From Dehalococcoidia bacterium (GTDB lineage Bacteria; Chloroflexota; Dehalococcoidia; UBA2979), in assembly GCA_965262725.1 (NCBI GenBank), contig OZ253555.1:384001-448000 (forward strand): 64,000 nt of DNA. The letters are read 5' to 3'. Positions 1 through 64,000 of this stretch are shown here, in pieces. Under the pieces are notes generated by a model. It had not been told where the DNA came from and made no database searches. It saw nothing but the letters and a program-made list of their open reading frames with translations. A program made the translations under genes and the position numbers. Numbering within the stretch: the stretch's first letter is position 1; each line of letters begins with the position of its first letter.

Positions 1-418
1 TGTCGCCGGAACAGATGATCGCCACGTCGTACTCGCCCCTGTACGCGAGCAGGGCTATGTCGAGCGCCATTCTCACGTCGATCCCCTTCTCCTGGGGACC
101 CTGCCCGTCTGCGTTGTCGGGCCAGCCGTGCGGATATCTCAACTGGCGTGCGAACACATGGCAGCCGGCCCGCTCCCAGGCTTGGCACTGCCGGACGTTC
201 GCTCGGTACGCGGCAGGTTGCAGGTAAGCGTCAGGCCTTCCCGTATACAGCCGGACTGCGGCAAGCGACCTGCCAGGGTCTCGAGAACAGAGCAGTTCAC
301 CCAGAGCGCGCGGTTGAAACTGGCCGACCCTGTATGGGTCGATCCCATCGTCAAAGAACGCCCGCCGGGCACCGCGATAGAAGTTCTGGGCATCCACGAA
401 GACGATGACGCGGCTCAT
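1..418 (-). CDS. NYN (LabA/DUF88, PIN-fold) domain protein, runs off the window edge
   Basis: Manual translation: MSRVIVFVDAQNFY ... QEKGIDVRMALD ... YDVAIICSGD, typical NYN motifs; absent from the ORF track because it is truncated. Confidence 0.85.
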   Translation of the reverse strand, partial: MSRVIVFVDAQNFYRGARRAFFDDGIDPYRVGQFQPRALGELLCSRDPGRSLAAVRLYTGRPDAYLQPAAYRANVRQCQAWERAGCHVFARQLRYPHGWPDNADGQGPQEKGIDVRMALDIALLAYRGEYDVAIICSGD

Positions 419-606
419 GGCTGCCACCGTGGGTATGCAAAACCCCGCCAGCCCCCGAAGGAGCGGCGGGGAGGATTGCCGGGAGTATCAGGTGCTCAGC
501 AGTCGAAGTCAATGAGCAGGACTCTCCTTCGCGGTGTGGCGATAGCCGAGTTCCAGACGATCTCCGAGTACCTGCCCGTAGTGGTCGGCGACCTCGAGGG
601 GCTCCG

Positions 607-972
607 CTATGCGCGGCGCTCGACCGCCTCGGTGAGGCGGTCCGCGACCTTGATCCAGCCGCGAAGTTCCTCGGCGGTTGGATCGATCTCGTAGGGGTGG
701 TGATGGCACGCTCGACTGAGCGCCCCCCACGCGTTGCTCACGGCCGCGCCGAGTTCCTCGTCGCGGAGGTACTCCCCGAGGCAAAGCAGTTGCGCGCGAG
801 CCGAGCATAGTTCGAGGCTAGGGGCATGACGGCGCCAGAGCTCGCGCATCGCGCTCTCTATCGCCTGCCGGGCGAGCACGGCGGCAGCACGAGGCCACAA
901 TCCAGCGGTAGCCGCCTCAGGGCGCTCAAGGAGCACGCGAGCCTCACCGATCAGCCACCGGGCGAGGGTCAC
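607..972 (-). CDS. Small HEPN-like protein
   Basis: Helical 121 aa with RQAIE and SRACHHHPYE (Rx4H); overlaps the stop of the upstream ATPase. Confidence 0.55.
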   Translation of the reverse strand: MTLARWLIGEARVLLERPEAATAGLWPRAAAVLARQAIESAMRELWRRHAPSLELCSARAQLLCLGEYLRDEELGAAVSNAWGALSRACHHHPYEIDPTAEELRGWIKVADRLTEAVERRA

Positions 973-1745
973 TGCAGTCGCGCCAAGTCGCGCGCCAGAT
1001 TCCCCGCCCGCTCGACGAGCACCGAGAGCGTGTCGGTGCCCATCCCCACGTGAGCGCCGCTGTTGCAGTCCTTGAACGTGTCGCCCGCCGATCGCCCGTA
1101 GCGTGAGTTGATCCCCGACAGCACATCTCCCCCGCGTGTTGAGTCATCGAACAGTGCGAGGGCGGCCTTTGCCGTCAGCGTTGTGGCGTTCTCGAGCGCG
1201 AGTTCCACGTCGCGATGGACGGCACCGCGAAGGAGACGCCTTCTTCGGAACGCGTCGGTGCACGCCGCCTCAAGCGCGCTGCGGCAGAAGCCGGGCACGA
1301 CTCGGGCCGCGACGTCAGCGTCCACGCCCTCACTGCGCACGAGAGCGCGGGCATCGTCCAGATAGCGAGCGATGGGATCGGTGCCGCGACGAACCTCGAC
1401 GACGGACTTGCCTCGACGCGCGACCACGAGCTGGCTCGCGTCGATGCCGAGCCGGCGAACTGCTTCAGGCAGTCGATCATCGTGAGTGAACACCACTACC
1501 TGTCGGACCTGTGCGATGTCATCCAGGACCTTCGCCAGTCCCTCGACCTTCGACGGATCCATCGCCTGAACGGGATCGTCGATCACCACGAAGCGGAACG
1601 GGCTCTTCTGCAGGGTGGCGCGTGGCAGAAAGAGGCTGAGGGCCAGCGCGTGCAGCTCGCCCTGGCTCATCACGCCGAGCGCGGCACCTTCCGTGCCGTC
1701 CACGCGTACGTCGAGCGACAATCTCCTGCGGGTGACAGTGCCACC
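969..1745 (-). pseudogene. C-terminal half of an SMC/Rad50-like ABC ATPase
   Basis: Signature MSQGE, Walker B/D-loop VVIDDPVQAMD, H-loop FTHD; no Walker A or coiled coil; in-frame stop near 1748. Confidence 0.8.
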
Positions 1746-1894
1746 CTACACGGTTCCCACCACCCGCCGGATCGCATCAGAATAGGTGTTACCCAAGATC
1801 TGGATGCGCGCATCAATTGCGGCCATGCCCGGTTCGATGCTCATCAGCCGTGGCGACGGAGCTATGTAGTCGAATGGCGAGTCGCGGGCATGAG

Positions 1895-2581
1895 CTAGAG
1901 GGCGACCAACTCGGCGAGCTTTCTCGCGATGTCTGCCATCGGATTCTCTGCAGTACTCAGGCCGCTTCGCGAGCCGAGCAGGGGGCTGACTTCGCGGAGA
2001 GCTTCGTATGTCGTGTTGTGCACGATGGGGACGAGCAGGTCACGCGCCAGAAGTGCCGACAACTCTTTGTCGGCGATGCCTTCTCCTTGGATGCGGCGCA
2101 GCAGCGCAGGGGTCACCAGCACGATCCCGATTCGCGATTTCGCCAGTCCCCTGTCGATTTCGCGGAGCAACGGCGTGCCGAGGCCGACATCCTTCTCGCT
2201 GAACCAGACCGAGACGCCGAGTGACACGAGCAGATCGTGCAGCTCCTTGGCGGCCTCCTGCCGGTCGTCCCACGCATGGCAGAGGAAGGCGTCCCGGGGG
2301 CCAGGCAGGGCCGCGCGCCCTTCGACGCTCTCGCGGACAGGCGTGAGAGCCCGCACTTCTGCAGGCGTGTACGACAGGGACGAACCTGGTCGCGACCATC
2401 TCGGCCTCGCGCTGCTCCCGGACCCGCCGCCGCTGCTCCGGCCGCCGGCGCTGCTCCCCGATGAGGAGTAGGACGGGGACGAGTAGGAGCGGTAGCGGCT
2501 ATAGCCGCCACCATGTACAGGGCAGGCCGCTGCACCGCTCGCTGTACGGTGGCCCATTACTGGTGCTGTACATCTAGCCAT
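1895..2581 (-). CDS. TIR domain protein
   Basis: DAFLCHAWDDR..VSVWFSEKDV..IDRGLAKSRIGIVLVTPA..ELSAL; Cys/His N-terminus MARCTAP..H..CPVH. Confidence 0.9.
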   Translation of the reverse strand: MARCTAPVMGHRTASGAAACPVHGGGYSRYRSYSSPSYSSSGSSAGGRSSGGGSGSSARPRWSRPGSSLSYTPAEVRALTPVRESVEGRAALPGPRDAFLCHAWDDRQEAAKELHDLLVSLGVSVWFSEKDVGLGTPLLREIDRGLAKSRIGIVLVTPALLRRIQGEGIADKELSALLARDLLVPIVHNTTYEALREVSPLLGSRSGLSTAENPMADIARKLAELVAL

Positions 2582-2847
2582 GTGGCCGACGATACCGAAT
2601 ACCATCGCCGCTCTCAATCGAGCCGCTCAATGCCGAGGCCAACCAGCTACAGCCGCTCGTCGCGCCGCAGCTATGGCGTCGAAGGAACGACCTGCCGAAG
2701 CTCTGGGAACGGGCGACACCGGATGAGCGGCGTCGCCTCCTGGCGCGCCGCTCAGGCACACCGCAGGGTAGGGTCAGGCCATAGCGCACGGAGGCGCGAG
2801 CACCTTTCTTGTGCAACGGCCGACTTCCTGTGCAAGGCCGCGTTATG

Positions 2848-2960
2848 GCACCAACGTGGTCGGAATCTTCCCCAACCGCGCCGCGGTCGTGCGGGGTCGG
2901 CGTCGTGCTGGCCGAGCAGCACGACGAGTGGGCCGAGGGGAGGCGCTACATGACGATGCC
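2848..2960 (+). pseudogene. IS256-family transposase C-terminal remnant
   Basis: TNVVGIFPNRAAVVR, frameshift, then VGVVLAEQHDEWAEGRRYM. Confidence 0.75.
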
Positions 2961-3218
2961 GCAGCCGTGTCGTTAGTCAGTACCTATGATCCGCCCGTCG
3001 TCACGACCTTTGATCTACCCCCTGCGGGGCCTCTGACCGCCCGGGCCGCCGGTCCGGCCACATCGGCCGCGCGGGCTACGCTACTGCTTCGCATCGGAGC
3101 GCTCCACGATCGCGTGATCTCCCTCGCGTCGGCGACGGTCTGCCGTTCCGGTGGTGTCGAGTCCCGGCCGCAGCCCGCCGAGCCCCTCCTCGCTGGCCTC
3201 AGGCACCGGAGGCGAGCC

Positions 3219-3557
3219 CTACAGGGCCTCGGACTGCGCCCCGGGAACCTCGACGACCAGTTCGAAGCGCGTCGAGATCGTGGGGGCAGCCTCGCCGAAC
3301 TCGAGGTAGGAGTCGAGCACGTCGTCGGGGATGGGCTCGGTGTGGTGCGCGATAGCGTCGTCGATGGACATCTTCGGCTCGGGGAGCGGTTCGCCGTCCC
3401 CCAGCATGGCCTCGATATGGAAGACGAGCGCCTCGCGGATCATCGCCAGCATCTCGTCCCAGGTCTCGCCGGTGCTGACGCAGCCCGGCACGTCCGGTAC
3501 GTAGGCGCCGTAGTTGTTGGGCGTCTGCTCGAAGACAACGGCGTACGTCAGCTTCAT
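3219..3557 (-). CDS. hicB: HicB-family antitoxin
   Basis: MKLTYAVVFEQTPNNYGAYVPDVPGCVSTGETWDEML..IREAL. Confidence 0.9.
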   Translation of the reverse strand: MKLTYAVVFEQTPNNYGAYVPDVPGCVSTGETWDEMLAMIREALVFHIEAMLGDGEPLPEPKMSIDDAIAHHTEPIPDDVLDSYLEFGEAAPTISTRFELVVEVPGAQSEAL

Positions 3558-3680
3558 CGACGCTCTCTCCTGAGGCCGACCTGATTCATGACACTGGCCC
3601 AGAGCTTCGGCCCCACGTCTTCGCTCAGCTCGCCCGGAATCGTGACCCTGCCCGGCTTCGCCGCGTGGCGGAACTGGTTC
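3554..3680 (-). pseudogene. hicA: HicA toxin, N-terminally truncated
   Basis: QFRHAAKPGRVTIPG..DVGPKLWASVMNQVGL directly upstream of hicB; GSH-containing N-half missing. Confidence 0.7.
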
Positions 3681-3987
3681 TGTCGTGGGCTGGGGGGAAG
3701 AAGGAGCCGCCCCTCGTCCCAGCGCCCCACGCGCACCAGCGCTGGCCGGCCGGTAGCGGGCGCTCGGGAGGAGAGGATAGGCCGACCCCCGCGGCGCCGT
3801 CCACGGGACGAGTGTGCCGGTCACGTCCGGCAAGGTGGTGTCGCAGTTCACCATTCTTATCAATTGTCAGCCGGCGGTCCGCAGCAGCACGTCCCTACGT
3901 GACGTCACCTCGACCTCCGAGACCAGAGCGACTGTGATCTTGGCCGCAGTTCGTCTGAGGACACCCACGGAAGCGCCCGAATCAGCG

Positions 3988-4192
3988 TCAGGGGCTACAC
4001 CGCTGGCATTCGATGACGTGGCGGCCAACCTCATGGGCGACTCGCAGTGCCCCCTCCTTGGACCGGAAGGGGCAGTGCCATTGCCCATCCTGTCCGCTTA
4101 CGCCGGGGGACAGCGCAAGGGCCTCCATTCTGGTGGAGTGTCGCCGAGTTGGTAGGCTTGTCTTCATTAACGTAGAAGGCCCCGGTGATCAT
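3988..4192 (-). pseudogene. Frameshifted paralog of the small Cys/His protein at 13048 and 32184
   Basis: MITGAFYVNEDKPTNSATLHQNGGPC..., frameshift near 4092, then DGQWHCPFRSKEGALRVAHEVGRHVIECQRCSP. Confidence 0.8.
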
Positions 4193-4555
4193 GCAGCAAT
4201 CCACTTCTTGGACAGGTTAGCGGTCGTTGCCGTGCCTTTGGGCGACGCGCAGGACAGTATCCCTTCCGCGCGCAGCCGACACCATCGGGCGGCTGCCGGA
4301 TTCGCGCATCTGGCGCGAAGGCTCGCCGGGGCGGCTCTCAAGCGCGCTCCAGCGTCGAAGGCAGCCGCGCGGGGTCGTGGTGCCGCCATCGAGGGAACCG
4401 GTTGCGAACGCTGCGCGGCTCACGTGCCCAACTCCGGCACGCCGAAGAACCCTGCTCCTTCCGTGCGGGCACCCGTGACGCCGGCCACGACGGTCGCGCG
4501 ATCAAGGAAGTGATTGCCCGATTCACACGCCCTCCCTCGCCCGCTCCTCCGGAGC

Positions 4556-4664
4556 AACCTCCTCCTCGATGATTTCGACCCCGTAGTTGTGGAGCCCCCG
4601 GATCTGGGTACGGCAGCGGTAGGGGCCGGTCGCCTCGATGGCGGCGGCGACATCGTCGGTGAAG
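4556..4664 (-). pseudogene. Partial diverged copy of the 5641-5958 gene
   Basis: Visible DNA similarity to 5775-5881 (FTDDVAAAIEATGPYRCRTQI..LHNYG). Confidence 0.7.
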
Positions 4665-4719
4665 CGGGGACCGCGGCGGCGCACGCACGCAGGACGCTGC
4701 GGTCGCGAGCGAGGACGAC

Positions 4720-5328
4720 GTGAGCACGAGAGCGGCCATCGCCATCGTCAGCGTGGTTGCGCTGGCTGTCGTGGTCGGCATTGCGCTCCTCGGGGATCTC
4801 CGTTCGCCTGTCTCCTGGCGAACCGATGCGGGTGAGAAGCAGACTACTGGGGAGTCTCGGCTTCCCGAGCGGTTCCCCCCATTCGAGATGACGCGCACGG
4901 TGACGAGGGGAGACTTCGAAACCAACGTCCTCCATCTCGTCTACACGGACTACCGGAACTGGAAGGAGACCCTCGTCAGCAGCACGAGGGAATCGAGCCC
5001 GGTCGGGACCGGGCAAGAAGTGCGGGACGGCAGGCTCGTCGGTCACCCGGACGCGGCGTCCGCGCGTGGATATCCCATTCCCGGACCATGGTTCCTTGAC
5101 GAGCAGGGGTTCGTCAGGCGCGCCAACGCCTCTCCCGGCAGCACGCTCATGACCGAGACGGTCGGACGTGACTTCGTGGTGGTCGTGGTCCGTGATGACA
5201 TCCGCTTGGAGATGCACTTCGACATCGAAACCGGCATTCCGGTCTTCTTTGAAGACGTGACGAACGGTCGACTCTACGAGCGCCACGAGGTCACCTCGCT
5301 CATCTCTCAGGGACGAAGAATCCGCTAG
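4720..5328 (+). CDS. Membrane-anchored or secreted hypothetical protein
   Basis: N-terminal hydrophobic helix, plausible RBS, globular beta-rich composition. Confidence 0.65.
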   Translation: MSTRAAIAIVSVVALAVVVGIALLGDLRSPVSWRTDAGEKQTTGESRLPERFPPFEMTRTVTRGDFETNVLHLVYTDYRNWKETLVSSTRESSPVGTGQEVRDGRLVGHPDAASARGYPIPGPWFLDEQGFVRRANASPGSTLMTETVGRDFVVVVVRDDIRLEMHFDIETGIPVFFEDVTNGRLYERHEVTSLISQGRRIR

Positions 5329-5640
5329 CCAACCCCGACCTCGTGGACGAGATGCGGGACGAGGGGATCACCCCCGCCGTGGGACTCGTCAGGCTCCACT
5401 TCCGCTGCGATCGCAACACAGGGCAACGCGGTGGCCCTACCGCTGTGCGTGGTGACGCGTTATCGCGGCCTCGATGCTCTCCCATGGCGCGCGAGGTCAC
5501 GGAAGGGTGGCGTGGCCAGCGACCGGACCCCTCGCGCTGCCGGCTCGGTGTCCGACCGGAAGCTACGGCGCACTGGAGGGTGTGCGGTCGGAGTGGCCGG
5601 ACAGGTTCTGTCTGTCCGGCCAGTGTCGCGAGCGACCCGC

Positions 5641-5958
5641 TCAGAGCCGCCACGCGAGCGGCTCGCCGTCGTTGAGGGCGACGAGCGCGTCTCGCAGGGG
5701 CTCCGGGAGGCTTTCCCAGGGCGGCAGCTCGTAGCCGTCGAATTCGGCAACACGCACCCACGTGCCAGCCGCGACCTCCTCTTCGATCAGCTCGATCCCG
5801 TAGTTGTGCAACCCCCAGATCTGTGTACGGCAGCGGTAGGGGCCGGCCGCCTCGATGGCGGCGGCGACCTCGTCGGTGAAGTTGGGACCATCGCCGTCCT
5901 CGAAGCCGAACTTCGAAAACGCGTCGGTGATCTCCCAGCAGATGATCCGTCGTGGCAT
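5641..5958 (-). CDS. Hypothetical acidic protein
   Basis: AAGGAGA RBS, protein-like composition, partial paralog nearby. Confidence 0.7.
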   Translation of the reverse strand: MPRRIICWEITDAFSKFGFEDGDGPNFTDEVAAAIEAAGPYRCRTQIWGLHNYGIELIEEEVAAGTWVRVAEFDGYELPPWESLPEPLRDALVALNDGEPLAWRL

Positions 5959-6083
5959 CAGGTTCTCCTTCTCTCTCGGTGCTGTCGTGGATGGCGAGGC
6001 CGGACCGGGGCGGCGGTCCGGCGTGATCTCCCGCGGTGCGCGTCAGGCGCCGCCCCGCCGCGCGCTCCCCGGTCCCGTGTGGG

Positions 6084-6986
6084 TCAGGGCGCCTCTTCCG
6101 GCGGCTCCTCCGGCGCCCCGGGACTCCGCCCGAGGATGTGATCGGCGGCGCGCTGCCCCTGCGCGGCGGCGACCACGACCAGTCGCCTGTCGTCGTCGAG
6201 CACGCGCAGCCAGGAGGCGATGTAGGCGGCGGACTGCTCAACCCGGGAGGGGTCGATCCCGGCCTCGCTCCCGAGGAAGGCGGCCGCGAACTCCGCCACC
6301 AGCTCCTCCTGCGAGTAGCGCTCGGAGCCGAAGCGGGCGGCCGTCCGGTAGCCCTCGCGCGCGAGGCGTCTCGGGTGGCCGGTGGAGTGGGCGAGCTCGT
6401 GGAAGAGCGTCGCGTAGTAGGCGTGCGCGTCCGTGAAGGCTGCGCGCGGCGGCACGTGCACCTCGTCGTGCTCGGGGACGTAGTAGGCGCCCTCGGCGTC
6501 CCAGTGGAGCGTCGGTGGGTCCCGGTAGCCGGCGATCACCGCCTCCGCGCGTTCCAGCGGATCCGGGCAGCCGCCGTCCACCCGTGCGGGCAGCGTCACG
6601 CCCTCGCACTGGTCGACGTTGAAGACGGCGTAGAGGCGGATCAGCGGGAAGCGCTCCACCCGCTCGGGATCCTCCCGTTCCGTCCGCTCGATCCACTTCC
6701 AGAGCACGACCCGGGTGCCGTGCTCGCCGCGGCGGACGTGTCCGCCCGCGGCCTCGGCCTGGCGGTAGGTGAGCCAGCGCGGGTCGCTCCAGCCGCGCTC
6801 GAGCGCGGTCATCTGGAGGACGAGCGTGTTGATGCCGCGGTAGGGGCGGTTGGAGCGGGCGTTGCGATGCCCGCGTGCGCGCCACGGCGTGCGCCACGGC
6901 ACGGTGCCGCGCTCCAGCGCGGCGATGATGCGGCCGGTGATCTCCTGGTAGGGGTCGGTCCGGCCGCCCGGCTGTCTACGCCGCAC
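6084..6986 (-). CDS. ardC: ArdC-family antirestriction protein (ssDNA-binding plus zincin domain)
   Basis: VPWRTPW..PYRGIN..WLTYRQA..VFNVDQC; HELAH and YSQEELVAE. Confidence 0.93.
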   Translation of the reverse strand: MRRRQPGGRTDPYQEITGRIIAALERGTVPWRTPWRARGHRNARSNRPYRGINTLVLQMTALERGWSDPRWLTYRQAEAAGGHVRRGEHGTRVVLWKWIERTEREDPERVERFPLIRLYAVFNVDQCEGVTLPARVDGGCPDPLERAEAVIAGYRDPPTLHWDAEGAYYVPEHDEVHVPPRAAFTDAHAYYATLFHELAHSTGHPRRLAREGYRTAARFGSERYSQEELVAEFAAAFLGSEAGIDPSRVEQSAAYIASWLRVLDDDRRLVVVAAAQGQRAADHILGRSPGAPEEPPEEAP

Positions 6987-7188
6987 CGGGGTCGTCCCCG
7001 CGAGGGCGCTGCTCGAGACGCTCGTAGAGCGTGAGACGGATCGCCCGCGCCTGGGGGCGATCGGCATCGACGGCCTGGATGAGGCAGGCCCGGAAGCCCG
7101 GGATCGGGCATTCGGGCAGCGGGATCCGGGCGACGTCGTAGCGTCCGTGCCGCGTCTCGACGACGCGACTGGGGCGGTAGGCCTCCAC
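6976..7188 (-). CDS. Small hypothetical protein
   Basis: Tightly packed between Rad52 and ardC on the same strand. Confidence 0.5.
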   Translation of the reverse strand: MEAYRPSRVVETRHGRYDVARIPLPECPIPGFRACLIQAVDADRPQARAIRLTLYERLEQRPRGDDPGAA

Positions 7189-7190
7189 GG

Positions 7191-7865
7191 TCAGGCCGCC
7201 CGTGCCCCGTTGCGGCGGTGGAGTCCGCGCGAGAGCGCGTCCACGCAGGCGAGGAGCGACGGCGCGTCGAGCTCTGCGAGCGGGCGCCCGTAGCGCTGCT
7301 CGACCCAGGCGCGCGTGCGCGCCTCGTCGGATCCGGCGCTCGACGCGATCTCGAGCACGCGGCGCCTGAGCTCATCCGGCCGCGCCTCGGTCGCGCGCGG
7401 CGCCGCACTGTTCGGCACGGCTCCGAGCCCGTTCCCGAAGCGCGCCCCGAAGTGCCGGAGTGCGCGCTTCAGCCCGTCGGTGACGGCGGCCTTGGAGGCG
7501 GCCGCGTGTTCCTGTGCCGACTGGTTCCGGGCGGCGGCCGTGCCCACGTCGCTGTGAGGCGGGCAGCCCCGGGCGGCGACCCGGACGGTCGCCGTGTAGA
7601 TGCCGGCGGGAGCGTTGTCGCCACGGTCGTCCGCGGGCAGCGGCCGGTAGGCGACCTCGCCCACGACCTCGGCCCCCCAGCCGTCGTGTCCGAAGACCGC
7701 GTTGGCCTGCTCGATGGCCCGCCAGCCCTCCAGGTAGCGGAGGATCTCTCCGTCCTCGGTGATGCGCTCCGACACGAGTGCCGGGTCGAGCGGATGTGCC
7801 AGCTGCTCAAGCGCAGCCCGGCTCAGGCGGCGCGTGCGCGTCGCCCTGCGTCTGACTTCAGCCAT
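7191..7865 (-). CDS. Rad52/Rad22 (Sak-like) single-strand annealing protein
   Basis: YLEGWRAIEQANAVFGHDGW..DVG..KAAVTDGLKRALRHFG. Confidence 0.9.
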   Translation of the reverse strand: MAEVRRRATRTRRLSRAALEQLAHPLDPALVSERITEDGEILRYLEGWRAIEQANAVFGHDGWGAEVVGEVAYRPLPADDRGDNAPAGIYTATVRVAARGCPPHSDVGTAAARNQSAQEHAAASKAAVTDGLKRALRHFGARFGNGLGAVPNSAAPRATEARPDELRRRVLEIASSAGSDEARTRAWVEQRYGRPLAELDAPSLLACVDALSRGLHRRNGARAA

Positions 7866-8911
7866 GATTCCTTCTCTCCTTCGCGTGCTTCGTGGAGCGA
7901 ACGCAGGAACGCCGCGCGTCCATCGCGGCGCCGTCCCAGTTCGCTGAGGTCGTGCGCCCCACCGGGGAGCGGCACGACGGTCGCCCGCTCCGCGAGCGCG
8001 GAGATGAGGCGGTCGGCGGCCTGACGGCCGGGGTGGTCGGCGTCGAGCGCGAGGTAGACGCGCCCGAGCGAGCGGAGGGCTGAGAGCGCCTCCCGCGAGA
8101 CGTGGGTGCCGAGCAGCGCGACGGCCGGCAGCCGCCACGCGCAGAGGGTCAGCCAGTCGAAGGGACCCTCGGTCACGACGGCGGCCGCGGCCCCGGCCCG
8201 GCGTACCTGCTCCAGGCCGAGCAGGGGCGACGGCAGGCGCAGGTTGAGGTAGCGCGGCTCCCGGCCGTCGAGCGACCGCGCGGTGAGCCAGGTCGCCAGG
8301 CCCCGGGCGTCCAGGTCCGGGACGACGATCCGCCCGGCGAGCGCGTCGCGATCGCCGCTCAGGAGCCCGAGCCCCCGGGCCGTGCCGAGCCCGAGCCTCG
8401 AGAGCTCCAGGTGACGGGCGAGCCCGCCGCCCGCGAAGCCGACGCGCAGCCCGGCAGCCACGCCGTCGTCGATACCGCGGCCGCGGACGTACGAGCGGGC
8501 CTCGCGGCTGCGCCCGTACTGCCCGGCGTAGAGGGAGGCGGCGGCCTCGATGACCGCCGCCTCGTCCGCGGCCACCGCCCGGACCGCTCGCCGCAGCGGG
8601 GATCGCAGGTCGGCGGCGGGCGGCGGGTGACCCCCAGCGGCGCTCCCCGCGAGCAGGGCGGCCGTCTCCCGGAACCCGATTCCCTGCAGGCGGCCGACGA
8701 AGTCGAAGACGTCGCCGCCCGCGTCGCAGCCGAAGCAGAAGTACCGGCCCGACTCCTCGTAGACCACGAGGCTCGGGGTGCGGTCCTCGTGGAACGGGCA
8801 GAGCCCGACGAGGCGGCGGCCCGAGCGCCGGAGCTCCACTCCGGCGCCCGAGACCGCGTGCGCGATCGGGTGTTGAGCCCGGATCGCCTCGATGTCGTAG
8901 AGCTCAGCCAC
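7823..8911 (-). CDS. DnaG-like primase (CHC2 zinc finger plus Toprim)
   Basis: CPFHEDRTPS..CFGC; VTEGPFD; YLALDAD. Confidence 0.9.
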   Translation of the reverse strand: MAELYDIEAIRAQHPIAHAVSGAGVELRRSGRRLVGLCPFHEDRTPSLVVYEESGRYFCFGCDAGGDVFDFVGRLQGIGFRETAALLAGSAAGGHPPPAADLRSPLRRAVRAVAADEAAVIEAAASLYAGQYGRSREARSYVRGRGIDDGVAAGLRVGFAGGGLARHLELSRLGLGTARGLGLLSGDRDALAGRIVVPDLDARGLATWLTARSLDGREPRYLNLRLPSPLLGLEQVRRAGAAAAVVTEGPFDWLTLCAWRLPAVALLGTHVSREALSALRSLGRVYLALDADHPGRQAADRLISALAERATVVPLPGGAHDLSELGRRRDGRAAFLRSLHEAREGEKESWLKSDAGRRARAA

Positions 8912-9206
8912 CGCGGGTGAGCTCGAGCAGGCGCCGCCGGAAGCAGGCCTCCTCGAGCGTGAGCCTCGCGCCGGCGCCCCATCCGCCCGGCAGGTGCCGC
9001 CCGAGCAGCACCCCCGGCGGGTCACCGGACTCCCAGTAGCGGAGATGAAGCTCCGCCTCGCTGTCGCACTCGCCCAGCCGGGCGAGCAGTGCCGAGACGG
9101 CGGGCTTCGCCGCCTCGCGTCGCTCCTCGGGCCACCCGAGGTACTGCTCGTAGCTGCGTTCCCAGACGGCTCGCACCGCCTGCCGGAAGCGATTCTCCCT
9201 CTGCAT
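8904..9206 (-). CDS. Hypothetical protein
   Basis: AAGGAG RBS; coupled to the primase start. Confidence 0.65.
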   Translation of the reverse strand: MQRENRFRQAVRAVWERSYEQYLGWPEERREAAKPAVSALLARLGECDSEAELHLRYWESGDPPGVLLGRHLPGGWGAGARLTLEEACFRRRLLELTRGG

Positions 9207-9357
9207 GTCGCACTCCTTCCTCGGACACTCGCTGGACACCAGCCGATCGCTTCGCGCCCGCGGGCGGACGCATCTCGCCCACGCATGGACACGACGACAT
9301 CGGGGCCGCCCGAAGGCGGCCCCGAAGATGACGGCGGTGCCGGTGGCTACGAGGGGG

Positions 9358-10344
9358 TCAGGCGAGCGGGCGTGCACCCCGGAGCGCCTGCGGGGCGAAG
9401 CGTCGGCCGCGCTCCCAGCGGCTGAGGCCGAGCGCCGAGACGACCTCCCAGCCGCCGTCCGCGGTGGGGATCAGCACGGCCCCGCGGCCGAAGCCGGCGC
9501 GGTAGTGGATCGCGGCCAGCAGGTCCAGGCGGCGGCAGGCGGTGAGCCAGCAGCCGTAGAGGTGGCGTGCCAGCTCGTCCGGCAGCCCGTTCAGCTCGGC
9601 GGATTCGAGCAGCTCGATCGCCCGGGCCGGCTCGCGCCGGTACAGGCGTCGCGCCTCGCGGAGCGCCGCCTCCGCGGCCCTCGTCTTGACTGCCTGCTCG
9701 CGCCGCCGTAGCGTTACGAACGTACGTTCGAGGTCCGGCACGCTGCTGATGTTCTTTTCCACGGAAACCAGCAGCCGCCGGGCCTCACCAATCCTTCCGC
9801 CGTCCAGGTGGTCCCCGGCCAGCTCCAGCTCGTTTCGCATCCTCGCCTCCTCTTCCTGCGCCTGCTCCTCCGCCAGCAGCCGGGCGATGTCCTCACGCCC
9901 GGCGAGCGTCGCGGCCTCTCGTTCCAGCACGGCGGCGTGCGCCTCGGCCTGGTTCACGAGCCGCTGAGCCGCCCCCGCCACGCCCTCCGCCCGCTGCCCG
10001 GCGGCGGGCTCGAAGGCCGACTCAGCGAGCACGCCGGCACGGCCCGCGGCCTCGCCCAGCTCCGAGGCGACCCCCCGCAGCCGTGCGGCCTCGCTCCGGA
10101 GCGCCCTGAGGCGGCCGAGACCCTGCTCCGCCTCCCGGCGGCGCTCGCCGTCACGGGCGAGCAGCACCTGCAGCTCGTCCAGCGCCCGCCGCGCCGCCTG
10201 CGTGAGCGCCTCGATCTCCTCCGGTCCGCTGCGCCGGATCACGGGCACGAGCGCCCGCGTCCCGGGGACCGGCCCCGCCTCCGCGAACAACCCGCGGACT
10301 CCTGCCAGCTCACCCAGACTCGTGAGCACGATTTCCTGCGTCAC
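9358..10344 (-). CDS. Coiled-coil/helical hypothetical protein
   Basis: Operonic, RBS present, long A/E/R-rich helices. Confidence 0.7.
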   Translation of the reverse strand: MTQEIVLTSLGELAGVRGLFAEAGPVPGTRALVPVIRRSGPEEIEALTQAARRALDELQVLLARDGERRREAEQGLGRLRALRSEAARLRGVASELGEAAGRAGVLAESAFEPAAGQRAEGVAGAAQRLVNQAEAHAAVLEREAATLAGREDIARLLAEEQAQEEEARMRNELELAGDHLDGGRIGEARRLLVSVEKNISSVPDLERTFVTLRRREQAVKTRAAEAALREARRLYRREPARAIELLESAELNGLPDELARHLYGCWLTACRRLDLLAAIHYRAGFGRGAVLIPTADGGWEVVSALGLSRWERGRRFAPQALRGARPLA

Positions 10345-10964
10345 CTTCCATCACTCCTTCCCGCCGCGGCGGCGAATGCGCCGTTGCGGCCCTCGAACGC
10401 CTCCAGGGGCGATGCTTCCTTCTCGAACGGGCCCACCCACGGGGTCGGTTCCGCCGGTGCCGGCTCCGGCGCCGGCTCCGCCTCGGGCCGAACCCGTTCC
10501 GGCTCCCGCGGCATGCTCACGGGCGTTCCGAGCTGTGGGGCCACGACGCGCTGGAGCTGCTGCCTGAGCGTCGCCAGCAGCTCCTCGTCGTCCACGTCCC
10601 GGCCTGATGCCGTCAGCGCGAGGAAGAGCACGTGCCGCCTGTGGCCCTCTGCGTCCTCGAACACCTGCAGCAGCGACTCCAGCGGACGCTCCTCGAGCGT
10701 GACCGTGCGCTGCACCACCACGAGCAGGTGCCCGGGCGGCGCCACGCCGAGTCCGCGGAGGTGATCCCGCGTCACGCGCGTGATCGCACGCCTGAGGCGT
10801 CGCCCCTGTCTTCCGTCCACGTCCGCCTCGACCGTCGGGCGCCACGGCCGCCTGCGTGCGGCACACGCGCTCCGCATCGCCGTGAACCGCCGGCCGCACC
10901 AGCTCCGCATGCGGGCCACCGGCCCCGCGGCCCGGCCCCTCCGGCTCCTCTTCCTGCCTGCCAT
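10341..10964 (-). CDS. Hypothetical protein, first gene of the leftward operon
   Basis: AAGGAGA RBS; stop overlaps the next start. Confidence 0.6.
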   Translation of the reverse strand: MAGRKRSRRGRAAGPVARMRSWCGRRFTAMRSACAARRRPWRPTVEADVDGRQGRRLRRAITRVTRDHLRGLGVAPPGHLLVVVQRTVTLEERPLESLLQVFEDAEGHRRHVLFLALTASGRDVDDEELLATLRQQLQRVVAPQLGTPVSMPREPERVRPEAEPAPEPAPAEPTPWVGPFEKEASPLEAFEGRNGAFAAAAGRSDGR

Positions 10965-11046
10965 CCGACTCTCTCCTTCTGCTGCTCCGTCCCGGCTCAT
11001 CGCGGCGGGACGGCCCTTAACTCGATCGCCGAGTCCTCCCCGGCAC

Positions 11047-11080
11047 AGAAAAACCCCGTGGCACGGGAGCCGTACGGGGC
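11047..11080 (-). terminator. Intrinsic terminator-like hairpin in the leader
   Basis: Minus strand CCCCGTACGGC-TCCCGT-GCCACGGGG followed by TTTTTCT. Confidence 0.55.
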
Positions 11081-11476
11081 CGCTTCGCCGCCGACACCCG
11101 ACCCGCGGCACGCGCGGGGCGATGCCGCAGCTCGCCTCTGCGAGGCCTCGGGTCTCAGTCGTCGCTCGTGGTCGCCTCTATGCGAACCGGGGCCGGTCCG
11201 CTTCATTCGTCTTCCTCGGTTGTCCTCCTCCGCCTGTCGAACCTCTCGGTCCGCCGTGTCGCTGTCTCGCTGCCTTCCCTGCCGCTCGTGCACCTCCTCT
11301 ACCGTCACTCGTCCCCGGGTTGCCCTGTCTGCTCGATTCGATGCCTACCGCGGAGAGCTCTGCTCGTTGCCTCGGGTGAGGGTGATCCGTGCCTGCGTCC
11401 CGGATGAGCGATCCGTGCCGGTTACTCTTCTCCCTGGAGTTGGCGGTACCGGCGAAACGCACTGCTGACAAGGGGA

Positions 11477-11559
11477 AGGCTACGCCCAGACGTTCACAGA
11501 AAGTTCCGGCTGCGTTCCATGAGAGTTCACAACGTTCCGGATTTCTTCCGGATTTGTTC
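11477..11559 (-). promoter_or_regulatory. Phased GAAC array with -10-like TAGCCT (leftward promoter)
   Basis: GTTC at 11492, 11503, 11514, 11525, 11534, (CTTC 11545), 11556; near-identical inverted copy at 62698-62765. Confidence 0.7.
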
Positions 11560-11917
11560 CTTTTCCGCCGTGCGGGGCCGATTGGCGCCGCCAGCCCCGT
11601 CCCGGAGGGCGCCGCGACTCCCGGGCTGCGGGAATGACCCGGAACGATGGGCACGGCGCCGGCCGCACGGCCGTGGACGCGGCTCGACCCCGGTCCAGGC
11701 TGGTCGCACGAGCGATCAGCCGCGTGCCGCCGGTCCGCTACCTCAGCAGCGCATGGATTGAATCTGGGCACGCGACCGTCGGAACCTCTCCCGGGGCCCC
11801 TGCCCGTGGCCCACGCCGTCCGGTCAGGGCCGTGCGGGCCCGCTCGGGCGCCCGCGCACGGGCCGGCCACGGGCCCGCGGCTTCGCCCGGGCAGGCGACT
11901 CCGCCTTCGGGTCGCAG

Positions 11918-11969
11918 GAACGCCCTGTGAACAAATCCGGAACAAATTAGGAGCGGATCTTTGTATTTT
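11918..11969 (+). promoter_or_regulatory. Phased GAAC array with -10-like TATTTT (rightward promoter)
   Basis: GAAC at 11918, 11929, 11940, GAGC at 11951, 9 nt, then TATTTT. Confidence 0.65.
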
Positions 11970-12585
11970 GTTTTCTTGAACGGGGTGTGCAGGTCGCGTT
12001 CTGGCTCGCTCACGGACGATCCGTGCATCCCCACAGCGAGCAGCACGTCCCGGCAGTCGGCTCTGTCCTCAGCGGTGGTGATCCCGCCTCAGCAGACGTG
12101 CGGCTTCTTGCGAACTCACGGGTGCTGGACGAGTTCACTGCTGGAGTCGGTACCGGTCGGTCGCATGGCGACTGCCGGTCACGCACGGGCGAGATGCCAG
12201 GAGAGGCGACGACCCTCGTCGTGCTGCCTGAGCGCATCCACGACGTCGTGGTACCGCTGGCCGAGCGGCGCCGCCGACCGAAGGCTCCGCAGGTGTGCAC
12301 GACGCCGGCCTGCACCCCCGCACGGGGACCCGTTTGCGCGGCGAAGGCCGTCCTCGTCGCCCCAGGCCGCCGGCGGCAGTGCCTGCCCGGCACGGCTCCA
12401 CCGAAGGCCCTGACCGCCGTGGGTGCGGGGAGATGCACAGAGGTGCCTCGCCGATTCTGGGACAATGGGGTCTGACGGCCTTCCGCCCCTGACGCCGCCG
12501 ACCGCCGGGAGCGGCGGGTCGCCGGCCACACCGGGGCGGGAGCGCCGCGGGACCGCATTGCTGGAGATGGGGAACGGAGGATCTG

Positions 12586-12843
12586 ATGCCCACATTCACG
12601 AAGGTGAACCCTGATGATGTCGCCGTCGGTCGCGGGCGCGCCGGTGCGGAGAGGCGGAAGCCCTACATCGAGGCGCTGAAAGCGGGCGACGCGGGGAGCG
12701 TGGAGCTTGAGCGCGGCGAGAAGCCGGCGACCGTGAAGCGGCTGCTCCAGGAAGCGGCACGCCAGTCGAACATCCGCATCCGCTGCTCGTGGACGGACGG
12801 CCAGCAGCGCATGCTGGTGTGGAAGAAAGTCGGCGCGCGCTAG
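12586..12843 (+). CDS. Small basic hypothetical protein, possibly nucleic-acid binding
   Basis: GGAGG RBS; 85 aa basic alpha/beta sequence. Confidence 0.7.
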   Translation: MPTFTKVNPDDVAVGRGRAGAERRKPYIEALKAGDAGSVELERGEKPATVKRLLQEAARQSNIRIRCSWTDGQQRMLVWKKVGAR

Positions 12844-13047
12844 GCGGCGCAGGGAGCGCCGGGAGGGCCCCGGCGGATCCGCCTCGCGGCCGGCACCCCG
12901 CGCCGACTGTGCAGCGCGGCGGCAACTCGCACGTAGCGCTTGCCGCGCGCGCCGCCGTGCGGGCCGCGCACCGAACGGATAGTGCTCCGCGTGCCGCCTG
13001 CGAAGCAGGTGGAGCGCTCGAGGGGACGAGCTCGGGAAGGCAGGAGC

Positions 13048-13251
13048 ATGACCGCTGCCTTCTACGTCAACGAAGACAGGCCGACCGGCTCGGCCACGAT
13101 CCACCAGGCGGGGGGCCCCTGCCTGGTCCCCCAGCGAAAGCGGGCGCGCGATGGGCAATGGCACGGACCGTTTCGACTCAAGGAGGGGGCCCTGAGAGTC
13201 GCCCGTGACGTCGGCCGCAACGTCTACGAATGCCAGCGCTGTAACCCCTGA
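13048..13251 (+). CDS. Small Cys/His (putative Zn-binding) protein, copy 1
   Basis: AGGAG RBS; H-x5-C and CQRC; near-identical copy at 32184. Confidence 0.8.
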   Translation: MTAAFYVNEDRPTGSATIHQAGGPCLVPQRKRARDGQWHGPFRLKEGALRVARDVGRNVYECQRCNP

Positions 13252-13455
13252 CGCCGGGCGGAGCGGCCGTCGCCGCCCCGAAGGACCGACCGCCCGCGCA
13301 GAGCTCCCTCGGACACGATCAGTCGGCCGGTCCCCGAGCGTCTGCGTGCGCCGCGCTGCGTCCGCGACCGGTCGTCGGTGTCCGCAAACGGGCAGTGCGG
13401 CGCGTGCGCGCCCGAGCGGCGCGCGGGCGGCGGCTTCTGACCCACGGAACCACCA

Positions 13456-14340
13456 TTAGATCGACTGAAAGAAGCTCGCCTCAACGGTCACTCTCTCGAC
13501 CGTCTCGGTTCGTACGCCGAGATCAAGCCTCTTGAGGTGATCGCACAACTCGTTGCCGTCGATCAAGTCGATGGCCGGAGCCCCATCGCGTACCGCTTCC
13601 TGCTCCGCGCTCGGGCTGAAACGGCCCGTTGTCAGGAAGAGGCCCTTGTCGGCGCGACCAACCATCGATCCCCGAAAGTCTCGAATCGCCCCTGAGCCAA
13701 CCGAACCCGCATAGCGCTTGCACTGGAAGACGATCTGGAACGAGATGAGGTTGACCCGCAGGACGCCAATGCCGTCAATCCCGCCGTCGCCCGAGCGTCC
13801 GGTGACCTCCACCTTGGTGAATCCGCTTTCCCTGAGAAGCCGCTGGCAGAGACGCTCGAAGGCGTCCGGGTGCATCTCCCTCGACGCGCCGAGCAATTCG
13901 TCTGTCCAGTCGGTGTCCGCGTCGTCTTCCGTGCTGCCGAGTGAGTCAGCCGCGGGGGCGTTCTTGGCCCCACGGGTAAAGGATCTTCGGTAGCTTCGAA
14001 TGTGCTCAAGAATCCTGTCCCGAACGTCGTCCTCCGCCGTGACGGCCTCCGCCGTGAGCTCTCGTCCGTACGCGGTTATCGACCACACGCCCCGGCTACT
14101 GTTCGTTGCCGCGTCCATGCGTTTGAGGAAGGTCCGTGCCCAGGCCGCCTGGTAGTAGAACTCCGTTTTCGGACCGTTGCCGTGCGCCACCTCGCGCACG
14201 GCATCCGGAAGCTCCAGGAGGGCTGCCAAGTCCTCGGAGATCTCCCGAGTGGAGGCTGACCCACCTCGCTGTTGGAGAACCCGGAGGATCGGCAGGCATA
14301 GCTCTTCACGGGTGGGGACGCGGTCGGCCAGGGAATCCAC
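13456..14340 (-). CDS. mrr: Mrr type IV restriction endonuclease
   Basis: Mrr_N (WARTFLK..SRGVW) plus Mrr_cat (FERLC..DGGIDG..QCKRY..LIDG). Confidence 0.93.
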   Translation of the reverse strand: MDSLADRVPTREELCLPILRVLQQRGGSASTREISEDLAALLELPDAVREVAHGNGPKTEFYYQAAWARTFLKRMDAATNSSRGVWSITAYGRELTAEAVTAEDDVRDRILEHIRSYRRSFTRGAKNAPAADSLGSTEDDADTDWTDELLGASREMHPDAFERLCQRLLRESGFTKVEVTGRSGDGGIDGIGVLRVNLISFQIVFQCKRYAGSVGSGAIRDFRGSMVGRADKGLFLTTGRFSPSAEQEAVRDGAPAIDLIDGNELCDHLKRLDLGVRTETVERVTVEASFFQSI

Positions 14341-14505
14341 CCGCGCATTATGCACACGCGGTGTGCAAGGTCGCCTTACCGCACCAGAGGCCTCGACCCC
14401 GAGACGGGTGTGCTCGCGACTCCCGCGTACGGGCACGGTATCCGTTGCCGAGATCGGCCAGCGCCTGATGGGCCAGACCGACGGCGAGCGAATGCGTGAC
14501 GCGCG

Positions 14506-17500
14506 CTATTCGTTCTCGCCGCTCGGCGAATCCGGGTCCGCCGCTGTCGCGAAGCGGTACACGCGACTCTTCGCCTGGCGTACGCCCGAGAGGGTCATCC
14601 CCCTGTCATCCGTCGGGCGCAGCTGCCCGAGGGGATCGACGATCACGCGTACGGTTGGCCGGGCATCGACACCCTCGATACCGGACACGACGACGAGGAA
14701 GAAGCCGGGTGTGGTGCGTGCCCGCTTCACCTCGGCCGCCGTCAGCGATACCTGATCCGGCTCGGCACCCGCGCTGACCTTCAGCTCATAGAAGTGGCCC
14801 AGCTGGTCGATCGCGTCGGCCCCAACGCCCCGTTGGGCGCGGAGATCCACGATCTCGTCGCCGTCGGTGTCGAGCAGCATCCGCAGGATCTCGAGCCCCA
14901 CGTTCTCCTGCTCGAGGGCCGAGTACCCGCGCAGGGTGCTCCGGTTGCGGGGCGCGCTCGATCCCGGGTTCGGCTCGGCAAGATCCACGTCGCGATGCGC
15001 CCGAGCACCGATGCCGCCTGCGGGAGCCGAGTCGGGGCGTGCCCCCTCCTCCGCTCCACCCGGCGAATCGAGGAGCCTCAGCCAACGCGGGTCCACCAGC
15101 ACGCGCGGCGCACCCATCTCCGATGCCGGATGATCGGCCTCGCGCCCATCGTCGGCGGCGCCCGAAGGCCGAGCGTCGCCCGCGGCCCGTCCGGCGGCGC
15201 CGCCAGCTGCGCGACGCCCGGCTCCCGTTCGCGCGTCAATCCCCGCCAGGCGCCTCTCGATCTCCGCCTCGTTCTGTGCCTGCTCGCGCTGGGCGCGTTC
15301 GTTGGCCAGTTCCACGCGATTCGCCTCGCGTCCATCCTCGGCCTGGTCCCAGGCGGCCCGCCACGCCTGCGCGAGCTGCCGCGGATCCCCTCCGAACAGC
15401 GCGGCGATCGCCCGCCCGCCCCCATCCACGCGTGGGAGCACCGAGGGATCGCGGACGAACACCGTGCGGAGGGCGGGCTCCACCTTCGCCGCGACGCGGG
15501 CGGTGTGCACCTCGCTCACGGCGCCCACGACCGCGGGGACGCTCAACTCGAGGCTGGGATGCACGCTCACCCCGAACTCGCCGAGGTTCTCCCACGGAAC
15601 CGTCACGCTCGCTGCCAGCTGCGGGTCGTTGCGGGCGAGATCCTCATGGAGAAGCCGAAGCGCCGCTCGGAACAGCTCCGTTGAGTCCTCATCCTCGTGG
15701 GCGAGCGTCGGTTCGATCACCGCGGAGTCGGCGGTGCGGAGCTCGGTCACGCGCAGCGGGCCGAGGAGCGGTCGGAACTGTTCGAGCTCGCCGCCCGGCT
15801 CCCAGAGCGGCAGGCCGCCACGAAGCCCCTCGGCGAGGACGCGGTCATTCGTCGCATACACCGGGCGCGCGCGCGCCCGATCGCGTACCCAGCCCAGGCT
15901 CGTCCACAGCGGTAGCCGCGCGAGGGTGGGCGCCTTCACAACGTTCCCCCGCGAGTGATGCGAAGCGAGCGCCCGGAGCGTCTCGAGCAGGATGGTCAGC
16001 TCGGTGCCATCCGGCGCGCGCCGGCGGCGGGCGATCGTGCGGATCACGGCCACGCAGTCGTCTGGTGAGGGCTCCCGGAGACCGAGTGCGCGCCAGAGCG
16101 GCTCGGTGCCCTCGACAGCCGGGGCGAACGCCCGGTGGTCGCCGAATATGGGTGGCCCCGCGAGAACGCTCCGCGGAGGAAGCCAGCCCGCTTTCGTGAG
16201 GACGAGGCCTCGGCCGCGCTCGAACGCCCTGCGCAACTCGTTCTCGGTGAGATCAGAGCGAGAGTTCCGCGTCGTGAGCGAACGGGACAGAGCCCGGTAG
16301 ACAACGGCGACATCCGCGATCGTGCCGCCGGACGGGGATGCGGCCCGCAACTGATCGAGCCGGCGGACGAGCGCGGAGCGGCCGGGGTCGGTGGTGACGC
16401 CGAGCGCGCCGAGCACGTCGGGTCGCGTGGAGCGAGGAAGGTCGCGGTGAAGATAGCCCGGCGCGTCGTCACCGTAGATGGCCTCGGTCCCCGGAGTTCT
16501 GACGCGCAGCTCGGCCGGCCGGCGCGCGATCCCGCTCTCGTCGTCGAGCCAGGCAACAGCCGAGGCTTGCCAGAGCCAGAACGCGCGGACCCGCCCCCTC
16601 ATCTGCCAGTTGTGGTACTCCGCCGCGGCGTCGACTTCGGCGATGTCGCCCAGTCGCCGGTCCCACGCTCGGCCCAGGGTCGCAAGCAGCGCGCCGGCGC
16701 GCTCGCGCCTCCGTCTCTTGCCGCGCTCGCGGGTGATGTCCCGGACCACTGCCAGGAGGTCGGGGCTGTCGTAATCGTCGAGGGTGTAGGTCGCCTCACG
16801 CTCCCGCAACGCCTGACGGCGGGAGGACACGCCGCCGGCAACCCCGGCGGGCAGGCCTTTGCGGCGGTCGACATAGCGCAGCTCGAGCTGCGGGTGCGCT
16901 CGTGCGCGGGGTGCCGTCTCGGCCCCGAGCAGCCGCAGGAACTGGAGTGCTCCGATCCCGCCCCGACCGGCGGGCGAACGGAGCACGCGCGCGTACCGTC
17001 CACCGAGCCACACGAGCCCGGGCGTTTCCCGGGCCGCCACCGCGAAGCTGTCCGGCTCCCGATCGACGGTTCGGGGCAGATACGCATCCGCGGGGCGAGC
17101 GCTGAGGGTCCTGCGCCGCTTCCGGTCGTAGGTGTATGCCTCGAGGGCCACGGCGCGACCGACGTCAGCCCCGAGCTCGTCGCGTTCCGTCGGGTTCATT
17201 GGCTCGAAGGCGTTCCGCAGTGCCTGCACCTGCTCGTCCGTGAGGGGCGCATCGAGCCTGCGTCCCGATCGACCGGCAGCGGCGAGACGGCGGACCACCG
17301 CGCGATCGTCGGAGCCGTCGAGGAGGGCTCCCGACTCGCGGAGCCACGCGAGGACTGCGGGGGCTCCGTCGCCGTCGCCGAGGTGGGCGGGGTGCAACAG
17401 CGTCACGACGCCGAGCTGCTCCGCCAGCGGGGTCGCGCTCGCCGCGAGGGCCTCCGGTGCGTCCTGGGGTGGAGGGACGAGGCGCCGGCGGTCCTGGGCG

Positions 17501-19101
17501 ATCACGAACGGGAGCGTGAGCAGGCGCGCGCCGAGGCCCTCGCCGAGAGCCGCCGCGGCGAGGGCGATCGTGGCATCCGGGGCCCGGGCGTCGTCGCCCA
17601 CGAGCTCGAGTGCTTGTTCGACGCTCACTGGCTCGGGAAGGTCTGCACCGGCTGCTCGCCAGTCCTCCAGCACGGCTCGCCAGCGGCCGGCCCGGTCCCT
17701 GACCGCGCTGGGGATCGCCGCCGGGAGGCCGGCCAGTTCGGCCGTCTCGGCCGCGGTCAGGATCCCCTCCAGCGCTCGCGCCTCGACCGCGAGCTCCGCC
17801 AGGCGGACGCGGCCGCGACCGGGCACGGGGAACGCGAGGTGGGAAGCGATCCACCGCCTCGCGCGATCGGTGATCGCCTTCTCCAGGGCGCGGACTACCG
17901 GCGATGTCGTTTCGTCCTCGTCGGAGCCCGCGATCGGCATGGCGTGCCACGCGACTCCGGGATCGCGCTGGAAGAGGTCGAGCGCCGCGTGCGACCAGAG
18001 CTCGGCGATCCGGGGCAGGAGCGAGAGGTTCCAGTCGCTGTGTGCGAAGTCGCGGCGGCTCGCGAGCGGGTCGAACTGCGCGTTCACGAACAGCGGCAAT
18101 CGCGTCGAGGCGACGGGGAGTCCCTCGTGGACCTGTCCGGTCTCGACGGGGCGGAGCGGTAGCGCCACGGAGACCGGGACCGTGGAGTCGGTGGCCTTCA
18201 TGGCCCGCATGACGCCGGCGGGCGCGGAGACCTCGGTGCTGTAGACGGCCCACGAGCGCCCGTCCGCCGACTCCACTCGCTGCCGGGACGCGGTTCGGGC
18301 TCCGGGAGACGGGGGCGGGCCCAGTTCGCCCTCGTCCCGACGGGAGAGCGCGAGTTCGTGAACCACGTCGCCTTCCGGCGCGAGCAGGGTGACTCGCGAG
18401 ACGCTGCGAAGGAAGAGCAGGGCGGCATCGTCCCAGCGTTGGAGCCACTGCTCGACATCCGCCAGGCTCACGACGCCCGGTTCCAGCGGCACCCGCAGGG
18501 TGGTCCAGCCCGCCCCGCCGAACCACGCCGGCAGAGCGGGCGGCTCGATCGGCGTGACGGGGGGCTTGCCGCCGAGGCGCACGTGGTACGGGTGGCAGTG
18601 GACCTCGAGCGTGCTCGAGAGCGATCGGAGGGTCATGAGCCCGATCCCGAAGCGACCGATCGCGTCGGCTTCGTCACGCTTCGTACTGAGCCACGGCGTC
18701 GCCAGGCCGAGCACATGGCGCAGGCGCACCGGCCGGCCGTTGTGGCCTACCAGCAAGTCGGTCGGCCTCAGGAGCAGCCGGACCTGCGAGGCCCCGACAT
18801 CGTCGGCGTTCTGGACGATCTCGGAGAGCCCCTGGAGCCGATCGCTCGACAGCAGGCTGCCGCTGCTGAGACCAGCATCCAGGACACGCTTGGCGACGCC
18901 CGAGAGACGCTCGAATGCCTCACCCAGCTCCCGGGTCGCCGCCCGGGCTTCGGAGACATCGCGCGGTTCGTAGGTGGGCTCCGCACCGTCCTCGGCGTCG
19001 AACAACCGCCTGGCGGCATCCACGGCGAGCCGGACTCGCTCACCTCCAGCGTCCTGGGCCTCAGTCATGTCCTGGGCCCGGATCCAGGAGCGCCAGGCCA
19101 C
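14506..19101 (-). CDS. Sacsin-like GHKL ATPase with C-terminal DUF3883/NO VEIN-type PD-(D/E)XK nuclease
   Basis: EIVQNADD..HNG..STK..IGRFGIG; C-terminal GVGAD..YELKV..LTAAE. Confidence 0.85.
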   Translation of the reverse strand: MAWRSWIRAQDMTEAQDAGGERVRLAVDAARRLFDAEDGAEPTYEPRDVSEARAATRELGEAFERLSGVAKRVLDAGLSSGSLLSSDRLQGLSEIVQNADDVGASQVRLLLRPTDLLVGHNGRPVRLRHVLGLATPWLSTKRDEADAIGRFGIGLMTLRSLSSTLEVHCHPYHVRLGGKPPVTPIEPPALPAWFGGAGWTTLRVPLEPGVVSLADVEQWLQRWDDAALLFLRSVSRVTLLAPEGDVVHELALSRRDEGELGPPPSPGARTASRQRVESADGRSWAVYSTEVSAPAGVMRAMKATDSTVPVSVALPLRPVETGQVHEGLPVASTRLPLFVNAQFDPLASRRDFAHSDWNLSLLPRIAELWSHAALDLFQRDPGVAWHAMPIAGSDEDETTSPVVRALEKAITDRARRWIASHLAFPVPGRGRVRLAELAVEARALEGILTAAETAELAGLPAAIPSAVRDRAGRWRAVLEDWRAAGADLPEPVSVEQALELVGDDARAPDATIALAAAALGEGLGARLLTLPFVIAQDRRRLVPPPQDAPEALAASATPLAEQLGVVTLLHPAHLGDGDGAPAVLAWLRESGALLDGSDDRAVVRRLAAAGRSGRRLDAPLTDEQVQALRNAFEPMNPTERDELGADVGRAVALEAYTYDRKRRRTLSARPADAYLPRTVDREPDSFAVAARETPGLVWLGGRYARVLRSPAGRGGIGALQFLRLLGAETAPRARAHPQLELRYVDRRKGLPAGVAGGVSSRRQALREREATYTLDDYDSPDLLAVVRDITRERGKRRRRERAGALLATLGRAWDRRLGDIAEVDAAAEYHNWQMRGRVRAFWLWQASAVAWLDDESGIARRPAELRVRTPGTEAIYGDDAPGYLHRDLPRSTRPDVLGALGVTTDPGRSALVRRLDQLRAASPSGGTIADVAVVYRALSRSLTTRNSRSDLTENELRRAFERGRGLVLTKAGWLPPRSVLAGPPIFGDHRAFAPAVEGTEPLWRALGLREPSPDDCVAVIRTIARRRRAPDGTELTILLETLRALASHHSRGNVVKAPTLARLPLWTSLGWVRDRARARPVYATNDRVLAEGLRGGLPLWEPGGELEQFRPLLGPLRVTELRTADSAVIEPTLAHEDEDSTELFRAALRLLHEDLARNDPQLAASVTVPWENLGEFGVSVHPSLELSVPAVVGAVSEVHTARVAAKVEPALRTVFVRDPSVLPRVDGGGRAIAALFGGDPRQLAQAWRAAWDQAEDGREANRVELANERAQREQAQNEAEIERRLAGIDARTGAGRRAAGGAAGRAAGDARPSGAADDGREADHPASEMGAPRVLVDPRWLRLLDSPGGAEEGARPDSAPAGGIGARAHRDVDLAEPNPGSSAPRNRSTLRGYSALEQENVGLEILRMLLDTDGDEIVDLRAQRGVGADAIDQLGHFYELKVSAGAEPDQVSLTAAEVKRARTTPGFFLVVVSGIEGVDARPTVRVIVDPLGQLRPTDDRGMTLSGVRQAKSRVYRFATAADPDSPSGENE

Positions 19102-19316
19102 CTGGTGATGGGGGCGTGAGGTGGAAGTCCTCTACGGCACAGCGCGAGCTGTCGATAGCGTTCCGTGGGCCGCGCGCGGGTCGCCGAGAGGCGGACCGTG
19201 AAGGGTCCGTAGCGCGGAGCGCGGGCGGGGCTGTTGCGAGAGGTCCCGGGCACCAGTGTCTGTGGCTCACCCAAGAGGAATCTCCGCGGCGCCGCGCACT
19301 GCACCAGGCACTCGCG

Positions 19317-19961
19317 CTACTCGTCGTCCCGCTCTCCGTGCTCAGTGCGCTCCCTCAGGTCGGCGAGCGATTCGCCGTTGAAGTACCAGAGGTGCGCGGC
19401 CGAGATCCAGTACGATCCCAGTCCGCCTCTACGCCGGATCTCGTTCGCGGCGGCGGTCAGCGATGTCTCTTGCCCCTCGAATTCGATCCGGCGGCGCGAG
19501 ACTACCGTGGCCGTGAACCCGGGCTCAGCTTCGGAGCCGGAGTCGTCATCGCTCCCGAAGTGCAGCACCGCTCCTGGCTCTAGCCCCACCATCTCGAAGT
19601 TGAACTTCTCTCGACGCTGCTTGGAGGCTTCCAGTGCTCGTCCAGCTTCCTCGTCTTCAACGACATCGGCCGCAGGCGTCACGTCGCGTCCCCCGGTCAA
19701 ACGCATGGCCGCAACGACGCGCTGCGCGTTGACCCGGAAAAACTCGCGGCTCCGGCGTACGCGCTGGTCACCGAATGCCTCATGCAGCAGGCGTTCGGCC
19801 CCGATGTGGTCCTCGACCTCCAGGGCGAGCGCGCACACGAAGGGCACCGGGACGCTCGTGTTGTCGAGTTGGCGCAGGCGCTGCTCGATGTCGGTCGTGC
19901 AACCGATCTTCACGACGTCGGGCATCTCCGGGTTTTCGAGACAGTAGACGATACCTGGCAT
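19317..19961 (-). CDS. GIY-YIG (T5orf172-type) protein with RAMA-like C-terminus
   Basis: GIVYCLEN..VKIGCT..QRLRQL..E..LH..REFF; C-terminus FEGQETSLTAAA..WYFNGESL..LR. Confidence 0.8.
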   Translation of the reverse strand: MPGIVYCLENPEMPDVVKIGCTTDIEQRLRQLDNTSVPVPFVCALALEVEDHIGAERLLHEAFGDQRVRRSREFFRVNAQRVVAAMRLTGGRDVTPAADVVEDEEAGRALEASKQRREKFNFEMVGLEPGAVLHFGSDDDSGSEAEPGFTATVVSRRRIEFEGQETSLTAAANEIRRRGGLGSYWISAAHLWYFNGESLADLRERTEHGERDDE

Positions 19962-20328
19962 GCGGCTCCGTTCGTGCCGGCCGCGAGCCCGTGCAGGCCA
20001 CGAGGCCGTCCCTGAAGATCAGAGGGCCATCTTCGTCACCGCGAGTGAACGTGCTCACCAGCCGCTTCCCCTCAGGGAGGGTCGGTGCGCACGAGAGTAT
20101 CCGAACCGTAAGGCGGCCCGCCAGAGAGCCAACGCCTGAGCCTTGGTCCACGTCCCGCTAGATCCAAAGCGAGTGCGCCCACGTGCAGACGCATTCCGCC
20201 GCTCAGGGCCCTGGTCGGTGCCGTCGAGGTATAGCCAGAAGTTGTGGATGAGCCAGGAGAGAGAGGCGGCGTACCCTCCCTGAGTCAACAGGAGTGGCCG
20301 GGAAGCCGGCCGGGGAGGAGTACGCCGG

Positions 20329-21352
20329 ATGTTGAGGATAGTCCATGAGGGAGGCGAGCGGGAAGCGGGGCCGGGGACGCAGGTCGGACTGGACGAGCTC
20401 TGCCGTATGGCCGCCCAGGAGATGCTCGGGGTGGCGCTGGAGGCCGAACGGCAGGCCTACCTCGAGCGTCACGCGGGCGCGGTCGATGGAGAGGGCCGCC
20501 GCGTGGTCGTCGGCAACGGCTACGCCCGCGCGAGAGAGATCACGACCGCCGCGGGACGGGTCGCCGTACAGGCGCCGCGCGTCGACGACCGCCGTCCCGG
20601 CGAGCGCTACATCTCGGCGCTTCTGCCGCCCTACATGCGGCGCTCGCCCAAGGTGACCGAGGTGTTGCCGCTGCTCTACCTGCGCGGGCTCTCGACGGGC
20701 GACTTCCTGCCCGCCCTGTCGGCGTTCTTCGGCTCGGGGGCGGGGCTCTCCGCCTCGACCGTGGGGCGGCTCACGGAGGCGTGGCAGGCCGAGCACGAGC
20801 GCTGGCAGCGACGCAGCCTGGCCGAAGTCGACTACGTCTACCTCTGGGCGGACGGCGTCCACTTCACCGTGCGTCTCGAGGAGGACCGGCTCTGCTGCCT
20901 GGTGCTGGTCGGGGTGCGCCCGGACGGCCGCAAGGAGCTGGTGGCCGTGCAGGACGGCTACCGTGAGGACACCCAGTCCTGGCTCGACCTGCTGCGGGAC
21001 CTGCGCGAGCGGGGCATGCGCGACCCCGAGCTGGCCGTCGGCGACGGGGCGCTCGGGTTCTGGGCGGCGCTGCGGGAGGTCTTCCCCCGGACCCGCGAGC
21101 AGCGCTGCTGGGTGCACAAGACCGCGAACGTCCTGGCGTCGCTGCCCGAGCGCGTCCAGGGGGAAGCAACGCGGGCGCTCCACGCCGTCTCCGGAGCCGC
21201 GACGCGCGCCGGGGCGCTGGATGCGGCGCGCACCTTCGCCGGGCAGTTCGCGCAGTGGCCGAAGGCGACAGCGAAGGTCGCCGACGACCTCGAACGGCTG
21301 CTCGCGTTCCACGACTTCCCGTCCGAGCACCACGCGCACCTGCGCACAACGA
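20329..21352 (+). pseudogene. IS256 transposase, 5' part (interrupted by antisense group II intron)
   Basis: YLWADG..AVGDGALGFW..QRCWVHK..HLRTT; joins 29540 to restore TTNPIESTF (425 aa). Confidence 0.92.
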
Positions 21353-21519
21353 GTAGGGTGAGGAGCTGGCGCGGTACGCGCTGTAGGCCGGTGGCGCTCT
21401 TGTTCCGAGCAGGTTTCCCCGCGGTGCCCAATCCCACGGCCATGGCATATCGCCCGTTTCCAGCTCCTCCCCGTCAAACCGGACAGGCGGTTCTCCCGCA
21501 TCCGGCTTACCGACGCCCT

Positions 21520-22313
21520 TCACCGGACGGCATTCGGTTTCACCCGCCACGACCGGTTCGGCCGCGGTGCGACAACCCATCCACTGAGCGAGAGCAGACC
21601 GAGGCGGGTCGCATGGCGGTATGACACGCCGTACCGCAGACGTTGCCGACTGCGCCGACGCTTACCCCACCACACCACCAGCCGCAACGCGGCGTACGCA
21701 CTGAGCTTGCGGAACGACTTCGCCACGTTCCCGTAACGAAAATAGCCCGCCCAGCCGCGCAGGAGGCGGTTCACCTCCTGCACGATGCGCTCCACGCTCA
21801 ACACCAACCGTGACCGCACCGTCATCTCACGGATGCGGTCACGTGCATGCTGCATCGCTCGTCGCGAGGGAAAGCGTGCAAGGAATCGGAGATTCGAACC
21901 CCGCCTAGCCCGTACCCACCGGTGTTCAAAGCCGAGGAACTCCAGCCCCTCGCCTCCTTCCGCCAGGTGCACGATGCGGGTCTTCTCCGCCTTCAGCTCC
22001 AGTCCGAGCTCGGCGACCAGCTCACGGAGCAGCGCCAGCGCCGCATCCGCTTCCCGCTGCGTTCCGCAGAGCACCACAAGGTCGTCGGCATATCGCACCA
22101 GCACTCCCCGGCCCCTCGTCTCCCATTCCCGGTCAACCCGGTGCAGATAGACGTTGGCCAGAAGCGGGGATACTACCCCGCCCTGTGGCGTACCCGTCAC
22201 GCTGTGCCGCACGGCCCCGGACTCCATCACCCCGGCACGGAGCATCGCCCGCACCAGCTTCAGGAGCTTCCGGTCATATATCCGCTCCTCCACCGCCTCC
22301 ATCAACCGGTCGT
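21520..22313 (-). pseudogene. ltrA: Intron A RT/maturase, 3' segment
   Basis: GTPQGGVVSPLLANVYLH, RYADD, FLGF, RGWAGYF; no endonuclease domain. Confidence 0.9.
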
Positions 22314-22450
22314 GTAGGGTCAGGTGGGAATGATGCTCTGAATTGGCCCCACCTGGAGCCGTTTTGATCCTTTGAATTGGCCCCACCCCCGACCCATCCA
22401 GGACCTACGCTCGGGTGACTGCATGACTCCCGGAGCGAGGGAAGAGGAGT

Positions 22451-24085
22451 GTGTCGAGAGTGGAGCTGTTCGAGTCTATCCGACGGATGGCGAGGGAGGA
22501 GGAGCTGTCGATCCATGAGCTGGGACGCCGGCATGGCGTGCACCGGCGCACGGTGCGGCAGGCTCTTGGGTCGGCGATACCCCCGGAACGCAAGCAGGCG
22601 ACCCGCGTGGCCCCGAAGCTCGGGCCGTACGTCTCGGTCATCCGGGGCTGGCTCGTGGACGACCTCAGCGCGCCGCGCAAGCAGCGGCACACGGCCCGGC
22701 GCATCTGGGAGCGCCTCGTCGACGAACACGGGGCGACGGTGGCCGAGCCCACGGTCCGCGCCTGCGTCGCGCGCCTGCGTCGCGAGATCCAGGGCGGGCG
22801 CGCGGTTGTGACGATCCCGCAGGTCCATCCTCCCGGCGAGGAGGCGGAGGTCGACTTCGGCACGGTGACGGTGTGGCTGGAGGGCGTCGAGACCCGGCTG
22901 GCGATGTTCGTGATGCGGCTCTCGCATTCGGGGCGGGCGGCGCACGTCTGCTTCGTCGGCGAGGGCCAGGAGTCTCTGCTCGAGGGGCACGTGGTCGCCT
23001 TCGAGCGGCTCGGCGGAGTGCCGCGGCGCATCCGCTACGACAATCTGACGGCGGCCGTCACCACCGTGCTGCAGGGACGCGAGCGCCTGCAGACCGAGCG
23101 CTTCATCGCGCTCCGCTCGCATTACGGCTTCGACAGCTTCTTCTGTGAGCCCGGCATCGAGGGCGCGCACGAGAAGGGCGGTGTGGAGGGCGAGGTCGGC
23201 CGCTTCCGCCGGCGGCACTTCGTGCCGGTCCCGAAGGTGGCGACCCTCGGCGAGCTGAACGAACGAGTGCGGGAGGCGGACCGCACCGACGACGCCCGGC
23301 ACATCGAGAGCCGCCTCGCCACCGTCGGCGAGATGGGAGAGAACGAGAAGGCCTCGCTGCGTCCGCTTCCGGCGGAGCGCTTCGACCCGTCAATCCCGCT
23401 GCGCGCGAAGGTCGACCGCAAGGCGCGCATCGCCGTGCGTAGCTCCCGCTACTCGGTCCCGGCGGCCTATGCAGGCCGGAAGCTGGACGTGCGGCTGTCC
23501 GGGAACAGCCTGACCGTGTGGGCCGAGGGGCGTGAAGTCGCCCACCACGAGCGCAGCGCCCGCACCGGAGCAGAGGTCCTGCTGCTCGACCACTATCTGG
23601 AGGTGCTCGCGCGCAAGCCCGGGGCGGTCCCGGGCTCGGTGGCGCTCCAGCAGGCGCGTGCGAAGGGACACGTCACAGCCGAGCATCAGCGCTTCTGGGA
23701 CCGCGCCCGCCGCAAGCTCGGCGACCGCGCGGGCACGCAGGCGTACATCGAGGTCCTGCTCCTGCATCGCCATCTTCCCTTCACGGCGGTGCACGCCGCG
23801 CTCGGGACGGTCAACAGGATCCAGTCGGTGAACCCCGAACTGGTCGCCATCGAGGCGCGCCGTCTCGCCGACCGCAGGCCACCAGACGCCGCCGTCGAGA
23901 GACCGCACCTGGAGCGCTACGACCGACCTGCCCCGCTCCTCGATGGCTACGATGCGCTGCTCTCGGGTGATTCCCGATGGCCCGGCACGTCGCCGGGCGG
24001 GCGCTCCCGCGCTCCGCGGTCTGCCGAGAACGCGTCGCACACCACCACAACCGCCGTCACCGCTGCGGTGTCGACGGCACGCTGA
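22451..24085 (+). CDS. istA: IS21 transposase
   Basis: AEVDFG, IRYDNL, HEKGGVE. Confidence 0.95.
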   Translation: MSRVELFESIRRMAREEELSIHELGRRHGVHRRTVRQALGSAIPPERKQATRVAPKLGPYVSVIRGWLVDDLSAPRKQRHTARRIWERLVDEHGATVAEPTVRACVARLRREIQGGRAVVTIPQVHPPGEEAEVDFGTVTVWLEGVETRLAMFVMRLSHSGRAAHVCFVGEGQESLLEGHVVAFERLGGVPRRIRYDNLTAAVTTVLQGRERLQTERFIALRSHYGFDSFFCEPGIEGAHEKGGVEGEVGRFRRRHFVPVPKVATLGELNERVREADRTDDARHIESRLATVGEMGENEKASLRPLPAERFDPSIPLRAKVDRKARIAVRSSRYSVPAAYAGRKLDVRLSGNSLTVWAEGREVAHHERSARTGAEVLLLDHYLEVLARKPGAVPGSVALQQARAKGHVTAEHQRFWDRARRKLGDRAGTQAYIEVLLLHRHLPFTAVHAALGTVNRIQSVNPELVAIEARRLADRRPPDAAVERPHLERYDRPAPLLDGYDALLSGDSRWPGTSPGGRSRAPRSAENASHTTTTAVTAAVSTAR

Positions 24086-24101
24086 CCACAGGAGGCACCC
24101 G

Positions 24102-24884
24102 ATGACAGCACCCCTCACCGACCAGGCCGCGGAGCTGACAATCGAGGCGATCTGCCGCGAGCTCCGTCTCCCCACCGTCAGGAAGCAGGCGCTCCCGCTC
24201 GCCGAAGCCGCGGTCCGAGACCGGATCACCCATCTGGGCTATCTCGCCGAAGTGCTGGGAGCCGAACGCGATGACCGTGAGGAGCGGCGCCGTCAGCGCC
24301 GTATCGTCGAGGCGCGGTTCCCGCGTTTCAAGTACCTCGCCGACTTCGACCTCGAGGCGGCGCCGACAGTCGACGCGCCGGCGCTCGCCACGCTGGAGCG
24401 CTGCGACTGGGTCGAAAGGGGCGAGCCCGTCGTCCTGCTCGGTGACAGCGGCACCGGGAAGTCACACCTGCTCATCGGCCTCGGCATGGCCGCCTGCCAC
24501 CTGGGGCTGCGCGTGCGGTACATGACCACGGCCGCCCTGGTGAATGAACTGGCCGAAGCGTCGGATGATCGCGCGCTCTCACGCCTCGTCGCCCGCTACG
24601 GCCGCCTCGACCTGCTCTGCCTGGATGAGTTCGGGTACGTCCACCTCGACCCGCGCGGTGCCGAAATGCTGTTCCAGATCCTGACCGAGCGCGAGGAACG
24701 GGCATCGGTCGCCGTCGCCTCCAACTCCCCGTTCTCCGAGTGGGGCCGCATCTTCACCGACCCTCGTCTCGCCGCGGCCGTCGTTGACCGCCTCACCTAC
24801 CGTGCCCATATCATCGAGACCGGCACCGAGTCCTACCGGCTCCGGGCCTCGACCTCCCCGAGAGGAGGTGCCCCAACGACCTGA
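24102..24884 (+). CDS. istB: IS21 helper ATPase
   Basis: GDSGTGKSH, LCLDEFGY, AVVDRL, ESYR. Confidence 0.95.
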   Translation: MTAPLTDQAAELTIEAICRELRLPTVRKQALPLAEAAVRDRITHLGYLAEVLGAERDDREERRRQRRIVEARFPRFKYLADFDLEAAPTVDAPALATLERCDWVERGEPVVLLGDSGTGKSHLLIGLGMAACHLGLRVRYMTTAALVNELAEASDDRALSRLVARYGRLDLLCLDEFGYVHLDPRGAEMLFQILTEREERASVAVASNSPFSEWGRIFTDPRLAAAVVDRLTYRAHIIETGTESYRLRASTSPRGGAPTT

Positions 24885-25808
24885 TCCCGGTCCCCGGGGG
24901 TGGGGCCAGATCAGAGGATCAAAGTGGGGCCAGATGTAAGCATCATTCCCAGTCAGGGGCTGGCGCGGTGCGAGCCGTAGGCGGTGGCGCATCAGTTCCA
25001 AGCCGGTTTCCCGGTGGTGCCCAACTCCACGGCCATAGCAGCGTCCGTCTCCAGCCCCTGCCACATCGAACCGGACGTGAGGTTCTCCCTCATCCGGCTC
25101 ACCGATGCCCTTCACCAGATGGCATGCAGCGCTCCCCACAACGTGGGTCGTGCCTTGGCCAGCCGGTACAGCATGTGCGGAGAGCCTCGAATCCTACCAA
25201 GTGGTTGCTAGCCCCGAGGGGCACTCACCAGTCCACACCCCCAGCAACATGCACGGACAAAGTAGGGGTCCTTCCCATCACCGGCGGTTATGTTGTCCGT
25301 CCGGCTCCAGCGGTACTACGACCCCCTCCGCCACCCTTCCGGCTGGCTGTCCACTTCCCGGCTCTGACCGGTTATAGGACGCCTCGCTCCGACGCCCTCT
25401 CACAGGGTGCCGGGCCGGGGAGGGCTTCTCCGGTTCCCGTCGCTACCTTCCGTACGTTCCACGTCCCATACGCCGGGAGGTTTCTTGAGGCTGCATTCCA
25501 GGATCTTCACCTCGTCCATGGCCTTCGCCCTGACCACCCGGGCTCGGCTCCTCCTTGGTCCTGTCAATAGACAGGCGAGTCTCACGGCGCGGCAGACTTC
25601 GCGTCATGCTGCGGACCGCACGTTTGCTCCCCCTCATAGGGCTCTTGACGTCGGGCTTCGACGCAGACCGTTTCCCGTCCACGCCGCCGACCTGCTAACG
25701 GGCCTCCTGACAGTTACCCGTGCCGGACTCTCACCGGCTGGCAGCAACGAGCATGTCTCCGGACCGGTCACGTCATCACGTCACCACCCCTTCGACTTCC
25801 GGACGCAC

Positions 25809-26128
25809 GCGGTATCGACTCGAAACACGAGGCGATATCCGTCTCCACCACCCATCGCCGACCCCGCCACGTCTCATCAATGAGCACTTGCAGGGCATCA
25901 TGCGCCGCACGCTTCGGGCGAAAGCCAAAGCTACACGGCAGAAAGTCGGCCTCAAAGACCGGCTCCGCCACCAGCTTCAGCGCTGCCTGTACGATGCGGT
26001 CGTGGACCGTCGGGATAGAGAGCGGTCGTCGCTCCGACCGTCCGGGCTTGGGAATCCAGACCCGGCGGCTCGGCTGCACGCGATAGCTCTCCGCCTTCAG
26101 TTCCACGGACAGTTCGTCAAGCAGTCGG
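25809..26128 (-). pseudogene. ltrA: Intron A RT, middle segment
   Basis: RVWIPKPG..RPLSIPTVHDRIVQ..SFGFRP..WVVETDIASCFESIP. Confidence 0.9.
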
Positions 26129-26224
26129 TGTCGATCGCCAGGGTCATTGATCCACGCGTCGCCACGGTCATTAGACCACCCGGGACGCCGGTAGGCGGCT
26201 TGATATCAGTGAGCGTCTAGCGCG

Positions 26225-26998
26225 TCAATCACCTCCCGTCTGCGCCTCGAGCAGGGCGCGGTGCGGCGAGAGCCGCTGGCGGTAGCTATCGCCCTCGATC
26301 ACGATCTGGTAGCTGGCGTTGGCGAGGCGGTCGAGGGCGCTGTTGCCGAGGATCGGGTCGTCGAAGAGACCCAGCCATTCCTCCACGGCGCGGTTCGAGG
26401 TGATGACGAAGCTGGAGCTGCGGTGGCGCCCGATGACCAGCTCGTAGAGGTCGATGGACTGCTGCGCGCTGAGGCGATGGAGCCCGAGGTCGTCGAGGAT
26501 GAGCAGGTCGGGCGCGAGGAAGCTTCGGAAGACCTTCTCGGCCGAGTGGTCGACGCGGGCCTGCGCCATCTCGCGGAAGTAGTGGTCGGCCGGGGCGAAG
26601 CGGACGCTGCGTCCGGAGCGGACGGCTGAGTAGCCGAGCGCCTGGGCTAAGAAGCTCTTGCCGACGCCGACGGGGCCGACGAGCAGGACGTGCTCGCGGC
26701 GGTCGAGGAAGTGCAGCGAGAAGGCGGCGTCGAGCAGGCGGCGGTCGAGCCGGATGGCGGCCGCCCAGTCGAAGTCCTCGAGGCGGCAGAGCTGCTCGAA
26801 GCCGGCCTGGCGCAGGCGCAGCTCCAACCGCCCGTGGTCGCGGCGGCTCACCTCGTCGACGAGCAGGATCTGCAGGAAGTCCGCGTAGTCGAGGTGGTCG
26901 CGCCGCGCGAGGGCGATGCGCTCGGGCAACGTGTCGAGCATGCGGCCGAGCTTGAGGCGCTTGAGCAGCGGACGGAGGTCTGAGGTGGTGGCGGTCAT
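26225..26998 (-). CDS. istB: IS21 helper ATPase
   Basis: GPVGVGKS, LILDDLG, ITSNR, LDRL, GDSYR. Confidence 0.95.
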   Translation of the reverse strand: MTATTSDLRPLLKRLKLGRMLDTLPERIALARRDHLDYADFLQILLVDEVSRRDHGRLELRLRQAGFEQLCRLEDFDWAAAIRLDRRLLDAAFSLHFLDRREHVLLVGPVGVGKSFLAQALGYSAVRSGRSVRFAPADHYFREMAQARVDHSAEKVFRSFLAPDLLILDDLGLHRLSAQQSIDLYELVIGRHRSSSFVITSNRAVEEWLGLFDDPILGNSALDRLANASYQIVIEGDSYRQRLSPHRALLEAQTGGD

Positions 26999-28575
26999 CG
27001 TGGTGCTCCTGTCGGGGTCTGCGTGCGGGACTGTGCGAAGACGGAGCCCGAGTGGGCGAAGCGCCCCGGAGGCGGCGGCAGCTCGGGCTGGTCTGGGGTG
27101 CTCTCCTGGTCGAGGGCCTCGACGAGGATGCGCTCGAGGCGGCGCACGTCGATGAGGTCGACCTCGAGCGCGCGGCGGCAGGCGGCGTCGAGGCGGTCCG
27201 GGGAGTAGCGCTCGGCGAGGCGCAGCAGCTTGTGGCCCTGCCGGAGCTTCGCCCAGGGCAGGGAGCCCTCGAAGAGACGCTCGGCGTAGGCGCCCACGGC
27301 CTCCCCCAGCTCGGCGGCGCGGCGCTGTATCCAGTCGGGCGCCCGCCTGGTGTAGGGGGTGAGCTCGGCCGGGTAGTCGTTCGGGTCGGTGGCCCGGCCG
27401 CCCCGGCGCTGGTGCGCGTGGACCTTGATGAGCTGACCGCGGTGGTAGATGCGCACCAGCTTCGAGCCGAGCTGCACCTCGACCTTCTGGCGGGGCGGGC
27501 AGGCCGTGGACGGCACCGAGTACAGCGCGTACTGGCAGGCGATGTGGTGGTCGGGATGGACCGTGGCGGTCCGCCAGTCGGGGACCTCGTAGGGCTCGCC
27601 GTCCCAGGGAGCGAGGAGAGGGAGCTCCTCCTCCCGGAAGACCTCGAGCGGCCGGCGGCGTGTCGTGCCGTGGATGCGCTGTCCCGCCACCTCCAGGCAC
27701 CAGCTGCGGGCGGCGGAGCGCAGGTCGACGACGTCCCGGAAGTCGCCGCCCTTGAAGAGGCGCTCGCGCACGTAGGGGATGCTGCGCTCGACGCGCGGCT
27801 TGTCGCGGGGATGACGCACGCGCGCGGGGTCGGTGATGAAGCCTCTGTGGCGGGCGTACTCGAGGAAGCCCCGCGTGAAGCGCGGGTGCAGCGCGTCGGC
27901 CCCGGCGACGGCGGCCGGGAAGTTATCGATGACGAGGTAGCGCGGCACGCCCCCGAAGAAGGCCCAGGCCTCCTCCAGGCCCTCGATCACAGCGTCCAGC
28001 TTCTGGCTGGTGGTGGGCCACACAAAGCAGTGGCGGGAGTAGCGCCAGACGACGACCAGCGCCCACACCGCGCGCCGGCGGCCGCTCTCGGGGTCCCGGA
28101 TGAAGCCGAGGCGGCCGAAGTCCATCTCCGCCACCTCGCCCGGCGGCCCGTCGTCCATGCGCACGGTCGACGGCAGCCGGTGGCGCCAGCCGCGGCGCCG
28201 GATGAAACGCCGCAGCGTGGTGTAGGAGACCTCGCAGCCTCGTCCGGCGAGGAGCTCCTGGATGCGCGTCAGTTGCAGGCGGTCGGTCTCAAGCCAGCGC
28301 TCGATCCGCTCCGCCCAGGGCGAGAGCAGCTCCTCGCTCGGCGCCTCGACCTGCCGCGGGCCGGAGAGGCTCAGCGTCGCCAGCGCGGCGAGCTGCTCCT
28401 CACTCGGCTCGGGACCGCCCGGCGTGAGGCCGGCCGCCTCGGCCGCCTCGACGTAGCGGCGCACCGTCACGCGCGATAGCCCCGTGCCGCTGGCGATGCG
28501 GCGCTGGCTGAGCCCCGCCTGCCAGCGTCGAATGATCTCCTGGATCTCCACCCCGTGTACCTCCCGGTAGGCCAT
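26995..28575 (-). CDS. istA: IS21 transposase
   Basis: AEMDFG, LVIDNF, PRDKPRVER, RIHGTT. Confidence 0.95.
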   Translation of the reverse strand: MAYREVHGVEIQEIIRRWQAGLSQRRIASGTGLSRVTVRRYVEAAEAAGLTPGGPEPSEEQLAALATLSLSGPRQVEAPSEELLSPWAERIERWLETDRLQLTRIQELLAGRGCEVSYTTLRRFIRRRGWRHRLPSTVRMDDGPPGEVAEMDFGRLGFIRDPESGRRRAVWALVVVWRYSRHCFVWPTTSQKLDAVIEGLEEAWAFFGGVPRYLVIDNFPAAVAGADALHPRFTRGFLEYARHRGFITDPARVRHPRDKPRVERSIPYVRERLFKGGDFRDVVDLRSAARSWCLEVAGQRIHGTTRRRPLEVFREEELPLLAPWDGEPYEVPDWRTATVHPDHHIACQYALYSVPSTACPPRQKVEVQLGSKLVRIYHRGQLIKVHAHQRRGGRATDPNDYPAELTPYTRRAPDWIQRRAAELGEAVGAYAERLFEGSLPWAKLRQGHKLLRLAERYSPDRLDAACRRALEVDLIDVRRLERILVEALDQESTPDQPELPPPPGRFAHSGSVFAQSRTQTPTGAPR

Positions 28576-28732
28576 CGCTGCTCCCTCCGCTGGGGATGCA
28601 GGCGATGGTGGCCGTACCGGCGACCCGGGCGGGCAGGAGTCCCTGACGGGGTGGATCAATGACCCTGGCGAAGTGGATCAATGACCCTGGCGATCTGGCG
28701 ATTTCGTGGTCTATAGACCTTGGCGATTCACA

Positions 28733-28960
28733 CAGTCGGTCCACGCCGTAGCGTTCGACCTCGGCAAGGGTGATGCCGTCGATGCCGGCTGCGCCGCGAT
28801 TGCGACGCACTTGCCCCCACCCGCGCTCCAGAACGTCCCTGCGGTGGACCTTGTCGTAGAGCGCATGAAAACGTCGTCCGGGCTCGGCCTTGGCCGCCCG
28901 GTAGAGCGTGCGCTGTAGTTCTCGGACCGTTTCCTTGGCGGGTCTAGCCTCCACGGGCAC
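28733..28960 (-). pseudogene. ltrA: Intron A RT, N-terminal segment
   Basis: VRELQRTLYRAAK..RRFHALYDKV..VRRNRGAAGIDG; three segments join to 444 aa. Confidence 0.9.
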
Positions 28961-29539
28961 TCACCGATCCTTCCCCAAGCAACACGCACAGGCGAAGTAG
29001 CGGCCCTTCCCTCACCGGCGGTTCTGTTGTCCGCTCGGCTCAGTCGGTAATATGGCCGCCTCCGACTCCCTCCCGGCAGGTCGCCCACTTCCCGGCTCAT
29101 CACCGGTTATAGGACGCCTCACTCCGACACCATTCCGCAGGTACCGGGCCGGGGAGGGCCTCCCTTGTTCCCGTTGTCACCTTCCACACGTTCCACGCCC
29201 CTTACGCCGGGAAGTTCTTCGAGATTGCGATTCCAGGTCTTCATCTCTTCCATGGCCTTCGCCCTGAGGGTCGGGGCTCGGCTCTTCCTCTTTCCCGCCA
29301 ATGGCGGGGACTCTTACGACGCGGCAGGCTTCGCTTTATGCTGCGGACCGTGTGTTTGCTTCCCCTGAAAGGGCTTTCGACGTCGGGCTCCGACCCGGTC
29401 CGTTTCCAGACCAAGCCGCCGACCTGCTACCGCAGCCTCCTGATAGTTACCCGGACCGGACTTGCACCGGTTGGCGACAACGAGCACGTCTCCAGACTGG
29501 TCAGGTCATCCTGCACCGTCCTTCAACTTCAAGGCGCAC

Positions 29540-29793
29540 ACCCGATCGAGTCCACCTTCGCGACGGTGCGGCTGCGCCAGCGCGTCACGAAGGGCGCCGG
29601 GTCGCGGTCGGCGGGACTGGCGATGGCCTACAAACTGCTCGACGCCGCGCAGCAGCGCTGGCGGCGGGTGAACGCCCCGCATCTCGTCGCCGTCGTCCGG
29701 GCGGGCGGCGTCTTCGTCGATGGCGTCCTACAGGAACGAGCCGTCAGCCCGGATCCGAGCGACGACGCACGCCACGGGAGGTACGCCGCCTGA
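29540..29793 (+). pseudogene. IS256 transposase, 3' part
   Basis: (N)PIESTFATVRLRQRVTKGAGSR..WRRVNAPHLV. Confidence 0.92.
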
Positions 29794-30223
29794 CTTGCCC
29801 TGGCCAGCGATCCACAACTCTTGACGATATCTCGGTGCCGTCGGAGCGGCGCGTCTGGCGCGCTCTCTTCAGGGACTGACGCCTTCCCTGTAGTTCACCG
29901 GCGAAGGCATGTCCCGCCGCCGTCACGGGCTGCCCGTGCCGCTGCCTGATCGTTCTCCGCCCGCCGGCGTGGTCGGCCGGCGGCTGCGGCGACGCTCGAG
30001 TAGGTGCCGGCGACGACGCCGACCAGGAATGAACGGGATTCGCGTGGATGCGGCCCCTGTTGCGACCGTGCGAGATGGGGCGTCGGGCAACGACGCCATC
30101 GCTTCGGGGTCGGGCCGCCTTCGCGACGGTCCGTTGAGGATTGTAGTCTCGGGGGCGAGGGCAGCGATGCGAACGGGTGCATAGAGCAACGCAAGCGGCT
30201 GCGGGAGTGGGCCGGGGATCGTC

Positions 30224-31837
30224 GTGCAGGACCGTTACGTCGGAGACGTGGGCGACTTCGGCAAGTACGGTCTGCTGCGCGCGCTGTGCTGCGCGGACGA
30301 GCACGGCGCGGCGCTCCGCCTCGGCGTCCACTGGCACCGCGTCGATGGGGGGCCACCGTCCCCTCGCGGCGACGGGAGCCACACGCAGTACCTCGACCGT
30401 CCCTCGCGACAGGAACGGCTGCTGCGCGAGTGTGATCGCGATCTGCTCGCACGGATGCGGCAACTCGTGCGCGGCACGCGCACCATCGACGCCGTCGAGA
30501 CGAGCGGCGCGCTGCCCGCGGGGACGCTGTACTTCGGCCGGGCGCCGGACTTCGCGCGGGCGCCCCGCGCGGAGCGACCCTCGCAGCGAAGCCGCTGGCG
30601 CGATGCCGGACTGCGGGCACTCGAAGACGCCGACATCGTCTTCCAGGATCCCGACAACGGGCTGGAGGTGCCGAGCAGCCGACCGCTCACCCGGCCGGGG
30701 ACGAAGCACGCGTACTACGACGACCTCCGCGCGTACTGGCAGAGAGGCCAGAGTCTCGTCGTGTACCACCACGTCGGCCGCACCTGGCGGGGGCAACAGG
30801 CGACGGCCGAGGAGCAGGTCGCGCACCGGGTGACGGAGCTGCGCCGCGAACTACCCGGAGCCGAGCCCCTGGCGCTCCGCTTCAGGCGGCGCTCCGCGCG
30901 TGTCTACTTCGTGGTGCCGGCTCCCGCGCACGACGGCAGGCTGAGGGCCAGGGCGTCGGCGTTCCTGTCGTCCGCGTGGGGCCGGGGACACCCTCCGCAC
31001 TTCGAGGGAATGGGGTGGCCGCCCCGCCACGTGGACGCACCGGGCGGAGCGCCGCGCCCGGGTCGGCCGGCGCGCGACGGCGGCGGCGGTGCGCCGAAGC
31101 CGACGATCCACGTCTCGCTGCTGGCCGGCTTCGGGGTCACCGTGGACGGCGTCGCGAGGAAGGTGCCGGAGGCGGCAAGCCGGCTCGCCGCATTGCTGGC
31201 CCTCCGGCCCGGGCGATTCTCCCGGTTTCTCGTCGCGAAGACGCTCCGGCCCGACCTCCCCCGCGCAGATGCCGCGCGGCACCTGCGCGGGGCGCTCCGC
31301 CGACTCCGCGCGTCCACGTCCCCGGCGATCGTCGAGTCCGGAAGCGAGACGGTCCGGCTCGCTTCGCACGTGACGGTCGACAGCCGGGAGGTGGATGACC
31401 TGCTTGCTCGGCGCCGCGAGGACATCGACGGGTTCCTGAGAGCGGCCGAGCCCGAGCGCCTCACCCGGGAACTGCTGCCCGGGTGGGACGAGCAGTGGGT
31501 CCTGCTCAAGCGTCACCGACACCACGCTCTCTCCTGGTACGCGCTCGATGCGTACATCCGCGAGCACATCGATCGCGGCAACCTCTCCGAGGCGCGGCGC
31601 GCGATCGACGTGGCGCTTGACGCCGACCCGCTGCACGAGCCGGCGGTGCGCGCCCTGATCGGGATCCACCGCGCAGCGGGCAATCGCGACGAGGCGATCC
31701 AGACCTATTTCCGCTTCCGGGACCGCTGGTACGACGAGATCGGACTCGAACCCCACGAGATGAAAGCACTCCTCAGGTGGCTCCTGACCCGGGACTTGCG
31801 AACGCTCGAGCCGCGCGAGCGGAGGACCGAACCCTAG
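30224..31837 (+). CDS. Fusion of a putative methyltransferase-like domain and a SARP (wHTH-BTAD) regulator
   Basis: N-terminal QDRYVGDVGDFGKYGLL..IVFQDPDNG; C-terminal VSLLAGF..LLPGWDEQWV..DPLHE. Confidence 0.75.
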   Translation: MQDRYVGDVGDFGKYGLLRALCCADEHGAALRLGVHWHRVDGGPPSPRGDGSHTQYLDRPSRQERLLRECDRDLLARMRQLVRGTRTIDAVETSGALPAGTLYFGRAPDFARAPRAERPSQRSRWRDAGLRALEDADIVFQDPDNGLEVPSSRPLTRPGTKHAYYDDLRAYWQRGQSLVVYHHVGRTWRGQQATAEEQVAHRVTELRRELPGAEPLALRFRRRSARVYFVVPAPAHDGRLRARASAFLSSAWGRGHPPHFEGMGWPPRHVDAPGGAPRPGRPARDGGGGAPKPTIHVSLLAGFGVTVDGVARKVPEAASRLAALLALRPGRFSRFLVAKTLRPDLPRADAARHLRGALRRLRASTSPAIVESGSETVRLASHVTVDSREVDDLLARRREDIDGFLRAAEPERLTRELLPGWDEQWVLLKRHRHHALSWYALDAYIREHIDRGNLSEARRAIDVALDADPLHEPAVRALIGIHRAAGNRDEAIQTYFRFRDRWYDEIGLEPHEMKALLRWLLTRDLRTLEPRERRTEP

Positions 31838-32004
31838 CAGGGTCGGGGCAGATCACCCCCTTGGCGCGGCCACGGAGTGCATTACAGTCAAGAGGGCGTC
31901 TGCGGCGTCGTTTCGGGGCGCAGGAGGCGTCTTCGGGGCCGATTCTGGCCCCCTCCGGGGCGCTTTCGCCCCGGTCGGGCGCCCGGGACCTACTCCGAGC
32001 GTGC

Positions 32005-32393
32005 CCGGCGGATCCCGCTTCGGGTTCGGCACTCCGCACCGACCTTGCAGCGCGGCGGCACCACGCACGTAGCGCTTGCCGCGCGCGCCGCCGTGCGGGC
32101 CGCGCACCGGACGGATAGTGTTCCGCGTGTCGCCTGCGAAGCGGGTGGCGCGCTCGCAGGGACGAGCACGGACAGGCAGGAGCATGACCGCTGCCTTCTA
32201 CGTCAACGAAGACAGGCCGACCCGCTCGGCGACGGTCCACCAGGCGGGGGGCCCCTGCCAGGTCCCCCAGCGAAAGCGGGCGCGCGACGGGCAGTGGCAC
32301 GGACCGTTTCGACTCAAGGAGGGGGCACTGAGAGTCGCCCGTGACGTCGGCCGCGACGTCTACGAGTGCCAGCGCTGTAACCCCTGACGCCGG
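32005..32393 (+). repeat. About 390-bp near-identical duplicate of 12870-13258 (upstream region plus small gene)
   Basis: Direct sequence comparison by eye. Confidence 0.85.
32184..32387 (+). CDS. Small Cys/His protein, copy 2
   Basis: MTAAFYVNEDRPTRSATVHQAGGPC..WHGPF..ECQRCNP. Confidence 0.8.
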   Translation: MTAAFYVNEDRPTRSATVHQAGGPCQVPQRKRARDGQWHGPFRLKEGALRVARDVGRDVYECQRCNP

Positions 32394-32711
32394 TGGGGCG
32401 ATCGCCTGTCGCGCCGACGGACGGAGCACTCGCTGTGCCGGCGCGAACTCGCGAGTGCGGTGGGGGCGATATGGCCACGCATGCCGCGACGCGATCGAGG
32501 ACGGCTTCGAGCACCGCGTCTACCCCGACGCGGCGCCGCAGGGCGTGTCGGCAACCGCCGGCACTCAGTAGGATTGGTCGGGGCGTGCCGCCCGGGTGGG
32601 CCGGTCCCACGTGCGGCGCCGCCCACGCCCGGTCGCGTTCACGCGCGCGCCCGGACGCAGGCGCGTCGTGCTCCCGGACACGCCTGGTCGGAACCGCCCG
32701 GAGGCGCGCCC

Positions 32712-33788
32712 ATGTCCGAGCAGACCCCCAGCCGGGCCGAGCTGGACGCGGAGGCTCACGCGGACCTGGCGCTACACCGCGCGGTCCTCGCCGAGATGGC
32801 CGCGCGCGGCGTCCCCGAGGAGGTGCTGGAGCAGCAGCGCGAGAACGTCGCGCTCGCGGCCGGGACGGCCGAGCTGCTGCGGCACAGCGAGCCCGGCCAC
32901 GACTGCGCCCGCCTCGGCTGCCGCGTGGACGACCTGATCGCACGGCTGTGTGACGCCCTCACCGGCGTGCCCATGGGCTGGGGCGAGTCGACCGACGACG
33001 ACACCTCGGGCGTCGACCGGGCGCGCGGTGCCTCACCGGACGAACGGGCGCCGGGCCGGCGTCCCGCGACGATTCGCGTGTCGCTTCTCGGCAGGTTCGG
33101 CGTCACCCGGGACGGGATCACCTGCGAGCTACCGGAGGCGGAGCAGCGCCTCGTCGCGCTGGTGGCGCTCCGCCGCGTCGTGGGCCTGCCCTGGGCCGCG
33201 GAGCGGCTCGCGCCTCGCATCGAGCCGGCGAGCGCGGTCGCGCGCCTCCACGCGGCGATCGCCCGCCTGCGGTCGGCCGGCCTCGACATGCTCGACGTCG
33301 ACGGCCGGGTGCTCAGCCTGGCGGCGGGCGTCACGGTCGACGCCGCGGAGGCGGAGGCGTTCTTCTCCCGGCTCGCGCGGCAGGGGGGCGACCCGCGGTG
33401 GAGCGCCGACCACGACCGGCTGCTGCTGGAGCTGCTCCCCGGCTGGACGGACGGCTGGGTGCTTCTCCAGCGTGTCAGGTTCGAGGCTCTCTCCCTGCGC
33501 GCACTGGACACGGAGATCCGCCGGCTGCTGGACGGCGGCGCCCGGACCGCCGCCCTGACCTTCGCGCAGAAGGTGCTCCGGGCCGATCCGTTCCGCGAGA
33601 GCACCCTGCGCCTGCTGATCGCGACCCACCTCGCCGAGGGCCGCGACGAGCTCGCCCGTGACTGCTACCTGGACTTCCGGCGGGATCTGCTCGACGCGTT
33701 CGGCTTCGAGCCCTCGCCGATGGCCCGTGCGCTCGTCGCCCACCTGCTGGGCGACGAGGGCGCGCCCGGCGAGAGATCTCCGGGCTGA
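32712..33788 (+). CDS. SARP-family (wHTH-BTAD) regulator with N-terminal extension
   Basis: IRVSLLGRF..RLVALVAL..LLPGWTDGWV..DPFRE..GFEPSP. Confidence 0.85.
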   Translation: MSEQTPSRAELDAEAHADLALHRAVLAEMAARGVPEEVLEQQRENVALAAGTAELLRHSEPGHDCARLGCRVDDLIARLCDALTGVPMGWGESTDDDTSGVDRARGASPDERAPGRRPATIRVSLLGRFGVTRDGITCELPEAEQRLVALVALRRVVGLPWAAERLAPRIEPASAVARLHAAIARLRSAGLDMLDVDGRVLSLAAGVTVDAAEAEAFFSRLARQGGDPRWSADHDRLLLELLPGWTDGWVLLQRVRFEALSLRALDTEIRRLLDGGARTAALTFAQKVLRADPFRESTLRLLIATHLAEGRDELARDCYLDFRRDLLDAFGFEPSPMARALVAHLLGDEGAPGERSPG

Positions 33789-33839
33789 CGCGTCGAGCGT
33801 GCGCCGGCCGGTTTCAGCGCCCGGTGTGGGCGCGGGCGG

Positions 33840-34190
33840 CACGGTCAACGACATCGACTGGTACCGGGTCGGACTGCAGGTTCGCGCAACCTGTCAGTTC
33901 GACATGCGCGGCAAGCCGACCGGCGGGTGGCAGCTGGTCGACGGCGTGCCCGCGTACGTCTCCGTGGGCAGCCTGGAAGCTCCGAAGCTGCTGGGAATCT
34001 ACGACGCGAGCGGCGTACTGCTCGCGGGCACGGACTCGGAGGTGGCGGGCACGGGCAAGGACAGCCGGATCGCGTCGTTCAGCCCCGCCGCGGACGGTGT
34101 CTACTTCATCTCCGCCTCGGCCGGGAGCGGCTGGACGGGCACCTACGTACTCTCGCTCACCGTGACGGCCGGCGAGCACGTCACGACCTG
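33840..34190 (+). pseudogene. PPC (pre-peptidase C-terminal)-like domain remnant of a surface protein
   Basis: DIDWYRV..GIYDASG..DSRIASFSPAADGVYFI..GTYVLSL; no proper start. Confidence 0.55.
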
Positions 34191-34331
34191 ACCTTGCTCG
34201 CGCCAGGCGGCCTGACCGCGACCATCGTGGACGGCAGCGGCGGCGCGCTGAGTTGGAACACGCCCGCGCGGGCCAGGTCCGGCGGATGGATCCCGGTGCC
34301 CGCGAGGGCGCGCCGGGCGGCAGCCGTCCGG

Positions 34332-35177
34332 TTACGGCGAGGGCGGACCGTCGCTGGTCGCGAGCAGGGGCGTGTCGGGGGGAATCCCGTCCGCGAAGAG
34401 CGCGCGGAAGGCGCGGTTGACGAAATCCGGCGCGCCGAGGACGTAGGGAACGAAGACGCCGTTCTGTGTGGCGCAGAGGGACCTGATGTGCCGGCTCTCG
34501 GCGCACGAGACCAGCTCCGGGACGGTTCCGCCTTCGTAGCTGACGAGGCTGAAGCCGGCCGCGCCGGCGCCCCGGAGGCACGGCGCCGGCGGCTCCTGGG
34601 CGATCCGCACGCGGTAGATGCCACTTCGGCTCCGATCGGGCGAGGTCACGGTCACCGTGATCTCCGTGCCGTCCGCGATCGGCACCTGGTGGCCGCTCGT
34701 GAAGCGGTCCGAGTCGGGCGGTGCGATGACGATCAGGGCGCGGGGCTGCGCGCCATGGGCATCGACCGTCGACTCCGCGATTCCCGCCCGGGCAACACCG
34801 GCGTAGTCGCGGCGGGCGGGAGTGAACTCACCGATGTCGACGCCCGACAGCGTGAGCGAGGTGAGGCGGGTGTCGGTGGCGTCGGGCATGTTGTAGCTGT
34901 AGATGTGAATGTCGCTCCCGTCGGCGACGTACATGACGCCCCCGTCGGACCAGATGGCGCGCGGGCTGTTGTTGCCTGCCTGCGAGAGCGAGAGCTCCGG
35001 GAAGTCCTCCTCCTCGACGCGCTCGAGTCTGATCGGCCCGGCCTCCTCCAGCGCGGGCAGGCGGTAGGCGAGTGCTCGTTCCAGCGCGGCGCGCACATCT
35101 TCCTCGGCCCGAAGTGCCGGGCCGAGGAGCGCGTCATCGCCCGGGAGTGGATCATCCGCGCCTCGGAGGCGCTCCAC
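34332..35177 (-). pseudogene. C-terminal fragment of a surface protein: cadherin-like beta-sandwich plus APDF domain
   Basis: DTRLTSLTLSG..FTP..Y..ITVTVTSPD..YRV; YVLGAPDFVNRAF; no signal peptide. Confidence 0.7.
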
Positions 35178-35276
35178 CTGCGCCCACCTGGGCGAGCGCC
35201 GCCACGGTCGAGTACTTCCTGGAGTACGCCAGCAGGGTCGTCGACCACCGGCTGTGGACTCGCGTCCGGAGGCGTA

Positions 35277-35495
35277 TCAGCGAACCCGCACGAAGACGAT
35301 GTCGTCGTGGTCGACCACGAGGTAGTTCGAGACGTAGGCCGGCGCCGCCGGAACGTAGACGCGGCAGCTTCGGGTGGGCACGTCCAGGGTCGCTGGACTC
35401 CCGTCCAGCGCATCACACCGAGGACTGGGCCCGCCGGTAGCTCACCGACGAACGTCCCGAACGTAGCATCCGGGACAGGTGAGAGATCGAGGCGC
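35277..35495 (-). pseudogene. Internally deleted duplicate of the 3' half of the 35869-36531 gene
   Basis: RLDLSPVPDATFGTFVGELP..RWTG / DVPTRSCRVYVPAAPAYVSNYLVVDHDDIVFVRVR. Confidence 0.8.
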
Positions 35496-35499
35496 CGCG

Positions 35500-35700
35500 T
35501 TCCGCCCGGGTGTTGAGTCCGTGGCGCCTCAGGACGCGCCAGACCCCGCTGTGGGAGAGGCGGATGCCTCCCCGGCGGGGGCGCGCGATCTCGGCGCCGA
35601 TGCGCACGGGTCCGAGGCCCTGGTAGCCGAGGGCGAAGGCGACGACGGGCTGCTCGACGACCGGACTGGTGGCGTTGGGGAGACGCGGTGGGCGTGCCGA
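35500..35700 (-). pseudogene. IS481-like transposase HTH remnant
   Basis: EQPVVAFALGYQGLGPVRI..GVWRVLRRHGLNTRA. Confidence 0.6.
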
Positions 35701-35868
35701 GCACCGGCGCGGCCCGGGATCTGCCTCCCGCCGGCGCCGGGCGGGGCGCCTGACGGCGCGCGTGCCCGAGGGGAGGGAGGGGCTGTGTTCTCGCGGCACG
35801 GCCGCTCCCGGCCGCACGTCGTGCGACACGCGGCAGTTCTCCTGGTGGCGTGTGCGGAGGTGTGGAGG

Positions 35869-36531
35869 CTAGCGGACGCGGATGACGACGATGTCGTCGC
35901 GGTCGACCAGCAGGTACCTGGAGACGAAGTCCGGTGCCGCCGGTGCGTAGACGCGATAGCTCTGGGTGGGCACGTCGAAGTACGAGACGGACTCCACGTC
36001 GCGCGGGATCGTGGCAACCGCCTGCTCGATCGGCGTCGCCGAGGCGCCCGTCCAGCGCAGCACACCGAGGCCCGGGCCCGTTGGTAGCTCACCGACGAAC
36101 GTCCCGAACGTGGCGTCCGGGACCGGTGAGAGATCGAGGCGCTGCGTGCCGGCCTGCCACGCCTGCGTCTGCGCGGCGGGTGATCCCTCGTCCACCTCCC
36201 CGGCGAGGAGCAGGAAGCTCACCGGGGAGCCCTCCGTGCCGCAACCCTCCTTCGTGGATGCGGCGGCCACGGTGACGACGTAGAAGCCGAGTCCGCCCGC
36301 CAGGGGCGTCACATCGTCCGTGCCACAGGTGACGTCGGAGACGATCGCACGCACCTTCAGGGGAGTTGCGCCGCCGGCGCCGGGAGAGATGAAGCCGTAG
36401 AAAATGGAGGCGTCCGCCTCCTGCGCATGTGCGCGGGAGGCGGACGCTCCAGATGAGGCCACGAGGGCCAGGCCGGCGGCGATGGCGAACGCTGCGACGA
36501 GCGTCGAGCGGATAGCCATGCCGCCAACCAC
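35869..36531 (-). CDS. Secreted protein with C-terminal APDF domain
   Basis: Signal peptide ending AHA; Cys pair; YAPAAPDFVS. Confidence 0.8.
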   Translation of the reverse strand: MVGGMAIRSTLVAAFAIAAGLALVASSGASASRAHAQEADASIFYGFISPGAGGATPLKVRAIVSDVTCGTDDVTPLAGGLGFYVVTVAAASTKEGCGTEGSPVSFLLLAGEVDEGSPAAQTQAWQAGTQRLDLSPVPDATFGTFVGELPTGPGLGVLRWTGASATPIEQAVATIPRDVESVSYFDVPTQSYRVYAPAAPDFVSRYLLVDRDDIVVIRVR

Positions 36532-36541
36532 TACGCGAGCG

Positions 36542-37117
36542 CTAGCGGACCCGGCCGGTCACCGAGCGCGCACCCGCGAGCATCGCCACGGCGAGGGCGC
36601 CGAGGCCAAGCGCGAGCCACGGGCTCGAGGACGACGTGCCGGCGAGGCCGGCGTTGCCGGTGTCCGGCGGCTCCGGCGTCATGGTCTCCGTCGGCGTCAT
36701 GGTCTCCGTCGGCGTCATGGTCTCCGTCGGCGTCATGGTCTCCGTCGGCGTCTCACCCATGCTGCCCATGTCGTAGGTCAGCGTGACTTCGGACGCGAGA
36801 CCGGCACTCCAGGTCACCGTCTCGTTGGCGGCATTGCCGTCAACCGTGAAGGTGATCTCGGAGCCGCTGGCGACGCCACACTCACCGTCGTCGATCTGGA
36901 CCAACCACACCGAAGTGGCCGCGTCGACCGCGGCGGTCTCGCAGACCACCCCGTCGACGGAGGCGACGATCACCGAGTCCGCGGCCGGAGCCGGTCCCCA
37001 GAGAAGAGTCGGCGCCTGTGCGTGGGCGGACGGCGCGGAGGCGAGACCGGCGCCGAGCAGAAGGGCCGCGAGAGCGACCACCCCACCCAGCCGGGTCAGG
37101 CCCTTGCTGAGAATCAT
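36542..37117 (-). CDS. Surface protein with TPTETM repeats and sortase-like PPDTG-TM-basic tail
   Basis: Signal peptide; 18-bp tandem repeat about 36675-36752; PPDTG, hydrophobic helix, RSVTGRVR. Confidence 0.8.
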   Translation of the reverse strand: MILSKGLTRLGGVVALAALLLGAGLASAPSAHAQAPTLLWGPAPAADSVIVASVDGVVCETAAVDAATSVWLVQIDDGECGVASGSEITFTVDGNAANETVTWSAGLASEVTLTYDMGSMGETPTETMTPTETMTPTETMTPTETMTPEPPDTGNAGLAGTSSSSPWLALGLGALAVAMLAGARSVTGRVR

Positions 37118-37170
37118 TCATTCCTCCCCTGTGCCCGTGCGGGACATGCATCCCGCCCGTCAGTTCTGTT

Positions 37171-37213
37171 CACAGCCCCCGGACCGCGCGTTCGGCGCGA
37201 CCCGGGGGCTGTG
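37171..37213. terminator. GC hairpin after the large surface protein gene
   Basis: CACAGCCCCCGG ... CCGGGGGCTGTG 12-bp stem. Confidence 0.55.
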
Positions 37214-37244
37214 GTTGCTGCTGCCTTAGCAGCTGCTCACGCAG

Positions 37245-39218
37245 CTACGGGCAGGACACGTACGCGGCCGCGAAGGCGATCGGGAACTCGACGTTGTCGG
37301 TGAACCCGCGGTTCGCGAAGTCCGGAGCACCCACGGCGTAGATGACAGGGGTGCCATCCATGAGCGTGAGGCTGACCGACGCACCGGTCTGGTCGCCACA
37401 GCCGATGAGCCCGAGGGCGTCATCGATGCTGGACAGGTTGGTGAAGCTCACCAAACCAGACTGGCCCGCCGACGGGTTGAACCCGACGATACCAGGCGGC
37501 GTAACCACCTCAACCACCTCAGGCGGCGCAGGCGGCTCAACCTCCGCACCGATCTGGATGATGATCGGCTCCTTGGCCGTGACCTTCTTTTTGGCGTCCT
37601 TCGTGCGCACGAGGAACTCGACCACGCCCGGCGTGGACGGCGCGATGTAGCTGAACTTCGCGCGCCCGTCGCTGGTGTTGGCCGACACCTCGCTGATGAT
37701 CGCGCCGTCGCCGGCGGTCTTCAGCACCTCGATGGCCGTGCTGCCCACGCGGACGCCCTGGTCGTCGAGCACGGTGATGTTCACCGTGAGCTCGGCCGAC
37801 GGGTCGATCCGCTCGGGAGCGTCGTGCAGGATGTCATCCGGCGCGCCGCCCACGTCGATCGAGAGCTTCACGGCCTCGACCTTGGTGTTGGCGGTCGTGC
37901 CCGTGTCGCCGCTGAGCGCCACGATAGTGATCTCGTGCGCGCCGCGGGCCGCATCGTCCGACGTGCCGTCGGCCGAACCGGCGTCGACCTGCAGAACGCA
38001 CTTGCCGTCGCCGTTCGTGCCGATCGATGCGAACACGCCAACCACAGGCGAATTCTCGTCGTCGGCGTTGGCGTCAACGGCAGTGATACCGCCGCCACAG
38101 GCCGGGTAGTCGCCCGTCTGGACCGTGCCCTTCGTGCCGCCATCCTTGTTCATGTTGTTGGCGACGGACACCTCGTTGCCAGTGCTGCTCGGCCCGACGA
38201 CGCCGGTCGCGCCAGACTTGACGCCCGCGCGTGACTTCGCCACGGGGTTGCCAGCGGAGTCGGTCGCGGTGACGACGATGTAGGTCATGCCGCCGACCTC
38301 GATCGCCGACTGCTGGGCCATCGCGGTCAGCGTCTTGACCGGCCCGTGCAGCACGAGTTGGGCTGTCCCGGTGACGCTGCCCACCGTTGCGGTGATCGTG
38401 GAGACGCCGGGGGTGCCCCCGCCCTTCACAGCCACACGCACCCAGCCGGCCGTGTCGACATCGTCGCTAGAGACGTCGTCATCGCCGTCCGCAGTGGTGG
38501 TTGCGGTTCCGGCCAGAGCCGCGGCGGTACCGCTGGCGATTGACCCGACCGTCACCGTCTCGCTATTGATGGTGCGGCTCAGTTCAGTCGACGGCTCCAG
38601 CAAGGCGCGGGTCGATACGATCGTGATCGCCTTGTCCGCGATGCCCTTGCCGTTCGCATCCGTCAGCCGGATGTCGAGGGTCGTCTCACCGGCGGTGGCC
38701 GTGCCTTGCCCGGAGTCAATCGACCTATCGGCGAGCTTCAGCGCCAGCTTCGTCGGCACCTGCGCGACCTCGACGGTGATCGTGTCGAGTTCGTTTTGCG
38801 GGGTGGACGCGACAGTCGCCTGCCTGACGAAGATGGCGCCCGCACCGGAGTCGTCGTCGATCTTCAGTGCCACCGTGACGTTGTCCGTCTCGGCCTTCTC
38901 CGCGTCGCAGGCTCCCCCGCCGTTGCACAAGATGGACTGGCCCTCGTCGGTCGCGCTCGAGTGCGTGAAGGATGCCGTGGCCTTCCCGGTGGTCTCGATC
39001 GTGAACCGCACGTAGATCGTGTCACTGCCGTTGTCGTTGTTGATGTAGACGGTGTCGCCGTTGCTCCTGGTGAGATCGCCACCGCTCAGTCCGCTGCCAG
39101 TGGCGGTTTGTCTCACTTCCGCCTCGGCGGTCGGGGCGGACACCAGCACAGCGAACGCCACCGCGAAGGCGGCGACGCCGGCGAGGCCGTATGCGCCCAG
39201 CTTAAGTACGTATTGCAT
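37245..39218 (-). CDS. Large secreted Ig-like / S-layer-like protein with C-terminal APDF domain
   Basis: Signal peptide ending AEA; T/A/G/V/D-rich beta segments (LTDANG, ATDSAGNPV); YAVGAPDFANRGF. Confidence 0.8.
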   Translation of the reverse strand: MQYVLKLGAYGLAGVAAFAVAFAVLVSAPTAEAEVRQTATGSGLSGGDLTRSNGDTVYINNDNGSDTIYVRFTIETTGKATASFTHSSATDEGQSILCNGGGACDAEKAETDNVTVALKIDDDSGAGAIFVRQATVASTPQNELDTITVEVAQVPTKLALKLADRSIDSGQGTATAGETTLDIRLTDANGKGIADKAITIVSTRALLEPSTELSRTINSETVTVGSIASGTAAALAGTATTTADGDDDVSSDDVDTAGWVRVAVKGGGTPGVSTITATVGSVTGTAQLVLHGPVKTLTAMAQQSAIEVGGMTYIVVTATDSAGNPVAKSRAGVKSGATGVVGPSSTGNEVSVANNMNKDGGTKGTVQTGDYPACGGGITAVDANADDENSPVVGVFASIGTNGDGKCVLQVDAGSADGTSDDAARGAHEITIVALSGDTGTTANTKVEAVKLSIDVGGAPDDILHDAPERIDPSAELTVNITVLDDQGVRVGSTAIEVLKTAGDGAIISEVSANTSDGRAKFSYIAPSTPGVVEFLVRTKDAKKKVTAKEPIIIQIGAEVEPPAPPEVVEVVTPPGIVGFNPSAGQSGLVSFTNLSSIDDALGLIGCGDQTGASVSLTLMDGTPVIYAVGAPDFANRGFTDNVEFPIAFAAAYVSCP

Positions 39219-40111
39219 TCATTCTCCAAATCGGTTCGTGTGTTCTCTCCCGATCGTCTGCGCTACCCGATCGCGCCTCCCTCTTTCGCCCCGACCCCCC
39301 GGACGGCCCCTGCACGACGCGCGCGCACTCCCGCCCACATCTCATGTAAACGACGTGGCGCGGGGAAAGGTTACCGGCGCGGCCCGCTTACGGCACGCAC
39401 CGATGCCGCCAGCGGTCCCGTACCCATGCTCCGCAACGCCCCGTGCAACAACGCGGCGGCCGGCCCCTTTCACCGGCGACACCCGCGCCCCGCCTCTGCT
39501 TGCGGAAGAGGCGGGGCGCTGTGGTTCCCGGGCGAGCTCGGAGGGGTGGCCGGAGCGGCGTGTCGTGAGATAGGATTCCGCGCACCGGGGGTCCACGGGG
39601 GTATAAGGGGCGGGGAAGCCCCGCGGGGGCTCGGGCGTTCGTGGTAACTCCGGGCGTTCGGGTCTTCTTTTACCCCTCCCCGCCACTTCCCACCCACATG
39701 GTCCGCGCGACGGGCGCCCCATCGTGCTACCAGGATGTCATGCACGCGAGGCGTGCCCCGCTCGCGACGCCCTGGCCGCCGGACTCGGGCGCGGGGGGAG
39801 CCGGCCGGCGGACAGCTCGTGTGTTCGCGGCCGGCGTGGCGGCCGGCGGGTGATCTCCGTCCGGGAGCCGGCGACCATGGGCTCAAGCGCCTACGGGTCG
39901 ACCGGACGCTGGTAGACCGCATCCGGATCGCCGTACGCGCTGCCCTCGTATAGCAGCACCCGTGTCGCCGGATAGTCAGGCGCCTCATCGTAGTACAGAT
40001 GACATGAGCGTCGGCCCCCTCCTCAGAGGGGATACTTCCCCTCCGGGCACGGGCTCCCGTGGTGGCCCAGGAGAACGGCTCAGGCGGGCCGCGAGAGGTA
40101 GGAGACCGACC

Positions 40112-40535
40112 GTGGCACAGGGTACATCAGATGTCACAGAGAGCAGGAAGGCGGGGGCTGCGGAGCTCGTGACTGTCGGCATCGACGTCGGCGACCGCTA
40201 CAGCCACCTCTGCGTCCTCGGTGGCGACGGGGAGATCCTGCGGGAGGAGCGAGTCCGCACCACGACCGCGGCGCTCACGCGGGCGCTCGCCGGGGATGAC
40301 GGGCGCGCGGGTGGTGATGGAGGTGGGGCCGCGGTCCCCGTGGCTGAGCCGGATGCTCTCGGAGCTCGGGCACGACGTCATCGTCGCCACCCCGGGGCGG
40401 GTCAGGCTGATCGCGCGCAGCCAGCGCAAGACCGGCCGCTCCGATGCCGAGCACCTCGCACGGCTTGGCCGATTCGACCCGGCGCTCCTCTTCCCCATCC
40501 GGCACCGAAGCGCCATGGCGCAGGCGGACCTCCGG
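40112..40535 (+). pseudogene. IS110-family (DEDD) recombinase remnant, frameshifted and truncated
   Basis: VGIDVGDRYSHLCVL, frameshift near 40295, VVMEVG..W..KTGRSDAEHLARL. Confidence 0.85.
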
Positions 40536-40871
40536 CTCCGACGCGGACACCGCCTGCTCGCCCGGTACGGCGCTCACCATGACAGCCGAGCGGGAAGCAC
40601 GCCCCGGGCCATCGGGGGCGATCGTCTCCTGCGAGCGCCGGGACGGGGCGGCGCCTCTGGCGCTGGTCCGGTGCCCGCCCGGACGGCGGTCGTGCCAGCC
40701 GTCCGTCGCCGGTTCGGCGGCGCGCCGCCGGGCCCCGCCCGGGCGCCCGGAGCGCGCAGGGGCGAATCCCCGGCGCAGACGTGTCCCGGCTCCTGCGGCC
40801 CTGCCTGTGCCGGCACACAGCGCCGGCGATTCACGACACAACTCGTCGCGATCGACGTGGAAGGGGACCGG

Positions 40872-41345
40872 ATGCGCAGGCGGGACTACGGCAGCGGGGG
40901 CCTGAGAAAGCGGGGGAATAGCTGGCAGGCCACGCTCTGGTTACCCCGAGACCCCGATACGCAGAGGCGCACGCGCACGACGTTCACCGCAGCCACCAGG
41001 AAGGAGGCATGGGAACGGCGAAGCGGATACCAGCGTCGGCTCGAGCATGGCCTCGATGTGGTGGGTGCCGGGTCACCGCTCGGCGAGTACTCTCGACGCT
41101 GGCTTCGTGAACACGCGTCGCGATCGGTTTCAGCACGGACCCTCGCGGGCTACGAGCAGACGGGACGTCTCTTCGTCGCCTCGATCGGCTCGGTGCGGCT
41201 CCCGGACCTCCGCACGCCACACATCGAGAAGGCCCTCGCTGCATACCTGCGGTCGGGGGCAAGCAATCGCACGGCCGCGAAACACCTGGCCATACTCAGA
41301 GCCGCGCTTGCCCGGGCTGTCGTGCCGGAGCTGATTCCGCACAAC
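40872..41345 (+). pseudogene. Tyrosine integrase N-terminal (arm and core-binding) remnant
   Basis: RRDYGSGGLRKRGNSW..TRKEA..RWL..RTLAGYE..LRAALARAV..LIPHN; catalytic domain absent. Confidence 0.8.
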
Positions 41346-41530
41346 CGCCAGACCGCGGACTCCCCGCTGCTGCGGAGCTCGGCGCACACCTGTACTCGCC
41401 GTGCGGCGGGCGGAGCGGGGGCTTTGCGTCACTCACCCTGCTCCGGGCCCTCCGTTCTCCGCAGCCTGCCGGGCCGCTACCCCCGCCTGCCTGCCGGCCG
41501 GCGTGGTGACAGTGTGATCGTGCGGGTCCG

Positions 41531-42544
41531 CTAGCGCTCCGCGTCCTCCGTGGGCGGTGCCCACCGGACCGCGCGCAGCGGTTCCGCGGCGGTGTCGTGG
41601 CGCAGGGAATGCCCGGAGAAGCGCCCCTCGATCCCGGCGGCCTTCACGCGGCGTCGGACGATGTCGCTGACGGTGTTCCCGCTCAGCGGCTGACCGCTCC
41701 GCGGGGCGGGCACCGCGCGGAAGACATGCTGCCCGGGATCGCGCTCTGCGTCCGGGAGGAGGGCGGCGAGCGCCTGGCGCGCGCGCTCGCTGACCAGCCA
41801 GAGGTCGACCGTGACGCTCCCGCGGATCTGGGTGTGGCGCACCGCGATCGCCACGCCGCCGGCCGCGACGTCCCTCCACCGCAGCGCCGCGGCTTCGAAC
41901 GGCCGCAGCCGGCAGTCGCGCATCACCAGCAGCAGCGCGCGGTCGCGCCGGCCGATCGCCGTGTCGGGGATCGCCTGAAGCACCTGGTCGAGTCCGGCGG
42001 CCGTGAGCGGGTCGCCGCGCCGCGCCGCGCCGCGCCGCCGGCTCCGCTGCTCGCTGACCAGGCGGAGCACGCTCCCCGCCCGCGTCGGATCGGGGAGTCC
42101 GGCGTCGCGGTGCTGCGCGGAGATCGCGCCGGCGTCGACGTTGACGGTCGAGGGCGTGCGGCCCTGCGCGAGGCGCTCGACCAGGTAGGTGCCGACGTCC
42201 TCGGAGGTGGCCGGCAGCGCCTCAGCTCCCCGCTCCTCGCACCAGGCCCGGAAGCGGCGCCAGGCGGAGCCGTAGGCCTTCCACGTGGCCGGCGTGCGCG
42301 CCTCGGCCGCGGTCGCGGTGCCGCGGCCCGCACACTGGTTGCACACGCGGGCGTCGTCCGGCCGGAGGAGCACGGCGAGACGGAGCGCCTCCGCTTCGCT
42401 CGCGTACGGGCCATGCCAGCGGTTGCCGGGACGACGGCTGTGGCCGCGACCGTTGTTGCAGTGCCGGCAGCTCGCCCTGTGGACGCGCGCGTGCGTGGCG
42501 GTATCGTCCTCGTGGACCCACCAGGTCTCGCCCGCCTCGCTCAT
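41531..42544 (-). pseudogene. Cre-like tyrosine recombinase fused to an N-terminal Cys/His domain, C-terminally truncated
   Basis: TWKAYGSAWRRFRAWC..RDRALLL..LRPFE..FSGHSLR; ends without the catalytic Tyr region. Confidence 0.8.
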
Positions 42545-43190
42545 CGGGTCTCCGGGGAGGGTGCCGCCCGGGGCCCGGCTCCGCGGCCGGATCCCGCACG
42601 CCGCGCCGCCATCGGGGCCACGCACGACCGGGCGACGGGACGCTCGCGGACTGCTGGACGGGCAGCCCGACGCGAGCGGCACGGCGCCGGAGCCGCTCCC
42701 GGGCCTGTTGCCCGGCGAGCCCGCCCACCCCCGCCGTCCTCCGCCGCCGGGTCGCCCCCGGGGATCGCGGCCGCTTCCTCTCCCTCCCGGGGGCCTCGAC
42801 GAGTCGAGGGCCACGGCACCGGGCTCGCGGCCGGGCCGCGCCGGGCGGCCGTGACGGGGCCGTCGCTCGACCGGCCCTCCGCCGGCGCGGGCGCGAAGCC
42901 GTCGGCCCCGGCCGCCTGCGGAACCGGCGGCAGGCACGCCGGGCGCGCAGTGCCCGTTCGCCGGCGAGTCGGCGTCGTCACCCCCGCGCCGAGCGGCGCC
43001 GCCGGCCTCCCACCGTGAGCTCGCGGCATGCCATTCACTCCCGCAGCTCCACGCGACGGCGGCGCCGCCGTCGATGCTGTAACGAAGGTTGTCCCAATCG
43101 TCGAGGCCGACCACCCATACTACGGGGAAGCTCTCGGCGAGAATGCCGCCCGAGCCTGCCGCGAAGCAGTCCGCGCTCGCACCACAGCCC

Positions 43191-43274
43191 GGCACCGCCC
43201 CCGCGATCGGCATTCCCGGGCTCCCGAGCCCCTCCGACCTGCTGAGCGGACTCGACCCGCGCGAGTGGGCGGCC
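43191..43274 (+). repeat. 84-bp copy of 63057-63140 (TrbL-like gene 5' region)
   Basis: One mismatch seen by eye. Confidence 0.9.
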
Positions 43275-43284
43275 CCCGATCGCA

Positions 43285-43400
43285 CGCAGGTCGGCCTTGC
43301 CGGCCTTCAACTCGATGACCACCGTGGTCCCGTCGGGATCCTCCGCGGTGATGTCGATCTGGCTGGCGTCGACGGTCTTCTCGGTACCGCCGTCCACGAG
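43285..43400 (-). pseudogene. NucS-like PD-(D/E)XK nuclease fragment
   Basis: E..V..QIDITAEDPDGTTVVIELKAG. Confidence 0.55.
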
Positions 43401-43483
43401 GGCCGGAGCGACCGGCCGAGCTACGGTCGCCGTGGCCCTGGTCGCGTAGGGCATCGTGCCGATGCTCTACCTCTGACCATCCG

Positions 43484-44263
43484 TCAGGATCGCGGCCGTC
43501 CGTCGAGCAGCGGCGCGACCAGCGCCCGCAGCACCTCCGAGGGTTCGCGCCCGCGCGCCTCCGCGAGGTGCCGCTCGAGGGAGTGGTAGACGTGCAGCGC
43601 CTGGTCGTCGTTCCCGTCGGCGAGGTGGATCCCGATCAGCACGCCGGCGGCGCTCTGGTGCAGCGGCGCGCTGTCCCATGTCCGCTGGGCGACGAGCAGC
43701 GCCTGGTCCACATCGCCGCGCGAGGCGAGCCGGCGCGCGTATCCGTCCAGGGCGCGCAGGAACCGGTCCCTGAACCCCGTGCGGGCGCGCTCGGCCCACT
43801 CGTCGTCCCAGCCGGCCAGCGGCTCCAGCATGAGGATCTCGTGGCGACCGTCCCCGGGCAGGGGCTGCGAGCGATCCGCGATGCGGGCCGCCAGCGCCTC
43901 CGCCTCCCACACGTCGACCGTCACGCGGGGGTGGAGGCGCAGCGTGTCGCCGTCCGTCTCGAGCAGGGGCAGGCGGGTCGCCCGCAGCCGTGTGAGCGTC
44001 TGGCGCAGGCTTGACCGGGCGCTCGCGGTCTCCAGGTGGGGGGTGAGCCGTCGGGCGACGGTCCTTCTGGGCAGGCCGCGCGGGTTGAGGGCCAGCAGGG
44101 CGACGAGGCGCCGGACGCTCTTCGGCAGCGTGCGCGGGGTGCCGTCCGCGGTGAGAGCGAACCCACCCAGCAGGGAGACGCGGACGTCCCGGGGCGCGGG
44201 GGTGCTCTCGCCGGTCCGCCGGACCCGCCGGCGCGTTCTGCCGACAGGAGCATCCGCTCGCAT
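43484..44263 (-). CDS. SARP-family regulator divergent from the tad operon
   Basis: GAGGAGG RBS; VRVSLLGGF..RLVALLAL..GWDDEW..PLHQ..GREPS. Confidence 0.85.
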   Translation of the reverse strand: MRADAPVGRTRRRVRRTGESTPAPRDVRVSLLGGFALTADGTPRTLPKSVRRLVALLALNPRGLPRRTVARRLTPHLETASARSSLRQTLTRLRATRLPLLETDGDTLRLHPRVTVDVWEAEALAARIADRSQPLPGDGRHEILMLEPLAGWDDEWAERARTGFRDRFLRALDGYARRLASRGDVDQALLVAQRTWDSAPLHQSAAGVLIGIHLADGNDDQALHVYHSLERHLAEARGREPSEVLRALVAPLLDGRPRS

Positions 44264-44616
44264 CACATTCCTCCGTTCCTCCTCTCCCGCAGCGATCCAC
44301 CGGTTCCGGACGACCGGATCGTGCACGGCGCCGGGACGCACCGTTCCAATTCGCGCGACAAAAAGACGTTCCGCGTGTCCGGCCTGTGGTGAACCGACTG
44401 TGAACCTGTGGCGAGGGCTCCGTGCACCCGCCGTGACCCCTGGGCCACGCGCGGCGGCGGCGCCGGCGCGCACGAAATCAGCCGCGGCGCGCGATTCTGT
44501 CGCGGGATTTGGAACGGTGCGCCTCGTAGGGTGTTGCCCGTTTCGCCGAGAGCCGGCGCCCAGGTCGAGTGGCTTCGGAGCGGCGCCGGGTCGGCGAGAC
44601 GGGCGGGGGCGGGGCG

Positions 44617-45339
44617 ATGGCGGCCGAGAGCGCGGAGCAACGCGGACGAGCGGTGGCGCTGCCCCGCGTCGACATGCGACTCCTGGCCGGCCTCGCCCTC
44701 GTCGCCGTCTCGGTGGTGGGCGGCCTGACGCTGTGGAGCGCGGCGCGGACCACGACCCCGGTGGTGGTCGCCGCCCGCGACATCGGCTCCGGCGCCGTCA
44801 TCGAACCCGACGACCTGGCGCTGGCCGAGGCGCGGCTCGAGGACCCGCTCGCCGCGCTCGCCCTTCCCGAGGCGGAGCTCGCTGCCGCCGTCGGCCGCAC
44901 CGCGACCGGCACGATCCATGCCGGCGAGCTCGTGGTGCGTCCCGACCTGGGGAGCGGCCCGGTGATCGGTCCGGGCGAGCTCGCCGTGACGATCCCGGTC
45001 GAAGACGACGCCGTCTTCGGGCGGCTGCGCCGCGGCGCCGTGGTGACGGTGATGGCGACGAGCGACGCGGGCCAGCCGGAGAGCCGGACGGTGGCGCTCC
45101 TGGAGCGGGCGGTGGTCTACGCGGTGGCGCTGGAGTCGACGCGGGTCTCCCTCGGCGGGTCGGGCGACGCCTCGCAGGACGGCCGCCCCGCCAACGTGAC
45201 GCTGGTGATCCCCAGGGAGCGGGCGGAGGCGGTCGCGCACGCCCTGGTCAACGCCGAGCTGACGCTGCTGCTGCTTCAGCCGGAGCCCGGCTCCGGACCC
45301 GCCACCGGGCCCGCAGCAGGTGAGGGAGGCCGTCCGTGA
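44617..45339 (+). CDS. cpaB: Flp pilus assembly protein CpaB/RcpC (SAF domain)
   Basis: TM helix, VVVAARDI..G..I..DDL, VTL.IP. Confidence 0.85.
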   Translation: MAAESAEQRGRAVALPRVDMRLLAGLALVAVSVVGGLTLWSAARTTTPVVVAARDIGSGAVIEPDDLALAEARLEDPLAALALPEAELAAAVGRTATGTIHAGELVVRPDLGSGPVIGPGELAVTIPVEDDAVFGRLRRGAVVTVMATSDAGQPESRTVALLERAVVYAVALESTRVSLGGSGDASQDGRPANVTLVIPRERAEAVAHALVNAELTLLLLQPEPGSGPATGPAAGEGGRP

Positions 45340-46574
45340 CGAGTGAGAGCGACCCGCGGGTGCTGCTCGCGGCCGGAAGCCGCGAGCTGGAGCGGCGGCT
45401 GAGCAGGGAGCTGGCCCAGGCCGGGATCGCCATCGGCGGGCGCTGCCTGGACGGGCCGAGCCTGCTGGAGCGGGCCTCTCAGCCCGGCTTCGATGTCGTG
45501 CTGGCGGCCGCGGAGCTGCACCGGCTCACAGACGGCGTGCTCGCGGCGCTGCGCGAGCGCCGGCTGCCGGTGGTGCTGCTGGCGGCGGATGCCGCCGACG
45601 CGGCGAGGCTCTCCGGGCTGGCGCGCGTGCTGCCCGCCTCCTCGCCCGGCGCGGTCGTCGCGGCAGCCCTGCGGCAGGCCGCAGCGCCCGGCGCGCGGCC
45701 TCCGGGCCCCGTGGACGCCGCCGGCTCAGCCGGCGGCGCGGACGCCCCGCCCGCCGCGCTCCCTCCCGCGGCGGTGCGGGACGTCCCCGGCGCTCACGCG
45801 GGAGGAGCAGGCGGCCGCGTGGTGGCCGTGACCAGCGGCAAGGGCGCGCCGGGGAAGACGACGATCGCGATCTCGCTGGCGGCGCTGCTCGGGGAGAGCG
45901 GCACGGACGTCGTGCTGCTGGACGCGGACCTCCGCGGCGGCAACGTCGCCGGGTACCTGGATCTCGACCCCCGGCGCGGGCTGGTGGGACTGGCGGCGGC
46001 GGGCGGGCGGCTCGACCGCGAGCTGCAGGAGGGGCCGGGCTGCTCGGTGCTCGCGGGCGTGGAGCGCCCCGAGCTCGCGGCGGGGCTGGCGGGCGGGGCG
46101 CTGAGCGGCGTGATCTCCGCGCTGCGCGAGCGCTTCGAGACGGTGGTGGTGGACCTCGGCGCGCCGCCTGATGCGGGGCTGCTGCGGGCGGCCGACGACC
46201 TGCTGCTGGTGACGGGCCCCGACCTGGTCTCGATCTGGAACGCGCGCACCGCGCTCCCCGCGATCCGGGAGGACACGGGCTCCGCCCTGCCCCGCGCGGT
46301 CGTGAACCGCCGCGAGGGCCGGGAGCACTACCCCGCCGGCGAGGTCGGGCGGGCGCTCGGCATGGCGGTCCTGGGCGTGGTGCGGGAGGAGCGCGAGAGC
46401 GCGCGCCGGGCGGTGTCGAGGCAGATCCCGCTCTCCGCCGCAGGCGGGAAGGTGACGCTCGACCTCCGCGCGCTCGCAGGGGCACTCGCCCCCGCGGCAC
46501 CGGCAGCGGCGGCGCCCGCCGAGGCGCTCCAGGGCGCCGACTGGCTGACGTTCGGTCTGGCCGAGGGGTACTGA
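45336..46574 (+). CDS. cpaE: CpaE/TadZ-like receiver-MinD ATPase
   Basis: SGKGAPGKTT, LLDAD, VVVDLG, VVNR. Confidence 0.8.
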   Translation: MTSESDPRVLLAAGSRELERRLSRELAQAGIAIGGRCLDGPSLLERASQPGFDVVLAAAELHRLTDGVLAALRERRLPVVLLAADAADAARLSGLARVLPASSPGAVVAAALRQAAAPGARPPGPVDAAGSAGGADAPPAALPPAAVRDVPGAHAGGAGGRVVAVTSGKGAPGKTTIAISLAALLGESGTDVVLLDADLRGGNVAGYLDLDPRRGLVGLAAAGGRLDRELQEGPGCSVLAGVERPELAAGLAGGALSGVISALRERFETVVVDLGAPPDAGLLRAADDLLLVTGPDLVSIWNARTALPAIREDTGSALPRAVVNRREGREHYPAGEVGRALGMAVLGVVREERESARRAVSRQIPLSAAGGKVTLDLRALAGALAPAAPAAAAPAEALQGADWLTFGLAEGY

Positions 46575-46575
46575 G

Positions 46576-47847
46576 ATGGTGGCGCCGGCCGCCTCGGGCG
46601 AGCGCGAGCGCGCGATCCGGAGCGAGGTGCGCGACGAGCTCCGGACGCTGCTCGACGCCGAGGCGCTGCTTCAGCCGGGGCCGGCGGAGCACGAGCAGGT
46701 GGAGCGGCTCGTCTCGGAGCGCATCGCGGCCTGGAGCCGGCGCTCGGCGACGCTCGGCGAGCCGGCGCTCATCGAGCCGGAGCGGCTCGCGCGCCGCATC
46801 CTCGACGACCTGCTCGGACTCGGGCCGCTGCAGCCCCTGCTGGACGACCCCGAGGTCGAGGAGATCATCGTCAACGGCCCGCAGCGCATCTTCGCGATCG
46901 CAGGCGGCAGCAAGCGGCTGACCGACGTGGTGTTCGAGGACGACGAGCAGCTGCTGGCGCTGCTGCGCCGCGCGCTCGGTCCGCTGGGGCGCCGTCTCGA
47001 CGAGACCTCCCCGATGGTCGACGCCCGCCTCGCCGACGGCTCGCGGCTCAACGCCGTGATGCCGCCGCTCGCCTCCGGCGGCACGCACGCCACGATCCGC
47101 AAGTTCCTGCTGCGGGCGCGCACGCTCGAGGACCTCGTCTCACTCGAGGCGCTCACGCCCGAGGCCGCCGCGTTCCTGGAGGCGGCGGTGCGCTCGGGCC
47201 TGAACATGCTGATCGCCGGGGGCACCGGCTCGGGCAAGACGACCTGCCTGAACGCGCTCGGGTCGTCGGTCTCGGGGCTGACGGAGCGGGTCGTCACCAT
47301 CGAGGAGACGGCGGAGCTCCAGCTCGAGCCGGTGCTGCCGGACTGCGTGGCGCTGCAGGCGCGCCAGCCCAACGCCGAGGGCGCCGGCGGCGTCCCGATC
47401 CGCGCGCTGGTCAAGAACGCGCTGCGCATGCGGCCGACGCGGATCGTGGTGGGCGAGGTCCGCGGCGCCGAGGCGCTGGACATGCTGACCGCCATGAACT
47501 CGGGCCACGACGGCTCGATGTGCACCATCCACGCCAACGGTCCGCGGGAGGCGCTGACCAAGCTCCGCACCTACGCGCTGATGGCGGAGGAGGCGCTCCC
47601 GGCGCAGGCCGTCACCGAGATGATCGCCGAGGCCATACAGCTCGTCGTGCACCTGCGCATGGACCCCTCGGGCCGGCGCCTCGTCTCGAGCATCTACGAG
47701 GTCACGGGCCTGGAGGGCGACCAGGTCGCCGGGAGCGAGCTCTTCGCGCGCGGGGCCGGCCGGCTCGCGTGGACCGGCATCCGCCCCCGGCGGGCGGCGC
47801 GGATGCTTGAGGCCGGCTACCCCGGACCCGGCGCGAGCGGTTCGTGA
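46576..47847 (+). CDS. tadA: Flp pilus ATPase CpaF/TadA
   Basis: GGTGSGKTT, TIEETAEL, LRMRPTRIVVGEVRG, GHDGS..TIHAN. Confidence 0.95.
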   Translation: MVAPAASGERERAIRSEVRDELRTLLDAEALLQPGPAEHEQVERLVSERIAAWSRRSATLGEPALIEPERLARRILDDLLGLGPLQPLLDDPEVEEIIVNGPQRIFAIAGGSKRLTDVVFEDDEQLLALLRRALGPLGRRLDETSPMVDARLADGSRLNAVMPPLASGGTHATIRKFLLRARTLEDLVSLEALTPEAAAFLEAAVRSGLNMLIAGGTGSGKTTCLNALGSSVSGLTERVVTIEETAELQLEPVLPDCVALQARQPNAEGAGGVPIRALVKNALRMRPTRIVVGEVRGAEALDMLTAMNSGHDGSMCTIHANGPREALTKLRTYALMAEEALPAQAVTEMIAEAIQLVVHLRMDPSGRRLVSSIYEVTGLEGDQVAGSELFARGAGRLAWTGIRPRRAARMLEAGYPGPGASGS

Positions 47848-47977
47848 TGCGCATTCCCTCTGGTGTCGGCCCGGGCGCACGGCTGTGCCGGCCGCGGCCC
47901 GTTCGGACCACGCACGGGCCGTTGGCCGTCCGTCGCCGAGGGGGTGCTCACCACGTTCCGGGTGAGAGGAGCCTCCC

Positions 47978-48856
47978 GTGCACGTCGTGCTGAGCCTCGC
48001 CTTCGGGCTCGGCCTCTACCTCATATTCCGCTGGCTCGCCGGCGGGCAGCCCGAGGTGCGCCCCGACGAGGACCCGAACGAGCGGCCCGCGGGGCGCGTC
48101 GGCTGGATCGCGCGGCGCCTCGCCTCGCCCGGCGCGGACGGGGTGGGCCTCCGCGAGCTGGCGCCGGCGAGCGCGGCCGCGGGTGCGGCGAGCGCGCTCC
48201 TCTCCCAGCTCTTCTTCGGCTGGCCGGTGGTGACGCTCGCGGCCGCGGGCGCCGGGCTGCTGCTCCCCACCTGGTACTACCGGCAGCGCGCCCAGAGGCG
48301 CCGCGGCGAGATCGAGGAGGCGGTCGGCGAGGCGGTCGAGACGCTGCGCGACGCCGTGCGCATCGGGCTCGGCGTCGAGGAGGCGCTGCGCGCGCTCGCC
48401 GTGACCGGTCCCGCCGCGCTGCGGCCGGTCTTCAGCCAGGTGGAGCGCGACCTCCGGCTGGCCGGCTTCGAGGAGGCGCTGGACCGGGCGCGCGAGCGGC
48501 TTCAGGAGCCGCTCTTCGACACGCTGGCGGTGGCGCTCCTGACCGCCTACCGCATCGGCGGCCGCAACCTCGCGGCGGTGCTCGACGGGCTCAGCCACTC
48601 GGTGCGCGGCAGCGTGCAGGTGCGCCGCGAGGTGCGGGCCAACCAGGCCCAGAACGTGCTGTCGGCGCGGGTGATCGCGGCGCTGCCGCTGCTCTTGATC
48701 CTGGTCATCCGCGGCTCCAACCCGAACTACCTGGCCGCCTTCTCGCAGCCCGTGGGGCAGGCGGTGCTCGCCTGCTGCCTGCTCAGCATCACCGTCGGCT
48801 ACACGGTGATGCTCCGGCAGGCGGCGCTGCCGGGCCAGGAGCGGGTGCTGAGGTGA
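47978..48856 (+). CDS. tadB: TadB (T2SSF domain)
   Basis: TM helices, GGRNLAAVLDGL; operon position. Confidence 0.88.
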   Translation: MHVVLSLAFGLGLYLIFRWLAGGQPEVRPDEDPNERPAGRVGWIARRLASPGADGVGLRELAPASAAAGAASALLSQLFFGWPVVTLAAAGAGLLLPTWYYRQRAQRRRGEIEEAVGEAVETLRDAVRIGLGVEEALRALAVTGPAALRPVFSQVERDLRLAGFEEALDRARERLQEPLFDTLAVALLTAYRIGGRNLAAVLDGLSHSVRGSVQVRREVRANQAQNVLSARVIAALPLLLILVIRGSNPNYLAAFSQPVGQAVLACCLLSITVGYTVMLRQAALPGQERVLR

Positions 48857-49797
48857 CGGCCGCGCTCGCCCTCAGCTGCGCGCTCGGCGCCGGGCTCTGG
48901 CTGATGCTGATGGGGCAGCCCGTGGGGCGGCCTCGCCCCGAGCTCGGGGCGAGGCTCCGGCGGCTCTCGGTGCAGGAGCGGATGGCCCAGGAGGAGCGCG
49001 CCGGCGCTCCCGGCGCGCCGATGTTCCGCTGGGCGCTGCTGGAGCGGCTGCTGCGCCCGCTGCTGGAGGACGCCGGCGGCGCGGCCTCGGGGCTGCTCAG
49101 GCGCCTCGGCCTCGAGGCCGGGGACCTCGACTCACGGCTCGCGCTCGGCTGGCCGGGGATGAGCGCTCCGCAGTTCCGCGGGCAGCAGCTCGCAACCGGC
49201 GCCGTCGCCGCGCTCGTCCTCCCCGCCATGAACGTCCTGGGCGTGCACCCCTTCGGGGCGTGGCCGGTGTGGCTGTGGGTGGGGGCGTTCGCAGCCGGCT
49301 TCGCCGCCCCGAGCTGGCAGCTCGCGGGCCGGCTCACGAAGCGGCGCCGCGCGATCCACGCCGAGCTGCCGGTGGCGCTCGACCTCTTCGTGATCGCGGC
49401 GTCGGCCGGGCTCTCCCCGGAGCAGGCGCTGGTCGAGGCCGGCCGTCAGCTGGACGGCGTGCTGGGCGGGGCGCTGCGCGAGGTGGTGCGCGAGGCCGGG
49501 CTCGGCACGGTCGAGGGTGCCGAGGGGCTGCAGCTACTCGCCGACCGCGAGGGCATCGCCGAGCTGCGCTCGCTCGCCGGCGCGTGGCAGCTCTCGCACA
49601 CGCAGGGCCTGCCGCTGGCGCCGGCGATCCTCTCGCTCGCGGAGACCGTGCGCGACCGCAGAAGGGCGCAGCTCCTGGAGGAGGGCGGCAAGGCGGCCGT
49701 CCGGATGCTGTTCCCGGTCACGATTTTCATCTTCCCGGTGTTCCTGGTCGTCCTGCTCTACCCCGCCGGGGTGGAGCTGCTCGGCCTGGGCAAGTGA
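48853..49797 (+). CDS. tadC: TadC (T2SSF domain)
   Basis: ELPVALDL..AGLSPEQAL..MLFPV..P. Confidence 0.88.
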   Translation: MTAALALSCALGAGLWLMLMGQPVGRPRPELGARLRRLSVQERMAQEERAGAPGAPMFRWALLERLLRPLLEDAGGAASGLLRRLGLEAGDLDSRLALGWPGMSAPQFRGQQLATGAVAALVLPAMNVLGVHPFGAWPVWLWVGAFAAGFAAPSWQLAGRLTKRRRAIHAELPVALDLFVIAASAGLSPEQALVEAGRQLDGVLGGALREVVREAGLGTVEGAEGLQLLADREGIAELRSLAGAWQLSHTQGLPLAPAILSLAETVRDRRRAQLLEEGGKAAVRMLFPVTIFIFPVFLVVLLYPAGVELLGLGK

Positions 49798-49831
49798 GAC
49801 GGCTGGTCATGGACCGGAAGGGGGTGTGGTG

Positions 49832-50014
49832 ATGCTGACGAGGATCCATGGGGTGGTGCGGAGGCTGCACGAGGACGAGCGCGGTGCGGCGATGGTCGAG
49901 TACGCGATCGTCACCGCCGTGATCGCGGTCGTGGCGCTGACCGCGGCGCAGGCGATCGGCACCAGCGTGGTCGGGGTGTTCACCGACATCTCCGCCGCGC
50001 TGGACGGGATCTAG
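49832..50014 (+). CDS. flp: Flp pilin
   Basis: DERG/AAMVEYAIV plus hydrophobic helix, 60 aa. Confidence 0.92.
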   Translation: MLTRIHGVVRRLHEDERGAAMVEYAIVTAVIAVVALTAAQAIGTSVVGVFTDISAALDGI

Positions 50015-50024
50015 GCCGCGCCGC

Positions 50025-50411
50025 GTGCGCGCGGGCGAGTCGGGGCAGAGCACGCTCGAGCTGGCGCTCGTGCTGCCGGCGCTCCTGGTCGTGCTGGTGG
50101 GCGCGGTGCAGTTCGCGCTCATCCAGCACGCCCGGAACGTCGCCGACACCGCGGCCGCGGAGGGCGCGCGGCTCGGCGCCGCGGAGGGTCACACGCTGCT
50201 CGAGGGCGCGGAACGCACGCGGGAGGTGCTCGCGTCCGGGCTCGGTGCGGCCGGTGCGGCCTTCTCCGTCCGGGCGGAGGACCGGGGCGGGACGGTGGTG
50301 ACCGAGGCGAGCGGGCAGTACCGGCTCTTCATCCCGTGGGTGAGCGACCTCGCCGTCGCGATCGAGTCGCGATCCGAGGTCCGCAAGGAGGGACTGCGCA
50401 GTGGTCCGTAG
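50025..50411 (+). CDS. tadE: TadE-like pseudopilin
   Basis: ESG/QSTLELALVLP..AAAEGAR. Confidence 0.88.
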   Translation: MRAGESGQSTLELALVLPALLVVLVGAVQFALIQHARNVADTAAAEGARLGAAEGHTLLEGAERTREVLASGLGAAGAAFSVRAEDRGGTVVTEASGQYRLFIPWVSDLAVAIESRSEVRKEGLRSGP

Positions 50412-50853
50412 AGCGTTTCGGGCGCTGCTCCGGCCGGCCGCCGGCGAATCCGGCGGCGTGCTCATCGAGGCCGCGCTGGTGGTCCCGGTGGTCCTGCTGG
50501 TGGCCTTCGGCGTCCTGATGGCGGGGCGCATCGTCCACGCGCAGATCGGCGTGGCGGCCGTGGCGCGCGAGGCGGGGCGCACGCTCGCCCAGGCGCCGTC
50601 CGCTCAGGACGGGCTCGCCAGCGCCCGCTCGCGCGCGCTGGCCGTGGCGGACGGGCACGGGCTTCAGGCGGCGGAGCTCGACCTCGTGCTGGAGGCGGGG
50701 ACGTTCCGCCGCGGCGGCACGGTGCGCGCCATCGCCTCCTACCGCGTCGCGCTCGGCGACCTGCCGATGCTCGGCCGGCTCGGGGTGACGGTCCGGAGTG
50801 CGCACGCGGAGCGCGTCGAACTCTACCGCAGCCGGGCGGCGGTGCGACCGTGA
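50401..50853 (+). CDS. tadE: TadE-like pseudopilin
   Basis: ESG/GVLIEAALVVP..VAREAGR. Confidence 0.85.
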   Translation: MVRRAFRALLRPAAGESGGVLIEAALVVPVVLLVAFGVLMAGRIVHAQIGVAAVAREAGRTLAQAPSAQDGLASARSRALAVADGHGLQAAELDLVLEAGTFRRGGTVRAIASYRVALGDLPMLGRLGVTVRSAHAERVELYRSRAAVRP

Positions 50854-51323
50854 GCGGGAGCCTGCGGCGCCTCCACGAAGACGAGCGCGGGGCGGCGATG
50901 GTGCTGGTGGCGCTGTGGCTGGTGGCGCTGGTCACCGTCGCCGGGCTCGTCGTCGACGGCGGGATGCTGCTGGCGCAGCGCCGCGCGCTGCAGAACGTCG
51001 CCGACGCGGCGGCCGCGGCCGGCGCGATGCAGCTCGACGAGTCCCGTTACCGCGCCTCCGGCGGGTCGGAGGTCGTACTCGACCGTGCCGCGGCGCACGC
51101 GGCGGCCGCCGGCTACCTGGCGGCGGAGGACGGGCTCGCCTACACGGTGACGGCCGGCCGGGCGCGGGTTGCGGTCGATGTCGAGCGCCGGGCCCCGACC
51201 GCCTTCCTGCGCGTGATCGGCTTAGGCCACGTCAGCATCCGCGCCCGCGCCTCGGCCGAACCGCGGCACGGGGTCGTGCGGGCGGTGGGTGGTGGGGCAC
51301 CGGCCGAGGCGGCGGCGTCGTGA
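50850..51323 (+). CDS. TadG-like pilus assembly protein
   Basis: DERG/AAMVL..GLVVDGG..LQNVADAAAAAGA. Confidence 0.85.
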   Translation: MSGSLRRLHEDERGAAMVLVALWLVALVTVAGLVVDGGMLLAQRRALQNVADAAAAAGAMQLDESRYRASGGSEVVLDRAAAHAAAAGYLAAEDGLAYTVTAGRARVAVDVERRAPTAFLRVIGLGHVSIRARASAEPRHGVVRAVGGGAPAEAAAS

Positions 51324-51919
51324 CCCGGGAGAGCCGCTTCGCGGTGCTCGCCTCGGCCGTGGTCGTGGCCGCGGCGCTCGCGGCCGTGCTGCTCGCCCCG
51401 GGCGGTGGCGACGGCGAGCAGCACGCGGGGGCGCCCGCCCGGGCGGCGCCGGTGGCCACGGTGCCACCGGCACCCTCGCCAACGGTCGTGCCCACGCCCA
51501 CGCCCACGGCCACGCCGGCGCCGGCGCCGGCTCCCTCCGTCGAGGAGAAGGTCGCGGCGGCCTACCTCGCGTACTGGGACGCCTACGCCCTGGCCGCCCT
51601 CTGGCTCGACGCCTCGCTCATGGAGGGCTTCGCCTCGGGGGAGGAGCTGCGGCGGATCCGCGATGAGGTCGCGGCACTGAGGGAGAGCGGCGTGGCGCTG
51701 CGGGTCGTGGTCGAGCACGACCTGCTCGTCGTCGTGACCTCCCCCGCCTCCGCGGTGGTCGTGGACCGGATCACGAACAGGAGCTTCTACGTCGACCCCG
51801 TCAGCAGGCAGCCGCCGCGGGCGGAGGGGGGCGGCGAGATGCTCCGCGACACGGTGTTCATGGAGAAGGCAGGTGAGAGATGGATCGCAACCGGCAGTCA
51901 GCGGGAAGGCCCGCGGTGA
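51320..51919 (+). CDS. Membrane-anchored protein with Pro/Thr linker (possibly NTF2-like)
   Basis: TM helix, PTPTP linker, AAYLAYW ... GERWI. Confidence 0.7.
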   Translation: MTRESRFAVLASAVVVAAALAAVLLAPGGGDGEQHAGAPARAAPVATVPPAPSPTVVPTPTPTATPAPAPAPSVEEKVAAAYLAYWDAYALAALWLDASLMEGFASGEELRRIRDEVAALRESGVALRVVVEHDLLVVVTSPASAVVVDRITNRSFYVDPVSRQPPRAEGGGEMLRDTVFMEKAGERWIATGSQREGPR

Positions 51920-52863
51920 TGCACCCGCGCGGAGCGGCCGCCGTGCTGTACCTGTTCGCCCTCATCGTCCTGGGCCTCGCGTGGGCGGGGGCCGGCACCG
52001 CCCACGGGGAGGTCGCGCCGGTTCCCGGCGAGGACGCCCGGCCGATGCCCGACCGGCCCGAGAGCACGGTCGAGATCAGCGTGGAGTCCGGACCCGACGG
52101 CGTCACGATCTATATAGAGAGCGAGACGGTGACTCCCGGGGACCCCGGCACGCCCGGCGTACCGGGCACGCCCGGCACCCCGGGCACGCCCGGTACGCCG
52201 GGGTCGGACGACCCTCCGAGCTGCACGGCCGCGCCCGTGAACGTCGGCGACAGCAGCACCGGCTGGGTGGCGGAGGGCCTGGAGGCCAACCCCGGCACCT
52301 TCCCCTGGGCCGCGACCTGCGACAACGGCTACTTCGGGATCGCCTGGGTGCCGACGGGAGGGGGCGCGCCCGACGTCGTCCTCGGCGAGCCGCCGATCCC
52401 CCCGGTCGACCCGGAGCTGGTCCGCGCGTCGGCCTTCCGCATCGTCGGGCTGCCGCAGGTGTCGGTCGGCGTGAACCCGTCGACGGGCCTCGTCGCGATG
52501 CCGGCGTGGTTCTGGGTCCGGGGCTACTCGGGCGGGACGCTGAGCGGATCGTCGGCGCTCGACCAGTCCATGGTGGAGGTCGAGATCACCCCGACCGGCT
52601 ACCGCTGGAGCTTCGGCGACGGCGCGTCGCTGTACACGCACTCGGTCGGTCGTGCGTACCCGGCCGAAAGCGACATCCGCCACCTCTACGAGCGCTCCTC
52701 GCACGGGGCCGGCGGCGCCTTCTCCGTGCGGCTCCGGATCACCTGGAGCGCCCGCTACTCAGAGAACGGCGGCCCCTGGCTGCCGCTCGCACCGATCTCT
52801 CTCACCTACACGCGCTCCTACCCGGTGCAGCAGCTGCAATCGGTGCTGACGGCGAACCGCTAG
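51919..52863 (+). CDS. Secreted tad-associated protein with PKD-like C-terminus
   Basis: Signal peptide, PGT repeats, GLVAMPAWFWV, YRWSFGDG, HLYERSS. Confidence 0.75.
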   Translation: MHPRGAAAVLYLFALIVLGLAWAGAGTAHGEVAPVPGEDARPMPDRPESTVEISVESGPDGVTIYIESETVTPGDPGTPGVPGTPGTPGTPGTPGSDDPPSCTAAPVNVGDSSTGWVAEGLEANPGTFPWAATCDNGYFGIAWVPTGGGAPDVVLGEPPIPPVDPELVRASAFRIVGLPQVSVGVNPSTGLVAMPAWFWVRGYSGGTLSGSSALDQSMVEVEITPTGYRWSFGDGASLYTHSVGRAYPAESDIRHLYERSSHGAGGAFSVRLRITWSARYSENGGPWLPLAPISLTYTRSYPVQQLQSVLTANR

Positions 52864-52881
52864 CGGACGGGAGGGCGGCAG

Positions 52882-55800
52882 GTGGCCGGAGCGGTGAGGC
52901 GGCGGCGGAGCGGGGCGGGCCCCGGGCGGCGCGGGGACTCGGTCGGGACGCTCGGCCTGCTCGCCCTGCTCCTCGGGGGCGCGGCGCTGGGGTACGTGCT
53001 GCGGGAGCTCGCCGGCGGACCGCGGGCGCCGGACGGCGCGCACATCCGCGAGGTGCTCTCCGGCACGGAGCTCGCCGACTCCGACCTGGCCTCGGCCTCG
53101 GCTGCCCTCGCCTGGCTCGTGCTGGCGTACCTCGCGCTCAGCGTCGGGCTGAGGCTCGCGGCCCTGCTCGCGGGCCGGCTCAGCGGCGGGGCGCGGTGGG
53201 CGCGCACGGGCCTGCGCCTCAGCAACCTGGTCACGATCCCGGCCGTGCGCCGCCTCGTGGACGGGAGCGTCGGGGGCACGCTGCTCGCCGCGAGCTGGCT
53301 GCCGCTGCCCGCGCAGGTCGAGGGCGCGGGCCACGCGTATGCCGCCGCGGCGGCGGCGGCGGCGCCGCCGCCGCTCGTGGCGTGGGTGGACGCCCCGCCG
53401 CCTGCCGCCGAGGCCGCGCCCGAGGCGCCGCCGCCTCCGTGCGTCCTCTACACGGTCGCGCCCGGCGACGACCTGTGGGAGATCGCGCGGCGCTGCTACG
53501 GGGACGGCAGCCGCTTCGTCGAGATCTTCGAGGCGAGCCGCGGCCTGCAGGTGGCAGGCGGCGAACGCTTCAGCGACCCGCGGGTCATCCGCCCCGGCTG
53601 GGTGCTGCGCGTGCCGATGCCCGCGCCGAGCGTCGACGCCGAAGGCGACGTCACGACCTACCGCGTCCGACGCGGCGACCACCTCTGGGGGATCGCCGAG
53701 CGCTTCCTCGGGGACGGCTTCCGCTGGGTCGAGATCTGGGAGCGCAACAGCGGACGCGAGGTGGAAGCGGGCTCCCGGCTCACCGACCCGAACCAGATCT
53801 ACCCGGGATGGCTGCTGGAGCTGCCGCTCCGGGACGGCGCGGCGATCCTGCGGGCAGAGGCTCAGGGCCCGGCAGCACCCCCCGCGCCCCTCCCGGTGGA
53901 GAGTGCGGTCCAGCCGGACTTGGCTGACTACCTGGATGGTGCTGCTGTCGGGGCCGGCACCGCAGCATCCGAGGGCGCCGCCGAGGACGCCGATGCAGAC
54001 GCCGCGCGCGGCGGTGGCTGGGACTGGGAATGGCCGCGGCTGCCGCGAACGGTCACCTGGAGCGCCGCGGGCTTCGTGGCGATCGGCGGCACGGCCATCT
54101 TCGTGCAGCGGCTGCACCGCGCAGGCTCGCTGCGGCTCCGCTTTGGCGCGGGCCGCGGCGGGGACGGTCCGGGCGACGCCGGCCGCGTGGCGCTCGCCAC
54201 CGGGGCGCTCGCGACGGCGCTCGCGGACCTGGGCTTCGCCGGCTCGATGCCGCTGCTCGTGATCGAAGGGGGCGCGGGGCTTCAGTTCACGGTGGCGTGC
54301 CCGCCCGGCGATGCCGGCGCCCTGCTCGCGGCGCGCCACGACCTCGAGCGGCGCCTGGGCTGCGATGTCGAGGCGGCGCCGGAGGGATCCGCGCGCGTCG
54401 CGCTGACGCTGCCCGGGTCCGGGCGGCCTCCGGGCGCGCGCGCGGGGGCTCCGGACGCGCCTCCGGCGCTCGTCGTGCCGGTCGGCGCGAACGATGCGGG
54501 CGTCGTCTACCTCAACCTCGCGGCCGCGGGCAGCGTGACCGTGGCCGGCACCGCCGGGGAGCGGCGGGCGCTGCTGCGCTCGTGGGTCGCGACGCTCCAG
54601 ACGACCCGCACCCCGAACGAGCTCTCATTCCGCGTGGACGCAGACGCCGCCCGGCTGCTCGATGCGGATGCGGGTCTCCTCTACTTCGGCGCAGCCGGGG
54701 CCGGCGGCGCCGCGGACCTGGCGGAGGAGCTCGATGAGATCATCCGGAGCCGGAGCCCGGGTGACGGGGTGAGCCGGCCGCTCGTCGCCGTCTTCGACCT
54801 GGCCGGGGGCGGCGGCGACGTGCCCGCCGGGGCGGTGCGCTACGGGCCGGCGGCCGGGGTCTTCGTGATCCGCTGCCTGCCGCCGGGCGAACCCGCGGAC
54901 GGCCTCGAAGGCCCCGGAGCGCTGGTCGCCTTCGGCGCCGCGGGAGACGGAGCGGACGGGGACGCGGACCCCGTCCCGCCCGGCGCGATCGCGCTGAGGA
55001 CCGGCCGGGACGAGCCGCTGCTGCTCGAGCCGGTGCACGTGCGGCGGGATACGTCGGCCAGGTGGAGCGAGAGCGCGGACCCGGCGGAGCCGGCAGAGGT
55101 GCTCGGCCGGATGGCCGGAGATCTGCCGCCTCCCGGGGAGGCGGACGCGCGCACCTCGGCCGACGGACGACCGCGGAGCGGCGACGATCGCGGGGGCGAT
55201 GCCGCCGGTGTGGGCGCCGCCCTCGCGCACCCGGTCGTGCCCCCGGTCGTGCCCCACGACCCGCCCGGGTTCGCGGCACGCGGCGGCGGCGGGCGAGACG
55301 CCGTGACCTCTGCGCCCGTCCGACCGGGCGGCGAGCCGGATCTGGATCTGGATCTGCCCGAGCCCGTGCCCGCGGCCCCGCAGGATGCCGGGTGCGAGGA
55401 CGGTCGAGTGCGGTCGGCGGCCCCCCCGGAGCAGCCCGGCGGGGAGGTCGCGGCGCAGCCCGGCGCGGCGCCCGCGGGCGCGACCCCCTCCAGCGGATCC
55501 CCGCCGGAACACGGCCCGGCGACGACGCCGGAGCCGCAGCCGGCGGCGGCGGGCGCGGGCGCGACCCCCTCCAGCGGATCCCCGCCGGAACACGGCCCGG
55601 CGACGACGCCGGAGCCGCAGCCCGGCGCGGCGGCCGCGGGCGCGACCCCCTCCAGCGGATCCCCGCCGGAACACGGCCCGGCGACGACGCCGGAGCCGCA
55701 GCCGGCGGCGGCGGGCGCGGGCGCGACCCCCTCCAGCGGATCCCCGCCGGAACACGGCCCGGCGACGCCGCCGGAGCCGCAGCCCGGCGCGGCGGCCGCG

Positions 55801-56832
55801 GGCGCGATCCCCTCCGGCGGCTTCCCGCAGGCACACGGCCCGGCGACGCCGCCGGAGCCGCAGCCCGGCGCGGCGGCCGCGGGCGCGATCCCCTCCGGCG
55901 GCTCCCCGCAGGCACACGGCCCGGCGACGCCGCCGGAGCCGCAGCCCGGCGCGGCGGGCGCGGGCGGTGCGGGCCGGTCCGCGCCGGCGATCCGCCAGTC
56001 GGCGCTGCTCACTCACACCGACCTCTCCCCGGCGGCGGAGGATGGCCCGCCCGCCGCGCAGGCGGTCTTCACGGTGCGGTGCCTCGGCCCCTTCGAGCTG
56101 CGGTTCGGAACCACCCCCGTCGCGGGCTGGCCCGTCACGAAGTCCCGCGAGCTGCTCGCGTTCCTCGCCACGCAGGGCGGAAGGCCCGTGCCGCGCGAGT
56201 CCGTCGCCGAGGCGCTGTGGCCGGACTACCCCTGGGACGCGAGCCTCCGGCACACCATCGCGAATGCCGTGAGCAGCCTGCGGGGGGTCGTGCGGTCCGC
56301 GGCGGGCAGCGACGAGCTGCAGCCGGTCGTCACCGCCCGCCAGCGATACGAGCTCCAGACCGCCCTCTTCCGCATCGACCTCGACGAGTTCGAATCGGCG
56401 CTCAGGCGCGCGGCCGCGCTCCCCGATGTGGACGCGCTCGCGGAGTACGAGCGCGCCGCGGCGCTCTGCCGGGGAGACTTCCTTGAGGGGGAACCGTTCC
56501 CGTGGCTCGACGCCTACCGGGCCGACTACCGCCGGCGAGTGTCCGACGGGGCGAGCCGCGGCGCGGCGATCGCCGAACGGCTCGGGGAGCGGGAGCGGGC
56601 GTCGCTCCTCTACCGGGTGGTCCTGGCGCAGGAGCCGACCGACGAGGCGGCCGCGCGGGGACTGATGCGCCATCTCGCGGCGGCCCGGGACGCCAACGGG
56701 GTCCGCAAGGTCTTCAAGGTGCTGTCCGAGGCGTTGAAACGGGAGCTGGACGACCCGCTGGCGGCGCCCGGGCAGGAGACGCGGGAGCTGCTCGCCGCGC
56801 TCCTCGCCCGGGCGCCGGGAGCGGTGGTGTGA
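52882..56832 (+). CDS. TM - 2xLysM - TM - degenerate FtsK-like - tandem repeat - SARP (wHTH-BTAD) protein
   Basis: YTVAPGDDLWEIA and YRVRRGDHLWGIA..PNQIYPG; VRCLGPFEL..RELLAFL..RGDFLEG..EPTDE. Confidence 0.88.
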   Translation: MAGAVRRRRSGAGPGRRGDSVGTLGLLALLLGGAALGYVLRELAGGPRAPDGAHIREVLSGTELADSDLASASAALAWLVLAYLALSVGLRLAALLAGRLSGGARWARTGLRLSNLVTIPAVRRLVDGSVGGTLLAASWLPLPAQVEGAGHAYAAAAAAAAPPPLVAWVDAPPPAAEAAPEAPPPPCVLYTVAPGDDLWEIARRCYGDGSRFVEIFEASRGLQVAGGERFSDPRVIRPGWVLRVPMPAPSVDAEGDVTTYRVRRGDHLWGIAERFLGDGFRWVEIWERNSGREVEAGSRLTDPNQIYPGWLLELPLRDGAAILRAEAQGPAAPPAPLPVESAVQPDLADYLDGAAVGAGTAASEGAAEDADADAARGGGWDWEWPRLPRTVTWSAAGFVAIGGTAIFVQRLHRAGSLRLRFGAGRGGDGPGDAGRVALATGALATALADLGFAGSMPLLVIEGGAGLQFTVACPPGDAGALLAARHDLERRLGCDVEAAPEGSARVALTLPGSGRPPGARAGAPDAPPALVVPVGANDAGVVYLNLAAAGSVTVAGTAGERRALLRSWVATLQTTRTPNELSFRVDADAARLLDADAGLLYFGAAGAGGAADLAEELDEIIRSRSPGDGVSRPLVAVFDLAGGGGDVPAGAVRYGPAAGVFVIRCLPPGEPADGLEGPGALVAFGAAGDGADGDADPVPPGAIALRTGRDEPLLLEPVHVRRDTSARWSESADPAEPAEVLGRMAGDLPPPGEADARTSADGRPRSGDDRGGDAAGVGAALAHPVVPPVVPHDPPGFAARGGGGRDAVTSAPVRPGGEPDLDLDLPEPVPAAPQDAGCEDGRVRSAAPPEQPGGEVAAQPGAAPAGATPSSGSPPEHGPATTPEPQPAAAGAGATPSSGSPPEHGPATTPEPQPGAAAAGATPSSGSPPEHGPATTPEPQPAAAGAGATPSSGSPPEHGPATPPEPQPGAAAAGAIPSGGFPQAHGPATPPEPQPGAAAAGAIPSGGSPQAHGPATPPEPQPGAAGAGGAGRSAPAIRQSALLTHTDLSPAAEDGPPAAQAVFTVRCLGPFELRFGTTPVAGWPVTKSRELLAFLATQGGRPVPRESVAEALWPDYPWDASLRHTIANAVSSLRGVVRSAAGSDELQPVVTARQRYELQTALFRIDLDEFESALRRAAALPDVDALAEYERAAALCRGDFLEGEPFPWLDAYRADYRRRVSDGASRGAAIAERLGERERASLLYRVVLAQEPTDEAAARGLMRHLAAARDANGVRKVFKVLSEALKRELDDPLAAPGQETRELLAALLARAPGAVV
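55477..55962 (+). repeat. Intragenic tandem repeat, 6 x 81 bp (27 aa)
   Basis: Units start at 55477, 55558, 55639, 55720, 55801, 55882. Confidence 0.92.
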
Positions 56833-57386
56833 CGGGGCGTATCGCCGGCGTGCGGCGCGCGTGGCTGGTGAGGGCCCGGGAGCCGCGGGCAGCGTACCCG
56901 GCGCTCGCGGGAGCGGCTCTCGTGGTCGGGGCGGTCCTCGCGCTGCGCGGGCGGGAGCCGGCGGAGATCGTCCTGGGTTCGGGCTTCGGTGCCTGCTTCC
57001 TGGCGCTGGCCTGGTCGGACCTCCGGCGCCGCGTCCTCCCGAACCGGCTCGTCTACCCGGCGCTGGTCCTGGCGATCGCCGTCTCCGGCGCCTGGCCCGA
57101 CCGCGGGGTGGTCGAGGCGCTCACCGGCGGGCTCGGCGCGCTCGTCGTCGCGATCGCCATCCGCGGACTGAGCGGGGGCGGCCTCGGCGGCGGGGACGTG
57201 AAGATGGTTGCGCTTGTTGGGGCGGTCGTGGGCTACCCGGGCGTGCTGTCGGCCGGATTCTGGGCCGCGCTCGCGGGAGGCGTGACGGCCGCGGTGCTGC
57301 TGGTCACGCGGCGAGCCGGACGCGGTGACCGCGTGCCCTACGGGCCGTTCATCGCGCTCGGCGCGGTTGCGGCGCTGCTGGGCTGA
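56829..57386 (+). CDS. Prepilin peptidase (A24, CpaA/TadV-like)
   Basis: SDLRRRVLPN, GLGGGDVK, VPYGPF. Confidence 0.9.
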   Translation: MTGRIAGVRRAWLVRAREPRAAYPALAGAALVVGAVLALRGREPAEIVLGSGFGACFLALAWSDLRRRVLPNRLVYPALVLAIAVSGAWPDRGVVEALTGGLGALVVAIAIRGLSGGGLGGGDVKMVALVGAVVGYPGVLSAGFWAALAGGVTAAVLLVTRRAGRGDRVPYGPFIALGAVAALLG

Positions 57387-57672
57387 TGGTGCCCGTAGGC
57401 ATCAGCGAACGGTCGCGGAGATGGTGTGACCCACCCCGACTTGCCTCTCTGCATGGCCACGCGGATCGGAGTCGGGTCGGATGGGCGCGAAGTCGTTCGA
57501 GCCTTGTGTGGTGGGCCTGAGCGTACTGTACTGCGAACTTTTCGGTGGGAATTTCTGATATAGGGAGCAGGTCGAAAGACGCCGCTTAGGCCCCACGAGC
57601 CTCCGGCCCGCTAGGGTGGAGGCTCTTCTATCCCCATCGCGGGCGGCGCCGCCGCACCCCACCCGGCGGGCA

Positions 57673-57925
57673 CTACTCGGGCTTGGCCGGATTGCTGGAG
57701 TCGATGTCCGAGCATCCGTCACTATTGCAGGCGACCACCCAGTAGTTATTTTTGTTCGCATCCGGGTTTGTGTGCACGTATGTCGTTCCAACTACGTTCG
57801 TAGCCAGCTCTTCGCAGAGGAGCACCCGATCCTTCGCAATTGAGAGTATACAAGAATCGTGGAAAGCGGAATAGTATACGTTGTAGTAGTCCGCGCCATC
57901 CACCGCGTCCCAACTGACGCGTATC
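57673..57925 (-). pseudogene. Fibronectin type III-like domain remnant
   Basis: VSWDAVDGADYYNVYY..YWVVACNSDGCS; lower GC. Confidence 0.65.
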
Positions 57926-57949
57926 GCCGAATTCTCCCGGGTCCACCGC

Positions 57950-58061
57950 TCATTCGCGTCTTGCCCGCGCCGTTACGGCCGATCAGCAGGGCGAAGTCCG
58001 GGAGGTCCACGGTCGTGAGCGTCTCAATGGCCTGGTATGACTGAGGAAGGTCGATTCTCAT
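57950..58061 (-). pseudogene. AAA/ABC ATPase N-terminal fragment
   Basis: FALLIGRNGAGKT, then abrupt loss of similarity. Confidence 0.6.
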
Positions 58062-58063
58062 GC

Positions 58064-58432
58064 TCAGCGGGCCTCGATGACGACGCGTCCGCCGCTCTCT
58101 ACTTCCACATGAAGGTCGTAACCGGCGAGCAGCCGCATACCAACGAGTGGCGTGGTCTCGGCGGCGTCCACCTCGACATTTCTGGCCTGACCATCCCAGC
58201 CAACAGTGACCATGTGGATGTCGAAGCTGACTGCGCTGCCGTCGGCTAAGGTCGCCTCGCCGCTGGTGACGAAGGGGAGGCCGAGTTCGCCCACAAGCAC
58301 GGGCGGCAGCGTCAGGAACCCGTTATAGCCCGTGTCGACCACGGCTTCGATTTCGCGTGCGTGACCCTCCGGGCCTTGTACGGTGAGGATCAGTGCTGCC
58401 TCGTAGGCAGCATTCACCGTGCCCTCGATCAC
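58064..58432 (-). CDS. Clan AA (retropepsin-like) aspartic protease
   Basis: AVVDTGYNGFLTLP, LADGS, LVGM. Confidence 0.9.
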   Translation of the reverse strand: MIEGTVNAAYEAALILTVQGPEGHAREIEAVVDTGYNGFLTLPPVLVGELGLPFVTSGEATLADGSAVSFDIHMVTVGWDGQARNVEVDAAETTPLVGMRLLAGYDLHVEVESGGRVVIEAR

Positions 58433-58698
58433 TCAACTCTCCGCAGGGGCCGACCCCCAAAATGACGCAGCGCCCGGTGACCTACCCGGACGCTCCACAC
58501 GTCGACAACGTCGGGGTACCTCGACCGGAGATCGCTGGCGGCCGCGAGTAGATCCTCTGCGACGGCCCAGCAGCCGCTGTTGACGTCGATGGCGACATAC
58601 TCGCCGTCGTGGTCGACCTCGACCTGGGCGCGGATGTCGCGCTCGTAGATGGCCTCTCCCAGTCGGGCGGTCTCCTCGGTGGGTCGGCGTACGGTCAT
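58429..58698 (-). CDS. Small partner protein of the aspartic protease (DUF5678-like)
   Basis: GEAIYE..GEYVAIDV.SG..RVG; translationally coupled. Confidence 0.7.
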   Translation of the reverse strand: MTVRRPTEETARLGEAIYERDIRAQVEVDHDGEYVAIDVNSGCWAVAEDLLAAASDLRSRYPDVVDVWSVRVGHRALRHFGGRPLRRVE

Positions 58699-58989
58699 GG
58701 CGCTCTCCCGCAAGCGGAGCGGTGTCACAATGAGGATAGCGCCCCGAGCAATCCCATCCAACGCCGGTGTGACGCACCGCCCCGGGGTCTCGCGTCGCTA
58801 GGCGGTGGTGCTCAGGCACGACGAAAGCCCGCACACATGGCCGGGTAGGAGGCACCGCCCCAATCAGCGATGCTCCCGCGTCCGCCTAGCGGGCCGCTCC
58901 TGCGAGCGCCGCCGGTCTGCTCACATTCGAGCGCCCACTCGAAGGGAGAGCGTGGGCGTCGCGCCGTTTCCGGCGCTCGGGTCGGGCGA

Positions 58990-59312
58990 ATCCCCGGCCA
59001 TGAACTCGGGCCACGAGAACAGCGCCCGCTACCTCTCCCCGCCTTCGTCGCGGCAATCGTCCGCGCGGGCGATCAACCGCAACGAGCGGCTCGGGCGAGG
59101 CCCAGCCCTCATCGACCAACAGCCCCTCCGGCCCCGGCCGCAACCTGCCGGGGCTGGGGAAGACCGGCTCGACCGAGTCCCCCTCTTCGTCGCCCGCCGA
59201 CGATCTCTCGGGCGAGCGCGAGCATCACGTCGTCGCCGTCGTCGCCGTCGTCTCCGGAGACGGCAAGCCCGTCTGCCGGCACCTCACCCTCGACCGCGAG
59301 GGCACTCTGCAA
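58990..59312 (-). pseudogene. C-terminal remnant of a larger element gene; paralogous remnant at 62460-62605
   Basis: QSALAVEGE..DGDDVMLALAREIV..LFSWPEFM vs GDEGDDLMLALAGKIV..LFSWAEFM. Confidence 0.55.
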
Positions 59313-59357
59313 GCGCGCGGGACGCGATGGGCGAGCTGACGTAGGGAAAGACGATGC

Positions 59358-60853
59358 TCAACCGAACGCGCGAACCGGGGGTCCGCCCGCGGGAGCGGGC
59401 CAGGCGTGCCCGAGCGGGCCCTCCCGTTCGATGAGGGCGCGGTGCGAGACCCGCAGGGGCAGCTCGACGCGGGCGCGGGCGATCTCCTTGCGCGCGACGC
59501 GCAGGAAGTGGTCCGCCGCGATCTCATCCTCGAAGACCACGAGCACGGCCGGGCGCGCGCCGTGGTCGTCGGTGGGGCGGTGGGAGGCGTAGTAGCGCAG
59601 GTAGGGGGCGAGGCGGGCGGCCATCGTGGAGGGCCTGACGGCGCGGCGCTCCCACTCGAGGAAGAACGCCCACGGCTTCCCCTCGCGGCGCAGGACGCCG
59701 AAGGCGTCGGGGTGGACGGAGTGCAGGACGCCGCCGTGGCGGAAGTAGCGTGACGCGCGGTGCGGCGGGTCGAGCTGCGCCACCTCCCAGCCCTCGTTTC
59801 GCGCCTGCCGGGTCAGCGCCGCCACGAAGCCGTGCACGGCGGCGCTGTGGTCGATGGTGCGCAGGAGCTGGCGGCTGCGCCTGCCGGCGACGTTGCGCCA
59901 GCTGAGCGGCGCCTCCGGGTCGAGCGGCCGGGCGCTCCAGCGCCGCAGGGCGAGGTTGGCGGCGGAGCGGTCGCGGCGCGCAAGCAACGCCAGCCCGCGG
60001 TCCTGCAGGACGAGCCGGCCCGCGACGCGAGCGACGAGCGACGCCTCCTGGAGCGGATGCAGGAGCTGCGAGACCTGCCGGGCGGAGACGCCCAGCAGCG
60101 CCCGCAGGTCGCAAGCGGCTCCTCCTCCGGCCACGCGCCCCGCCGCGCGACGTGCGCGAGGACTTCCCGGAGCGAGAGGAGCGGCGAGCCGGAGGCCGTG
60201 CGCCAGATGCGGGCGCTGGTCCCGGACGTGGCCGCATCGCCCTCCAGCGCGAGGAAGGCGGGTACGGACGCCTGGGCCATCAGCCGCGCCGTGTGGCGCA
60301 GCCGCACCGCGTCGGGGACGAGCAGCAGGCAGGCGCCCGGGCGCGGCCCCTCGCGCAGCCGCCAGAGGCGCTTGGCGAAGGAGGTGCGGTCGGCGGTCTG
60401 CCCCTCCCTGACCACGAACAGCCTCCGCCCGCCGGGGAGCGCGAGCGCGGCGTCCATCGGCATCGCCCGGTACCAGCGGAAGCGCAGCGGCCAGGCGGCG
60501 TCGGTGATCGCCGCGGCGAGCCGGTAGATGGAGGCCACGCCTTCGAGGCGCTCCAGCAGGAGCCGCCGCCAGTGCGCCGTGAGCGGCCGCGAGCGCAGCA
60601 GCTCGCCCAGGCCGGCGCCCTCCTCGGCGGCGAGGCGGCGCAGCCCGGCCGTCGTGAGCTGGTAGCGCTGCGTGGACGCGAGCAGCTCCGATGCGTGGGC
60701 GTGGGGGAGGGGGGCGACGAGCCCCGCAGCCTCCAGCGCCGCGCAGGCCGCGTAGACCGCCCCCCGCGACCAGCCGGAGAGGGCGGCCGCCTCCAGCCGG
60801 TCGAGGAAGGGCATCTCCCCGAGCAGCCGCAGCAGGTCGCGCTCGGCCGTCAC
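59358..60853 (-). pseudogene. Replication-relaxation-family (wHTH plus PD-(D/E)XK) relaxase-like gene, frameshift near 60110
   Basis: DHSAAV..VHPDAFG..FFLEWER..YLRYY; lies downstream of the coupling protein. Confidence 0.75.
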
Positions 60854-62428
60854 GCGGCGTCATCCCCGGAGGAAGCGCCGGGCGGCCGGGTGCGCTTGCT
60901 GCGCGGTCCCTTCCCGCGAGAGCCGTCCCCGGACGCGCCGTCGCGCGACTGGTCCCGCTGCTCCGGTTCGGATTCCTTCCCGCCGTCCTCTTCCGCCATC
61001 CCTTCGAGCCACAGATCGACGCGCCTGCGGCCCTCGGCGCGCTGGGCCGCGATCTCCTCCTCGGTGAGCAGGTAGGCGGACGCCTCCTCGCGGATGCGCG
61101 CGGCCGTCTCCGGGTTCCCGTCGTCCGGCTTGCGCACCTCCATCGAGAAGGCGGGCGCGCGCTCCGTGCCCACCGTCGCGCGCACGTAGGCGTGGTGCAC
61201 GGGCAGGGAGACGACGTCCTCCTCGGAGACGCGCTCGCGGTCGAGCTCCCAGACGAGCTGGCGCGCGTCCGAGCCCGCCACCTGGAAGACGGCGAGGCAG
61301 CCGACGTTGGCGAGCAGCGTGCTGCGCAGCGTGCGGGAGAGGTCGTCGAGCTTGTCGAGGCTCTGCGTGGCGAGCACGAAGCTCGCGCCGTACTTGCCCC
61401 AGCTCCGAGAGCATCGACTCGTAGTCGACGCCCGGCATCGACTGCATCTCGTCGACGACCACGAGCGCGCCGCGCCGTTGCGCCTGGGGCAGCTCGCCCT
61501 GCTCGCGGATGACGGCGTCCGTGAGGTTGAGGATCGAGGCCCCGACGAGCGCGGCGACGTCCTTGCCGGCCGCGCCCTGCGCGGTGGAGACGAGCAGCAC
61601 GCCGCCATCGAGGATCGTGCGCCGCAGGTCGATCGTGGAGCGGGGCTGACCGAGGATGGCGCGCGCCCGCTTCGAGGAGGCGTAGTAGGAGAGCCGCGTC
61701 TGCACGGGCGCGAGCGCGTCGGCGCGGTACTCGCGGCGCCAGCCCCGGAAGTCGCGCTCCCACCAGTCCAGCAGGAACTCGTCGCTCACGCGCTTCAGCA
61801 CGAGGGTGCGGAAGCGGTCGTCGGAGAGCAGGCGCAGCCCGTCGAGGATCGTGTACTGCTCCTCGGCGGCGGTGGCGGGGTGGGCGTTGTGCTCGTGCAG
61901 GGTCTTCACGACCTGCTCGAGGATCGACTGCATGCGCGGTCCCCACTGCTCCCAGAGCCCCTTCGCCACGCGCACGACCGAGTCGGCGGTGCGGTCGCGG
62001 TCGGCGAAGACGCGCGTGTCGAGCAGGTTGATGCCGGGGTAGCCGCTCTCGCCCGCGAGGTCGAGCAGGCGTACCTGCCCCGCCAGGGACTCGGGGACCT
62101 GCTGGAGGATGTCGGCGACGAGGTCGGCGTGGGGGTCGACGACGACGATCGCGTCGCCATCGCGGCCCGCCGCCTTCTCGCGCAGCCTGTGCGCGACGAG
62201 GTGCTGCATGAGCGTCGACTTGCCCATGCGCGTGCGCGCGACGTAGAGGTGGTGGCGGCGCAGCAGGTCGTCGGGGAAGCGGATCTCCCGCGGCGCGCCC
62301 GCCGTCGTCTGGCCGACGAGCGCCCCGCCGCTTACGTCCCTCGCCTGGGGGACGAGCACCCGCGCCCCGGAGCGCGCGACGAGCGGCGTCTCGTCCTTCG
62401 CCCCCGGCGGGTGCCAGAGCGCCACGGC
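60850..62428 (-). pseudogene. VirD4/TraD-like coupling protein, 5'-truncated, frameshift at the C-run 61397-61400
   Basis: ARTRMGKST, VVDPHAD, VVDEMQ, ELG/KYG..LATQ, LLANVG. Confidence 0.85.
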
Positions 62429-62686
62429 CTAGCGCACGCCGAGCACGCGCAGGCCCACCGCCTACGGGGACGAGGGCGACGACCTGATGCTGGCGCTCGC
62501 CGGGAAGATCGTCGCCGGCGGGGAGGACGCCGCCTCGGTCGAGTCGGTCTTCGCCCGGGCCCCGGGCCGGCAGCGGTCTCTGTTCTCCTGGGCGGAGTTC
62601 ATGTGGGCATGTGGGCGTCGCCCCATGTGTCCGCAGCATGCGGAAACGCCGCCCGGACCCGCGTTGAGCCGATTCTGGCGTGTTCG

Positions 62687-62780
62687 GAACGAATCCGGAA
62701 CAAATCCGGAACAAATCCGGAACGTTTTGAACTCTCATGGAACGTAGCCGGAACTTTCTGTGAACGCCTGATCGCACCCT
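62687..62780 (+). promoter_or_regulatory. Phased GAAC array with -10-like CACCCT upstream of the TrbL-like gene
   Basis: GAAC at 62687, 62698, 62709, 62720, 62729, 62740, 62751, 62762. Confidence 0.7.
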
Positions 62781-62825
62781 AGCCCTGCATCGCCGCACCC
62801 CGCCCACCGGGGCGAGCGCGCGGCG

Positions 62826-64000
62826 ATGCGGAAGGGGCTGGCCGTGCGGGGTTCGCTGCTCGCCGTTGCCGCTGCGCTCGTCTGCTGGCTGCTGCTGGCC
62901 GTGCCCGCCCACGCGGAGCAGGCGGCGGATCCGCTCGCGGCCCTCACCCGGGCCGGCGCGCCTCTCGTCGCCGCGGCGCCGCCCTCATCCGCCGGCCCCA
63001 CCCCACCGGCGAGGCCGATGGTGGCCTCCACAGCGGACCCGGTCGCACCGGCGCCGGGCACCGCCCCCGCGATCGGCATTCCCGGGCTCCCGAGCCCCTC
63101 CGACCTGCTGAGCGGGCTCGACCCGCGCGAGTGGGCGGCCTCGATCCTCGACGGCGTCGTGAGCGCGCTCGGGCGGGAGCTGCTCGGGGCGATGCGCAGC
63201 TTCATCGACTGGGCGCTCGGCTTCGGGGGCTCCTCGCTCAACTTCGTCACGCGCACGCCGGCTCAGGGCTCCTACGAGAGCCCGACCGTGCGCTCCCTCT
63301 GGGACTTCTCGCGCGCCATCGCCAACGCCGGCCTCGCCGTGGTGGTGATGTGGGGCGGCTTCAACGTCATCGTCCGGCGGCACATCGGGAGCCCCTACCA
63401 CGGGGCGATGGAGCTCCTGCCCCGCGTCATCCTCGCCGCCCTCGCCGTGAACCTCACGCTCGAGTTCGCGGGCCTCCTCATCGAGGTCAACAACGCCTTC
63501 GCCGGGGCCGTCGGCCAGGTCGGACTGCCCGGCTACGAGCAGGCGAACGTCGCGCAGGAGGGGATCGCTCTCGTCTTCGTGGCGATCGCGTACGCCGTGA
63601 TGGCGCTCCTGCTGGTCTTCCAGATGCTGATGCGGCTCGCGCTCCTGGACGTTCTGATCGTGCTGTCGCCGCTGATGGTGCTCTGCTGGGTGCTGCCGCA
63701 GACGCAGGGCTGGACGCGCTGGTGGGCGCACCTCCTGGTGATCACGGTCTTCCAGCAGGCGGTCCAGCTCGTCGTGCTGCGCCTCGGCGCGGCGCTGATG
63801 GTCGAGCTGGTGCCCGGCGGCGCCGCGGACGCGCTGCTGACCCTGCTCCTCGGCATCGCCATCGCCGCCCTGACGCTCCGGGTGCCCTCGCTCCTCCACG
63901 GCCAGGTCCAGCAATCGGGCACCGGGGCGGCCGTCGCGCTCGTCGTGGCCGGCCGCGTCGCCGCCGGCGTCGCCGGGCGCGGTAGCGCCGCCGCCGGCGC
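62826..64000 (+). CDS. TrbL/VirB6-like conjugal transfer membrane protein, runs off the window edge
   Basis: Signal-like N-terminus, NFVTRTP, LLPRV..AVNLTL, MRLALLDVLIVLSPL..LPQTQGW..W, multiple TM helices. Confidence 0.75.
   Translation, partial: MRKGLAVRGSLLAVAAALVCWLLLAVPAHAEQAADPLAALTRAGAPLVAAAPPSSAGPTPPARPMVASTADPVAPAPGTAPAIGIPGLPSPSDLLSGLDPREWAASILDGVVSALGRELLGAMRSFIDWALGFGGSSLNFVTRTPAQGSYESPTVRSLWDFSRAIANAGLAVVVMWGGFNVIVRRHIGSPYHGAMELLPRVILAALAVNLTLEFAGLLIEVNNAFAGAVGQVGLPGYEQANVAQEGIALVFVAIAYAVMALLLVFQMLMRLALLDVLIVLSPLMVLCWVLPQTQGWTRWWAHLLVITVFQQAVQLVVLRLGAALMVELVPGGAADALLTLLLGIAIAALTLRVPSLLHGQVQQSGTGAAVALVVAGRVAAGVAGRGSAAAG

Follow-up and report, generated by a model that had tools for sequence, protein, structure and literature searches.

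Two operons of a Tad+T4SS integrative conjugative element from a Dehalococcoidia bacterium are headed by arrays of GAAC direct repeats, each ending 9 nt before a hexamer that we predict to be a weak -10 element. We think it fairly likely that these arrays are the operators of an element-encoded SARP-type activator, a LysM protein, and that they belong to a two-tier switch. The arrays lie in the window, by which we mean the whole 64,000-nt stretch of DNA that was analysed. A first-pass annotation of this DNA had proposed that one of four SARP proteins jointly controls establishment, mating-pair and possibly pilus genes. Comparison with relatives supported an element-specific regulon with SARP geometry covering the establishment and mating-pair operons, gave no support for adding the pilus genes or a third array (site B) to it, and narrowed the regulator, judging by sequence, to a candidate that is membrane-anchored.

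Array A (11492..11559, minus strand), at the head of the establishment operon, has six exact boxes and one degenerate box with an 11-bp period and one 9-bp break; its exact GAAC boxes are found on the minus strand at 11559, 11537, 11528, 11517, 11506 and 11495, and the degenerate GAAG at 11548. Array C (62687..62765, plus strand), at the head of the mating-pair/relaxase operon, has eight exact GAAC boxes spanning 62687-62762, arranged as four, a 9-bp break and four. The two arrays are inverted, lie 51,136 nt apart, share the single 9-bp break and are identical at 80 of 90 nt, which agrees with the earlier description of near-identical arrays about 51 kb apart. In both, 9 nt separate the last box from the hexamer, TAGCCT at 11482-11477 in A and CACCCT at 62775-62780 in C. 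We predict these to be the -10 elements of the establishment promoter (11477..11482, minus strand) and of the transfer operon (62775..62780, plus strand), with starts at about 11470 and 62787. No sigma70 consensus promoter or consensus -35 was found in 10800-13400. In SARP promoters the repeats are 11 bp apart, and a gap of 8 bp follows the 3′ repeat before a weak -10, for example CACTGT (PMC10936776). Arrays A and C fit this geometry (repeats 11 or 22 bp apart), the gap being 9 nt after the 4-nt core and 8 after the next base. Between the predicted establishment promoter and its operon lies a conserved leader (11040..11476, minus strand) with short hairpins, a purine-rich stretch and a terminator-like hairpin at 11071-11052; it has no credible Rfam match, and the one Rfam match in 10900-12700 is at chance level.

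Exact GAAC runs of at least three boxes number 23 in the 3.67-Mb genome, against 0.30 expected from the core frequency. All 23 are confined to copies of one Tad+T4SS integrative element and carry one of three element-type tails (22 clear; one, at genome 3808, weak). The three arrays first noticed in the window are thus real.

By Pfam, the establishment operon (5641..10964, minus strand), which is conserved in relatives, encodes est207, orf328, orf100, a CHC2/Toprim primase, a Rad52-like annealase, orf70, ArdC and orf105. The transfer operon opens with trbL (62826..64000, plus strand; Pfam) and continues past the window end with genes for a pilin, prgI, virB4, a primase, virD4 and a Replic_Relax relaxase, followed by xis/int in four other copies. 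A T4SS, coupling protein, relaxase, integrase and att repeats, the parts that define an integrative conjugative element, are all present at the family level. One family copy is bounded by tRNA-Gly and a 45-bp repeat; the window's own copy, whose right end has just an 88% tRNA-Gly remnant, may be decayed. Apart from the chance-level match in 10900-12700, two pieces of group II introns are the sole Rfam matches in the window.

Across relatives the architecture of the arrays is fixed while the repeated word varies (GAAC, GACC, GAGC, GATT or GGCG). In all eight contig-linked elements the best match of the establishment array is the trbL array of the same element, that is, the word switches at both promoters together. 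A counterpart of array A with an element-specific word was found in 20 of 27 scored homologous regions, and in the other seven the script found no anchor. The establishment hexamer reads TAGCCT, TAGCGT, TAGGCT or TACCGT in these 20 regions, where the anchor search itself imposed A2/T6. Upstream of trbL, phased boxes were seen by eye in all 26 family regions printed and in 10 of 10 distant ones. In an unconstrained alignment of 16 promoters, the second letter of the transfer-promoter hexamer is A and the sixth is T in every one; the hexamer is conserved while the word varies. The transfer operon of G315 is broken into two divergently transcribed parts, and an array, a 9-nt gap and a hexamer precede both. 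Among eight distant establishment loci, four have the hexamer as read by eye, no array showed in three, and the remaining one has an interruption at its hexamer. When ten distant regions were scanned automatically for strict periodicity, nothing reached the threshold, and arrays in distant loci are those read by eye. The distant trbL loci of nine genomes show no array, and the three of these genomes listed in a search for the middle domain of the LysM protein have no match to it.

Site B (11918..11975, plus strand) has exact GAAC boxes at 11918, 11929 and 11940 and a degenerate GAGC at 11951, and ends in CGGAT and an AT-rich stretch. The 9-nt gap to TATTTT (11964-11969) is there, as had been stated for all three arrays, when counted from the degenerate box. 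CGGAT is kept in 15 of 15 homologous regions printed. The hexamer at 9 nt is not conserved in these 15 regions, two of which were mis-anchored in the comparison; its A2/T6 form occurs only in the two own-lineage copies among the regions printed. The idea that B is a promoter of the same type is therefore not supported: it appears from these alignments to be a conserved site, not a conserved promoter, and may be an origin of transfer or replication.

The extension to the pilus genes had rested on a recurrence of the core at 44391-44405. A GAAC pair does exist at 44391/44402, between a standalone SARP gene and cpaB, but it is at chance level (84 runs of at least two boxes genome-wide versus 88 pairs expected), has no -10-like hexamer at 9 nt, and only a single box of it is left in the two nearest copies that carry tad. 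It is enclosed by an inverted pair (44332-44375 / 44483-44526). No array is visible upstream of cpaB in 15 family elements and six distant ones printed, and the proposed control of the pilus genes by the same regulon is not supported; two of the six distant elements have an XRE-like gene and a canonical promoter there. The Tad/Flp pilus operon (44569..52863, plus strand; Pfam) comprises cpaB, a cpaE-like gene (no close cpaE homolog was found), cpaF, tadB, tadC, flp, two tadE, a tadG-like gene and two further genes; a prepilin peptidase A24 gene (56829..57386, plus strand; Pfam) is the last of the operon. Divergent from it, the standalone SARP-like gene (43484..44263, minus strand) is a probable tad regulator. 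The count of four SARP proteins was correct, with BTAD genes at 30224, 32712, 43484 and 52882.

The last of these (52882..56832, plus strand) encodes a membrane protein of 1316 aa, which we propose as the array binder. It has predicted TM helices at 21-39, 79-97 and 390-408, two LysM domains, an FtsK/EccC-fold domain at aa ~430-735 and, after a repeat linker, an OmpR-type wHTH and a BTAD at aa ~1061-1316. The order of wHTH and BTAD is that of SARP proteins, with BTAD detected in 18 of 18 aligned members and Trans_reg_C at E<=0.01 in nine of the 18; the window protein scores 24.7 bits, below the 26.2 cut-off. The C-terminal domain was modelled with pLDDT 94, its six best folds are EmbR and AfsR (E 2e-10 to 2e-9), and EmbR matches the C-terminus at E 3e-8. 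Within the wHTH, W53 and R74 are invariant and N68 near-invariant, residues that we infer, through an alignment with EmbR only, to correspond to AfsR W74, R94 and T88, the HTH Trp and the helix-3 Arg being DNA-contact positions in SARP regulators; the base-reading Arg92 position is not conserved. The middle domain best matches the FtsK motor, TcpA and EccC (E 2.5e-10), and some distant family members retain Pfam FtsK there, while a Walker A motif GxxxxGK[ST] is absent by eye in 16 of 16 aligned members. Plasmid matches to the SARP domain are BTAD regulators of a generic kind, and the two plasmid regions inspected around them lacked a tad context.

The C-terminal SARP domain of this protein is most likely the binder, because no other candidate tracks the word in recombinant elements and because it occurs in elements in which no standalone SARP was found. 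Element G003_a groups with the window lineage in cpaF, trbL, standalone SARP and relaxase, and its LysM-SARP groups with GACC elements (99/99); both G003_a promoters carry GACC. The alternative groupings, which were named after the trees were seen, are rejected by AU tests (p 2e-6 to 5e-4). Two quartet contrasts were available for 30 segments, and the wHTH segment is the only one to go with the word each time, the second contrast being small (-7 points over 105 aa). In G067, whose genome is 78% complete, the establishment contig is unlinked and the relaxase was not found. Six further sets on unlinked contigs that gave mismatches (G064, G080_b, G018, G020, G081, G121) were left out of trees and Mantel tests. 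In the full set of Mantel tests (protein versus box distance), virB4 (rho 0.56), virD4 (0.43) and relaxase (0.38-0.41) do as well as or better than the LysM-SARP segments (0.28-0.40); no correlation was significant once near-duplicates had been collapsed (n=10). No code linking helix to word emerged: three different helices go with GAAC (window lineage, G112 and family f16), and element E6 has GACC/GAGC boxes yet its SARP falls in a GAAC-containing group. In compact elements the SARP end lies only 2-3 kb from the trbL array, and linkage could explain part of the signal there, but not the establishment array.

It seems unlikely to us that the activator of both operons, bound at the arrays, is a soluble SARP-like protein, whether the one encoded at 43484-44263 or one of the cargo copies (30224 and 32712). 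The standalone protein combines a BTAD with a wHTH-like N-terminus, adjoins the tad operon throughout family f1 and, being soluble, requires no membrane release. It does not, however, follow the array word: its recognition-helix stretch is identical in GAAC copies E3 and E5 and in GACC element G003_a, E1 has a different one despite the same array, and a tree in which its GAAC sequences form a clade is rejected (p 6e-5). Moreover, it has no match at E<=1e-5 in four of five distant genomes, three of which (G227, G315 and G366) keep arrays, and the cargo genes are patchy across elements. It is similarly improbable that the arrays are relaxase or initiator sites (oriT direct repeats or iterons) with an incidental promoter geometry. 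A precedent is the MOBC relaxase TraX of pAD1, whose wHTH is N-terminal and whose binding site is a set of five direct repeats lying 70-120 bp away from nic (PMC12857230); the element's Replic_Relax relaxase also has an N-terminal wHTH, site B looks origin-like, and in the full set there is a weak correlation between relaxase distance and box distance. Yet the relaxases of G003_a and E8 nest in the GAAC lineage (98-100 support) with a nearly unchanged first helix while their arrays are GACC, and the co-variation of repeats with relaxase that marks a MOBC oriT was not seen, trees and helices departing from the word. An array also stands before each operon, always 9 nt away from the conserved hexamer, with a third one where the operon is split; on these comparisons relaxase binding is disfavoured.

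We give little credence to a repressor acting on the same sites, with zygotic induction as for Reg576 of p576. Reg576 represses establishment-gene promoters through repeated cooperative operators (PMC6294495), and long arrays across the -35 region could block polymerase; but Reg576 is a ribbon-helix-helix repressor of promoters active unaided, no consensus -35 was found here, the fixed spacing is that of SARP activation, and the transfer operon has an array too. A small element protein such as orf100, orf85 or the 378-aa HTH protein after the relaxase is a poor candidate as well: one contrast sets orf100 apart from the backbone (-17), but the other places it with the backbone (+39), and the 378-aa gene, whose product has a weak C-terminal HTH, is like orf85 missing from most array-bearing elements examined. 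Binding by host LexA or another host factor is very improbable. It is suggested by the alphaproteobacterial LexA box GAACN7GAAC (PMC3091678), but the host recA is preceded by a palindromic AGAAC-N4-GTTCT and the host lexA by a near-palindrome, unlike the direct-repeat arrays, and an SOS box was rejected on this ground. The only exact palindrome in the window, at 9718, is at chance level; exact arrays occur in element copies only, and a single genome can contain both GAAC and GACC elements.

With the LysM protein as activator, its SARP domains would occupy neighbouring boxes, which are spaced by one helical turn, and the two proximal boxes would stand in for the -35, recruiting RNA polymerase to two otherwise weak promoters. 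One promoter would drive the establishment genes, the other those for mating-pair formation, coupling protein, relaxase and, in most copies, xis/int. The binding wHTH-BTAD would form the C-terminus of a LysM/pseudo-FtsK protein made from the tad operon: this pilus operon, separately controlled, would supply the receptor as the first tier, and the receptor would fire transfer and establishment genes as the second. Activator allele and array word would change together and insulate co-resident element lineages, each element probably responding to no activator but its own, which would be anchored in the membrane and sense the cell wall. A bolder version, which we hold only tentatively and consider rather doubtful, is a contact receptor: the Tad pilus would bring in a neighbour, the external LysM pair sense its wall, the dead FtsK-like domain cluster, and the tethered SARPs engage arrays of 7-8 boxes, firing transfer, excision and establishment genes and perhaps licensing an origin at site B. 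Activator and arrays would then be exchanged as specificity alleles, matched by concerted evolution of the inverted arrays, giving insulation groups, and the logic may extend to many actinobacterial plasmids with LysM-related genes in tad loci.

No published description of such an array/activator system was found in the literature searched. The closest likeness is to AfsR, the afs box and EmbR (PMC10936776), in the 11-bp direct repeats over the -35, the short fixed gap to a weak -10 (CACTGT there, CACGCT/CACCCT here) and the OmpR-type wHTH plus BTAD fold. The differences are up to 7-8 boxes with a phase break versus 2-3 boxes, a word that varies by lineage, a SARP domain placed C-terminally on a membrane protein with LysM and pseudo-FtsK domains, and a putative role in conjugation rather than antibiotic clusters. 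SetCD of SXT/R391 and AcaCD of IncA/C (PMC4542580) are likewise single element-encoded, class II-type activators of promoters without a good -35, with element-specific motifs and transfer and excision genes covered; however, they are soluble FlhCD-like heteromers under repressors, of unrelated fold and motif and with no membrane receptor. The proteins scanned gave no match to FlhC/FlhD Pfam, whose profiles miss SetCD/AcaCD (PMC4542580), and the analogy is functional only. Reg576 of p576 has repeated operators upstream of ardC-containing establishment genes, but as a repressor with zygotic induction it does not, in the available part of the source, cover the mating-pair operon (PMC6294495). PAGK_2369 of the Cutibacterium acnes plasmid pIMPLE-HL096PA1 resembles the LysM protein by its LysM and BTAD domains and its place near the end of a tad locus; the accessible part of the source lists it as a pilus assembly protein, without regulatory role or target (PMC3666418).

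The proposal names candidate DNA targets for the membrane-anchored LysM-SARP proteins encoded in tad operons, a family that has not been studied, and suggests what may turn on conjugation in large mobile elements of an uncultured class, whose mobile elements have received almost no study. To our knowledge, donor-side sensing of the recipient is known in few systems. ToxR/CadC-type proteins are membrane-tethered one-component sensors of the OmpR family with an N-terminal wHTH and neither BTAD nor FtsK-like domain; the LysM protein shares the tethered wHTH, in reversed domain order. The natural GAAC/GACC/GATT/GAGC allele pairs are a possible source of orthogonal activator-promoter pairs.

The array phenomenon is real, and all three positions reported in the first-pass annotation were confirmed by the sequence check. 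Array A (11492–11559, minus strand) comprises six exact 11-bp-phased GAAC boxes and one degenerate box, array B (11918–11954, plus) three exact and one degenerate, and array C (62687–62765, plus) eight; A and C are identical at 80 of 90 nt, in inverted orientation and 51 kb apart. Across the whole genome (3.67 Mb, 70.6% GC) we found 23 exact runs of at least three boxes versus 0.30 expected, every one of which leads into a site A, B or C tail (22 clearly, one weakly). Runs of at least two boxes are at chance level (84 observed, 88 pairs expected). For this reason no weight attaches to the isolated pair at 44391/44402, earlier counted as a recurrence of the core on the tad side; the two closest copies that carry tad do not preserve it either.

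The window covers most of E1, one copy of a multi-copy element. The establishment operon (ArdC, Rad52-like protein, primase) runs leftward from array A, and the transfer operon opens with trbL just after array C, extending through VirB4 and VirD4 to a Replic_Relax relaxase; cargo, then the Tad operon, lie between them. Downstream of the relaxase, xis and integrase are present in four other copies, and one copy is flanked by tRNA-Gly and a 45-bp repeat. TrbL matches were found in 29 of 99 family genomes, and one named family member belongs to Dehalococcoidia. Arrays of the same element have spacer sequence in common as well as boxes (11471–11560 and 62697–62786), which suggests gene conversion or inversion between the inverted arrays. 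Module orientation differs among relatives, the establishment and trbL promoters being back to back in elements G001 and G002.

We assembled 28 elements and obtained sequence upstream of trbL for 26. Phased boxes, read by eye and in part degenerate, precede trbL in all 26, with the core varying between GAAC, GACC, GAGC/GGAC, GATT, GAGT and GGCG. In 16/16 promoters aligned without constraint, the –10-like hexamer 9 nt past the last box (mostly CACGCT) carries A as its second and T as its sixth base; other anchor scripts imposed these two bases, and only the unconstrained alignment and by-eye readings are unbiased. Of the 27 establishment promoter regions scored, 20 gave an array together with a TAGCCT-like hexamer. 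The establishment array aligned best with the trbL array of its own element in all eight contig-linked elements compared (one per lineage, two linked elements without an establishment anchor omitted). In other families, array, 9-nt spacing and hexamer are kept at 10/10 trbL loci; of eight establishment loci, four keep them, one is interrupted and three show no array. The transfer operon of G315 is split into divergent halves, each with its own array and identical spacing. No arrays were found at nine trbL loci of the distant type, where the upstream position was estimated. The spacing of arrays A and C agrees with the array/spacing/–10 geometry of SARP-dependent promoters described in PMC10936776.

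Past the promoter, the establishment leader (11239–11476, minus) is conserved in two families and contains short hairpins with some compensatory changes (5/16 pairs); after these come an AGGAGG that resembles a ribosome site and, ahead of the operon, a terminator-like hairpin (11071–11052). It matches no Rfam family; an attenuator, a small RNA or a single-strand priming signal are possible. A near-identical GAAC promoter and leader, ended by an insertion-sequence-like stretch, is present in another genus (G008, L088:7600-7880), in whose genome no trbL or establishment gene was found; we read this fragment as a trace of recent transfer. At G000:C1 662625-664774, an orphan GAAC array and a remnant of trbL lie upstream of an xis-like gene and a tyrosine integrase; through this array, excision of another element may fall under the same activator.

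The first reading had placed establishment, mating-pair and possibly pilus genes under one SARP protein. Comparison of arrays, spacing and hexamers supports this for the first two; upstream of cpaB no array is visible in 15 family and six distant elements, and extension of the regulon to the pilus operon is not supported. It appears to be under separate control, because two distant elements have a canonical promoter and a gene that we take to be XRE-like upstream of cpaB. An inverted pair (44332–44375/44483–44526) faces the divergent starts of cpaB and the standalone SARP gene (43484–44263, minus), with similar pairs in other copies, and is a candidate operator of the latter. On two named plasmids, phased 11-bp repeats also lie ahead of leftward operons adjacent to tad loci, each a single case: pXCEL01 (L178:9031-9060 and 10900-11010, no matching hexamer after them) and the Ca. 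Chlorohelix plasmid (L179, about 5020–5060, TATATT 9 nt after). Site B was likewise not borne out as a promoter of the A and C type, the hexamer at 9 nt being unconserved in homologous regions. Its counterparts in all 15 regions printed have element-specific boxes, then CGGAT and an AT-rich stretch (the tail differs in family f16); it is possibly an origin bound by the same protein as the arrays.

The best candidate for that protein is encoded in the tad operon (52882–56832, plus): 1316 aa with membrane helices, two LysM domains, a middle domain of FtsK/TcpA/EccC fold without Walker A, and a C-terminal SARP domain of EmbR/AfsR fold. This architecture recurs in a profile search that gave 46 representatives at E ≤ 1e-30; of 30 matches scanned, 25 have LysM and 21 BTAD. 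The middle domain has matches in 13 of 401 class genomes, and a 63%-identical SARP domain occurs on a named Dehalococcoidia contig; together with the class of the named family member, this makes Dehalococcoidia the probable class of the host. An 81-bp tandem repeat (55373–56101) encodes about seven copies of a 27-aa Pro/Ala/Gly unit, a linker ahead of the SARP domain that is longer than in most relatives.

Element G003_a, which we read as the key natural recombinant, clusters with E1's lineage in cpaF, trbL, standalone SARP and relaxase trees. The LysM-SARP tree puts it among GACC elements, and GACC is the core at each of its two promoters, which lie about 90 kb apart. This disfavours the relaxase as array binder on the TraX model (PMC12857230). 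AU tests rejected alternative groupings, the groups having been named after the trees were seen. A quartet screen covered 45 segments and yielded both contrasts for 30. Among these 30, the wHTH segment alone tracks the box core in both, with a break inside the LysM-SARP gene past the LysM part; the second contrast is small and based on an incomplete genome. Mantel tests pointed to virB4 when run on the full set and to nothing on the collapsed one, identical cores occur with different recognition helices, and element E6 departs from the pattern. In 4/5 distant genomes the search gave no match to the standalone SARP; it also missed their LysM-SARP domains and therefore rules out close orthologs only. 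Three of these genomes (G227, G315 and G366) nevertheless keep arrays. Host LexA, whose SOS boxes had been named as an alternative, was rejected, the host boxes being palindromic (LexA boxes: PMC3091678). A Reg576-type repressor (PMC6294495) is possible but fits the array geometry poorly.

Arrays, spacing, co-switching of cores, folds and tree incongruence are what the analysis shows. In the mechanism we propose for the LysM-SARP protein, both pilus and receptor would come from the tad operon; at LysM, a surface signal would alter clustering of the tethered SARP domains, and these domains would fill the arrays and activate both operons. This mode of working would resemble that of SetCD/AcaCD (PMC4542580), with LysM-SARP outside that family. 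In the open-access full text searched we found neither SARP-controlled conjugation nor a function for LysM-BTAD tad genes; one such gene is named in a table row of PMC3666418.

A second, frameshifted VirD4-like and Replic_Relax module is inserted just upstream of array C (59358–62425, minus), with intact relatives adjoining a serine recombinase at 2.049–2.053 Mb of the genome; it is possibly a satellite element. An insertion sequence nest with group II intron pieces occupies 20226–29840 (Rfam matches 25604–25740 and 29336–29473), and the ARAGORN tRNA-Ser call at 21878–21959, within a multi-copy repeat, is probably false. Defence-like cargo (969–3736 and 13456–19961) includes a TIR-domain gene, a HicAB-like pair, an Mrr nuclease, a T5orf172 protein and a 1531-aa protein with a weak sacsin-domain match. 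An 85-aa protein of no known family (12586–12843) has ten genome copies, often without the element core.
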